Shown one piece after another: positions 1-64,000 of a stretch of DNA of 64,000 nt. The position numbers and the translations under genes were made by a program. Source of the stretch: Prorocentrum cordatum (lineage: Eukaryota); the NCBI GenBank assembly GCA_963575745.1, contig CAUYUJ010000259.1, positions 496,001 to 560,000 of the forward strand. Reading direction: 5' to 3'. Every line of letters starts with the position of its first letter. Within the stretch, counting starts at the first letter, position 1. A model generated the notes under the pieces. The model searched no databases and had not been told where the DNA came from. It saw nothing but the letters and a program-made list of their open reading frames with translations.

Positions 1-382
1 ACACCCTGCCTGCCTCCAGGATGCCCTGGGTTTCTTGAGTTTCGATGGTTATGTGATGGACAGCGTGACGTGCCCACACCAAACATCGACGCTCAGGGCT
101 TGGTTTCTTGTGGAAGGTGTCTCGTGGACTGGCCTCCACTGCACACGCGCGAGGCCGAAAAACTCGCTGGGAGTGGACGTCCGAGCGATGGCGAGTCAGT
201 ATCGTTGAACCGACCCCCATCCCCACCCCCATCGCCATCCAGACCCCCAACATCTCAGCACCCCAGTTGGGGATACACCCTTCCAAACCCGAAGGGAACG
301 GCCCATATCCCAATATCTGGGGGGGGTACATCGGCCAGTGGGGCCCAGGCCGCGCCACTAGGGATTGGGACGGATCAACGAT

Positions 383-544
383 TCAGGAGGGAAAACAACA
401 CACAGACACAATTAATCGGCGATTCCCTAGAACATATGGGAAAATATGGGAAGTGGGGTGGAAGATAAAAACCCAGAAACTATAAGAGCAGATGGCGAAT
501 GCTATTACTTGTGTGTGTTTATTTGTGTGTCCCAGGGCCCCGTC
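383..544 (+). mobile_element. Family A short element (~160 bp, TCAGGAGG...GGGCCCCTTN), 6-bp TSD
   Basis: TSD aacgat (377-382 / 545-550); internal acacacagacacaa / ttgtgt..gtgt inverted repeat. Confidence 0.8.
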
Positions 545-864
545 AACGATGCTCGGCGAGGGCCCCGGGCAGGCCCGGGATCGGGACAGAGCTGGCTCCA
601 GAGCGCTCGCCAGGAGCGCCCTTCGCATGCTCCGCAGCGCTCCGGGGCGGCCGCGGCGCCGGCCGCTCCTCCTCCCTCCCTCCTCCTCCTCCCTCCTCTT
701 CATCCCTCCTCCTCCTCCTCCTCCTCCTCCTCCTCCTCCTCCTCCTCCTCCTCCTCCTCCCTCCTCCTCCTCCTCCTCCTCCTCTCCTCCTCCTCCTGCT
801 CCTCCTCCCTCCTCCTCCTCCTCCTCCTCCTCCTCCTCCTCCTCCTCCTCCTCCTCCTCCTCCT

Positions 865-940
<76 letters not shown>

Positions 941-2594
941 CCTCCCTCCTCCTCCTCTCCTCCTCCTCCTCCTCCTCCCCCTCCTCCTCCTCCTCCTCCT
1001 CGGAAAACGCCCGCGGCGTTCCAAGGATCGAAGAAGAAAATAACGCCATGAGCATAAACCTTCGGCGCTCCGCGCGGGCTTCTCGGATCGGCGCCCGGCC
1101 CCCTCGGCGGCGCCTCCGGTGCAGCCTTGGCGAGCTCGGCTCGCCAGGGAGGGTGGTTCAGCGCGGAGCCGATTTTAGCCCCGACCCGGTCTTGTCCCGA
1201 TATCCTGTCTTCGTCTGAGCCTGGCACCGCGCGGAAGAGGCCCCTTAAAACGACGCGAAGATCGGGACAAAATCGGATCGGGATAACTCGAAATTTCTGA
1301 GAATCGGCGGGTTTGGAGGATGTATTGGGCGCCGCGGCCGCTCCAGAGCGTTCCGGAACGCTCTGAGAGCGCTCCGGAACGCTCTGGAGCGATTTATCCC
1401 GATCTTAGCTGTGTTTTACCCCTCGTCGGAGGAGCATGGGGACCCATGCCGCGAATCGCCTCGCTTGCCTCCAGGGTGCACATGGGCTTCTTGGGTTTCG
1501 CTGGTTCTGCGATGGAGAGCTTGACGCTCCCACACCAAAAATCGTAGGACGTCCTGGGATCTCAGGGTTGGGTTCCTTGTGAAAGGTTTCTTGTATTCGG
1601 GCCCCTACAGTGGGAATACATGCGAAGAAACACCCTGCTTGTCTCCAGGGTGCCCTCGGTTTCTTGCGCTCCGACGGTTTTGCTGTGGAAAGCGTGTCGT
1701 TCCGACGCCAAAAATCAATGGACGTCCTGGGATGTCAGGGTCAGGTTCCTTTTGGACAATTTCTTGCGGTCGGGCCCCCACTGTACTGTACGTTCCCTGC
1801 TTTCCCAGATGTCCAGGATCTCCAAGATCTCCTGCTGTGGTCCCACGGGCTGCAGAGTCGAGGGAGGCCAGGTTCTCCGGAATCCCTGGAGTGCATCTTG
1901 GGTCAATGGTTCGGGGGTTGCCAGAGGTGCCCCTGGCCCAACATGCCCCCCAGCTTTTCGCCCCGTTGGGAGCCCCCTCGAGCCACCAGAGCCTCGCAAT
2001 GGGCTGCCCGCGGGGGCCTCCCTCGTAACAACTGCTGAGGGCACCTTGGGCCAGGAGCCCCACTAGCAACACCAGGATGGGGTCTCGACGCCATTCTCGC
2101 TCCAATTCCCAGCGGCCAGCCCGGGGGAGCATTGAGAAGGGGCGGGCCTTCTCAGAGGTCTCAGAAGCCCCCCGGCCTTTGAGAGAAGTTTTGAGAGCCT
2201 CCCCGGCCTCAGAAAACCTCTCAGAAGGCCAGGTCGCTTCTGAGAAGGCCCGCCTCCTGAGAAGGCCCTCTCCTTGTCACTTCCCCCCCCCCGGTTCGCC
2301 GCCTGCAGGGCCTGCGGACGCCACGGTGTGGACACGGTGCAGCCCCTGACCGAGCCATGGCCGCCGCGTGGGGCCCCACGGAAGCGGGCCGTGCGGTCTT
2401 GTCCCAGCTGTCGAGAGGGCTCCCGCCGAAGAGTGGTCAGGCCTCTTTCCGGGTGGGCCATGATGTGTTGAGTGTTGAGGTGGTTGGTCCCTCAGGGAGT
2501 GCCATGATTGAGCCATGGCTTGTTTATTGATTGGGTGACTGGGCCATGATTTAGGTACTGATCCATCGGGGATTGCCCAGGTTTGCGAGGCCAG

Positions 2595-2745
2595 TCAGGA
2601 GGGGAAAAACACACAGACACAATGAATCGTCGACTCCCAGAAAATATGGGAAGTGGAGGGGAAAACGAAAGCATAGAAAGTTCCGGCAAGATATGGGAAA
2701 TCCTGTCATTTGTGTCTATGTATGTGTGTGTCTCAGGGCCCCTTT
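2595..2745 (+). mobile_element. Family A element copy
   Basis: Same termini and internal aaaatatgggaagtgg core. Confidence 0.8.
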
Positions 2746-2789
2746 ACTCAGGGCTCCCGCTCGCCGCCCCACGCCGTGCCGCTCGCCAG

Positions 2790-2837
2790 GAGCGCATGGA
2801 GGAGGAGAAGAAGAAGAAGGCCGAGACGCAGGCGCAG
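2790..2837 (+). CDS. PRP38B: PRP38B-like exon (ERMEEEKKKKAETQAQ)
   Basis: ccag acceptor, GC3-rich codons, CAG|GC donor; phase 0 fits the next exon. Confidence 0.55.
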
Positions 2838-5800
2838 GCGGCCGTGCGAGACTCCCGCGCCGCCGGCCTGCCCGCGTTGGGCCTCCTCTTCCTCGTGCCG
2901 CTGGGCGACCACGGCCCCCGCGGGTTTTTGTCTCGTGCCTCCTCCTCCTCCTACTACTACTCCTCTTCCTCCTCTTCCTCCTCCTCTCTCCTCCACCCTC
3001 CTCCCTCCCTCCTCCTCCTCCTCCTCCTCCTCCTCCTCCTCCTCCTCCTCCTCCTCCTTCTCCTCCTCCTCCTCCTCCTCCTCCTCCTCCTCCTCCTCCC
3101 CCTCCTTCTCGGAACGCGCCTCCGGCATGCCAAGGGTCGAAGAAGAACAACAACGCCAGAAGTATAAATTTCTGGCGCTTCGCAAGCATTTCCTGGATCG
3201 CGGCGATCGAAGCGGGTACAGAAAAAGTGGGTAGAAAGACCGAACGCAGGTCCTGATCATTTCGAGCATGACTCGCTGTCGGCGTCGCCGCGGACGCTGC
3301 TCGTTCGAGACGGAAGGCCGCCCACCCAACAGCGGCCGCTGTCCGGTTTGAACAACATTTGTTGCTGGGCATTGTGCCCATCCGCGCCCATTCCGAGCAT
3401 CCAAGTTAGAACACGCCCGCGGCGTTCCAAGGATCGGAGGAGGGACCAAAACGCCATAAACGTAAACTTTTGGCGCTCCGCGCGGATTTCTTGGGCCTGC
3501 GTCGGCTCCCCCCCCTGGCGGCGCCTCCGGCGCCGCTCACGGCGCGCGGAGCGCGGAGCGCGCCAGGAAGGGGGACCCAGCGCAGATCTTCTCCTCCTCC
3601 TCCCTCCTCCTCCCTCCCCTCCCTCCTCCTCCTCCTCCTCCTTCCTCCTCCTCCTCCTCCTCCTCCTCCTCCCTCCTCCTCCTTCTCCTCCTACTCCACG
3701 TGCTCCTCCTCCTCCTCCTCCTCCTCCTCGCCGTCCTGCTCCTGTCCTCCTCTTGTCCTCCTCCACCTCCTCCTCAGTCCGCGCGGACCGTCAGAAGTTT
3801 ATGCCAATGTAGTTGTTGTCGTCCCTCCTAGACTCTCGGAGCGCCCGCGGCGTTACGAGGAGGCCGCGGGCCTTTCTGCCAAGGTCGAACGATCCACGCG
3901 GCGTCAGGAGCCTTCGCCGGGGTCGCCGCGACACTAGCCCGTCGTGCAGGAGGTTCCCGTCGCGCCGCCCGCGGCGGCGGACCCCGCGCGGGGGGGCTCA
4001 TCGGAGAGGCTCGCAGGCCCCGCCGCGCTCGGCGAACCAAGGATCCAAGGAGCTCGGCGAAGGAACTCGGTGTACAGACGCTCCAGCTCCATGAGAAGGG
4101 GGGGGTCGTCGATGCACTATGCGCGCCTTTGGCCGTCCAGGCGACGTGGGGGACACTGCCAGGCCCTCCCACCTCCTCTTCCTCCGTCTCCTTCTTCTCC
4201 TCCTCCTCCTCCTCCTCCTCCTCCTCCTTCCTCCTCCTCCTCCTCCACCTCCTCCCTCCTCCTCCTCCTCCTCCTCCTGCTCCTCCCTCCTCCTCCTCCT
4301 CCTCCTCCTCCTCCTCCTCCTCCTCCTCGCCCAGGTCTGGGGCGAACGCCGCCATAGGTCAGAATCGGCCAGCGCAGAACGATCTGACAGTAGAGAAGCC
4401 TTCGACCGTTCAGGGTTGGCCTGGCAGTTTGTGTGTCGAGGTCGAAGGATCCACGCCGCGTCTGAAGCCCTCGACGGGGTCGTCACGACACGAGCCCGTC
4501 GTACTAGTACGGAAGGCTCCTGTCGTGCCGCCCGCGGCGGCGGCCCCGCGCGGGGGCGCCCATTGGAGGGGCTCGAACGCCATGCCGCGCTCGGTCGTCC
4601 AAGGAGCGAAGGAGCTTGGCGACGGAACTCGTTGCATACAGTCAAAGCGCATAGTACGGATGAGCAAATGTCCAAGGGTACCCTTGCATCCATGCCCCTT
4701 CGGCCAATCCTTAGCAGCTTCCGCTGGCCAGCCCCGCTCGAAGAGCGTCGACATGGCATTCATGGGCTCTTTGGCATGCCTATCGCGCATCTTTATTCTA
4801 CGCGCTGGCTGCTGTAGACGGTCCTGGATCCCACGGCTCGAGAAGGCGGCAGCTCCCAGGCCGACCAGACGACGTGGTGTACTCTATACCTCGAGCCCCT
4901 CCCGCTTCGGGGCGCCGCCCGGAGAACGCGGCCGACGTCGAGGCAGCAGCGCTGTCGGGAAGCCTGGAACGCTCGAGGGGGGGAGGGGGCCCTCGTCGCC
5001 GCGGCGGGGACGCTCGGACCCGGGGGTGGGGGGGTCTGGGGACCAAATCTTTTGGAGCTGCCTCTGTCTCAGCTGGCCCTGCTCCGAGCCGCAGCTCCGG
5101 GGCCCTCCCAGGCGCCAGCGCATTTCCTGCTGCTGATCTTCGTGTGTGTGTGGTGCGCGTACACACACACACACTCCTCTCGAGGGACGAGGTGTTACAG
5201 CTCTGTGCTCGGAGCGCCCACTGTAATTATACACCTGCAGGTGGCTCCGCAAGCCTCTGCGAGGCATGTGCTAAGCCGCATGTTTCAACAGATGCCGGCC
5301 GTCGGACGCTCGAGTGATCGGTTTTTGAACCAGCCTTTCTCGACAGTTGTTGCTCACGTGAGCGCTTGAGCCCACGCGTCTGGCCGTCGCTGTGGACGTC
5401 TGAAGTCTGGGCGTGTCTGGGCTAAGCGCGCCCAGCCTCTGCCCTGCTCCTGCTGCTTCCCCAGTCCTGCTCCCGCTGCTCCTGCTGCTTCCCCCTTTGG
5501 CCTCCTCCTCCTCCTCCTCCTCCTCCGCCTCCTCCTCCTCCTCCTCCTCATGTTACTTTCCCCTTCGTCCCCTCCTCCTCCTCCTCCTCCTCCTCCTCCT
5601 CCTCTTTCTCTTATTATTTTCCCTTCTCCTCCTTCTCTCCCTCTTTCTCCTGCTGCTCCCCCCTTCGGCCCCTCCTTCGCGTCCTCCTCCCGCGCGTCGC
5701 CGCCGGGCGTGGGCAGCGTGCGCCTGGGACCCCGCACGCCGCCGGGCGTCGCTGGCGTCCGAGCGACCGGCCACGGCGCCGACGGCGCCAGCACTGCACA

Positions 5801-8800
5801 TGCGAAACACCGCTCTCGCTTTCTAGCCTCAAGTCGGGCCTGTCCCTCTACAGGAGGAATATCCCAAAATAGTCCAAACATGCTATGGGGAAAATGTTTT
5901 AAGTATGTTTGATTATGTTTTGATGTTTTTGACTATTTTAATTTTTCGTCGAAAATCCGCCTGTAGGGGGACATGCCCGACCTAATTCTAGCCTCAAGCG
6001 TCTGCGAACAGATTTCATGTTGCTGCGTACATCGACGCATTCGGGGTGGATCCGTTTAGAGATCACGCGGCCGCTGCGTTTGGCGCAGGAAAATGTGGGA
6101 GAACGGGCAGATCCGTCTACTGTATGTTGCTCTTCTAGAGCAGGTCCCATTTGGTACTCCAGGTATTTAGGCCTCCCAGATGGGGTCAGAGTGGATGGAG
6201 TCGAAGGATCGCGCCGCATCGCCGAAGCGTCGTCGATGTGGCTCGGTGCAGAGTTGGAGTTCTTCACGCCGGCGTCACGCCGATGCATCGCCGCCGACGT
6301 CGCCGACGCAACGCCGACGCATCGGCGATGCGGCGCGATCCTCCGACCCCACCTGCTCGGACCCCACTTTGGGAGGCCTGTGAGGGGTCAGCTGCCAGCC
6401 GTCGTGGCTGCTTCGAGGCGCTCTGCGGCGGCGGCGGCAGCGGCGGCCCCGTGGCCGTGCTGCACGCCTGGCCGCTCTCCGGAGCTCGCCTGCACTGCCG
6501 CGGGGGGGTGGAGGGGGCGGCGAAGGGGCGTGGGGGGGGGCGTCGGGGTGCGGATGCCGTGGCCGGGGCCGCGGGCTCCCACCTTCTCGAAGGATCCCGG
6601 GCAGACATGCGCTCGGGGATCCTCGGCGGCCTGGCGGCCAGAACGCAGGGCCGAGGCGCGGCTTCGGGCGCGCGGCGCGCACGGCGTGGCAGGCTCGGCA
6701 GGTGCTCCTCGGGGGGGGAGGGGGGCCCTTCTCATGCGGCACCGAGGAGCACGCCCCCCTTCCGACGGTCGCGCCACGACGTCGGGGAGGAAGGCAGGCA
6801 CCGCAGCGTCTCCCACCCCGTGTCCCCCCTGCCACTCCGTCGGCGCACCCACACCTCTTGGGCCCGGAGGCGCCGCCGCCTCGGAGAGCCTGCTCCTGCT
6901 CCCTGGCCCCTGCCCCCCTCCCTCCCGTCCCTCCTCCAGCCACCTGCACTGCCTGCCTGCCGCCGCTCCTGCTCCTGCTCCTGCTCCCCCTCCTGGCCCC
7001 TGCCCCCCTCCCTCCCGCCCCTCCTCAAGCCACTTGCACTGCCTCGCCGGGCCCTCCTGACCCCTCCCGCCGCCCCTGCGGCCTGCGAGCTCAGGCCAGA
7101 CGTCAGCACGCTGCCAGCTAAACTCCTTCTCTCTCCATCTCCCTCCTCCTCCTGCTCCTCCTCCTCCTCCTCCTCTTCCTCCCTCCTCGCCCCCCCTTCC
7201 CTACCCCCCTCCCCGGCGCACCTGGATGGCATAGCCACCAGGATGACCACGGGGATGGCCACCAGGATGGCCACCGCGTACCGGGTGCACCTGGCCAGGC
7301 CACCTCCGACCCCCAAGATCCGCGACAAGTTCCGACATCGCGAGGAATCACGACCAGAGCCCTGGACTCTATCGTTCTCCTCCGTGAGGGTCCCTTGGTC
7401 CGAGAAGAGGCACAGCCGCCCGTTGTGAAGGGATTGCGACGCCAGGATCTCAGCCCCGTGTTGAAAATCAGGGTCAACGATAGGGGGGCAGGCATAGGGG
7501 GGGGATGCATCGACCCCCAATCGCCCATTGATCGCCGATATGGGGCACGATAGCCCCGACCTGCCCAGGGAGCGTGCGGATCCACTGTTGGGGGCCTGTA
7601 TCGCCTTCGTGGCCATTCTGGCTCGAGGTCTTCGCCGCTCGAGTACCGGACACCGCAGACCTGTGCAGACGAACCGATCGGAGCATCTCGTCGTACCTCC
7701 TCCTCCTCCTCCTCCTCCTTCTCCTCCTCCTCCTCCTTCTCCCCCTCCTCCTCCTCCTCCTCCTCCTCCTCCTCCTCCTCCTCATTCTCCTCATCCTGGA
7801 TTGGCCATCCTAAGAATGGACCTGAACGAGGCGCTCGCCGTCTTCGCCGTGGGCGTGGCTTTGCGCGCCGCGCGGCCCTCCGGGACGGTGGTCGCGGCAG
7901 GGTCCGGCCTCCCACTGCTCCTCCGGGGCCCGTCGCTGGCGAAGGGGCTCAAGCAGACTGTCGACTCCTTGCTGTCGATGTCCAGATCAATTGAGCAGAC
8001 AGTCGACTTCTTGCTGTCGCTGTCCAGAGCAAAGAAGCAGACCGCGGGCCAGATCTCGAGGAAGAGAGGAAGGCATCAACAAACGTCTGGCGCTCCGAGC
8101 GGATTTCTTGGATGCGCGCTGGACCCCCTGGCGTTGCCTTCGGCGCCGCCCCTGGCGAGCTCGCGCCAGGGAGGGGTTCCCCAGCGCAGATCCAAGAAAT
8201 CAACGCGGAGCGCCAAACGTTTATGTATATGTTGTTTTTGTCTTCTAGGATCGACGGGTCGAATAAATCACGACGGGAGGTTTTCCACTATTTTCGGCCA
8301 CCCGGGGCCTTCTCCAGGCCTCGGGACCGTCAAAAGATGACTCAGAGTGAGAAGCCGGTCCCAGGGAAGGGGTCGAGACCTCTCGGGGTTGATGTCGTGC
8401 AAGAATCACGACGTCGGAGGTCTGGGTATGCGGATCCTGTGCCCTGCCTTGCGGGCCCCCTCGGGAGTGGTTTCTGTCTGAGACGGTGGGCCCCCCACCG
8501 GCACGTGTATCCGCCGGCATCCGATAAACGTGCTCTGGGCGCCGCGCGGACACGCGGCCAGGGGAGCAGCAGCACCAGGTCCTGGCCTCCCCGATCGCCG
8601 TCTCTGCGTTATCGGCGAGCTTGAGGGGTAACCACGTGGAGGACAGCTTTTCTCAATGGCACCTGTCATTGAGAGGGTTTGGCCACTGCATGGCATCGAA
8701 GGCGAAGAATCAAACAGCGGCAGGAAGAGCAGCATTTCACCTGCCCCCCGCCCCCTCCAGGCGGAGGCGAAGCGCTGCCACCTGCACGCGGGGAAGCCGA

Positions 8801-11609
8801 AGAACAGCTGCAAGTTCTGCAAGCGCTACCAGGACCTGGCGCGGGGCGGGGCGGAGCCGCGGGAGGCCAGCGTGACCCTCAAGGGCGGCCCAGCAGAGCC
8901 TCCTGGGCGAGGCTCGAGTCAGCTCAGGGGCGGAAGGCGGGCACCGTTGAGGGCGCCACAGGGCGATCCTTCTTCGGAAGGTCCCCCTTCCCCCCAAACC
9001 AGAGCGCCGCGGGTGCGGCTCATTGGCGCGCGAGGTTCGTCAGGAAGCCGCTTGTGCACTTGGACCCTCTCCACCTGCCAGGCGTGCTCCGCGAGCAAGA
9101 CACGCGTCCATATCCGCTGCAGCTTGGACCTACGGGCTCCCTTCCCCAGAAATCCGAGGCGCTCTGGGTATGCATAGACAGTGCGCCTCGGCCTCGCGGC
9201 GCGACTTCAAGAAATCCAAGACTCCAAGACGATATAAGTTTTCGCCAGTGTGCTCAGGATCAGGATCAGGATCAGGTTCGACCTTTTCGCCCCAGAGCGC
9301 TCTCAGAACGCGCCGGCTGGCCGCAGCGCCCGAGACGTCCTCCAGCATTAAAGAATCTCAGAGATGCCCGCTCTGTCCCGATACAATGCGGTTCGCGGTT
9401 TCGTCTTGACCTGGCTCCTCCTGCGCCTCCCGCGCCTGCCCCGAGGCCGGTGCTTTCTCCTCTGGCGCGCGTGGCGGTCTCTTCTCGGGCCATACCATAC
9501 GTCCCAGAAGCCCGACGCCCTGGGCTCGTTGTGTTTCTCCTGGTGAGGGGGGGGGGTCGTCCCTCCTGCGCCCCACGGCAGACGCCCCTGCCGCCGGAGC
9601 GCCCCTGCCGCCGGGGCTCCCCGGCCGGTGGCGCCAGAGGCCCGTGCCGCCCCAGCGGCAGGGGTGCGGGCCAGGGTCGGTCCCCAATGGGGGGGGGGCC
9701 GAGAGCCCATGCCGTCCAGGGCCGCTGCCCCGTGCACGCGCCGTCGGCGGGAAGAAGGAGGAGGAGGAGGAGGAGGAGGAGGAGGAGGAGGAGGAGTAGA
9801 ACGAGGAGGAGGAGGAGGAGGAGGAGGATGTAGAGAAGACGCTGAGGGGGGAGGGGGAGGCATCTATTAAGAGGAGTAGGGTAATTATAGCCAGGAGAAG
9901 AAGTATAGCAAAACTCACACAAAACTAGAGGTCGAGAGGTCGAGAGGTCGGCTGGGGGAGGGAGGTCGAGGTCGAGGTGGCCGTCGGCTCGAGGCAGAGG
10001 ATGGAGATCGAGGTGCAGGATCGAGGTCAAAGGGTGCCCTCCTGCTCTCCGTGCACGTGCCGTCGGAGCGAGGCAGAAGCCCTCCTGGTTGGGTCGAAGG
10101 AAACAAAGGTGCCATGAACATGAACTTTTGGCGCCCCGGGTCGCCTCTGGCGCGGCGCGCTCCGCGCGCCAGGGATGGCGGGGTCCAGCGCAGGTCCAAG
10201 GGATCATCGCGGAGCGCCAACAGTGTATGTTTCTGGCGTTGTTGTGTCTTCTATCGGATGTTCTTGTGCATCCTGGGGAGGGTGCCTTGGACGTTCTGAT
10301 CGTTTTGGCCGGCGGAGGGTCTCAGCCTGTTGCAGGAGGTTCCTCTGCCACAGGTCCGCCTGTAAGAGTGGCCCCTTCGCCGGAGCGACCTCTGGTGCGG
10401 GTCCGCTGGGGTCCCCCGGTCGCCGAGCGCGATGCGGTAGCAGCGTCTTGCGAGCTCATGTTTGGCCCCCCCCCGCGGCCCCCCAAAAGCCGCGCACAAG
10501 AGGTCACTCTCATCCAGGGTAACCCTTGCGTGTAGTCGAAGCTGGCCCTGAGGGCCGCGAAACAATAGGGCCGCAGAGGGCCCTCGCAGGGCCATTTGAG
10601 GCCCGATCTTTCGTGTCTGTGTGTGCTTTTCCGAGCAGCTGGTGATTGGGGGTGACTCAGATGCGGGATGAAAAGAACATTTTCCTGAAAGGAGCCCTTC
10701 AGGGCTCCTTCTGGAGCCAGCAGGAGCCCAAGAGGGTCCTTTGCGGCTCTGTTGCGTCAACCCCCCCCTGCAGGTCACCCCCCAACACGGCCCGCCCGAG
10801 AGGGGCGGCGGCGGCCGCTGGCTGGCGACGGGCGACTGGCCACCGACGGGCGACGGGAGCGTGCTTCTTTATTGCTTGGGCCATATCTCGCGTTGTGGCC
10901 CCCCCGGCCCCCTTCCCCCCCTGATAACGCAACGCTCCGGCCCCCAGGGCGCCCCTCGCACTGCCGCCGTGCGCATAGGGATCCGCATGTGATCCCGAAT
11001 AGGGATCCGCACAGGCGTCCGCACAGAGATCCGCATGTGGATCCGCGTGGGGATCGCACAAAGACCTCCTTCGGGATCTGCACAGGAATCCGCACTGTGA
11101 TTAGCAGGGATCCTTATAGACATCTGCATAAGGACCTCGGATCTCCAGAGGCATCCGCATAGGGATCTGCATATGGATCCGCATAGGGATCCAGATAGGG
11201 ATCCGCATGGCAATTCGCATAGGCATCCGCATAGGGATCCGCATAGGGTTGCGCATTGGGATCCCCAGAGGGGTCCTCATAGGGATCCGCAAAGAGATCC
11301 GCATAGGGGCGGTGGTCGCGGTCAAGTTGCGGCGCTCCCAGGCACTCGTGGTGCTCGTGGGAGAGAGAGAGAGAGAGAGAGAGAGAAATAGGAGGAGAAG
11401 AACGACGGCGACAACGACGACGACGAAGACGACGACGAGGATAGAGGAGGGAGGTAAGGAGCATACATCTTACACGCCACGTGGAGGCAACGACGCCTTC
11501 GCAGGCATGTGCTCGCCACAATTCCTCATTGCTCTTCGTTGTCGGTCGTCGTCGTCGTCGTTGTGGACGTTGTTGTTGTTGCTGTTGCTGTTGTTGTTGT
11601 TGTTGCTGT

Positions 11610-11693
<84 letters not shown>

Positions 11694-11730
11694 GGTTGTG
11701 GTTGTGGTTGTGGTTGTTGTTGTTGTTGTT

Positions 11731-11765
<35 letters not shown>

Positions 11766-14700
11766 TGCCGCTCTTCGTTGTCGGTCGTTGTCGTCGTCGG
11801 CGTCGGCATCGTCGTTTCTCGTCGTCGTCAATATCTTCGTCGTCGTTGTCGTCGGTCGTCGTCGCTCGTGGTCGCCCGTCGTTGTTCAGCACCTTCGAAT
11901 GCTTTCGAGAGCCCCTGGAGGCCTTCGGATGACCTCCGCAAGGGCTCTGGAGGCTTCCAGAGGCCTCAGGAGGCCCCCAGAGGCCTCGGGAAACCTCCAG
12001 AGACCTCAGGACGCGTCGCTCGTCGTCGTCGCAGTCGTCGTCCTCGTCCTCGTTGCTCGTCGTCGTCGTCGTCGTCTTCATGGGCGCTCGTCGTCGTCGC
12101 GGCCGTCGTCGTTGTCGTCGTCACTTGTCGTTGTCGTCGCAGTCGTCGTCGCAGTCGTCGTCCTCGTCCTCGTCGCTCGTCATCGTCGTCGTCGCCGTTG
12201 TCGTCGTCTTCGTGGTCGCTCGTCGTCGTCGCGGCCGTCGTCGTTGTCGTCGTCACTTGTCGTTGTCGTCGTTGTCGTCGCAGTCGCTCGTCGTCGTCTT
12301 CGTCGTCATCGTCGTCGTCGTGGTCGCTCGTCGTCGTCATCGTCGTCATCGTCGTCGTCGTTGTCGTCGTCGTCGTCGCTTGTTGTCGTCGCCGTGCCCC
12401 CGGACGCTGTGGTGGCGCCGGAATCGCACGGCGGGGGGGGGGGGCGTTACGTTATGCCGCAATGCCCCCCCCCCCCCCCTGGCCCGCCCCCATAAGGCCA
12501 GTTCTCGCCGCGAATAAAGAAACGCTCTCCAGGCGTTGCCCTCAGGACCCGTGTCCGCCATGCTGAGACCTTGCGGATTCGCTATGGGGTCTTGTTGTCG
12601 ATTTCTCGGCGACGCATGGCTCATTCGCAGGGGAGGATCAGGAGCCCATCCCGCTACCGCTCCCTCGCTCCCCCTTTGGGAGCCTTCTGGGCGACCCTCG
12701 TCGCGATGGCTGGATTCGCCTCGGAATTATGGTCTGAACGTCTTCCTCCTTCTCCTGGCCTCGGCTGCCTCGTCAACGCGCTCCTGCACCTGCTCTGCTC
12801 CGCCTCCTCCTCCCCTGCTCCGCTCCGACCATCCGATTCCTCGAAACCACCCCTCGGTAACACCCCATCGATCCCTCGACTCCTCAGGAACACCTCCCGA
12901 TTCTCGGCCATCCGATTTCTCGACTATCCCATTTGATCCTCGACCATTTCATTCCCTCCTTGAGGTCGACGGCACCCCGCAGCCTCGGTCCGTCGCCCAG
13001 GAGGGACCGGAAGCACCCTGCCGCACGGACTCGGCACGACCGGAGTGGGTGCGGAGAGAGAGGAGGGCGAGTTGAGACAAGCTGGCCCTCGTCGCCACGG
13101 CCGGACGCAGCTCGGGAAATTGGTGCGCTGGGGCCCTGGGAAGGGGTCCAGGCGCCGATGTGAGCTGCCGTGGTCTCGACTCGCCTTCCTCCGACAGCAG
13201 CAGCTTCTGACCGTTTTGATCGGGCCTGATGCCATGCCTCGCCTGCCCAAGCAGCGGTTGCTTCCGATTGCGAGCAGCATTTGCCGACGGGCCTCGTACC
13301 CACACACAGCCAACCTTGATAGTAAGGAGGGGCAACTTACCAAGCTGAAGCCTGCGTCCTTCCCTTTCGGTCCATCATTTGGCCCGCGTTCGCTGGCCGC
13401 GCCCCGCCCCAAAAAGGGTCGACACGGCCCCCCCAAGGCCTTGGCATCCTGACCGCGCATCCGTACCATGCGGTTTGCCTGTGCCAGCTGCGGGGGTGCC
13501 CGTCGGTCCTCGACCCCTGATCTGGGCCCCACGAGTGCGTGCCCTGCAGATCGGGTGTTGCTGGAAGTACCCCCTGGCCCAGGGGTATCCCAGGATTCCC
13601 TGGGTGGCTCAGACGGCCTCCAGGGCACCAATCACGAGGCCCAGAGGGCCTCAGGGTCTCAAAAATGGAGCGAAAAGCTGGGGGCTCCTTGGGCCAGGGG
13701 CACTTCTAGCAACACCCTAGCAGAGTGCGCTGTCTGGAGGAGACGCCTCCCCTCCCGAACACACGGGCAGCTCATGTGGAAGGTATCTCCCGCTGGGTGC
13801 CCCTGGGGCCGCCCGTGGTCTCTTGTTCGCCAGGGGGGAAGCTCGGAATGGGAGGATCAATCCGTTAAAGAGCTCGGAGGAGGAACGTGTACCCACACCC
13901 CTACCCTTCGTTTGTTTTCCCCTTTTCGGGTTTCCTGGACGGCCCTCGTCGCCACCGTTGGATTCGCTTCGAAATCCTGGTTAGAACGCACCACGGGAGA
14001 GGTGCGAGCAGTAGCGGTATCGGTACCTTTGATTTCCCTAAGAGCGTTTTGAGCGCTCTCAGAGCGCTCCAGAAAGCTCTAAGAAGGCCGGGGGCGCCCG
14101 AGACGTCCTCCAGAGCCGCGCGGGACCTTAGAGCTTCCCGAGGTATCCTCACCCGATGCTATCCTCGTCCTGGCTTCGTCTGAGAGAAGTGGGGTCCCCC
14201 AGGGCAGCGGGCCCAGAGGTTTTTGTTTCTCCTTGCCCTCGGGCTCTCGCGTGGCCCTCCACAGAGTCCCTGGGCCGGTCCGAGGACGGCGCGCGAGCAG
14301 GATCACGAGTGGTCCCGGGGGACGGCGTGGGGCCGAAGACCCGCTTCCCTCAGGTTGGCAGTCCCCAAACGTGGTGGTGACAGCACCCGGCGGTGAGTCT
14401 CGGGCGATTTGGTGTCACCACTCGGCTTGGGGTTTCGTGTGCGCTTGTTTCGAGGACGTCCCAAACGCTGGTGGGTCCAGGAGCCACAAAAAACTTGGCG
14501 GTGTCCCGTGTTCCAAAACACCCGGCGGTTACTTTGGGGGGATTCCAGGGCACCACCTGGTATCTCACCACCTGGTTTAGGGTCTCCCAGTCAGCGCCCG
14601 TTCCCCCTCAGTGCAGAGTGGCCCCTCCGGCAGGAGTTCGTGGACAGCCAGAAGAAGGAGGAGGACGGGCCGCGTCTTGCCCTGGGCCCTGCCCTGCTCT

Positions 14701-17700
14701 CTCTCTCGCGGGTGCGAGGGCGCGAGGGCTCCCGCGCGTGGCGCGTCTCGCCGGGCGAGGCGCGCCACGTGGGGCGACCAGGGCATCAGCTGAAGGTCTT
14801 TGGTTTTGGTCTCCCCCCCGTGTCTCTCGGTGGTGGATCGGACTGGTCCTGGAAACTCCTCCTCCTTTTTCTCCTCCTCCTCCTCCTAGGACTTGTCGTC
14901 CTTGTTGCGCGGCGGGTGCCGCGGAAAAAAGCAACGAATCAGTTCCCCCCAGTCCTTCAATAAGGCCGCTGACAGAATATGATTCCTTTCCCCCTACTGG
15001 GTGGGGGGTTCCAAAGCCCTTCAGGGTTCATCGCCGAGCGCGTTCCACTGCTCGCAAAGTGCCTACTCGCAAACGTCCACCATACACAGGTCTTCCTCCA
15101 TAGGATACCTATATATATATATGTGTGTCGTAGATCCCCCGTGGAGGATCCGGGCAATTTGCGAGTATAGTTGGTGAGCGAGTAGTAGAATGCGCCTGTC
15201 CAGCTGAGGTGAGTGTGCGTGTGTGTGTTGTTTGTCCACGTTCGGTTCTCTCGCCACGCTCTGGAGAGGCATCGGGCCTCCGTGTCCCCGGCGCTCCGCG
15301 CCTTCTCGGGCGCGCGGCTCCGGACCCGTGAAGTTCTGGCGTGGATGTTCCCCCCTCCCCCCCCTTGCTCTTGCGGCTGCTCCCTGACTTCCTTCGGGGA
15401 TGGACAGGCCCCCCTTTGGTACAACGTGGTGTAGTGAAAACGACCTCCTCCCCCTTCCCCCGACTTCACACGGGGATGGACAGAACCCCCTTGAGAAGAA
15501 CGTGGTTTAGTGAGAACGACCTGGGGCCCAAACCTGGCGGGCGCAAGCCTGGAAAATGACGGCCACGGCGCCCGCTCGAGGACCGAAAACGGACAATTCA
15601 CTAATCGACGTGTCACTGTTGGGGGTTCTGTCCACCCCCGATTCTTCGCAGTCAGGGAGGCTGCGTTGCATCTTCGGGGGGCTTGTCCCATCACGAGAGG
15701 AGTATCCAAAAATTATCCAAAAATAGTCTGGGGATTTGTTGTATACGATTTTGGAGCAATTGGGGGGTATGTTTCGAGTGTTCTTTTAATTTTTTCGCCC
15801 AAAATCCGCCTGTAGGGGGACAGGCCCGACCTAAGGCAGCTCCCTTTGCAATCCGGGAGGTTGCGTTACATCTTCGGGGGGCCTAGACTGTCCCCAAACT
15901 GGTGTTTCTTTTGTTGTGCCGACGCCAGCTCGACGCAGACCCAACGCGGGTCCGGCATTGATTCAGCGCGGATTCGATGTGGAGTTGACGTGGATTCGGC
16001 GAGTCCGACATGGATTCGACACGGATTCGACGCGGATAGGAGCGAGACGGGACAGACAAAGTCCCCCGAACATGCAACACGCAAAATTAAGGTATACGGC
16101 TCGAGTTGGCGGAAATTCGGGTTCCCTGCGTGTTTTTTGACGGTTCCAGCGTGGAAGTTTGAAAGTTCAGCTCTCGTGCGGTGTTTGCGGCGGGAGTTTG
16201 CGGCAAATCCCATGTCAGTTAGATTCCGCAATTCTTCTAATTGCCTCAATGGTAAGGTTCGAGTCCCCCACAGCCGAGTCTTGCGTCTTCCCGATACAAG
16301 CACAAGGGGGTCCCTGTCGGGCTGGGCCAGGACGAGGACAAATCCGTTCCAGAGCGTTTCAGAGCTTTCTCAGGGCGTTCCGGAACGCTCTGACAAGACC
16401 TCGGCCCCCGAATCATCTTGCAAAGCCGCGGCTGATCTCAGAGATTTTCGAGTTATCCTCACCCGACTTCATCCTCGTCCTCGCTTCGACGTGCTCAGTG
16501 GTCGCATGTAGAGATCGGCGGCGAGCGAGGGGGAAGTGAGAATGGGCGGGCCTTCTCAGAAGGCTCGGAAGTCCCCGGGCCTTCTGAGAAGTTATCTGAG
16601 CGGAGGGAGGGAAGGCGCGAGGGCTTCTGAGAAGTCCCGCGGCCTTCTGAGAAGGTTTTCTCTCCGACAAAGGCATCAATAAGTCTATACATCAACACCG
16701 TGCCAGGCCAGGGCCATCCTGGGCCCCAGGATGGTGTACAGACCCTCCTGGCCTCGGCCAGGAGGGCGTATACACCATGCATGCCAGGGCCAGGATGGTT
16801 CAAGCTTGGCACGGTGGTGGTGTATATACGCTTTCTGAGCATTCTCCTTCGCTAGGGGAGCGAAGGATGACATAAACACAGAAACTCGGAGGTCGCGGAT
16901 TTCTCGGATCGGCGCTGGACCCCCCTCCCTGGCGCGCGGAGCACGCCAAGGGCGGCGCCGGAGGCGCCGCCAGGGAGGTCCAGCGTGGAGCCGAGAAATC
17001 CGCGCGGACCCTTGAGTTTTTATGGTTGTGCCATTGTTCGTTCCCCTTCTATAGACGCGAGGGATCCAGCGCAGAGCCGAGAAGTCCGCGCGGACCTCCG
17101 AGATTTTATGTGTATGCCATTGCCCGTTCCCCTTATAGATTCGGGGGTGGACAGATACCCCACCCTGACACGTCGATTCGCGAATTGTCCGTTTTCGGAT
17201 CTCGAGAGGGCGCTACGGCCGTCCTTTTCCAGGCCTGCGCCCGCCAGATCTGGACCCGAGGTTGTTTTCCCTAAACCGCGGCTTGCGAAAGGGGGTTCTG
17301 CCCATCCCCGATTGATGCCTTCTGCGTAAATCCTCCTCCTCCTCCTCCTCGCCTTCCCTGATGGGCCTGTTTTCCACCACCACCACAAGTTGGAGGAGGG
17401 CAGGAGGAGGAGGAGGGGGAGGAGGAAGAGGAGGAGGCGGACTTCCTCCCCCTCCAACTTCTATTTGTGGTGGAAAACAGGCCCATCATTGCCCCCCCCG
17501 CTCGCCGCCGGAGAAAGGGGAGCGGGGCAGCCGCCGCAGAGAGACGCCGCGCGGCAAGGCGGCGCGCACGCGCGGCGCGCGCCAATGGGGGGGGGCCTCG
17601 GGGGGGGGGGGAGGAGGCCCCACTTCGGGTGCCTACTCCAAATCCCTATCAATCGACCCCCCCCTAAAACCAGACCCCCTACGCTCCAGTCCAAAGAAAC

Positions 17701-20700
17701 GTCCTATTAAACCAGACCCCCCCGTTACAAAAAATGAGGGATTTGGAGTAGCCGCCGGCGCAAAAGGTTCCAGTCAAACTTCGCCTGGAGGTCCCCTGTT
17801 TCCCTCTGTGCCGGTGGGCTGGTCGGCGGCCACGGTGCGGCTGAGGCCCGCTTCCCGAGCCCTGCGGAGTGGGCGTTGCGTCGGGGATCTGTCTCCCCTT
17901 TGTCTCTCGGGGAGGCCCCTGGTTCGTCGCCCCTGCTGTTTTGCTTCAGTTTCCGTGCTTTGCCTGCGTTGGCTTTGTTTCGCATGGCGCCGCGTTGGTT
18001 TGAAGAGCTGGCTTGCATCCGTGATACATGTATTGCATTGCTTTGCCATGCATCGCAGTTGCTCTTTTGCGCGTCGCGCTGCACGCCATTCATTCGCGGT
18101 TTCGTTTGGTGGTCCTTGTTTCCGTAAGCCAGATCCCAGACAAGGATTCAGTCGGACTACGTCCGTCGGGATCTTTTCAAGACGTTGAAGGCCTGGGTTA
18201 TCCTTCCCGTCCCCCTCGGCCCTTGCCAACCTACTCTGCGGGCTTCCCCTCAGCCTCCGTAGGGCCCACAATGGCACACGACGTGCAATCACGTTGATGT
18301 GTCTCTACCTCATCCTTCTCCTCCTCTACATCCTGTGCAAGGCGCGCGGTGGCGAGGCGCTATGTGGAGGTCTTTGGATCCTAGGATATGCTGCATGTTT
18401 GTCTTCCCTTCTCGGGAACAGCAGAACAGGTGTACACAAGCATGCGCTGTCGGGGGTCCGCGCGGATTTCGTGGGGCGGTACAAGGCCCCCTCGTCGCGC
18501 AACTGGGAGACGATTCAACTGTCGCCGCCCCCTAGCTCTGCTCCTCGTGCCAGTGAAAGGGTGTATAGGAGGAAGCCCAGCGCCGACACAAGAAATCCGG
18601 TCGGATCCCCGACACTTGATATTTGTGCTTTTGTCTGTGTCCAACCTCCTCCGTCCTCGTGCCCCTCGACCCCTGCCCGGCGCCAATTCCTCGGCGGCTG
18701 CGGAGTGGGGAAATTGGCAGAACGGGAGGGGGACGAGGGGGAGGGAGAGGTGCAGTGGGCAAGGACATCGACGTGGAGGTGGAGGGGGAGGTGGGAGGAG
18801 GGGCATGGAGGCGGAGGTGGAGGATCCCCGTCCATCTCAACTCTTGCCCCTCGTTTTCCTCCCCCCTCCTCGTCCCCCGCGTCGTCATCGTCCTTGTCCT
18901 CCTCCTTGTCCTCGACCAGCTCCCCGTCCTCGTCCTCCTCGCCCCCCTCCTCGTCGTTCTCCTCCTCCAACTCCTCCTCCTCGATCTGCTCCCCGTCGCC
19001 CTCCTTCTCCTCGCCCTCCTCGTCCTTCTCCTCGTCCTCCTCCTCCTCGCTCTCCTCCTCCTCCTCCTCCTCCTCCTACTCCTCCATGCTCCCTGCGTTC
19101 CCGCCTGTCCCCCCCTCCCCGCGGAGAGTTGGCGCCGCGAGACCCTGGCCCCAGGAGGCGCACAAGTCGAGCGCCAGCGGCGGGAGGACGCGCTCGCAGC
19201 GCCTTCTCCTTTTGCTGCTCAGGCGATGCTACGCGCACGGACGTCGAGACTTGCTCTGCCAGCTGCCCAGAGCCCCCCGAGCAATGACAAATCACGACGG
19301 GCGGGGTTTCGCAGTGGTCGGCCTCTGGCGCCAGTCCCGGGCCTCCGGCCTGTCGAAAAACGCGGGATGAAGAGCCGGTCCCGGAATAGGTCGAAACCTT
19401 CGGGGCTCAAGAGACGGGGGTCAATGCAAACGGGGGTCAGCCAGGGCACAGGATCCTGCAGGATCCTGCGAAGACCCCCTCTGGCTGACCCGGGTAAGCC
19501 AGCCGCTCGTGGCCGCGAGGCGGCCGCGCATATTGGCTGACCCGGGTTTGCGAAGACCTGCGTTGCAGTTTTTTCTTCTTGCATTGCAGTTTTTGGTTTC
19601 CTGCTGACCCGGGTCTGGATTGACCCAGGTCAGAAGATCCCCGATGGGGGTCGACGTTACGAAACAAATCATTACGTTGGGGGTTTAGGTCGCCTGCCGG
19701 TGCGCCAGGAGTGCCCTAGCTTCAGTTGCTTCGCGCTCAGGGAGGCACAGCTGCAACGCAGCACGTCTTAGTGCATCCATTCGTTGGCGCAAAACCGCAG
19801 AATGTTCGCCAGCTTGGACCCCGAGCAGTGCATTACTGCGCTCCGGTGGTGCGCACTGTGCGGCGTAGGCTATGTGCCCGTCCAACTTCATGAGAAAGCG
19901 AAGGACGAACCCCCGAGTGCAAGCACTATTGAGGGACTCTGAGACTGATTGGCTCAAATTTCCACGACCAGCCTCCGCGCTCTGAGGCACGAGCTGCAAT
20001 GTCATCAGATGCTTTGAGACCCTCGTCCTGAGCCCTGAAAATTGAGACCTCAATGCCCGGACCCAAATTCTAAAACCTCCTGGAGCTTCCCGCATGTCAG
20101 GCGGCGTGTCCCGTATGCCAGGATGCTGTCCCCGCGTGTCCCCACAGAATTTGTTCGGAGCCAACGGGGCCCCAACACGGGACAAGAGGGCCCCTAGAAG
20201 CGCCCAAGGCGGTCCAAGACGGCCCGGGTCGACCCAGAAGCGATCCAAGATCCCAAGATAGTCATTGGCTCAATCCTGCCCCCAGATTCTTCCGGCTCAG
20301 GCTCCCTCTTTCTGGGCTCTGCGAGATATGTTATCTCCACCATCCGCCAGAGTTCCTCCGGCTCAGGTTCGCATCTGAGGTTCCCGGGGTCTTCCACGGG
20401 CGGAGTGGGACAGCCAGGCTGCAAATGTGGGGTTGGGAATTCTGAATCGGCGCTCGTACATACCTGGTCGAAAACTGCCGTTGACTGAAGTCGGGTCCTG
20501 TCCCTCTACAGGAGGAACTTTCGAAAAAGGTCAATTCTTCACGCTTCGCGTATCCCCACCAGCCCATCTCAAAACAGCAATTCTTGCGAAACATGCCGAC
20601 AGTCGTGTTTTTACCTAACAGCGAAGACTGATAGGTTTCTAGTGGGCTAAAAACAGCTCACAGATCACTCCACAGGGGGGTCCGGGCAGGTGTTGGGAGT

Positions 20701-23700
20701 TGCCGGGCGGGTTGAGTCCACCTCGTTTTTCACCAACAGTCACACACTTCGTGCTCTTCGACTTCCCAGAACTCCATTCCCAGGCTCATTCTGAATAACC
20801 GGATGCAACAGTCACACACTTCGTGCTCTTCGAGATCCCAGAACGCCATTCCCGGGCCACATTTAAAATAACCGGATGCAACAGTCACACACTTCGTGCT
20901 CTTCGAGTTCCCAGAACTCCATTCCCGGGCCACATTCTGGAGGGCCGGATGCAACAGTCACACACTTCGTGCTCTTCGAGTTCCCAGAACTCCATTCCCG
21001 GGCCACATTTTGAATGCCCGGAGCCAACTGTAGGCCACTTCGTGCTCTTCGAGTTCCCAGAACTCCATTCCCGGGCCACATTTTGAATGCCCGGAGCCAA
21101 CTGTAGGCCACTTCGTGCTCTTCGAGTTCCCAGAACTCCATTCCCGGGCCACATTTTGAATGCCCGTAGCCAACTGTAGGCAACTTCGTGCTCTTCGACT
21201 TCCCAGAACTCCCATTCCTGGGCCACATTTTCAGCAGGGGCAAGAGCACGACGAGGAGGAGGACGAGCAAGACCAGGAGGACGAGGACGAGCAGGAGCAG
21301 GACGAGGAGCAGGAGGAGCAGGAGAAGAAGGACGAGCAGGAGGAGGAGGAGGACGAGCAGGAGGAGGAGGACGACCAGGAGGAGGAGGACGACCAGGAAG
21401 AGGAGGAGGAGGAGGAGGAGGAGGGGGAGGAGTACCAGGAGGAGGAGGAGGAGGAGGAGGAGGAGGAGGAAGAGGAGGAGGAGGAGGAGGAGGAGGACGA
21501 GGACGAGGAGGAGGAGGAGGAGGGGGGGGGAGAGTACCAGGAGGAGGAGAACGAGGACCACCAGGAGGAGGAGGAGGAGGAGGAGGAGGAGGAGGAGGAG
21601 GAGAGGAGGACGAGAACGAGACGACGAGGAGGAGAGAGGAGGGGAGGAGGAGGAGGAGGAGAGGAGGAGGGGGGAGGACTACCAGGAGGAGGAGGAGGAG
21701 GAGGAGGAGGAGGAAGAGGAGGAGGAGGACGAGGAGGAGGAGGAGGAGGAGGACGAGGAGGAGGAGGGGGGGGGAGAGCACCAGGAGGAGGAGAACGAGG
21801 ACCACCAGGAGGAGGAGGAGGAGGAGGAGGAGGAGGAGAGAGCACCAGGAGGAGGAGGACGAGCAAGACGAGGAGGACGAGAACGAGGACGAGCAGGAGG
21901 AAGAGGAGGAGGTGAGGCTGAGGCTGTGACTGCGACTGCCGTTGCCGCTGCGACTGTCATCGCGAATGCGACTACGACTGCGAGAACAGCAGAATTCGAC
22001 AACTGGATTTTCATCTGAATCTTAAGGGGGATGCTTTCAGATATGCTTCTACACATCGCTGTTAGGTTGCTTTGCCGGGATAATTAAGGCGTGTTTCCGC
22101 CTGCCCCCGCATATCTCCGGGCCTCTCGTCCTGGTGTGAGTCGTTCGGGCCCTTCTTCCTGGTGTGAGTCGTTCGGGCTCTTCGTCGTGGTTTGAGTCGT
22201 TCGGGCTCTTCGTCCTGGCGTGAGTCGTTCGGGCTTCTCGTGGTGTGAGTTGTTCGGGCCCTTCGTCCTGGTGTGAGTCGTTCGGGCTCCTCCTCCTGGT
22301 GTGAGTCGTTCGGGCTCCTCGTGGTGTGAGTCGTTCGGGGCCCTCGTCCTGGTGTGAGTCGTTCGGGCTCCTCGTGGTGTGAGTCGTTCGGGCGCCTCGT
22401 CCTGGTGTGAGTCGTTCGGGCCCCTCCTTGTGGTGTGAGTCGTTCGGGCTCTTCGTGGTGTGAGTCGTTCGGGCCCCTCGTCCTGGTGTGAGTCGTTCGG
22501 GCTCCTCGTGGGGCCTCTTGGGGGCCTCTTGGAGCCTCTTGGGGCCTCTTGGGGGCCTCTTGGGGGCCTCTTGGGGGCCTCTTGGGGGCCTCTTGGGGCC
22601 TCTTGGGGGGGGGCCTCTTGGGGGCCTCTTGGGGGCCTCTTGGGGCCTCTTGGGGGCCTCTTGGGGGCCTCTTGGAGGCCTCTTGGGAGGCTCCTGGGGG
22701 CCTCTTGGGGCCATCTTGGGGCCTCTTGCGACCTCCTCAGAAGCGCAAATGAGTGCTGCCCCCCAGAAGGACAAAATGAGCCCAAAACCTTAGTAAAATC
22801 AATGATTTTGCTATGAAGGAAGATGAGCGCGGCCCCCTCAGGAGGCCAAAATGGGGCCAAAACCGTAGTAAAATCAATGATTTTGGCTTCAAAGAAAAGC
22901 AGAGGGGCCAAACTCTGTCCCCCCGTCGGGGCCAGAATCCTCGTGAGGGTCGTCGTTTTTTGGCCCTCCCAGGAGTCGAAAAAGACTCCCCTGACGACCC
23001 GCGGCCCGCCCTCTCCAGGCCCAGGGGAGGGGTTGGGGGAGGGGTAAACCCCTCCCCGAAGGGGAAGAAGGGGGGTTGAGGACAGAGAGAGCTCTCTAAA
23101 CCACTCACGTCCAAAGGGCTGGTGGGACTAGTAGTCAGGGGACGATTTCGTTCAGCATTTTGTTGCTATTAGGAGGTTTTTTTGGTGGGGTATGTTTAAT
23201 CTGTCGCCCAAAATCTGCCCGTAGGGGGACATGTCCGACCTAACCCTTGCCGCCCGGCCTAATCCTAATCTGGCTCAGTGGCGCGTGCAACGGGCAAAAA
23301 CTAGTCTTTCTGGCGAAGACCTCCCAGCAGTGCTGCCGCCTGTGGGCAAGAGAGGGCGAATCCCACCAGCCCTTTGGGCGTGAGTGGTTTAGAGAGCCCG
23401 CTCTGTCCTCAACCCCCCTTCTTCCCCTCCGGGGAGGGGTCTACCCCTCCCCCTACCCCCTCCCCCTGGGCCTGGAGAGGGCGGGCCGCGGGTCATCAGG
23501 GGAGTCTTTTTCGACCCCTGGGAGGGCCAAAAAAACGACGACCCTCACAAGGATTCTGGCCCCGACGGGGGGACCGAGTTTGGCCCCTCTGCTCTTCTTT
23601 GAAGCCAAAAACATTGATTTGACGACGGTTGTGGCCCCATTTTGGCCTCCTGAGGGGGCCGCGCTCATCTTCCTTCATAGCAAAATCATTGATTTTACGT

Positions 23701-26700
23701 AGGTTTTGGGCTCATTTTGTCCTTCTCAGGGGGCAGCGCTCATTTGCGCTTCTGAGGAGGTCGCAAGAGGCCCCAAGATGGCCCCAAGAGGCCCCCAGGA
23801 GCCTCCCAAGAGGCCTCCAAGAGGCCCCCAAGAGGCCCCCAAGAGGCCCCAAGAGGAGGCCCCCAAGAGGCCCCCAAGAGGCCCCCAAGAGGCCCCCAAG
23901 AGGCCCCCAAGAGGCCCCCAAGAGGCCCCCAAGAGGCCCCCAAGAGGCCCCAAGAGGCTCCAAGAGGCCCCCAAGAGGCCCCACGAGGAGCCCGAACGAC
24001 TCACACCAGGACGAGGGGCCCGAACGACTCACACCACGAAGAGCCCGAACGACTCACACCACAAGGAGGGGCCCGAACGACTCACACCAGGACGAGGCGC
24101 CCGAACGACTCACACCACGAGGAGCCCGAACGACTCACACCACGACGCGGGCCCCGAACGACTCACACCACGAGGAGCCCGAACGAGTCACACCAGGAGG
24201 AGGGGCCCGAACGACTCACACCAGGACGAGGGGCCCGAACAACTCACACCACGAGAAGCCCGAACGACTCACACCAGGACGAAGAGCCCGAACGACTCAC
24301 ACCACGAAGAGCCCGAACGACTCACACCAGGAAGAAGGGCCCGAACGACTCACACCAGGACGAGAAACCCCAAACGACTCAAATCACGAGGAGCGCTTTC
24401 TCTCCCTCCTCCTCCGCCTCGTCCTTCTCCCGCTCCCCCCACAAGGAGGATGTACAAGGAGGCGGGAGGAAGGAGGAACAGGGGAGATATGCGGGGCCAA
24501 GCGGACACACGCCTGAAAAACACGACTGTCGGCATGTTTCGCAAGAGTTGCTGCTGTGAGATGGGCTGGTGGGGATACGCGAAGCGTAAAGAATTCGAGT
24601 AGGGGATCGACTGCAGAATTAGTTTACCCCCAAATTGACTTGCTCATCGACTCGACGAAACATACGTCGAATATTCAGTGCATTTCGCGTCGATTCAACG
24701 AGCGAATGGTTTCTGGGGTAAATCAATTCTGTAGTCGATCGCCTAACCGAAGAATGGAATCGAGCGGTCTTTTGTTTGGGTTGGGTTGGGTTGGTAGCCA
24801 GGTGTTCGAACCGTGCTGGAGACCTCGCGCTGCCGGGCTCCAGGATTTGAAGCACTAGCTCCGGGGAAGGGGCCGTTGTGGCGAAAGCAACGTCGGAGAC
24901 TGGGGAGTTGGAGTGGTGGGGAAGGGAAGGGGAGGGGGGGGACAAGAAGGGGAACGGGAGGAAGGGGAAGGCAGAGGGGAAGGGAAGGTCAAGCAGTGCG
25001 GAGCGCCCTGGTTGAGGAGTGTTCTAGGAACTTGTTTAGTGGTTTGTGCAACACGGCCTTTGAACAGTTCTTGCTGAGGCAGTGTTGCTTGACGACGTCG
25101 CGAGTTGTTCAGGGAGCAGTCTCTTTAGAGCGGTAGGCTCATAGGAATGCCAGGGTGGTCGGCCCCTGCTCAACAGGGAGGGTCTTGTCGACGTATCACA
25201 ATGCATCGACAATCATTGTCGGAGGTCCGCGCGGAGATCTCTTGCATCTGCTGTGGGCCCCGCACGGCGCCCCCGACGCTGCTCCTGGCGCGCAGCGAGG
25301 GTGGTCCAGCGCCGATCCGAGATCTCCAGTAGTAGTTTCGGCAGCCTGTGTTCCTGCGGTCTTCTCTCTTCCTCGAGCGGAGGAGGGGGACATCGGAGAC
25401 CTCAAGGTTGACATCAGCACCAGCATCGGCGGTTGCCTCCCCCTGGGGGCGGTCTCGGCGATGGTGGTAATAGCACGGTCTTTCAGTCGGCCGAGCAATT
25501 GCCAACAGCGCCAGAAAATCCAGGATCATATTTCCCAGTTGGGGCATCCTTTTCTGTTGGTGGGTGGGCGTGTGTGTGTGTGACATGAGCAATCGCCGCT
25601 GTTCATGATAACGTCACTTCCCTTCCCGCCTCCTTCCTGCAGGAAGTGCCGGGAACGGGGGCGCATCTGGCGGCCCTGCAGTGCCGCCGTTGCCACGCGC
25701 TCCTGGGTGGGGCATGCGCGCCGTTGTCCTTCTCAGCGCGGGGCTGCGAAGATAGCTGGACGCCGAGCGCTTTCATGTTAGCCAGCGTGGACCCCAAACA
25801 GTGTGTTTCGAGCCAGCTATGTAGTGTTTTCTACCTACGCGCAAGTATATCTGTGGTGCAATCTACATGGTTCAATATATGTGTGTAAGCTCCAATGCTC
25901 GCGGAATCACCCCACCCACCCACACTCGAGTTGGATTGCAATACCCATGCGGCCAAGATTGCGATGAGTGCTTGGCGTTGACTGGTGCATGTCTGCGGCC
26001 GCGATCCCCCGCGCACGTTCGAGCGCAAAGCGGCCAACTAATTAGTCTGGCGCGACCGACGCGGCCGCGGTGGCGTTGACCGCTGGGCACTTCCCAGCAG
26101 GCATGTCAGTGCGAGTCGCTGACTTGGGCAGGCGCCGTACCATGGCGACGTCGACGACGGTGGGTACGGCGATGATCGTCGCAATGCTGGTGACGATGAT
26201 GTCGCTGACGACGGTAAGGCCAATGACCGTGCCGATTCTGACCACGCCGATGACGATGATGGTGTCTTAGCGTCGGCAGTGAAGGTCTTGGAGGGAAATC
26301 GACGTGCGACGTGCGCGCGCGCCCGACGCGCGCGACTGGATGGCGTGGTATTATTTGACGCGGGTCGCCCTGCCCCCCCCCATCATGCGCGCGATTCCAA
26401 CATGCGGAGCGAAAGGACCGTTTGGCCGAATTCCATGGAAACGCTTGAAAACAAATGTGGGTTTTCCTCCATCGAATTTACAAGACCACGCGCGCATATT
26501 TGATTTTCGAAACTGGGATGCTGCAGCTTCATATGTGCCAGGATCAGTCAATATTGGAGTGCATACGAAACCGGAGTTTGTTCCAAAGGCTCCGGCATGC
26601 GCGCGACGACGCGCGCGCGCAGTTCGCCCCATGTGTTGCAAGAGCTTCTATGAGACAGCACGTGCGCAAGGTCGTTCGCATAACTTCGACACGCGCGCGC

Positions 26701-29700
26701 GGGAAACAGTTTTGGTACTATTTGATGAATATGTTGGCCGGTGGTTATCGTAAACTGTTGTAGGCACGACGCTTTTGTTGGTGAGAACGCGCGGTGCGAA
26801 ACCATCCTGTTTTATACGCGCTCGGGGCATTCGATTTTGACATCTGGGCGAGGCTCAGGGATCTTGAGCGATTTCGGCAACGCGCGCGCGACGATGCGTG
26901 CGTGTGCACTTCGCTGAGTTCTGATAAACCATTGCGCGCGCATCCGTATGTTTTGGCAGAGGAGGAAAGGGGAGGGACGATAAGGGATGTCCTGGGCTGG
27001 TATGATGTCATATTTCAGTTTGACGATGCGGCAGAATCGTGCGTACATTGCTGTGCGAGGAGGTGGATGATTACGTTTGAGTGATGGGGGGTCGGGGGGC
27101 GGGGGGAGATCCGAATGTTTTTGTACCATGGGGAATCGACGTGGTTATTTCGATGTTGGGCGATATATGTTGTGCCACATGTGTTTTGCGATCTGCGTCC
27201 TGCAAGATGCGCGTTGCAATCTATGCGATAGAATTTGCGTTGTGCCATACTGTGCGATGGGAATCGACATAAACACACACATACATATATATGTATATAT
27301 AGATAGATAGGTGTGCGCGTGCGTATGCAATGTGCGTTTGTGCAACCTACGCGGTGCATTTCATGTTGATTGTCTTGACGTTGTCTCTCCACTGCTCGCG
27401 CAAACATCCCACCCTCCCACCCGCAACTTGGTCGCAAGACCTCTTAAGGCCGTGACGGCAGGTACCAAATGGCACTTGGCAGCGATACCGACGACAACGA
27501 CGACAGCGACGACGACGACGACGCCACCGACACCGACTACGACGACACCGGCGGCGCTTCCAACGACTTTCGACGACGACGACACCGACGACGACGACAC
27601 CACCGACGACGACGACGACGCCGACGCCGACGACGACGATGACAACGCCGACGGCGACGAAGGCGACGACGACGCCGATGACGACGACGACGACCAGTCG
27701 ACGACGACGACGAAGACGACGACGACGTCGCCAACGAAGACAAAGACGAGGGAGGACGGAGGACAACGACGGTGGCAACGACAACGACGAGGGAGGAGGG
27801 AGGACGGCGACGACGCGAACGACGAAAAAGGGGGGAGGACGGCGACGCCGACGACGACAACGACGAGGGAGGAGGGAAGACGACGACGACGGCGACGAAA
27901 TAGGACTGACGACGACAAGACGCCGACGACGGACGACGACGACGACGACGACGACGACGAGGGAGGAGAAAGGACGACCACGGCGAGAACGACGACGGCA
28001 ACGACGACGACGCCAAACAGGACGACGACGACGACGAGGAAGCACAGGACGACGACGGCGACGACGACGACGATGAGGGCGGAGGGAGGACGGCCACGAC
28101 GACGACGACGCAAGGACGACCCGTGTTGCGAACTTGTGTGTTGTTGTATGTTTTTTGGGCACTTGATTTTTGAACCCTTCCGGAAACGAATTTTCTTGAT
28201 GGGTTCCTGCATACGCGCGCGACGACGCGCACGCGCGTGCACTTCGTCATGTTTTTTGCAGAGGGTTCTCGCGATGGCACGCGCGCAAGGGCGTTCGAAA
28301 GATGCCGACATGCGCCCGCGAAACCCGTTTGGTAGTATTTGTTTTGGAACATTCTGAATGGCCAGTGGTTTTCTTAAGGTTTCGCAAGAGCGCGCGCGCA
28401 ATCTGGTTTTGCAAATCAGCGTTGCGAAAACATGTGTTTTTGCATCTGTTTTTGGGGGGCACGATTTTGACATCTCTCTGGGAGCGACGAACGTTTTCGA
28501 AGGTTTTTGGCATGCGCGCGCGGCGACGCGCGCGTGCGCATTTTGCCACATGTGTTGCAACAGGTTTTCGGAAACTCATGACTGATGATAAACGAACGCG
28601 CCAGCATAATTGTTTTTTGCAGAGGATGGCGGGGGGGGGTCGATACCGGCTCGGCCGGGCAAGTGGATGCGTTTTGCCTCTCTTCCGGGGGGGTCTGTAA
28701 TCCCGGGGGGGGGGGGCGTGGGAGAGCCCCTTTTTCAAGCAGAAGAAAAATCTGCCTGGTGCAATCCGCGCGGCGCAATCTACGCGGCGCAATCTACGCG
28801 GAGCCAGTGGCCCTGCCGAAATTGAAGTTGCCCGCCCCCCTGCTCGCGCTATCGCCCGCCCCGCCCGCTCCAAGACTTGGGTTGCAAAACCCTTGCGGCG
28901 GCGATTGCGATGACAGCATGTCGTTGGCTGGCGCGTCGCCGCTGCCGCGCGAGCGCGCGCGGGCTTGCGCGCGGAGCGGCCGGTTCGGCCCGTTCGGATG
29001 CATTTGTGATTGAGGAAAATGTGTCTCCAGAAGGCGTAGCATGACGCTCCCGGACAGGACGCTGCAAAACCATATGTGGTCGCCACGTGTCCGGTGCGCA
29101 CGATTTGGCGAAGCCTTCGCGGAGCCCGTGCGCGCCCGCGCCGCGACGCGCGCGCGTGGGCTCCGTTGCACCGGTTGCAGAAGCGTTGGCAGCTGCTGAT
29201 TTTGGATAAACGGACGCGTGCATCGCATGGTTTTGGTCGGGGATCTGAGCTCATCTGTAAAATGAGCGATGGGGAAGAATCGCGCGCGCGTTGCATGCCC
29301 CCCAGCGGGCGCGGATGACCTCGAGCGGGGCGATCCAGATTCCATGCCAGAACGTAGAATCCACGCGAATGCCATCCACGTGGCGCAATTCGCTTTGCCG
29401 AACTCGCAGCTGCCAACTCCTGCTCGCGCGCGCATCCCACCCGCGCGCCCGCGATTTGGCTTGCAGAGCCCAGGCGGCAGCGTTTGCTCGGCGCCGGCAG
29501 GCGCGTAGCCGCGGCCGCGCGAGCGCGAGTAGGCTCGCGCGCAGAGCGGCTGGCTAGTCCTGCGCGACCGAGGCGGCCGCGGTTGCGCGGACCGCCGGGG
29601 TCGCGCAAGGTGCCTCGCAGGCCGCGGTGGCGCGAGGGCACTTCGCTGCGAGGACGGGCGCGGCAACGTGGCGACGTCGACGCTGGCAGACGCGATGATG

Positions 29701-29862
29701 GGTGCACCGGCGCTGGTGGCGAGGACATCGATGGCGACGGCGAGGCTAGCGACGGCGCAGATTTGGAACGCGCACGGCGATCAGAGCGCTCGGCGGATTT
29801 CGACGCGCGCGCGGACTACGCGCGCGAGTGGCCCGCGCGGCATTCTTCGATAAGGGTCCGCG

Positions 29863-29893
<31 letters not shown>

Positions 29894-32800
29894 CGCGATC
29901 GCAGAGGCGCCCGAATGATGTTGACGCGCGCGGGCGAGAGGCCCGCTCGGTTGCCCTCTATGAAAACTTTGGAACCGTAAGGTGTTCTTGAGAGTTCGAG
30001 AGCGCGCGCTTTCTGTTTTGACCGGTCACGGTGCGAAGCGATATGCTGTTGTCATGTTTCCACTCGCGCAGTTTTGAATTCGTCTCGGGACTTAGAGGCG
30101 TCGAGTCAGCTCGGCACGCGCGCGCGCGGCGGCGCGCGCGTGCATTTTGTTTTGTTTGCGGGCAAGGGTCGATTGCGAACCGATGGCTTTCGGTGAACGT
30201 GCGCGCGAAGTTTCGCGTGGCGAGCGCGGTTGGCGGGGGGCTCGAACCTTGCTCGGCGGGGGCGCTTGGCTTCCATAGTTGGAATGCGCGACGGGGCAGA
30301 CTCGGATGCGAGCTGCTCATGCCCAGGTTGTCCGATGGGTCTCCGGGGGGGGGTCCGAATATTCTTTTCGGGCGGGGAATTGCGCGAGGCGGGGAATGGC
30401 GCGATGCGGCGGCGGGGCGGCGACGGCGACGACGCAGCCGCCAAACCGCCATCCGGGCCTCGGCGACGGGCGGCGACAAGGCGGCGACGTCGACAGCATA
30501 GCCGCCGGACCGCCGCCCGGGCCCAGGGCGGGCGGCGTCGGGGCGGCGACGGCGACAATGTAGTCGCCGCGCCGCCAGCCAGGCTCAGTTTCTCAGCACT
30601 CAACCATGGGCCCCGTAGTGCAAGCGCTGTCCTGGGAATGTCACGCAATGTGCGCGGTGCAACATGCGCGGCCCAATTCGCCATGCCGGGCTTGCACTTG
30701 TCAACTTCGCTGCTCGCGCAATCATCTCACCCGCCCACCCTCAACTTGATATGCATTGCCAATGCGGCGGCAATTTAAGTGGCTGCTTGGCGCTTGCCGG
30801 CGCGTCGCCGCGGCCGCGCCGGCACGCGCAGGCTCGCGCGCAGATCGGTCAGCGAGGCTGGCGCGACCGACGCGGTCGCGGCGGTGCTGGCCGCCAGGGA
30901 CTTCCCAGCGCGCCTCGCAGGCCGCGCCGACGCTTGGGCACTTCGATGCGAGTCGGTAATTCCGGCGGGTGCGGTGCCATGCGCCGCGTCGGCATAGGCT
31001 GACGCGATGATGGCTGTTGCGACGCAGGTAGTGAGTATGACGATGGCGGCGGCAAGACCGCCGATGGCGCCGATGCTGCGTGCGCCGGCGGCGACTACGG
31101 TGTCCGCGCGTCCTGGGTAATGGCTCGATTTCGGCGCGCGCGCGGCCGAGGCGCGCGCGCGCGGCCCGCGCGGCTTTGCGGCGTCTTCCTGGGGGTGGGG
31201 CGTGGGGGCGGGGGGTGATTTTGCGCAAGCATTAATGTTGTGTTTTGGATCACTCGATCTAGCATACTTCTACGCATCGCGTGACTGCACATTGGATCCG
31301 GCATGCGCGCGCGTGGAATTGGTCGAGTACGCTGCGAGGGACTTGATATTCGATGACTTGCGTAGCAGATCATCATTATGGTCTCATGGACTTCGGCCCA
31401 TCCCGCCACCAGGCTTGGGTTGTGGGTCATAGTCTAGGATGTTAGCCGCGATGTCGCGGGGGGCCTCCTGGGGCCGCGTGGGGGCCTCTTGGGGGCACGC
31501 ATGGAGCTTGGTGAATCCCTTTTAGGTTCCTTTGGGAATATTTTGGGAGCCTCTCGGGGGCCTGGTTTCGCCCTGGGGGCATGCTGGTGGTGTCTTTCGG
31601 CCGGGGGCTTGGATTTCCCGTTCGCGTTCCCCTTCTTGGGCCCCGCTTGGGATTGCCATTGGGCGCTATGGGCCACCCTTGCTCCTCCGGGGTCGTGTTG
31701 GGGCCCTCTCGGGCCGTCTGGGGCCCCTCCTGGGGGCACCTTTGACCGCCCCGGCCCGTTTCCGGGCGCTGCTCGGGCCGTCTGCGCAGCGTGGGAAGCT
31801 CGAAACGTCGAGGGCGCCCCAAACATGGAAACGTCAAACAACATGCTTCTGGCCTCTCGGAGACTCCTTGGGGAGTGCTCTCGGAGACCTCGTCGGGCGT
31901 CTGGGAGGCGCCCTGGGATGCAGGGAGGGCGTCGCAGCCATTCTGGAAACCTTCTGAAGCTGTTTCGGACCACTCTTGGACCCTCTTGGGTGGTTCTGAC
32001 GATTGCGGCGGTTTGTTTCGAAGCGCATTCGAAGGGGTCGCCGCCCTGGAGGCCCGCGCGGCGCGCGCGCGGACCGCTTGGGAAACCGGGCTTCCGGGCC
32101 GTGTGAGAACCTTGAAATCCTCCACGAGCCTTGGGGCGCCCCATTTCGCGCCCGAGTCACGGCGGCGGATTTGTCAGGGGCGAAGGGGGATGTCGACGCC
32201 AGTTCGGCTGGGATGATGTGAGTTCGCATGGAACATGAGCGAAATTAGATCTGAATCATATATACATTGCACATGCCCAGGGGGCGCAGATTACCCGGGG
32301 GGAGCTCCCCCCTCTGGAGGATCTACGCGGTGCAATCTACATGGTAAAGCTGCTGTTTTCAACGAGCTGACGAATTCCACGCCTTTGGGTTCATCCCGCC
32401 CGCCCACCCGCATTTTGGTTTGACAAACCCACGCGGCGGCGATTGCGATGAGAGCTTGGCGCTGGCCGGTGCATCTGCGGCCGCGCTGACCCAAGCGCGC
32501 GCGTCGGCCAGCTAGTTCGGCGCGACCGACGTGGCCGCGGTGGCGCCGACCGGCGGGCGCGCCCCAGCTAGCGTTTCAGTGCGAGTCGGCGACTCGGGCG
32601 GGCGCGGTATCATGGCAACGCCGACGCGGTAGACGCGACGATGATAATCACAGTGCTGGCGATGATGTTGACAGCGACGACGGCACGGCCAGCGACGGTG
32701 CCGATGCTAATCGCGCCGACGACGATGACGGCGTCCCCGCGTCGGTAATCGAAGTTTTCGATGGCGTGCGATGCGGGCGCGCGCAGCCGACGCGCGAGAG

Positions 32801-33336
32801 TGGCCGCGCGATGTTACTTGACGTGGATCGTGCCCCAAGCGCGCGCAAGGGCGCGCGAATGAATTGATTTCGGCACGCGGCGAGAGAGGCCCGTTTGGCC
32901 GAATTTTTGAACGCGCGGAGCAGCCCGTGGTTTTAAAGGATTCGCCAGGGCGCGAGCGCAAGCACTGTATCAATTGATGTTGCGAAACATTGTGTTCATG
33001 CATGGTTTCGGGACACTCGGTTTTGAAATCCTTTGGACACCGTCGGTGCGCGATTGATCTCGGCATGCGCGCGTGGCGACGTGCGCGCGCACGTTGTTTT
33101 GTTTGTTTGCGACGGCGCGCGCGAGGGCGATCGAAGGATTTCGACATGCGCGCGCGCGAAGCCCGCTCAGTGGCATGTTCTGAAATTTGTTGCATGAGAA
33201 AATGGTTTGCCGAAGAATTAGTACGGGCGGGGGCGCAAACTTCTGCGGGGACTCATTGTTGGAAAGCCGCGTGTTTTGTGTTGTCTTGTTTGTTTGTTTT
33301 CTTTGCCGTTTTGTTGTTTCTTTTTTTTTTTCTCTT

Positions 33337-33392
<56 letters not shown>

Positions 33393-36300
33393 TCTTTCTC
33401 TTTTGATTTTTGTTTTAAACGTTGGCGCGTGGACACTCGATGTTGCAGCTCATGCGGGGCCGATTGTATGTGCAAAAAGTTCGGCACGCGCGCGCTGCGT
33501 CGCGCGCGTGCGTTTTTCTGTTCCTTTTGTTTTGACAGGGCTCTTGGAAACTGATGAAGCTTCATAAACGGGTGCGCGCGCATAGTGTTCGTTGCAGAGG
33601 ATGGCGTTGGGGGTTGCTGCCGTGTGTTGGACTGGGCTGGCACGAGCTCATATTTTGGATAGGCGATGTTGTCGGATCGTTTGTAAATTGCAATGCGAGC
33701 AAGAGGACCGATAATCCCGGGGGGGGTGTGGAATCTAGCTCGACTTGAAGTTGTCAGCTCGATTGCTCTTGCGAACGTCCCACCCGCCCACCCGCAATTT
33801 GGTTTGCTAAACCCATGCGGCGGCGATTGGTGGGTGCTTGGCGTTGGATGATGCATCTCGGCGGCCGCGCCAGCCCGCTTATGCTCGCGCGCGCAGCGGC
33901 CAGCTAGTTTGGCGCGATCGACGCGGCCGCGGTGGCGCTGACCGGCGGGCGCATCCCAGCGGGCGCTTCAGTGCGAATCGGCGACTTGGGCGGGCGAGGT
34001 ACCATGGCGACGCCGACAGCGGTAGACGCGACTACGAGAGTAACGCTGGTGGCGATGACGACGGCAAGGCCAACGACGGCGCCGAGATTGATCACACCAG
34101 CCGATAACGATAGTGATGTCTTCACGTCGGCGATGGAGTTTTGTGGCAGAGTTCGACATGCGAACGCGGCCGACGAGCGCGAGTGGCCTGCGTTGTTCGA
34201 TTTGCAACGGACCGCGCCCCCCGCCCCATCACGCGCGCAATGACATTATAATGAGTTCTTTCTCGGCGCGCACAGCGTTTTTGAGCGCAGCAAAAATCTG
34301 CATGACCGCGAGTACAGGCATGCTTGAAAGCTGAATCAGTCCCATTTGCTCGTATATGTGTTCGGGGCTGTTGCTTTTGAAATCCCTGCGGGGTTTCAGT
34401 TTTCGTTTGAAAGGTGTTGGCATGTGAGCGCGACGACGCGCGCGCGCTCACGTCGCCCGAATTATTGCGCACCGGATGTTTGCGACAGCGCGCGTGCAAT
34501 GGTGCTCGAGCGATTTCGACAGCGCGAAATGCCGCCTGGGTAGCACGTTGTGGGGATGTGGGAAAGTCTACGGTTTTCTTGCGAATTCGTCAGAGCGCGG
34601 GCGCAGGTTTGGTTTGAACACCCTTATTACGAAACAGTGTGTTTTATATGGTTTCGGGACGTTCGGTTTTGACATCGCGTGCGCGACGACGCGCGCGTGC
34701 GCACTTCGCCCCATGTGTCCCGACCGATTTTTGAAATATGGTGGCTTTTGATAACGGAATGCCCGCGCAACGCATTTTTGGCTGAAGATGCGCGGGGGCG
34801 ATATTTGTTTTCGTGGGATGGTTCGAGTTCAAGATTCGGATGCACGGTGGGGCTGAATCGCCCGTGGATTGCAATACGACGCGGGGTAACATTAATTATG
34901 GGGGGTGAGTGGGGGGGTCGCATTGTAGTACTTTCTAGATCGGGGAATCTCACGGAGGCGACGGGGCGGCGACGGCGACAACATGACAATTAGACCGACA
35001 AACAGGCCTTGACGCCGGGCGCCGACCGGGCGGCGACAGCGACAACATAGCCGCCAGACCAACAGACAGGCGCACACGACGGGCGGCGACGAGGCGGCGA
35101 CGGGGCGGCGACGGCGACAACATAGCCGCCAGACCGACATGCGAACACGGTTGGGGGAATCGCCACGGACTTTCGGAACTCCGCGCGGATTTGTTTGATC
35201 GGTGTTTGGCCCTCCTTGCGGCGCCTCCTGGAGACGCGCTCGGGAGGGGGGGCCAGCGCAGATCCAAGAAATCCGCGTGGAACCCCGACAGTTCAGGTTT
35301 ACGGTGTGCGTTTCCCCTCGTCGTAAGTCGTTGGGCATTTTTGGCCATCGTTTGACAATTATTCATTTCTCGTCTTAAATCCGGATGTAGGGGGACACGC
35401 CCGACTTGACTCTCGTCCTGCCGGCCCCCCCCAAGACTGGACGACGCGTGGCCTTCCGATGTCGTATGTGATGTGTGCCGCTTCCCGTCGTGCTTTGTCT
35501 GCGTGCATAGTTGCCGCGGCTGGTGCGGCATCCTCCTTCCAGGGCCGGTTGGATGGCAGTCTTCGGGTTCGGCGTCACCCCCACATATTTATACTAGATG
35601 TGCGTCGCCCCCCCAGGGGCGACGCGCGCAGCGAGAAATCTCATAGTATGTATTCGTCGTGGTGGGCGCTTTCTGGTCGTGCGTAGTATACTGGATGTGC
35701 GGGTCGGGCGCGCGCCTCCAAGGAGGACATATGGTACTAGTATGTCCTTGTGCCTCTCATCAGGTGGCTGCGCAAGGACGCGAAGATAACAGTGTTTTGC
35801 GCTGCGCGAAGTCTGAACATCAGCATCCTGCGGGCGGGCTCAGCAAGAGCAGACGGCGCGCGAGCGTAAACACAGCCGCTCCCAGCAGAAAGGGGGGCAG
35901 CGGCTACAGATTTATGGGGGCGCTCGAGATCGCGAACCCGAAGACGTTTGGCTTCACGCCCCTGCTCCAGAGCCACATCGTCGAGTCCCAGCATTACAAA
36001 CAGGCCTGCCCCCCCCCTTCCCATTCCATCCTCACCACTACTCCTTTTCCCCTGCTCCTTCCCCTCTTCCTCCCCCCCTTCTCATCCTCCATGTTTCCCC
36101 CATCGACCCTCCCTTTTCCCTCCGCCACGCCCCCCCCCCGCCCCCGATCCCGAGGCTCCCGTTCTGCGCCCCCCGATCCCGTCTCCTCGCCCCTCCGCGC
36201 TCCTCGGCCCTCGGGCCCTCGCGCCGCCTCCCCTCCCCCCCCCCCCTGCTCCTGGCCCTCGGGTCCTCGCCCCTGCCCGCCCGCCCTCGCGCCTCCCCCG

Positions 36301-39300
36301 CCCTCCCCCCTTCTCCCGCTGCTGCTCCGGCCGCCCCCCCCCCCCACGGGCAGGGCTCGCTTCGATTCCTCCGATTCGATTCCATGTCGATGGCGTCCGA
36401 TTCCGATCCGATCCGATGTCGGATTCCGATTCGGGCTCCGAGTTCTCTCTGTGGAGGCCTACTAGCTTGCCGATGTCCACCGATTCGGCGTGTCCCTTCT
36501 CGGCTGCCGATCTCCTCCGATCCGATTTCGACTACGGACCCGACGGATCGATGTGATTCTGGGCTCTCCTGCCCCCGAGCCGAGGTGATGATGATGGAGA
36601 CGTTCGAGGAGCTCGTCGAGGAGGCGCGAACCTACATCGAGGGCATCAAGCCGTACCAACAGGAGACATGCCGCCCCGAGCCGCCAGATGGGCCTCTTTT
36701 TTGAGACCGCGATCGGGCGGGCGTTGCGCTTCCTTGCGGGCACCCCTGGCCCCGGCACTCCCGGCCAGAGGCCCTCTCCCCTCGTCCTCACCCCACCTCG
36801 TCCTCGTCCGTCCTCCCCTCGTCCTCACCATCACCTCGTCCTCCCCTTGTTCTCGTCCTCCCCTCGTCCTCCCCATCGTCCTCACCCCCCTTCCCTCGTC
36901 CTCCCCCCACTCGGACGGTAGCCAATTGACTGTTGCTGCCGCCCCCTATAGAGCTCTCTGGATATTTCCGGGGTCGCAGCGAGAACGACGCCCGACCCCG
37001 CCCCCCGCAGAACAGCAACACGGTGCCTTCGGCGATGATGGTGGTCCTCTACCGCATGTTCACCCACGGGATCGACGGGCGGCAGCTGCAGATCCTCGTC
37101 GACATGGAGGGGAGCCCCTACGTGCGTTGCCTGGGCTTCCTGTTCATCAGGACGCCTCGCGGCGCCCGCAAGGATTAGGACCAGCGGACCGAGACATAAC
37201 GACCTCGATGTGGAGGTCGGAAAGGGTTGTGGCTTGAAGGAGTGGCGTGCCAATCGTGGAAATGCAAATGTTCTCTATGATCGACAACATCGCCAGATGC
37301 AGCATTGGCACCACACCCCTTTGTGCCACACTCCTTTGTTTCCCTCCAGAGTCATATAGATCACGTAAACCACGCATCAATAGACATATACATAATAAAT
37401 ACGAATATAAAATGATGATTCTTATGAGTACCACTAATACTACGAACAACAACAATAATACTGAATAAAGATGTTAATGCTAATAGTAGGATTACTAGTC
37501 ATAATAAGACTAGTACGGATAATAAGCATAACAATAATATGAATAATGCTAGTATACACCTGGTGCTGCTAGAAGTGCCCTTGACCCAAGAAGCCCCCAG
37601 GAATCTCTGGGTGACCTACATGGTCTCCAGAGCACCCCTCACGAGACCCAGAGGGCCCCAGGGGCTCCAAAAAACAGAGCGACGAGCTGGGGGCACCTTG
37701 GGCCAGGTGTACTTCTAGCAGATCCCGAAGACAGGGCTGGTAAGACCGGCGGCCGAGGACCTCGAGCGCCCTCGGCCCCGCTTGGGGCCCCCGGGGGCCT
37801 CTCCGGAGGCTGCCGGCGGGAGGGGGCGGTGTGGAGGAGCCAGCAGGGGTCCCAGAGGGCCCATTGTTGGGCCCTTCTCTGCACCTCCCACTTGGGTGAG
37901 CCACCTTTACAATGAAGTCGGGCCTGTCCAATAGTCAAAAAACCGTATGGGGACGTTTTTGTTGAGCATTTGTTTGGCTATTTAGGGGGCATTTTCTGAG
38001 TAGTTCTTGAACTTTCGTCAAGAATCCGCCTCTAGGGGGACACGCTCGACCTAACTTTCCTACCCGCTCCATCGTTTTCGCCTTTTTGGCAAGGCTGCCT
38101 CAAGGCCTATAGACGCCCTCGGCCGAAGGCCGAGACAGGTAGTGCGGTGTCAAGCATACATCGCCCTGGAGCAGCCCCTCGACCACTCCAGGGCGGAGTC
38201 AACTGCGAAAAGCACCGGGGCAGGGAAGCTCGTAGTCGAGAAGGAGACTGCGGCCACCGCCCTTCCGGGCCACCGCACTTCTGCTGGGCCCCCGTGGGAG
38301 GCCGCCGTAGCCACCGGTGGATTCGCCTCGAAATTCTAGTGACCGCACCCAGGGAGAGGTCCGGTGAGTAGCGACATCGTGGATGCTGGCTTTTCCAGGA
38401 ATATAATATCTGGGCCCTCTAAAACAGGACGTTGCAAACAAGGATTTCGATGACTTCAGTAAGAGAGAACGAAGAGTGGAGAACGGTTGATTTGACAACG
38501 CGGCTGCAGTGTTCTCGGGTGCGCCAGCGTCCTGGTATACCAGGAAGTGCCCGTTAGGGTGGCCTTGGGCGTCCTCGGAGCGCGCTGGTGTTGGCAGAGG
38601 AAGTCCTGGGAAGGGGAAGGGGCTTCTGGCGAGGATTTTTGTTTTCCCCCAACCCTCCTGCGTTGGGTACCCGATTTGAATAGAGCACTGGTTGCTCCGA
38701 TCTTCTCCCGCCTTCCATCCTCCTCTCAGCCCCCTCCCTCCTTTTCTGCTGCCTGTCACCATGCTCCTTCCTGCGTCCCAGCTTGCCTCCTACCTGGCTA
38801 TCCCTAGGGGGCTGCGATCTGCGAACCTGTCGCCACGTTCGAGGGCTGCTTGGGGGGTCCAGCGGAGTGACGTCCCACGCAGATTCAGAGAAGACCTCGC
38901 CATCCCTGGGGGGAATGCGATCTGCGAACCTGTCGCCACGCCCGAGGGCCGCTGGGGGCTCCAGTGGGGGATTGCGATCTGCGAACCTGTCGCCTCTTTC
39001 GAGGGCTGCTGGGGGGTCTCCAGTGGAGTGATGTCCCACGCAGATTCAGATGAAACCTCGCCATCCCTGGAGGGAATGCGATCTCCGACAATGTCGTCAC
39101 TTTCGAGGGCCGCTGGGGGGTCCAGCGGAGTGACGTCTCACGCAGATTCAGATAAGACCTCGCCATCCCTGGGGGCCTGCGATCTGCGAAACTGTCGCCT
39201 CTTCCGAGGGCTGCTGGGGGGTCCAGCGGAGTGACCTCCCGCGTAGATTCAGATTTGACCTCGCCATCCCTGGGGGGTTGCGATCTGCGAGCCTGTCGCC

Positions 39301-42300
39301 ACTTTCGAGGGCCGCCGGGGGGTCCAGCGGAGTGACGTCCCGCTCAGATTCAGAGAAGACCTCGCCATCCTTTGGGGGGGGGCTGCGACCCCGGCCTCAG
39401 ACTTCCTGGCCCGCGGGCCGCCCTCGGACCTGGCAGCTCGCCTTCGAGCATTTGGCTCCCGCACGGAAGAGTGCGGGATGGAGAAGGAGGAGGAGGAGGA
39501 GGAGGAGGAGGACGAGCAGGAGGAGGAGGACGAGGAGGAGGAGGAGAGGGAAGGAGGAATGGCAGGAAGGGAGCGGAGTTGCTGGCGGGCGAGCTAGGCT
39601 TCGCTCGCCTTTTGCACTGCAGCGCGGCTAGATCCTTTCGGGCGCCGCGGCGACGTGGCACAGGCAGCGCTGCATCTTCAGCGCATCATCGACAACATCA
39701 ACTCCTCGGACTCCTCCCGTCACCTTCGTCGTCGTCCTCTGGCCCTTGCCACCTTCCCTCTGCCGCTGCCGCGCTGACGATTCGGCCCCTCACGCGTCCT
39801 TCGTCTGCCCTGCGTTCCCGGCTCATGCCCTCCTCCAGCCCTGGGCCTTGGCTCCTCGTCCTTCTGCTGTTGTCCCGTGAACCGTGCCACGCGAGCGCAG
39901 CCCATGTGGCTTGCACCAAGAACGGCGCCGGCACTCTCATCGTTCTGGCAAGTTTGGACCAAGTCCTACTTGTCACTTGAGGCAAATGGGTTGGGTACGT
40001 CGCAGGGTCATTGTTGTTTGGGGGTTGGGTGTGGGGGGGGTGGGGCAGTTCCAGGGCGGGGGAGGGTGGGATTCTGCACAAGCTGCGCGTGCACAGAGGA
40101 CGCTCTGTCAGAGGAGGAGGTGGGCGACAAGGTTGGCGGAGGCAGAGCATGGAGGGGCACGCCATGGTGAAGAAGAGAGGAGGGGGAGGAGGAGGAGGAG
40201 GAGGAGGAGGAGGAGGAGGAGGCTGAGAAGGAAGAGGACGAGGAGGACGAGGAGGACGAGGAGGATGAGGAGGACGTTGAAAAGGAGGAGGAGGACAGGT
40301 AGTAGGAGGAGGAGGAGAAGGAGGAGGAGGAGGAGGACGAGAAGGACGAGGAGGACGAGGAGGAGGACGACGAGGAGGAGGAGGAGGAGGAGGAGGAGGA
40401 CGAGGAGGAGGACGAGGAGAGGGCGGAGGACTAGGTGGAGGAGGAGGGGGAGGATGAGGGGGAGGAGGACGTGCAGGGCAGGGTCCTGGAGAGCAGGCGG
40501 TTCGATTGCGGCATCGAGCTGTCCAGAAACGGCCGTCGCAGCTGCAGCTGCCTGGCAGCACCGCCACATCGTCGATGCACGGGATTCGCGCGGAGCCCCG
40601 AAAGTTTTTATTTAGGCTGTTGGTTGCTCCTCTTGGCAGAGGCCCGAGAGTCATCTCAAAAAAAACGCCTAAGTTTGCAGAGTTCCAGGCGGATTTCTTG
40701 GATCTGTGCTTGGCCCCGTCTGCAGCGCCGCCCATGGCGCGCTCCGAGAGCCAGGGAGGGGGGGTCCGGCGCCGATCCAAGAAGTCCGCGCAGAGCCCCA
40801 AAAGTGATGTTTACTCATTTTTTTTCCACTAGCAGAGGCCCGAGGGGCAGCACCCTCAGCCCACGGGGCACATATCCCTTGCGTCAGCCTTTTGCAGACA
40901 CGCTGCGATAGGCCGCGCGGTGCGCGTTGCACCACACCTCGTGCAAGCAGTATACAAATGTGTGGGGTAGAGGTTTCAGTTGAGCCGCCGCAGATTTTCA
41001 GGCGCCTCACTGCCTCGCCTTGAACAGAACCAGCAGCAATCAAGGACGCTGATGGGCGCCCACATTCCCAGGCCCGTGCTCCCATGCGCTGACGCCGAAC
41101 TGCTGCCAAGGTCGCTCGCTCTCTCGCTCCTCATCCATCCCCTCCTCCCCCGCCTCCCCCACCCTCTCCTGGACAAGATGGGCAAAGAGCGGCGGAGCCG
41201 CTTCGGGCCTGGCCTCCACCACCGTACAGGGAAGAAGGAGTGGTCCTTGAGACCTGAGGTTTCTCACTCACGTGAGTGAGCGCACTGCCTAATTCTATGA
41301 ACTTTTTGCGCTCCGCGCAGATTTCTTGGATGTGCGCTGCGCCGCCAGGGGCAACCCAGCGCGGATCCATGAAACCCGCGCGGAGCGCCAAGAGCTTCCC
41401 TTGATGGCGTTTCTCGCTCCTCTCCTACTCGTGCACCTCTGCAGCTGCCTGGTCCGGCGTCCGCAGGCGGGGCACAGAAGCCTGCCGCCCCTCCGCTCCC
41501 GTGGCTCCCACCCACGGTGCACGCGCCCCCGCCCGCGAGGGTCGGCCTGCACCCGGAGGAGTTCCTGCCGTGGCTCAGCCCGCGCCTCATCCGGGGCGGC
41601 CGCCCCGCGGCGCGCGCGCGCCCGGCGGCTCCCGCGCGGGCTGGGCGCCCGGTGCGGCGCGGCGCGGCGGGGGCCGCCCTTCAGGAGGGAAAAACACACA
41701 GACACAATTAATCGTCGATCCCACGGAAAATATGGGAAAATATGGGAAGTGGTGGGAAAGACAGAAAGCCAGAAAATATGTGAAAATATGGGGAATATTT
41801 TTACTTGTGTGTATTTATTTGTGTGTCCCAGGGCCCCTTGAGCCCTGTCATCAGAAGCCTGGAGCTCGATTCACGAGCGGCGACCCCATCGTCATCAGTA
41901 TCGTTCAACGGATCCCCATCCCCATCCCCTGCGAGACCCCCACCAAATGACCACCCCATTTGGGGATACGCCCCGCGAAACTCGAAGGGAACGGCCTATA
42001 TCCCCATCTAGGGGGGTAAATCGGCCAGCAGGGCCCAGGCCACGCCGCTGGGGATGGGGATCGGTTAAACGGTGCTCACGTCAGAGCCCCGAATCATCAG
42101 GGGTAGTTCGGGTCAGGGCTAACTCGGATTCGTTTTTCAGGGATCCGAGCCCGAGTTGCCCCGGGGCCCGAGCTACCCCGGATAATTCGGGCGTCCAGCG
42201 TCCTAAATCATCAGTGGTAATTCGGTCCAGGGCTGACTCGGGTTCGTATTCTGGGAATCCCAGCCCGAGTTACCCCGGGCCCGACTTACCCCGGATATGG

Positions 42301-45300
42301 TCCCCCAAACGTGGTGGTGAGAACACCCGGTGGTGAGTTTTGGGCGATTTGGGTAATGTTTTTCGAGCGCTGGCTGGCCCAGGAAACGCAAAACCTCGTG
42401 GCGACCGCGTGTCCCCAAACCCGGTGGTGACCCAGAATTATTTTTTAGGGGGAATCGGGGTCACCACTGGGTGTCTCACCACCTGGTTTGGAGACCACCA
42501 AGTTTCTGCAGCTGCACCTCGCCGAAAGCGTTCCGGGGGTGCCCGGATCGTCGCGGACGGCCGCCGGAGAGCCGAGCTATGGCCCAAACACTGGCAGGTC
42601 GGGGTCCTTCACGAGCGGCGACCCTGTGCGCAACCGTGGTCTGGATTCCGGGGCGCGGTCCTGCGGACAAGCGGTCGTGCTGGTGCGTGCCGCGAGGGGC
42701 ATCCGCGAAGGCACGCCCCGCACGTATCCGTGGTGTCGCGGCCCAGCGGCCCGGCCCGCGAGGCCGCAGATGCGAACATGTTGTTCGCCCACGATGGGCC
42801 ACCCTCGAATCGGAGGCGTTTAGGCTGGAAGGGCAACATCAGGATCGTTGTGGAGGAAGTCACAGAAGGTTCCGCTGGTCTCGTGCTGAGTGCGTATCGG
42901 CGAAAAGCGCCTTGTAGCCCCAATAGCGTGCGCACCGCGCCCACTGGTACTCAAAGGTACTCAATAGTGCCCGAACGCGCGCAGCATCACCGAACATGGT
43001 TTCTTGCATTACATCTGGAGCTGATCTGGGAATTGTGAGATTCTCGATCGATGCCAAGGTGGGCTAACAGACACATATATATATACATATATATATATAT
43101 AACTATAGATGTATAGTGTATATATATATACACGTATACATATGGGTCGATCACCTCGTCAAGCCCACAAGTGGGTTGGAACGCCCTAGGCTGTTCACGG
43201 GGGGCATATAACTGGGCCATGTGGGCGGAGCCTTTCTAGCGGAGTTACCAAACCCCTTTTTAGCCATTTACATTGCATGTAACCCTTTTCACAAGAGTGT
43301 TAATGTACATTCTATTCAGGAACATCCGCGTATACCCCCCATCCCGTAGCAAGCCCAGTGGTGATCCAAGTAAAGTCTGAAATCCACACGGGTATCGGCG
43401 GTTGCCTCCTACCTGGGGCCGATCTCCTGAGATGGTGGTACGAATCGGGCGTCTCTGGTGGCCTGGAAATCACCACCAATTCCACTGTTCAGGATCATCT
43501 TCCCTAGGTGAGTGAGGAGGAGGAGAAGAATGAGGAAGATGATGATGAAGAGGAGGAGAAGGAGGAGAAGAAGGAGGGGGAGGAGCAGGAGGAGGAGGAG
43601 GAGTGGGAGAAGGAGGAGGACAGGAAGGAGGAGGATTCCCCAGTGTAGTCAAACCCCAGTGGTAAAACCGGGCCACGCTGTCGGCCAACAGCGGCTGGTC
43701 ACCTGGAAAACCAACAAAAAACAAGACACCAGATGTCTGGGTATTGTGCCCTGAAGGGGTCAGATGAGGGGAGGAGGAGGAGGAGGAGGAGGAGGAGGAG
43801 GAGGAGGAGGAGGAGGAGGGGCGGAGGCGGAGGGGGAGGAGGAGGAGGAGGGGGAGAGGGAGGGGGAGGAGGAGGAGGAGGAGGAGGGGGAGGGGGAGGA
43901 GGAGGAGGAGGAGGAGGAGGAGGAGGAGGAGGAGGAGGAGGAGGAGGAGAGGAGGCGGAGGGGGAGGGGAGGAGGAGGAGGAGGGGGAGGGGGAGGGGGA
44001 GGAGGAGGAGGAGGAGGAGGAGGAGGGGAGTGGGAGGAGGAGGAGGAGGAGGAGGAGGAGGAGGGGAGGAGGAGGAGGAGGAGGAGAGGAGGAGGAGGAG
44101 GAGGAGGAGGAGGAGGAGGAGGAGGAGGAGGAGGAGGAAGAGGAGGAGGAGGAGGAGGAGGAGGAGGAAAGAGGAAGTCGGATGGCGGGTGGAGGACGGA
44201 GGATGGAGAATGGAGGATGGAAGGAGGAGGGAGGAGGGAGGATGGAGGAGGGAGGAGGACGAGGACGAGGACGAGGAGGAGGAGGGAGGAGGAGGGAGGA
44301 GGAGGAGGAGGAGGAGAAAGAGGAGGAGAAGGAGAAAGAGGAGGAGAAAGAGGAGGAGGAGGAGGAGGAGGAGAAGGAGGAGGAGGAGGAGGAGGAGGGG
44401 GAGGAGGCTGATGCCTCCAGAGGCCTCCCGAGACACTCCATAGGCCCAAAAAGGATCGCGCTGCATCGCCGGTGCCTCGGCTCTCGATCTGGAGCCCGGT
44501 CTTTTCCACGCTATCGTCGCCAGCGCGTCGATGGCGCGTGGCGAGGGCCCCCAGCTCAAGGCCCTCTCCGTTGCGATGGGTATCGGGTGGCGGCTCACAG
44601 ATGGGGCCCTGATGGGTTCGAAGCATCCGAGATGTCTGGAGGGGAAGAAGGCACAGACGCAATAATTCGTCGAGTACCGCGGAAACCCAGAACATGTGGT
44701 AAAACTATTCGGCATGTTGTGTTTTGTGTCTATGTTCTAGGCCTCCTAGATGGGGTCGGAGTTGATGGGGTCGGAGGACCGCGCCGCATCGCTGATGCAT
44801 CGGCGATGCGGCTCGATGCGGAGCTTGATTTCACTCGCGCCGGTGTCGCCGATGCATCGGCGACGTCGACGATACGTCGCCGTTGCATCACCGATGCATC
44901 GCCGATGCATCGCCGATGCATCGCCGATGTATCGGCGATGCGGCGCAATCCTCCGACCCCATCTACTCGGACCGCATCTAGGAGGCCTCTATATGTATTT
45001 GCGTGTCCCTGGGGCCCCTTTGAGATGGGCAGAGGGGACGAGTTGAAACAACGGCCGGGTGGCCCCGGGGCGACCCCGCGTCTCTCCACGCCTGGACGCA
45101 GCCCGAGCAGCTAATGCACGTGGGCCACGGCAGGGGCCCAGGGCTCGAGTTCGAGCTGCCGTGCTCTCGGCTCGCGCCCTCCGCCGCCGCGAGGGGCATC
45201 GACCGGAAGCTCAAAGAGGATCGGGCCGGGCGAAAGGGGGGGATTGGGAAAGGGGGGGTTACGAAATCTGCTGCATGCAGCTGGTTTCGGCCTCAGCGAG

Positions 45301-48300
45301 GGGCCCATTCCTCGATACATGGGCGCCTCCCGGCGCCGGGAGGCGCCGGGAAAATCAGCTACGCGAGCTGATTCTCAAACCCACCCTTTGCTATCCCCCC
45401 CTTTCGCCCGACCCGAGAAGAGGTCCTGAGGAAGCGGGCCCCGGGTCGAAGAGCAAAGAACGGCAAAGGTCAGGCGATCACAATCAGGAGCGGAAGAAGG
45501 ACGCACACGCACACGAGTCCACGCTGGTTTCGAGAGTTCGCATTGCGCGAATGTTCGTATCACGCGGCAGGTCTCGCGGGTCAGCGGGCCGTGTTCATGT
45601 ACGTAGCTGGGCGCGTGTGCATTTCGTGGGCTCCCCACACAAACATGATCAAGGAGGCGTCGACGGGCCCGCACGCGGCGGCACCGGCCGCATTTTGGGG
45701 AGGGCACCTCCCCCGATCCATGGACTTGGCGACCGCGCGCCACAACCATATGGATCGCGCCCCCCGAAAGGGCATGAGTTTCCGGAGGTCCGCGCGGAGT
45801 GCTCGGAGGAGGAGGAGGAGGGAGGAGGGAGGAGGGAGGAGGGAGGAGGAGGAGGAGGGAGGAGGGAGGAGGAGGAGGAGGAGGGAGGAGGGAGGAGGGA
45901 GGAGGGAGGAGGCGGAGGAGGAGGAGGAGGAGGGCCCCCCATGGCGGTGCCTTCAGCGCCGCCCCCGCCGCGCTCTCCGCGCGCTCGCAGGGGGCTCCAG
46001 CGCCGCGGAGTCTACGTTTGTGCTGCTGTCTCTCCCCCCCGCTAAGGATAAAAAATCAGGAGGGGAAAAAACACACAGACACAATTAATCCGCGATTCCC
46101 AGAACATATGGGAACATATGGGAAGTGGGGGGAAAGACAAAAACCTAGAAAATATTGGAAAATATGGGGGATAGGTTTATTTGTGTGTATTTATTTGTGT
46201 GTCCCAGTTCCCCTTCAAAAAAGCGATCCCACGTCGAGTGGGCATTATTTGCGGCCTCTCTGATTTGCGGGGTGCCGAGAGATGTGGCTCCAGTGATTTC
46301 GTGACGCTCCAGTACTTTTACGATGGGTCCCGACATGTTTTTTATCACTTCTGGACGCACGGTAGGGCTCCATCCCTCAGGGTTCCATTTTTGAGCCGGC
46401 GCCGCCCAGATATATTGAGATGCGCGTCGCCCCCAACGGGGCAAGTAGCGAGCCTTCGGACATCCTGTAGTAGATGTTTCTTGGCAGAAGCTTTCTGGCC
46501 GGACCGTTCGGAAAGCGATGTGTTAGAGGATGGTCCTACCATTTGTGCGGGTCGGGCGCACGCCTCCGAGGAGGGCGCCTAGTACTGGCACGTCCTTCTG
46601 CGTCTCACCTCAGGGACCTATCTTCGGGCGGCCGATGATAGCCCGCTCGGCGGACTCGAGTCTATGCCCAGTACGGCACGGTCCAGTCCGAGCTCACGGC
46701 GCGGGCTGTCGCTGTGCACGGGCCTTCTGTCGGCTGGCTTGGTTCGTCGTGTGGGCGGATGACACGGGGCACGCGAGGACGAGAGGGGGAAAAGGGGACG
46801 GGGGAGAAGGAGGAAACGGAGGAGGGAGAGGAGGAGGAGGAGGAGGAGGAGGAGGAGGAGGAGGAGGAGGAGGAGAGAGCGGATCTAGGTCTCCCAGATG
46901 GGGTCCGAGTAGACGGGGTCCGCGTACACGGGGTCCGAGTAGACGGGGTCCGAGCATCGGTCGTATCGCCGAAACATAGGCGATGCGTCTCGATGCGGAA
47001 GTTGAATTTCTCCACGCCGACGTCGCCGATGCATCGACGACGTCGTCGGAACATCGCCGATGCATCTGCGACATCCTCTGACCCCACCTACTCGGACCTA
47101 ATCTGGAAGGCCTCTAGCGGAGGTGATGGTGGTTTTGTTTTGTCTTGGCTCGTGTTTGCTCGCCCCGCTGTGTTCCCGCTGGCGTTGTCCGCCGCGCGCG
47201 GCCTCGACTGACGCTGCGGGCGAGTGTGGAGCTTCTGCAAGAAGAGAAGGGTAGAAGGGTAAAGGGAGCGGGGGGAAAGGATAAAGCAAAGGAGGAAGGG
47301 GAGGAGGAGAAGGGTGGACATGGACGCGAATGTAGAACGGAGGAGGAGGCGGAACGCTGTGGCTTCAGCTCAGGTCGGGGTATCGTTTGTCGGGTCGGTG
47401 GGGATCGCCGATCTGATCGCGCGCGTGACGCAGAGATCGGCCGAAACCTCGAGGCAAGTTGGTCCTTGGTGAGCACCCGTGTGAGAGGATGACGAGACGA
47501 GCGGCGTCTTCCTACTAGCAGCGGCAGCAGGTGCTGGCGCACGATGAGAACTGTGGCGAGGCTGTACCGGCATGGGCACCAGGGAGAGAAAGAAAGAGAA
47601 GAAGAGAGAGCGAGAGAATGACAACAACCACACAAGAGAGAGAGAGAGCGAGACAGAAAGAGAGAGAGAGAGAGAGGGATGGTGAGACATATTCGAGGAT
47701 CCCAGCTTGAACGAGCAAGCGCTTGCCCTGCACCGCCTGCTCGCAAACCCTGCTGCGCCAAGGTGAGTACATGCTCGACGAGGAGGAGTTCTACGTGTCC
47801 AAGGATCTTGGCCGCGCCAGTGTCTCTCCCGTCCGCCCTCCCTTCGCTTGATCTTCCGGAGTCTCTTGTGGTAGAGTGCTTGTAAGTTCGGGACGAAGGG
47901 CACATTGAATAATCGTAAGTTTTCGGAGGTCCGCGCGGATCTCTTGGATCCGCGCTGGGATCCCCCTTGGCGGCGCCTCCAGTCCCGCCCTGTCGTGTTT
48001 CCCATTGGATGTTTCAGATTTGTCCCTCGCCGACTCCGCGGCGTTCCTGGCCCGCCTCTTAGGTGTGTGTATGCGTATTCTTTGGGCAGCGCACGCGTGC
48101 CAGGTCAGCTGTCTGTGTTGGCGCCTGCCCCTTGTGCGTTCGAGCCTTCCATGTCTTCTCTCACTTTTACTTTTAGGCACTTCTCTGTCTTCGTGCTGCG
48201 GCACCAGGGACCTGAATCCAGGTTCTTCGTGCTGTCCACTGTCCGCAAGCCGCCCTGCAGAGTTCACCGAGCACGCCCAGAAGCCGTTCAGACCACAACT

Positions 48301-51300
48301 TGTCGCGCTGCGCGTGCCAGGGAGGGTGGCCAGATCCGATCCAACAATCAATGCGGACGTCTGAAAGTGTATGCCCATGCATCCTGCTCCTCAGGACGAT
48401 GAGGCTCCGCTGGACTTCTGGAGGGCCAGTCACTGCCGAGAGAAGACTTCTTGCCGAATTGAGCGTGCCACCTTCGACGCCGCGAGGACCGATGTTCGAT
48501 GCGTGGGAGGAGGAGCAGGAGGAGGAGGAGGAGGAGGAGGAGGAGGAGGAGGAGGAGGAGGAGGAGGAGGGGGAGGGGAGGAGGCGGAGGAGGAGGAGGA
48601 GGCGGAGGAGTAGGAGGAGGGAGGGAGGAGGGAGGGAGGGAGGGAGGGAGGGAGAGGAGAGGAGGAGGAGGAGGAGGAGGAGAGAGGAGGAGGAGGGGGA
48701 GGAGGGAGGAGGAGGAGTAGGAGGGAGGGAGAGAGAGGGAGGGAGGGGGAGGAGGGAGAAGGAAGAGGAGGGGTGGGGAGGAGGAGGAGGTGGTGGAGGG
48801 AGGAGTGGAGGAGGAGGAGGAGGAGGAGGGGGAGGAGGACAGAGGAGGAGTCGGAGGAGAGGAGGAGGAAAGGAGGAGGAGGAGGAGGAGGAGGAGAGGA
48901 GAGGAGGAGGGAGGAGGGAAGGAGGAGGAGGACGGAGGAGGAGGAGGGAGGAGGGGAGGAGGAGGAGGAGGAGGAGGAGGAGGAGGAGGAGGAGGAGGAG
49001 GAGGGAGGGAGGAGGGAGGGAGGGAGGGAGGGAGGAGGGAGGAAGGGAGGGAGGGAGGGAGGGAGGGAGGGAGGGGGAGGGGAGGGAGGAGGGAGGGAGG
49101 GAGGAGGGAGGGAGGGAGGAGGAGGAGGAGGCGAAAAGCCTTGCGTCGTGATGTCGTCCTGCTCCAGGGGGCCTGGGGCTCGGGCGCACCCGACGACTGC
49201 AGCTCCCCGCTCTGCCCCGGGCTCTCAGGCGGCCCTGCAGGGTCCTGGCCGGGGCCGCTGTGGGGCGCCCCGGAGCGGTGCACATGTGCGCCTCGCGAGC
49301 CACGGGCCCAGATCATGCCGGAGGTTTTTCAGAGTTTTCGGCCTCCTGGGGCCCTTACCGGGCCTCGGGGCCGTCAAAAAACGACTCAGGATGAAAACCG
49401 GTCCTGGGGAATGGGTCGAGACTGCCTGGGACCCCGTATTGCAAAAATCACGACATCGTATCACTGGGGGTGGCGCGACGATCCCGAGGAGGACATGGTA
49501 GACACATCGCCACGCTTCCTCGCGTTCCCCCCTTTTCGGAGGGCCTCCCGGGGCCCCGAGATCCTGGCGCGGCAATTTTTCCACAGCGGGCGTTTCCGCT
49601 TCGCTTCGGGCCCCAAGACCCTCACAGGTCGATCCGGCTCGAGACATGACGCACAAGGATGGGAGTAATTTCTTGCGATGTTTTGTTGATGCAACGTCGG
49701 ATCTCAGGGGAGGCCCTCGTCGCCACCGCCGAATTCGCCTCGAAATTTTAGGCAGTGCGCACCCCGGTAGAGGTCCGGGGATCACAAGCTTCCGCGGGGG
49801 CGCCAAGAGGACCACGCAGCTTTCGGCGATTACAAAGGTTGTGGTTGCGCCGGGGTGTGGTTTGCGATCGGCACCGCTGGGTCCTGGGGGTACGACACTG
49901 TCCTCCTCGGGCCTCGTAGGGGCGCGGCAGAGAGCTATATTGAGGTCCCGCCCGAACGGCCCCCCCAGGCTTCCCCCCAGGATGCCGGTTGCAAACCACA
50001 TCCTCTGCAAGCCACAACCTCAGGGGTCGCCGCGCGAAGTGCACTGCGGTGCGCGATGCGCGAAGTTACTCAGGATCGAGTCTCGAGGCTCGCGGATCGA
50101 GGGTCGAGGATCGAGGCTTCCTGATCGAGGCTCAAGGCTCGCTGGTCCGAGCCTGGGATCTCGCCGGCACGTTCCGGATGTGTGTGAACCTGCTGGCCGG
50201 CGGCCAGCGTGAGATCTCTTACACTCTTGGCGCCTGCGCCGAGGCGCCGCCGCCCCGCCCCTCGCGGGGCCGCCCGGCGTGACGCGGGGGGCGCAGGGTC
50301 GCAGCAGCGTCGCCGCGGGATCTCGCCGCCGCCCCGCCGCACGGCAGGGCTGCTGCGGCGCGCCCGCGCGGCACGCCTGCGCCGGCGCGGGCGCCCGGTG
50401 CGGACTCCGCCGGCGGCCTCACACTTGCGGCCGCCGGCGGGTTCGACACCCGGAGGCCGCTGGGGCGGCGTCGATGCCGGCGGCGGGCGCCACTGGTAGC
50501 GCACAGCGCTCGCACGAGCAGGGTGGAGGCCGCCTCCACTGCGCCTCGGCCTTCGGGCGCCCCCTTCAAGGACGTCCAATCATACCCGCATCTCGAACAA
50601 GAAACAAAAGTCATACAGTGTATGCGGTTCGCTCTTCCTGTAGATCTGGGGCAACGTTAGCGGGTCTCGGCTCAGGGTGGAATGCATCGTCCACAAGTCG
50701 CCCATGCACTGCCGATCTCGCCGATGCAGGCTCGACGGTTCCCCTCCTGAGCTGGTCCTCCCTTCTCGTCGTTCCCACTCGTTCCTGGAGGCAGCGATCG
50801 TCCCAGGTGGGAGGGTCCGCGGCGCGTCAGAAGCCACTGCCATTTCCCCTCCGCCTCCCCTCCCCTTCGGGATGCAGCTCCCCGGAGGTCAAATTCTGAC
50901 TCTGCCTTGGTACGACATCCTGGCTAAGCGTCCGCTGAATTCCGGCTTGATCCCGCTCACTAGCCGAGCTCTACGCGGCTCAATCCCGAATGATCCGCTG
51001 CCCAATCTGTCGCACCAGCCCCCAATGGGGCTCAAGCCTCCGCAGTCCTTCCCGCGAAGACCCCCCCCAGCAGTTGCCTCCTAGCCTTGTGATGTTCCAA
51101 CCTACTTTAGCCTTGATCACCAGACAGAATTTCGAGCACCAGAAAAAAAGTACCGAAACTCGAGGGTTTTCACGTATCGGGCCCTGGGAGACACTCGTCC
51201 GACACTGTTTCGACACCGTTTCGACACTCTCTCGACACATTTCTGGGTGCTCGAAACTATTTCTGGGGTGTGGTGAAGTCAGTACGATGGGAACAACATA

Positions 51301-53603
51301 ATCCCGCCTGACCCGCTGCCCAATCTGGCGCACCAGCCCCCCAGTTGGGCTCGAGCCTCCTCAGCCCTTCCCGCGAAGACCCCCCCAGCAGTGTTTCTTG
51401 GAGAGGAGGAGGAGGAGGAGGAGGAGGAGGAGGAGGAGGAGGAGGAGGAGAAGGAGCAGTTGACTCCTGGCCTCCCCGCGTGCGCCCCCTCGCCCCCCCC
51501 GCGGGAGGGCGAGGAGGAGAGCGCCGCGGGAGCGGGGGGAGGCAGGGGCCGGCAGGCGGAGGCTGGAGCACCGGCGAAGTGGGGCGGGCGCACGGGTCAG
51601 GATCGGGTATAGCCAGGGCCCCGGGTAAGGGGACTTGGGTTAGTGGTAGGGCCCTGGGGCCCCTCAATTGGCCAGGTTCGCTAAACCAGGTTTGCCGTAG
51701 CTGGTGTTTTTCGGGTGACGGCAGTTCCGGTCAGTGGAAATGGGACGGGGAGGCGCCCCCAGTACAAATCACTAAGCCAGGTTCCACTAAACCCAGTTCT
51801 GCCAACGCCCGACAGGAGGGGACAGAAGCACGCAAGTGAGTGCCCACAAATAACAGGAGTCCCCATCTTGTCCCCTACTTTCTGGGCCTCCGTCTTCCCC
51901 CCCCCACCTGCCATGTTTTCCTGTAGTTCCTGGGGAGTCGAGGATGACTTGTGTCAGTGTGTTTTTTTTCCCCTGACCTGTGCGTTGGCCCCGCACACGT
52001 CAGGAGAGGAAGAAACACACAGACACAAGTCATCCTCGACCCCCCAGGAAAATATGGGAAAACATGGGAGGTGGGGGGGAAGGCAGAAACCCACCAAATT
52101 CGGCAAGACATGGGGACTCCTGTTATTTGCGTGTATTTATTTGTGTGTCCCAGGGCCCCTTCAGCACAGGGGGGAGCCATCGGAGGCTGGTAGACCTCCT
52201 GCCCTGACACGTCGATGGACAAGCGAGTTGGTCTTTTTCGGTCCGCGAGGGGGCGTCGCGGCCGTCGTTTTCTGCGGGTCCAGGTCCGTCGGCTTCGGAC
52301 CGAGGCCGTTTTCACGAGAGGGTGGTTTTTGTGAAGTGAGGTGTGTCCACCGCCGAAGCTGCGGGGCTGTTTTGAGGGGGGCGGCCTCACCCTGGAAGAG
52401 GGAGGGTGGGGCCTCGGAGAAGGCAGGGGGCATTCCTGTGGGGCTCAGCCTCAAGTCGGGCACGTCCCTCTGCAGCAGGAGTCTTAAAATAGTAAAATAA
52501 TTGTCTGTTTCTGAATGTTTTCGACCATGTTTTGCGTATTTTTGATTGTTCTTCCAAAATCCGTTTGTAGGGGGACATGGCCGACCTAAGCTTAGCCTGA
52601 GGGCTTCTACGGATGCCGCTTAGAAGCCTTCCTAGAAGCCCCCCCCCCTCCAAGAAGGACGCCCATGTCGAGAGCCCCCCCCCTGTGCGCGCCGCCAAGC
52701 GACCTCGGCGACTCGCCCCGGACCGAAGGACAACGACTCGCAGCGCCTGACGATCAGCGAGTACATCGAGAGCCTGCTCAGACAAGACACGTATGCGCAG
52801 GGGCAGGGCCGCTCCGACGTCCCCTACGCCCCGCTTCCTCCCATCCTCCTCTCATTCCCGCCTCCCTTCCTCGTCTCCTTCTCCTCCTGCTCATCCCCCC
52901 TCCTATCCCTCCCCGTCATCATCCCCCGTCCTCCTCCTCCTCCTCCTCCTCCTTATCTTCCTCCTCCTCCTCCTCCTCCTCCTCTTCTAGGCCCTGGCAG
53001 TGTCGGAGAGAGGGAGGCTGATATGCAATATGTTGCCCTTTTCCGCTCCGATCACTGGGCGTCTCCCCCAGAGGTCTCTTCGGGGGCACAATGCGTACAG
53101 GTCCGCGTCATCTCTCCCTCCTCTCACAGACACGGCCAGGTGTTCCCCCAGAGAGCTCTTTGGGAGGGGGTTCCGCAGGTATCCTGGAGGCTCAAATATA
53201 GGAGATAACAGCAGACGACCACGTCGACGAGGGCGGCGAGGAAGGGGAGAGGGCGATGTCGAGAGCGAGAGCGAGGACGACGAGGACCCATTGCCTCGCA
53301 GGCTCCCTACTATTGTTCCTGCTTTCTCTGCCCCGCTTCTCACCTGCTGCGCTCTCCTAGGTCACCTGGACTCGTCTCTCGGCTGCTCGCACCTCGCCTC
53401 GATCAGCCCGTCAGCGCTTCGCCGCACAGGCGCTCCAGCTCTGCTGCCTGAGCCGGCGCAGCGCAGAAACATAACGAGGAGGACGGAGACGACCGCGCGT
53501 CCTCGCCGAGTCGCCCGCACGCCCGGTGCCGGCCCCCGGGCCCCCGCCGGCTTTCTCCACGATCATCCCTCGGATCCCCGCGGGGAAGAAGCGCCAGATC
53601 GAG
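2790..53603 (+). CDS. PRP38B: PRP38-family (PRPF38B-like) pre-mRNA splicing factor; 12 exons in window, partial at both ends
   Basis: Exons join in frame: ERMEEEKKKKAETQAQ|IRDKFRHRE|AEAKRCHLHAGKPKNSCKFCKRYQ|EFVDSQKKEE|EAHKSSASGG-S|RKGGSGYRFMGALEIANPKTFGFTPLLQSHIVESQHYKQ|VMMMETFEELVEEARTYIEGIKPYQQ|NSNTVPSAMMVVLYRMFTHGIDGRQLQILVDMEGSPYVRCLGFLFIR|VGLHPEEFLPWL-S|EYMLDEEEFYVSK|DNDSQRLTISEYIESLLRQDTY|FSTIIPRIPAGKKRQIE. SPYVRCLGFLFIR, LDEEE, TISEY and FSTIIPRIP follow the PRP38B motif order (SPYIRALGFMYIR, LDDEE, TIGEM, FSTLFPRIP), recalled from memory. Confidence 0.88.
5829..5985. mobile_element. Family B MITE (~30-bp TIRs, AT-rich core, 8-bp TSD)
   Basis: tcaagtcgggcctgtccctctacaggagga / tccgcctgtagggggacatgcccgacctaa; TSD ttctagcc on both sides. 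Confidence 0.85.
6166..6382. mobile_element. Family E MITE (aggcctcccagatggggtc TIR, gcatcg/cgatgc core)
   Basis: Long TIRs shared with 44736-44991 and 46884-47116. Confidence 0.78.
7318..7344 (+). CDS. PRP38B: PRP38B-like exon (IRDKFRHRE)
   Basis: cccaag acceptor, GAG|GA donor, phase 0; only 27 nt so less certain. Confidence 0.5.
8087..8216. repeat. Fold-back dispersed repeat (cgctccgcgcggatttcttggat...atccaagaaatccgcgcggagcg), about 12 copies
   Basis: Related copies near 1060, 3175, 3470, 10130, 16885, 17070, 25220, 35175, 40580-40800, 41305, 47925, 59600. Confidence 0.7.
8761..8832 (+). CDS. PRP38B: PRP38B-like exon (AEAKRCHLHAGKPKNSCKFCKRYQ), Cys/His motif
   Basis: C-rich tract plus ccag acceptor; CAG|GA donor; strong GC3 codon bias. 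Confidence 0.75.
10975..11308. repeat. 12-bp minisatellite (gatccgcatagg)n
   Basis: Directly visible diverged units. Confidence 0.85.
11540..12392. repeat. (GTT)n/(GTC)n triplet tract
   Basis: Directly visible. Confidence 0.95.
14361..14585. mobile_element. MITE-like element; second copy ~42300-42495
   Basis: ccccaaacgtggtggtga / tcaccacctggttt TIRs; collinear cores. Confidence 0.65.
14634..14663 (+). CDS. PRP38B: PRP38B-like exon (EFVDSQKKEE)
   Basis: gcag acceptor, GAG|GA donor, phase 0. Confidence 0.6.
15470..15641. mobile_element. MITE-like element; inverted second copy ~17141-17311
   Basis: cggggatggacagaacccc / ggggttctgtccacccccg TIRs. Confidence 0.65.
19155..19186 (+). CDS. PRP38B: PRP38B-like exon (EAHKSSASGG + AG)
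   Basis: cccag acceptor, AG|GA donor in phase 2, matching the phase needed at 35886. Confidence 0.6.
20613..22085 (+). mobile_element. Nested element with asymmetric IRs (acctaacagcga / tcgctgttaggt), ending in AATT
   Basis: Absent from the sister copy (empty site gtgtttttcaggcg). Perfect 12-bp IR at 20613-24 and 22056-67, the latter 18 nt from the end. Carries a 73-bp array and a GAG tract. Confidence 0.72.
20734..21231. repeat. Tandem array of ~7 units of 73 bp
   Basis: Unit starts at 20734, 20806, 20879, 20952, 21025, 21098, 21171 (caac...cacttcgtgctcttcgagttcccagaactccattcccgggccacatt...). Confidence 0.92.
23359..24595 (+). mobile_element. Helentron/Helitron2-like non-autonomous element, copy 2
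   Basis: 5' tcccaccagccc (23361-72) pairs with subterminal gggctggtgggga (24563-75), followed by hairpin tacgc-gaa-gcgta (24576-88) and ..gaatt; no TSD seen. Confidence 0.75.
23767..24385 (+). repeat. Compound minisatellite: (ccccaagagg)n then (cccgaacgactcacacca + 5-12 nt)n; mirrored at 22130-22727
   Basis: Units directly visible in both element copies. Confidence 0.92.
25890..35160. repeat. Diverged long-period tandem array (~1.3-1.7 kb units) containing a (GAC)n tract at 27490-28110
   Basis: Anchor cccgcccacccgca..ttggtttgc..aaccc.tgcggcggcgattgcgatga recurs at ~25910, 27415, 28858, 29437, 30730, 32396, 33783, mostly followed by the same gcgcgaccgacgcggccgcggtggcg block. Confidence 0.75.
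35886..36003 (+). CDS. PRP38B: PRP38B-like exon (RKGGSGYRFMGALEIANPKTFGFTPLLQSHIVESQHYKQ), start of PRP38 domain
   Basis: Resembles the PRP38 N-terminal segment; CAG|GC donor; the acceptor could instead be a nearby in-phase AG (exon start 35889 or 35910). Confidence 0.8.
36585..36662 (+). CDS. PRP38B: PRP38B-like exon (VMMMETFEELVEEARTYIEGIKPYQQ)
   Basis: cgag acceptor, CAG|GA donor; matches the PRP38B 'TYHEVVDEIY...EPW' segment. Confidence 0.85.
37011..37150 (+). CDS. PRP38B: PRP38B-like exon (NSNTVPSAMMVVLYRMF...SPYVRCLGFLFIR)
   Basis: Most conserved PRP38 motif; ccgcag acceptor; AG|GA donor in phase 2. Confidence 0.92.
37913..38054. mobile_element. Family B MITE
   Basis: Both ends present; TSD ctttacaa / ctttccta. 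Confidence 0.72.
38812..39390. repeat. Tandem array of ~100-bp units (about 5.5 copies)
   Basis: gcgatctgcgaacctgtcgcc...gtccagcggagtgacgtccc.cgcagattcaga..agacctcgccatccctgggg repeated. Confidence 0.88.
41540..41577 (+). CDS. PRP38B: PRP38B-like exon (VGLHPEEFLPWL)
   Basis: Completes the AGG codon; A|GC donor in phase 1 fits the next exon (A+GT = Ser). Confidence 0.75.
41681..41840 (+). mobile_element. Family A element copy
   Basis: Same termini; TSD cgccct / agccct. Confidence 0.8.
41896..42077. mobile_element. Family G MITE-like element; second copy at ~195-554 with family A inserted in its right TIR
   Basis: agtatcgttcaacggatccccatcccc / ggggatggggatcggttaaacggtgct TIRs; core collinear with 200-382. 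Confidence 0.7.
43765..44408. repeat. (GAG)n polypurine tract, one of ~25 CCT/GAG tracts (others e.g. 667-1000, 21245-21912, 48505-49131)
   Basis: Directly visible. Confidence 0.95.
44635..45021 (+). mobile_element. Diverged family A copy split by a family E MITE
   Basis: TSD gagatg (44629-34 / 45022-27). Confidence 0.72.
44736..44991. mobile_element. Family E MITE, 5-bp TSD
   Basis: TSD tatgt (44731-35 / 44992-96). Confidence 0.82.
46056..46216 (+). mobile_element. Family A element copy
   Basis: Same termini; TSD aaaaaa. Confidence 0.8.
46884..47116. mobile_element. Family E MITE, 5-bp TSD
   Basis: TSD gcgga (46879-83 / 47117-21). Confidence 0.82.
47763..47803 (+). CDS. PRP38B: PRP38B-like exon (EYMLDEEEFYVSK)
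   Basis: ccaag acceptor, AAG|GA donor; matches the 'FLDDEE' motif. Confidence 0.8.
51826..52162. mobile_element. Two family A copies head-to-head (minus ~51826-51976, plus 52000-52162)
   Basis: Reverse-complement and forward copies 23 bp apart. Confidence 0.75.
52451..52589. mobile_element. Family B MITE
   Basis: TIRs; TSD gctcagcc / gcttagcc. Confidence 0.8.
52729..52794 (+). CDS. PRP38B: PRP38B-like exon (DNDSQRLTISEYIESLLRQDTY); 3' boundary uncertain
   Basis: gaag acceptor; aligns to the 'TIGEMLRSFLTKLEW' segment. Confidence 0.8.
53553..53603 (+). CDS. PRP38B: PRP38B-like exon (FSTIIPRIPAGKKRQIE); no adjacent AG acceptor
   Basis: Matches the 'FSTLFPRIP' motif; GAG|GC donor. Confidence 0.78.
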
Positions 53604-54532
53604 GCGCCATCCTCGCACGGGTGGGGGGGGGGGAGAGCACGAGGGGGGGGGAAGGGGGGGAGACGCGGGGTGGAGGAGGGGAGGGAGCGAGGGCAGGGCA
53701 GGAGGGCGGCGGGAGGCGGAGGGAGGGGGAGAAGGAGCACGAGGACGAGGGGGAGGGGGAGGAGGAGGAGGAGGCGGAGGAGGAGGAGGGAGGAGTAGAG
53801 GAGGAGGAGGAGGAGGAGAGGAGGGAGGAGGAGGAGGAGGAGGGGGAGGAGGAGGAGAGAGGCAGAAAGGAGGACAGGCAAGAAGTGGAGGGGTCCCGCT
53901 TGGATGGAGACTTCTATGAATTCGTATTGTGGCTGAGGCCGGGTAGCGTTGAGATCTGTTGTGGGGGAGGGAGGGAGGGGGTTAGGAAGTTGGTGAGGCG
54001 GAGGGAAAGAAGGAATTTTGAGGAGTGCGGAGGATGACGCGGGAGGCATGGAGGAATGATGAGGAAATGGGGGGGTCCTCCCCGCCGCTCTCCTCTTGTC
54101 TCTCCCTCCCTCCCCCCCTCTGGCCATTTCTCCTTTAGATTCTGTCCGCCGCCGCACTTGCTGGGGCCAGGCAAATGGGTCGGGTGGCGAAGGGGGTGAG
54201 GGGCACGGCATCTGCGGCGTGCAGTTGGTTGCGGCCCCGCCGCCAGGGCTCCGGGCTCCTGGAGGCGTTGGGGAAACCAGCTGCTCGACGCGATTCTCGA
54301 CCCCATCATTTTCTGTCCTACCATTTTTCAGGAGGGAAAAAAACATACAGACACAATGAATGGTCAACTCCCAGGAAAATATGGGAACAAAAACGCAGAA
54401 AATAAGAGAACATATTGGGAATCCTGTTATTTGTGTCACACCTGCGGGGTCACACCTGCTCAGTGTACTTACCATTTGCTCTTGCTCTTTTCTTCTCCCC
54501 GACGTCATCCCATACAGCTCGACATTGCATCG

Positions 54533-55641
54533 ATGTCTTCTTTGGGGGCCGGTGTCGACTCTTGTGCGCCAGGAACACCTGTCCAGCAGTTGTTCAAGCA
54601 GCACCGCATCCACAGTCCGCTGCAGGAAATGGACGGGTTCGACGACGCCGAGAGCACTCTTGCACGTCAGCAGCGGTTCCAAGCTCAACTGGCCGGTGCC
54701 GGTGGCAGCAGCAGCGACGACAAGAAGATCATGGGAGAGTCTGTGTCGATGAGCGCCTTCAGAGAGATCCTCAAGGAACAGTTTGACCCCATACGCCAGG
54801 ACATAAACGCGATCAAAACGCATGGAGTCTCGCGTGCAGATCTTGATGGTAACGTTGCTCCCATTGCCAGCGCCATCGACGGCATCACGACGCGTCTGGA
54901 GATCCTGGAGTCGCGGGATGCTTCGCGAGCGCCTACTCCACGACCATCTGCAAGGACAGGGTCGGAAGCGAGCATTGGCACAAACACATTCGGGAAATTG
55001 CAAGCTTTAGAACGTGAGGTTCAGCAACTCAGACGCCAAAGTGGTCCCAGAGTTCCTCACGATCCCAACGGCAAGCGCTCTGTTACAGCAGTCTTTGGGA
55101 ATCTGGATGGGTTCACTATGACGCATACGGCCTCCGCATGGTTGCGCGATCAGCTATCGCAGTGTGGTGGCCAATTACCCCATAACATGTACATGAAAAA
55201 GGGGACTCCACCAATATCCTGTTCGCGGCTTTTTCGGATGCGACAGATCCTGACACAGCAGTGGCTTTTATCAGGGACGCCCGTCTTCAACATAATGGTA
55301 AGGATATTTGGGCGTCACCCGACAGGCCGCCATTGGAGCGCGCGGCACGCAATTTTTGCTTCGGACTGAAGTACCTGTTGATGGACACTTTCAAGCTCCT
55401 TTACATCATCAAGATCACGGACGCCTCACCTTGCGAGGTCAGCGTGGGCGGAGAGCCCGCTCTTACAGTAACGGTGGCCGGCAATACTGCGATGAAGGAG
55501 TGGGCCGACACATGGGCCAGTTGGAAGGAACCCCAAGAACACAAAGGCCTCAAGGAGCTGGAAGATAAATGCAGCGCTTTACGTATTCGGTCCCTTGGCG
55601 GCATGAAGGGTCAGCCGAAGGGGAAATCGAAAGGGCATTAG
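54533..55641 (+). pseudogene. LINE ORF1 (coiled-coil plus RRM-like), one frameshift near 55200
   Basis: Heptad-like segments (ITTRLEILES, LQALEREVQQL), then TAVFGNL...WL...YMKKG / LFAAF...IWASPDRP..ER across two frames; basic C-terminus KGKSKGH*. Confidence 0.65.
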
Positions 55642-55969
55642 GAAACGCGGCACCTGTCAGGTGCAGTCCAGCCTGGCATGAGAGCCCCAAAAAACTTGTT
55701 GTTCCTAGTATTGGGCGTCTCTTGGGCAAAGATACCGTTGCGCCTTCAGCTACGGAGCTGCGCTCATGTTCTACAGCAGGCACGGGCAAAGATACCAGGC
55801 CGCTACACCTACATGCTGTTTTTGAACATGTTCATCTTCATTCTCTATTTCCCCAACTCCTTGTGCTACGACTTCGTCCTCCATTTGTCCAGCTTCATTG
55901 TCTTACTCTTCCACGCGGCTGCGCGCGCGGTTCCAGCCTCGACGAGAACGTCAACCACTTCGCACGCAG

Positions 55970-58810
55970 ATGTTTGGCACTTGGAATGTCGAAGGCCCCC
56001 GTGGGGATTCATATGTCAAGTTGTCTGAAGTAACTGTATCAATGGCTGCCCATCGCATCGCCGTCTTGTCCATACAGGAGATTCAATTACACGTATCCGA
56101 GTATTACGATTACGATGGGTTTATGGTTTGCTTATCTGGGGGGCCTGACGATGCAAAACCTTCTGTAGCGGGGGTCGGCTTCATCGTTGCTCCATTGGCC
56201 CGCTCTGCTATAGTAGCGTTCCAGGCGGTATCACCACGATTGGCGCCTTTACGCATCAGAGTGCAACATGGCATTTTGACGGTCGTGTCGGCCTACGCCC
56301 CACAGAGCAAGTACGATTGCGATGCCCGCCAGTCTTTCTTCGCAGAATTGCTGGAAACAGCGCGGCCAACGACGCAACGCAGCACTGCGTTTGCATTGGG
56401 CGACTTCAGCGCCAAGTTACTCCAGCAACATCCCGGCGAAGAGCAATACATTGGTCCACGTCTCTTTCTTGCTGATTCTCTTCATAGTTCCGTACATTTG
56501 ACAAGCGCATCAAACAGGCAACTTCTGCTTGAACATTGTGTCGCTACGGATATGGTTATTGCGAATGCGTTTCTTGACATTCCGGACGATCAGCGAGTTG
56601 CACGCAGAGATCTTGGCGCTGCCCCAATGGACGACGATATTTCGCCAGATAAGTTCGCTCAGATCGACCATGTGCTTCGTCATACCTCTATGTTTCCTTG
56701 GGTGAAGCTCTGCAGAACGCACCGGGGCGTTACTCTTACCAGCCACCAGTATTTGTTGACGGCGGAATTTGGCTTACAATTTCAGGCCTCGGCGGCGCAT
56801 GCACGAGCCTATGTCGACAATGCTTCGGCGCGGGGCCCGGCCTTGCAGATCGATTTCACGAAGCGTTTTTACAGCAAGTGACAATCTTTTAGCGTTGCAA
56901 GTTGTTCTCCTGGCGAAGTTGCGGAGCAAATCGAAGATGCGTTTGGCGCTGCTGCAGATGCGTTGCCTCGCGGGGCTCAGCCGGCCGGGCGACCTTGGAT
57001 ATCGCGGGCTACTTTGGACCTCATCGAACAGAGGAACAATTGCAGGCGAATGGGCGACGCTCGCAACGAGAGCTCTCTCAACAAGGCGATCCGGAAGGCA
57101 GCGCGGGCTGACCGCACAACTTGGATGAACGATTCTCTGGTGGGGGGGAACTGGGGCGCAGTCAATAAGCTACGGGAGAAGCCTCAGACAAAGCACGCTG
57201 GTGTCAGGGACATGAACAACAACTTGACCGATGCCGCGAGCCGCCCGGATGCTTTGGCCGACTACTCCGAGAAAGCGCAGTGGCAAGTTACTTTCCCAGA
57301 AGTGGTTCCTACAGCTACCCGCCCTCTTTGCAAAGAGTTGTCCATGGACGTGCGTCAATTTACATTGAACGAACTGACTTTCGCGTTGAGAAAGATGAAG
57401 AGCGGAAAATCAGCTGGCCCTGATGACGCACCACCAGATTTTCGGAAGGTTGTATCTACAGATGTACACGCTTGCCAAGTACTATTGCACGTTTGTCGAC
57501 GGTGTTGGCCCCAGAAAGACATACCGGAAAAATGGCGCACGGCGAATGTCATGTTGTTTTTTTCAAGAAAGAAGACGCAATTTTACCAAGCAACTATCGT
57601 CCGATCTCGTTGCTCTCGGTGGAATACAAAGCCCTCGCGGCGATGTTGCATCAGCGACTGCTTCAAGGAGGTGCAGAAGATCGATTGCGACACTTGCAGT
57701 TTGGATTCCGGCCTCGCCGGGGCACCGCCGACGCGCTCATGCTCGTGAGGCGTATGATCGACGCAACGCTGATGAATAATAACGGTGGTATTATTTTGCT
57801 TCTCTTTGATTGGGCCAAGGCTTTCGACCGATTGGAGCCAGAGTGTGCGTGCGCAGCTTTGACGAGATTTGGGGCGCCGCAACCCTTCGTGGAAATGGTC
57901 AGAGGAATTTATTCGTGCAGGTATTTCATTATACTAGACCATTGTGGTAAATCTTCGCAACGACGCCAAGCTGCCGGTATTGCACAGGGATGCCCGTTGT
58001 CACCGTATTTACTTATTACTGTGCAGACGGTGACGCTTCAGGACCATCTGCCGGACCTGCGCCTTCAACAAGATCCAGGCTATGTGGTCTCTAGGGGTCT
58101 TCTGTGCGCCGACGACGCTGCGTTGGCATCTCAACATGAAGGAAAGCTACAGATCATGCAGGGCGCAATTGTGGCAGAGGGGCGGAGGTACGGATTGGAC
58201 TTGAATTGGGGCAAGACGGGGCAACTTCGAATCGGTTCTGTTGGCTTTGTGAGAACGCCGGATGGGGATCCGATCAAGATTGTCAAGGAAGCTATTTATT
58301 CGGGGAGGCTCGTAACCCATGGCGGACGCGTTGGCAATGAACTTTCGAGACGACTTGGAGAAGGCAGATGTGTTTGTTTCAACAACTTACTAAATTGTGG
58401 ACACACTCCGCGGTTGGTTGGCGACGCAAGATACTCATATACAACAGCTGCGTGCTCAGCAAACTGTTGTACTCGTTGGATTCGCCGTGGCTTCTCAAGC
58501 ACGACAGGGACAAGCTCGACGCATTCCACTGCGAATGTTTGCGCCGCATTTTAAGGGCCCCACATTCTTACATCTCGCGCGTCAGTAACGTGAACGTGCT
58601 GGAGAGAGCTGGATCACAACCGTTATCCTGAATCGCACGTGAGCGGCAAGTGCAACTCTACCGGAGAATTGCTTCTGAGACCGGCGGGTCGCTCGCGAGG
58701 CACACTGTGTGCAATCGCAACGGCGCGCCCAAAAATTGGGCTGACCGCAGACGCTGGGGGCGCCCCAGACAGCTAGGGGCAGCCTCTGTGTATCGAAGCA
58801 TAGCTGTCTT
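55970..58810 (+). pseudogene. LINE ORF2: AP endonuclease plus reverse transcriptase, disrupted
   Basis: APE motifs GTWNV, SIQE, SAYAPQ, GDFSAK, QIDHVL. RT motifs KSAGPD, NYRPISLLS, QFGFRP, FDWAKAFD, GIAQGCPLSPYL, CADD, GLDLNWGKT. Stops at 56879 and 58629; frameshifts near 57560 and 58370. Confidence 0.93.
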
Positions 58811-59296
58811 GTGACGTCACCCATAAATTCCGAACTTTTTAACGCGCCTACGCGTCTCTAAGGGATGCAAGGCCGCAGTCAGTCAGTCAGTGTAATTTGT
58901 GTGTATTTGTGTGTGTCTGTGTCTGCGTGTGTCCGCGTGCGCGCGTGTGCCCCTGGGCCCCTTGAATCTTGCCCCCCCCGACCGTCGTGGGAGGCCTCTG
59001 CGCGGGGATCGCTGCAAAGGGGCGAGGGCCCCTTCGATCAGAGGCGGGGCACATGGCAGGGCAAGGTCGACACAGTCAGAGGCGAACAGGCGGGGGGGGC
59101 AGAAGGGATCGAGTCTGTTGCGCGGGGCGCGCACGAAGGGCTGCGCGGCGCGGGCTGCCTTCTGAGCAGGCGAGGGGCTTCTCGGAAGGCGCGGGGCTTC
59201 CGAGCCGCCACCTGGGTTTGTGGGAACTCCTCTCGGGGGCCTCCAGGGGCCGTTTGAGGAGGTCCACCCCTGAGACCTGCCGTGGCCACACAAGTC

Positions 59297-59448
59297 TTCA
59301 TTCGGGTCTGTCCTTCTACAGGGGAACGATTCAAAAGGAGTAAATTAGTCTGGGGACTACTTTCCTCGAATTTATGTTACCATTTTGGAGTATCTGCCAT
59401 GGGTATTCCCTTGGGAAATCCCCCTGTAGGGGGACGTGCCCGACTTAA
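59297..59448. mobile_element. Family B MITE
   Basis: TIRs; TSD cacaagtc / cgcaagtc. Confidence 0.78.
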
Positions 59449-60224
59449 CGCAAGTCGCAGCCTTGTCGAGAATCACGACCCAGGCCCTGTGCCCAATCTT
59501 TCTGCGCCGCTGTATGTGAGCAGGATCGCTCCGCGAGGGCCCTTGCCGGCCCAAATCTGGGCGGGGGCGCCCGTTGCCACGCGAAGAAGAAGTGGCCCTC
59601 CCTGGCGCGAGGAGCGCGCCAGGGGCGGCGCCGCAGACGCCGCCGGGGGGCCCCAGCACCGATCAGAGAAATCCGTGTGGATCTCCGACTTTTTCCCCAC
59701 TTTGATCGTCGGGTGGCTGTAAGTGCGGTAAGAGCGTTCATCTTACATAATCTTAGTTAAGCCATAGAGAGTACACTTGTTGATCGCGCATCTCATGTGT
59801 GCATATGCAATACTTATGGCGATTGTAAGTGTAGATGTAAGTAATATACTAGTTTAGATATCTCTGCTAAGTCGATGGGGCTGAACATATTTGTTTTTTT
59901 GTTAATCATTTGCGATTTTCATATTTTTACTTGTTTTTGAAATCCTCTGGGTTTCCGATATTTATTTTTTTTTGTAAAATCTTCAGTTGTTCAGGCCAGA
60001 GACGCCGCAGGTACTTGCTCTACCTCGCTGCCGCGGCGCCGCGGGCGGCCCCGCATGCCCGCGGGGAGGGGGGGGGGGGAGAGGAAAATGTTTATCCATG
60101 TGTCTTCGGCCCTCCTTATCCCCCCTTTCCTTTCGGCGGCGCGCCGCCTTCTCCTCCGTCGCCTCGTCCTCCGTCGGCGGTGAACCGCCCCCCCCCCCCC
60201 CCATGGCGGCGGTCCGCCTCCCCC

Positions 60225-60425
60225 CATCCGTGGCGGCAAACCGCCTACCCCTTCTGGCGGCGAACCGCCTTCTCCTCCTCTGGCGGCAAACCGCCTACCC
60301 CTTCTGGCGGCAAGCCGCCTTCTCCTCTCTGGCGGCAAACCGCCTGCCCCTTCTGGCGGCCAACCGCCTTCTCTTCCTCTGGCGGCAAACCGCCTTCTCC
60401 CCCTAATGGCGGCAAGCCGCCTTCC
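60225..60425. repeat. ~24-27 bp minisatellite (tggcggcaaaccgcct + pyrimidines)
   Basis: About 8 visible units. Confidence 0.85.
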
Positions 60426-60879
60426 CCCCCCCCGCCCTATCGGCGGCCTGCTTTGCCGCCTCCCTCCAGCCCCTCGGCGGCAAGCCGCCCGCCCCCCTCC
60501 TCCCTCCCCTCCCTGGCCTCTCCTTCACTTCACCCTCCCCCATAGCTCTCTTCTTCCCCCCCGCGCACCCTTCGGCGCCCCCCCCCCCCGCCCCCCCTCG
60601 GCGCCCTCTCTCCTTTGCGCCCCCCCCCACCCAGGAGGAGGAGGAAGAGGAGGGAGAGGAGGAAGAGGAGGCGGAGGAGGAGGAGGGGGGGAGGAGGAGG
60701 AGGAGGGGGACGAGGGGGGGGAGGAGGAGGAGGAGCAGGAGGATCAGGAGTAGGTCCGTCGCACGCGCATTGGCTCGAGCCGTTTTTGGCGAGCCCTCCT
60801 CCGATGGCTTCGGGGCAGCGTGCGCGCGCGGGGAGTCGCGCGCTCCGTTCGGCGCGCGGGAGCGCCGCATCGCGCTGCC

Positions 60880-63045
60880 ATGGAGGGCATCCTTCGAGGC
60901 TGTTTGGAGGAGGCGCGGGCGGCGTTCCTCGCGCGCGCGCGCGGCAGTGCGACGGAGCACCTTGTTGCCTGCATCCAGGCGGCGACGTCCCAGCGCTGGT
61001 CGCAGCTCCAGAGCGCGCTGTTTGCTGCTTTGGGCGTCGGCGCGGGGTGGGTGCAGTCCGAGTTGGGAGACTTCTCGCAGGCTCTGTCGTCGGGCAGCCT
61101 GCAGGGGGGGAAGCCCCATAACTATGAGGGGTTTGTTGAATTTCTGACGCCTCAGTTGTGGGAGTTCGTGCTCTCGCCGCATTCGGGCTGCGCTGCCAAG
61201 ATGGCGGCGTTCTCAGAGCACCTCGGGGCGCTTGGCTTGAGGCGTCCGAGCTGCCCGGCGGCCGCCAATCTGGCAGCATTCTTGTTGCTGGCGTGCAAGC
61301 AGACAGGCGTGGAGACGGGCGAGATCACGAGGGAGTTGTTGCAGCCATATCTGGTCGCAGTGAAATCCTCGTTCACGAATCTCGCGGCGACGATGCCGCC
61401 GCCCAGGGATGGCACCCAGGCTCTCCCCATCACGCCTGGGAGGCTCCAGTCCCAGTGCCCCATCACGTGCGTCGACGCCTTCCCGCCAGGTGTTGGAGCG
61501 ACGGCGCCGCAGATAAATCCCGTCGAGTTGGTGACGATTGCGAAGCTGATTAATCTCCGTGCAGGGAAGAAGAGCGGCCACCTCGCGCTGCCCGCGCCTG
61601 TGCCCGCCCGCGGCGGGCTGCAGCCATCCCACGGCCCAGGCGGCGGCCCCCCTCAGCAGCACCTCCCCATTGCGGCGGCCGGCTCGTTCTCTGGGCGCTG
61701 GCCGACGGCCCCGCGGGGAATGGCAGAACGCATTCCTCCGCGGGACACCTGGCATTGGGTCGAGGGGTGGGTTCCTGGATCGGCGTGGGGTGCGTTTCTG
61801 GATGCCTGGATCGAGGGCGCGGTGTGAAATTCTGGATGCTCGGGCTGGGTTGGAGGGGGATGGGGGGGTGGGCGGGGGGGGCGGGGGGGATATTTTCGTT
61901 CGGCGGTGGCCCGCCTGATTTCAGGTGGGGCTTTCGCGCAGCGGCGGCCGCTGGCCCAACCCAGCCATCCAGCTGATCGACAGCTCGCAGACGCAGCAGC
62001 CGCAGGAGCCGTTGCAAGAACGAGCAGGTTCGAACCACCAGCTTTCGATGGCGGCGGGGAGTCCGGATGCGCCGTCGGCGCAGCAGCTTCGAACCACCAG
62101 CTTTCGATGGCGGCGGGGAGTTCGGATGCGCCGTCGACGCAGCAGCTGGCGGCGCAAGATGGCGGCACACCCGCCGACTGTCAGCCGTTATGGAACACCG
62201 CCGCCGCCCAGACGGCCTCGATCAGCAAGAGCCGCGCGCCGAAGAAGCAGAAGATGCATGAGCTGCCGATCGAGCTCGACTCCGACTCCGACTTCGTCGT
62301 CGCCGTGACGCCGCCGCCCAAGGCTGAGAAGGTCGGCATCGCCGCAGGCTCTCTGAGGGGGACCCCGACGGAGGCGGCTTTGGCCACGGTCGCGGCCATG
62401 GATTAGAGGACGAAGGCGGTCAAGACGAAAAAGAACGCCGAGGCGGTGGGGGCCCCCGCGCCTGCCACGGGCAATGCTGGTAAGAAGACGACGCCGCCTG
62501 GCAAGGACAACGCGGCAAAGAAGACGACGCCGCCTGCCACGGGCAACGTGGCTAAGAAGAAGACACCGCTCCCCGCGGGCAAGAAGACGGACGGCGCGGC
62601 TGAGAAGGACAAGAAGCGCAAGTGGGCGAAGCCGAGGTGGGAGATGCAGACCGCGCGCAACTTGGCGAGCGGGGTTGAACCTCTCACCGATGAGGCGTCG
62701 GGCGCGTGCGGCGATTCCCAGCCGCTCCGCTGGGGTCGCAGCTTGCGCGCCCGCCGCCTTTCGGGCGACTGTTCATCGTTGCTCCGCCCCCCAGGGGCAG
62801 TTCCGCAGCGGCAGGATCGGCGCCCCTGGCCGCAGCGTCAGCCTGAAGTACATCGCGGGCGACGAGGCCGACAAGGCCAGATTCTCACCGACGCCCTTCT
62901 CGACGCCCTCCTCCACGCTCTCTTCATTTCCGCCCCTGCCTCGACGCCCCCTTCCAGCCCCTGCTGTCTCGTTGCGCTCGATCGCTCCGAGGCCAGGGCC
63001 ATTGCGGAGGCGGGGGAGCTGGTCAAGAAGGAGCTCGCCGCCAGG
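60880..63045 (+). pseudogene. Spliced gene or pseudogene of unknown function: globular N-terminal domain, Lys/Ala-rich linker, basic C-terminal domain
   Basis: gccATGg at 60880 opens a non-repetitive ORF (HNYEGFVEFLTPQLW...LGLRRPSCP...LPITP). In-frame TAG at 62404. Introns 62665-62794 and 62876-62991 (both GC..AG) join RWEMQTARNL|GQFRSGRIGAPGRSVSLKYIAGDEADK|ARAIAEAGELVKKELAAR. Middle and 3' boundaries uncertain. Confidence 0.6.
62029..62147 (+). repeat. ~59-bp tandem duplication
   Basis: ttcgaaccaccagctttcgatggcggcggggagt.cggatgcgccgtcg.cgcagcagc occurs twice. Confidence 0.9.
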
Positions 63046-64000
63046 GCGCGCGGCGAGCAATTCGCGCAGCGGTTCTTCGACTCCCCAGGCCAACGGGGCG
63101 GCCTCGGGAGAACGAAAAGCTCGTGGCGGATGCGCCGCCTCGTGGCGGATATGCCGCCTTGTAGCTCAGCCTTCTCACCTTCCAACTCGTGGCGGATATG
63201 CCGCCCCCGCCCCACCCCTTTGCGCTCCTCCGCCCTTCAGGCGGACATGCCGCCGCCCCCCTCCCCTACTCGGCCCACTCCGCGCCCCCGCGCCACGTCC
63301 CTGCGCCCCCCTCTCCGCTGTCAGGCACTGGATCCCACGCCAACTAACGTCGGGGAGACGCCCACTGCTCGAACGGCGAAGGCGTTCACCCAGAATGGCC
63401 TGGGCGCGCGCGAAGGTACTGACGTTGCCACCGCCCTTTTAACGACGAAAACAAGTGAACCAAGACCTGCACATTCAAAGGGACGTCGGTTCACTTATAT
63501 TTCTGGTGCCCAATGCCACCCTCACTCTGCCCCCTCCCCCGAGACCCCGTCGCAAGAACCAGCGGGGCCCTTCTGAGAGGCCCCCGAGGGCTCGAGGAGC
63601 TCCAAGACTTCAATGGGTCCATGGGCAACCCCCTCCCCCTCCTCCCGAAGTCTCGCTTCCGCGTCCGATTCCATTTCGGTTCAAGCCCGCGGCCCGCGGG
63701 TGCCCGCGAGCCCGCGCGGGGTCGGCCCCCCCCTTTCGCGCCGACGCGTGGGCTGGGGCCCGCGCGCCGAGGCTGCGCCGCAGCCACCGCGTCGCGCTCG
63801 GCGCCTCGCACTGCGGCCGCGGCCATGGCAGACAGCGGCAGCGCGTTCGACGCGTTGGAGGCAGCTGCATCGCCAAAACAAGTGGCCCCGCGTGCGGTCG
63901 CCAGGGACGCGCGCATCGCGCGCGAAACTGGCTGGCCGCTCTCGGTCGAACTGTTTTGGCGATTCGGCGCAGGAGATGTTCGGGCCAGCGATGCAGTTGC

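Follow-up and report, generated by a model that had tools for sequence, protein, structure and literature searches.

The 5′ half of a predicted PRP38-family gene with GC and GA splice donors in Prorocentrum cordatum

Organization of the locus

The window analysed here is a stretch of 64,000 nucleotides of the Prorocentrum cordatum genome (contig CAUYUJ010000259.1, positions 496,001 to 560,000), with a G+C content of 54–69%; all coordinates below are positions within it. From 2790 to 53603 its forward strand very probably carries the 5′ half of a nuclear gene, ordinary for a GC-rich dinoflagellate with long introns, which uses GC and GA donors and is predicted to encode a PRP38-family (PRPF38B-like) protein. 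The ten exons measure 30–140 nt each, and the nine introns between them range from 348 to about 21,200 nt (mean 5,566 nt; 61–70% G+C). Joined, the exons amount to 675 nt (720 nt if exon 4 takes its longer form) and encode a stop-free peptide of 223–238 residues; the frame is open throughout, and 209 of 223 codons end in G or C. We infer from the sequence that the predicted junctions would be used in RNA.

The joined peptide is 78% identical to P0001, a 456-residue dinoflagellate PRP38 protein, and is identical to P0002 at 79 of 81 residues (97.5%) across the part that they share. Colinear tblastn matches in the window span P0001 aa 2–239, with exons 6–10 also matched by P0002 and P0121. Exons 4–10 are colinear with P0001 aa 68–239, which enclose the PRP38 domain of that protein (aa 79–237; 100.9 bits, profile positions 6–170 of 173), so the domain is whole. 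PF03371 (Pfam PRP38) is matched by exon 6 alone, at 24.5 bits against a gathering cut-off of 22.4, and five other exon peptides, each searched singly against Pfam, have no match. Together with the score of 308–339 bits that the joined peptide reaches on a family HMM built in this analysis from 121 homologues, the exon 6 match upholds the assignment to the PRP38 family made in a preliminary description of this DNA. The exon total of about 740 nt given there agrees with the 747 nt obtained when two extra exons, discussed below, are both included, and exceeds the 675–720 nt of the homology-supported model.

Elsewhere in the window, 265 open reading frames of at least 110 aa with entropy >3.55 were scanned against Pfam, low-complexity frames having been excluded beforehand, and RVT_1 at 57427–58551 alone reaches E ≤ 1e-4. 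Five marginal matches in the first half (E ≤ 1e-3) are taken as chance, four of them lying under the cut-offs. The fifth is a 'Somatostatin' match of 13 residues (21.5 bits, cut-off 20.3) on the minus strand within intron 3. Rfam and tRNA scans of the window found nothing.

Exons and coding frame

Exon 1 (2790–2837) ends at donor CAG/GC (2838; a slash marks the splice junction), has a tblastn match to P0001 aa 2–22, and all 14 of its codons end in G or C. Its first ATG is at 2796, giving MEEEKKKKAETQAQ; we infer both that this is the start codon and that the exon begins at 2790. Exon 2 (8761–8832; AEAKRCHLHAGKPKNSCKFCKRYQ) lies between acceptor CAG/G and donor CAG/GA (8833), is 92% identical to P0001 aa 18–43, scores 36.3 bits on the family HMM, and has G/C-ending codons throughout (24 of 24). 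Exon 3 (14634–14663; EFVDSQKKEE; acceptor CAG/G, donor GAG/GA at 14664) lies within a match to P0001 aa 42–58 at 14631–14681 and again has G/C-ending codons only (10 of 10), and the junction KRYQ/EFVD with exon 2 is contiguous with P0001.

The PRP38 domain starts in exon 4 (35893–36003; acceptor AAG/G, donor CAG/GC at 36004), which is 79% identical to P0001 aa 68–101 and scores 41.2 bits on the family HMM. A possible alternative start for this exon is at 35848 (acceptor AAG/A): the long version of the model reaches 339 bits on the family HMM versus 308 for the short, and only 10 of the 15 codons in the extension (35848–35892) end in G or C. Exon 5 (36585–36662; VMMMETFEELVEEARTYIEGIKPYQQ; acceptor GAG/G, donor CAG/GA at 36663) matches P0001 aa 101–129 and scores 16.2 bits on the family HMM. 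Exon 6 (37011–37150; acceptor CAG/A, donor CAG/GA at 37151 in phase 2) carries the PF03371 match (E 2.7e-5, profile positions 60–100 of 173), is 83% identical to P0001, and scores 71.3 bits on the family HMM. As a side observation on this region, 20 of the 24 listed sequencing runs contain 0.18–0.19 of the sampled words of 35850–37200, four being recorded as RNA; by estimate this share is close to the exonic fraction of the interval, but such word counts are no evidence for the gene model.

Exon 7 (41540–41577; (R)VGLHPEEFLPWL(S)) follows acceptor GAG/G and ends at donor TCA/GC (41578), with P0001 and P0002 matches at 41538–41591. Exon 8 (47763–47803; (S)EYMLDEEEFYVSK; acceptor AAG/G, donor AAG/GA at 47804) is 100% identical to P0002 aa 30–43, and exon 9 (52729–52794; DNDSQRLTISEYIESLLRQDTY; acceptor AAG/G, donor TAT/GC at 52795) is 96% identical to P0002 aa 42–64. 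The PRP38 domain ends in exon 10 (53553–53603; FSTIIPRIPAGKKRQIE), which is 100% identical to P0001 aa 223–239 and is followed by donor GAG/GC at 53604; this donor is anchored on one side alone, as the next exon is outside the window.

Two further GA-donor exons belonged to the first reading of the gene. The exon at 7318–7344 (IRDKFRHRE) is unsupported, P0001 being continuous over the junction of exons 1 and 2; adding it raises the alignment gaps from 3 to 12, 7 of its 9 codons end in G or C, and it is one of 63 in-frame 'exons' in intron 1 that contain no stop and share its flanks. We lean against the exon at 19127–19186 (or from 19142; SWRRETLAPGGAQVERQRRE) as well. It has a C-rich tract ahead of its AG, and models that include it reach 337–338 family-HMM bits, on a par with the model that has the longer exon 4; 15 of its 20 codons end in G or C, and its coding to non-coding likelihood ratio is 0.05. 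The 2,356 pseudo-exon candidates of intron 3 are useless as a control, being mostly G/A-rich tandem repeats with a median GC3 of 0.96. Neither extra exon has a counterpart in P0001 or the 121 homologues (tblastn, E<1e-3) or a family HMM match at E<5, and the third-codon G+C of both is lower than in every confirmed exon.

Relationships to other proteins

The window gene shares a common layout with dinoflagellate proteins named 'Pre-mRNA-splicing factor 38' (e.g. UniRef A0A7S4R0D4 of Alexandrium monilatum, P0004) and with the unnamed P0001, P0002 and P0121, consisting of a Lys/Glu-rich N-terminus, a C-H-L-H...C-K-F-C-K motif, a linker and the PRP38 domain. It differs from P0001 in a pre-domain linker that is 12–15 residues shorter if exon 4 starts at 35893, and from the dinoflagellate homologues in that the window covers the first 223–238 residues only. 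The source names of the dinoflagellate relatives are mixed, with both 'factor 38' and '38B' in use. The N-terminal domain of human PRPF38A (PDB 4rza) belongs to the same family, PF03371; P0001 aa 83–248 correspond to chain residues 19–181, in a match to 4rza_A that is marginal (E 8.7e-4, 21.8 bits). Orthology to PRPF38A rather than PRPF38B, and a role in the spliceosomal B complex or its activation, are putative.

Protein searches returned nothing identical to the exons of the window, the nearest being P0002 and P0121, each with 97.5% identity, and then P0001 with 78%, and public annotation may therefore lack the gene model or have it wrong. P0121 is the sole other member of the P0002 cluster and has the same two residue differences. 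A search for shorter proteins gave 21 at 43–63% identity, and P0001 matches 13 loci in metagenome contigs with best-segment identities of 39–52%. Neither the metagenome loci, the P0002 cluster nor the protein searches include a cDNA or protein of the same species.

Splice donors and acceptors

All twelve donor dinucleotides listed in the preliminary description are in place, with GA at 7345, 8833, 14664, 19187, 36663, 37151 and 47804, and GC at 2838, 36004, 41578, 52795 and 53604. Ten of them coincide exactly with the ends of colinear homology to P0001, P0002 and P0121, and these homology-anchored donors comprise five GA, five GC and no GT. The report that the gene has no GT donors therefore holds among the ten, and junction sliding converts none of the nine introns to GT..AG. 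GA is no longer the commonest donor, as had been claimed from counts of 7 versus 4–5, once the two unsupported exons are dropped. Donor 52795, previously listed as possible, has homology support, and its intron has no AG acceptor. Acceptors are AG in eight of the nine introns and AGG in six to seven, with intron 9 ending in CT. An exonic AG precedes eight of the ten donors, being missing at 41578 and 52795, and donor positions +3 to +6 have no common sequence. Between 2790 and 53605 there are 836 AGGA and 246 AGGC sequences; given this abundance and the 63 look-alike candidates in intron 1, splice signals alone carry little weight.

The donors, and in eight of the nine introns the AG acceptor, mostly followed by G, are those of the GC-AG and GA-AG introns of core dinoflagellates (PMC10666404, Table 2; review PMC11453091), with which the gene also shares long introns, high G+C and short exons. 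For P. cordatum, Table 2 of PMC10666404 gives donor shares of 24.7% GT, 51.4% GC and 23.8% GA, a genome G+C of 59.7%, a mean intron of 4,709 nt and 79.7% AGG acceptors, and for four other core dinoflagellates it gives GT shares of 23.6–36.6%. Under the published P. cordatum shares the probability of no GT among ten donors is 0.059, which is unremarkable and would be met in about 6% of such genes. GA at five of ten is about twice its published share and not significant (P = 0.065 for five or more). Apart from this GA proportion, the gene departs from the core dinoflagellate introns described in that table in the lack of an AG at the end of 52795–53552.

It is accordingly very unlikely that we are looking at a special case, in which a splicing-factor gene avoids GT, prefers GA and has its donors recognized through an exonic AG/G. 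Such a reading would accommodate the ten donor counts, the exonic AG before most donors and the lack of a shared sequence downstream of them. The published genome-wide shares already account for the counts, however; the GA majority came from the two unsupported exons, and two donors have no exonic AG. As GT is a published minority among dinoflagellate donors, its absence here is a sampling outcome and no property of the gene. The preliminary proposal that GA use reveals a special mode of donor recognition is thus unsupported, and the exonic AG before eight of ten donors in one gene is too little to test such a rule. The GC- and GA-donor introns of this gene are the standard spliceosomal make-up of core dinoflagellates.

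Intron 9 and the 3′ half of the gene

Intron 9 (52795–53552, 758 nt) reads GC...CT; a one-base slide makes it TG...GC. The Y/F junction between exons 9 and 10 is fixed by homology, identity being 17 of 17 residues on one side and 22 of 23 on the other, and the 41-residue stretch around it has equal length in 119 of the 121 homologues, the other two differing by one residue; for this length to be kept, the intron must end exactly before TTC. The two 40-nt ends of the intron pair no better than shuffles (z +0.85), a terminal inverted repeat was sought and none was found, and the direct repeat at the junction is 1 nt only. The other eight introns show no end pairing beyond shuffles either (z −0.65 to +2.7).

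Three accounts of this intron have to be weighed. The first, possible but less likely than not, is that it is a true AG-less intron, removed to the base by an AG-independent route, in a gene that is otherwise ordinary; it would add to the ordinary-gene explanation without conflicting with it. The fixed junction and the constant length of the surrounding stretch argue for it, as do the flanking exons, which keep G/C-ending codons (19 of 22 in exon 9 and 16 of 17 in exon 10), but the intron has neither the inverted repeats nor the end pairing that mark described non-canonical introners. Non-canonical introns and introner elements are those of Amoebophrya A25 and A120 (Farhat et al. 2021, PMC7789003, as cited in PMC10666404 and PMC11453091), with introners defined in PMC10666404 by inverted repeats of 8–20 nt and direct repeats of 3–5 nt within 30 nt of the intron ends. 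Intron 9 resembles these Amoebophrya elements in its noncanonical ends and in needing exact removal, and differs from them in that the defining inverted and direct repeats are missing, so that by the published definition it is not an introner. An ordinary GC-AG intron of 716 nt would result if splicing used the closest upstream AG, at 53509–53510. This AG is in frame with no intervening stop, and its use would place a Pro/Ala-rich insert of 14 residues (SPARPVPAPGPPPA) at the Y/F junction. Of the 14 codons of the insert 12 end in G or C, which means little at a local G+C of 90%, and we consider this account unlikely: the insert is present in no homologue, all of which keep the length of the stretch to within one residue, and it lowers the family HMM score from 339 to 319 bits.

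The third account concerns the whole gene. The 217 C-terminal residues of P0001 (aa 240–456) have no tblastn match in the window, and family HMM positions beyond 314 have none up to base 64000; with these residues outside the window, a truncated or dead copy remains a candidate. The locus would then be a defective or decaying paralogue that has lost the acceptor of intron 9 and perhaps its 3′ half, which could have been cut off, for example, by the downstream retroelement, and the P0002 and P0121 transcripts would come from another copy. The non-AG acceptor would fit such decay, as would the two differences in 81 residues that set P0002 and P0121 apart from the window, and the 10.4 kb after 53603, which hold a same-strand reverse-transcriptase ORF and no exon for P0001 aa 240–456. 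Decay is nonetheless improbable for a gene in which all ten exons are open with predominantly G/C-ending codons and eight of nine introns have intact signals, and an intron of more than 10 kb is normal for a gene that already has one of about 21 kb. Under the AG-less reading, a stronger claim would be that intron 9 is excised exactly in vivo with no AG, hairpin or flanking repeat, in a predicted splicing-factor gene; this is possible, and we regard it as doubtful.

Significance

The analysis provides an accurate manual annotation of a gene invisible to ORF lists, and one more case of GT-based gene finders failing on dinoflagellate DNA. The seemingly AG-less intron 9 is the sole point of wider interest at the locus. 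If truly AG-less, it would represent a kind of AG-independent removal in a free-living dinoflagellate, distinct from the non-canonical introns of transposon-like type known to date. Were its exact excision confirmed in RNA, the range of intron ends accepted by the dinoflagellate splicing machinery would widen.

Identification of a PRP38-family gene

G+C content is 54–69% throughout the window and open frames are present in six of six reading frames, and because of this lists of open reading frames are uninformative here. The 12 donor dinucleotides of the preliminary description are all present as stated, and translation of the 150 nt upstream of each gives PRP38-like peptides before most of them. 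The peptide at 37026–37148 matches Pfam PRP38 (PF03371; E 2.7e-5, 24.5 bits, curated cut-off 22.4 bits) at profile positions 60–100 of 173; five other exon peptides, being too short, have no Pfam score individually. The one longer relative returned by a protein search with this exon is P0001, a 456-aa protein of Logan source that is 80% identical and carries PF03371; with P0001 as query, 159 proteins matched at E ≤ 1e-5. The 120 of these that are listed are dinoflagellate and other alveolate proteins, with the source names 'Pre-mRNA-splicing factor 38' or '38B' among them. Nearest to the window among the matches listed are P0002 and its cluster mate P0121, and same-species cDNA and protein searches gave nothing nearer to the window exons.

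Residues 2–239 of P0001 are colinear on the + strand (tblastn), in segments starting at about 2787, 8758, 14631, 35902, 36582, 37008, 41538, 47765, 52726 and 53553. A family profile HMM built from 121 homologues recovers the same colinear exons at HMM positions 87 to 314 of 542, with no match at 7.3 kb or 19.1 kb, nor to positions beyond 314 up to base 64000. With junctions placed so that the joined frame matches the homologues gap-free, the ten + strand exons are 2790–2837 (exon 1), 8761–8832 (exon 2), 14634–14663 (exon 3), 35893 (or 35848)–36003 (exon 4), 36585–36662 (exon 5), 37011–37150 (exon 6), 41540–41577 (exon 7), 47763–47803 (exon 8), 52729–52794 (exon 9) and 53553–53603 (exon 10). 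The joined peptide is stop-free, 223 or 238 aa long depending on the start of exon 4, and scores 308 or 339 bits with the family HMM; identity to P0001 aa 6–239 is 78%, and 79/81 residues agree with P0002 aa 1–81 without gaps. Exons 4–10 encode the whole PRP38 domain, because this domain occupies aa 79–237 of P0001.

Of the 223 codons in the joined frame, 209 have G or C at the third position (at least 86% in each exon), and the introns are 61–70% G+C; third-codon G+C is a strong coding signal and an independent one. The introns range from 348 to ~21,200 nt (mean 5,566, median 4,925). Judged by its Pfam match, colinear homology and open joined frame, the gene is a genuine PRP38-family member, as the preliminary description had correctly spotted.

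Features within and near the gene

Exon 2 encodes an N-terminal motif, C-H-L-H-x-G-K-P-K-x-x-C-K-F-C-K-R-Y, that precedes the PRP38 domain and is kept across dinoflagellate PRP38 relatives ('kChLH.kkpkkkCkfCkky' in the family HMM). In its Cys/His pattern the motif resembles a small zinc knuckle; it is not covered by any Pfam family. The homologue's C-terminal 217 residues have no coding match within the window. A reverse-transcriptase ORF at 57427–58551 (+; Pfam RVT_1, E 4.6e-27, 95.5 bits) places a retroelement on the gene's strand downstream of exon 10, in the remaining 10.4 kb of the window and probably within the following intron; the adjoining long ORFs at 55826–56878 and 56882–57745 have no Pfam match.

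A dispersed repeat of ~165 nt is present in five + copies (382–546, 2595–2744, 41680–41839, 46056–46218 and 52000–52165), 78–87% alike pairwise, with CACACA/TGTGTG-rich ends and no tRNA or Rfam match; one copy lies just 5' of exon 1 (its end ~45 nt away), and another begins ~100 nt past the exon 7 donor. Intron 3 contains a tandem array at 20734–21231 (period ~73 nt, copies 84–92% alike) and a 1-kb inverted duplication (22124–23127 and 23361–24365, 96% identical over 1,012 columns) whose arms are tandem units of ~28 nt.

Donors and acceptors

Read 5' to 3', the ten donors anchored by homology are GC, GA, GA, GC, GA, GA, GC, GA, GC and GC, a tally of five GA, five GC and no GT, in which the last (53604) has a homology anchor on one side only. 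An exonic AG precedes eight of the ten, the exceptions being TCA|GC at 41578 and TAT|GC at 52795, and positions +3 to +6 have no common sequence among the ten. Eight of nine introns have an AG acceptor, and six or seven have AGG. Bases common to donor and acceptor leave each junction free to shift by as much as 4 nt; no such shift of any intron reaches GT..AG.

Non-GT donors in dinoflagellates were reportedly first described by Shoguchi et al. in 2013 and Lin et al. in 2015. The dinoflagellate donor pattern is stated in general terms in a review (PMC11453091) and in PMC12584245 and PMC5177918. For Prorocentrum cordatum, Table 2 of PMC10666404 gives donors of 24.7% GT, 51.4% GC and 23.8% GA, AGG acceptors of 79.7%, a mean intron of 4,709 nt and a genome G+C of 59.7%, with 23.6–36.6% GT donors in Polarella and three Symbiodiniaceae. 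The window agrees with these figures in G+C, intron lengths and acceptor pattern. At the published donor shares, the probability of no GT in ten donors is 0.059, which is not unusual, and that of five or more GA in ten is 0.065; seven or more GA of 12, as first counted, would have a probability of 0.011, but this is based on unsupported exons. GA had been described as the commonest donor, a count inflated by two such exons. As placed by homology, the intron ends appear to be those already described for dinoflagellates; the proposal that donor recognition relies on exonic sequence is not new, and one gene cannot test a recognition rule.

Additional candidate exons

The two further GA-donor exons are 7318–7344 and 19127 (or 19142)–19186. 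An exon total of ~740 nt had been proposed, which fits a 747-nt model, but that model needs 7318–7344 and 19142–19186, both unsupported. P0001 is gap-free across the exon 1/exon 2 junction, and when 7318–7344 is added as an exon alignment gaps rise from 3 to 12 and scores fall. The 19.1-kb candidate falls within a linker of low conservation, and a good C-rich tract precedes its AG; by homology it equals the long exon 4, with family HMM scores of 337–338 and 339 bits, respectively.

G/C-ending codons number 7/9 in 7318–7344, 15/20 in 19127–19186 and 10/15 in the exon 4 extension, all below every confirmed exon, with coding/non-coding likelihood ratios of 0.46, 0.05 and 0.007. Third-codon G+C thus argues against both extra exons and the long exon 4. 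We note that this extreme bias, seen across the confirmed exons (2796–53603), is a handy test, in this genome, of whether a candidate micro-exon is real or a look-alike. Splice signals alone are cheap evidence for an exon: the gene region has 836 AGGA, 246 AGGC and 142 AGGT strings, and 63 exon look-alikes, all stop-free and in frame, lie within intron 1. The GA donors would then comprise five that are supported, one more undecided and one unlikely.

A possible intron without an AG acceptor

Exon 9 ends ...GAC ACG TAT and exon 10 starts TTC TCC, and homologues read gap-free across this junction (QDTY|FSTII); 119 of 121 family members keep the 41-residue stretch around Y|F at one length, and the other two differ by one residue. 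Intron 9 as defined by homology (52795–53552) starts with GC and ends ...GCCGGCT, a one-base slide giving TG..GC, and it may be removed exactly at these ends, without AG. Splicing may instead use the nearest upstream AG, at 53509–53510, which is in frame; this would insert 14 Pro/Ala-rich residues, but the insert costs 20 bits of family HMM score and has no precedent at the Y|F junction among the 121 members. The gene in the window may also be a defective copy, or the missing acceptor may be an assembly error. Intron 9 is unlike the introner-type non-canonical introns, because it has no terminal inverted repeat, its ends pair no better than shuffles (z +0.85), and its flanking repeat is 1 nt only. 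This candidate AG-less intron is the one oddity of an otherwise ordinary gene.
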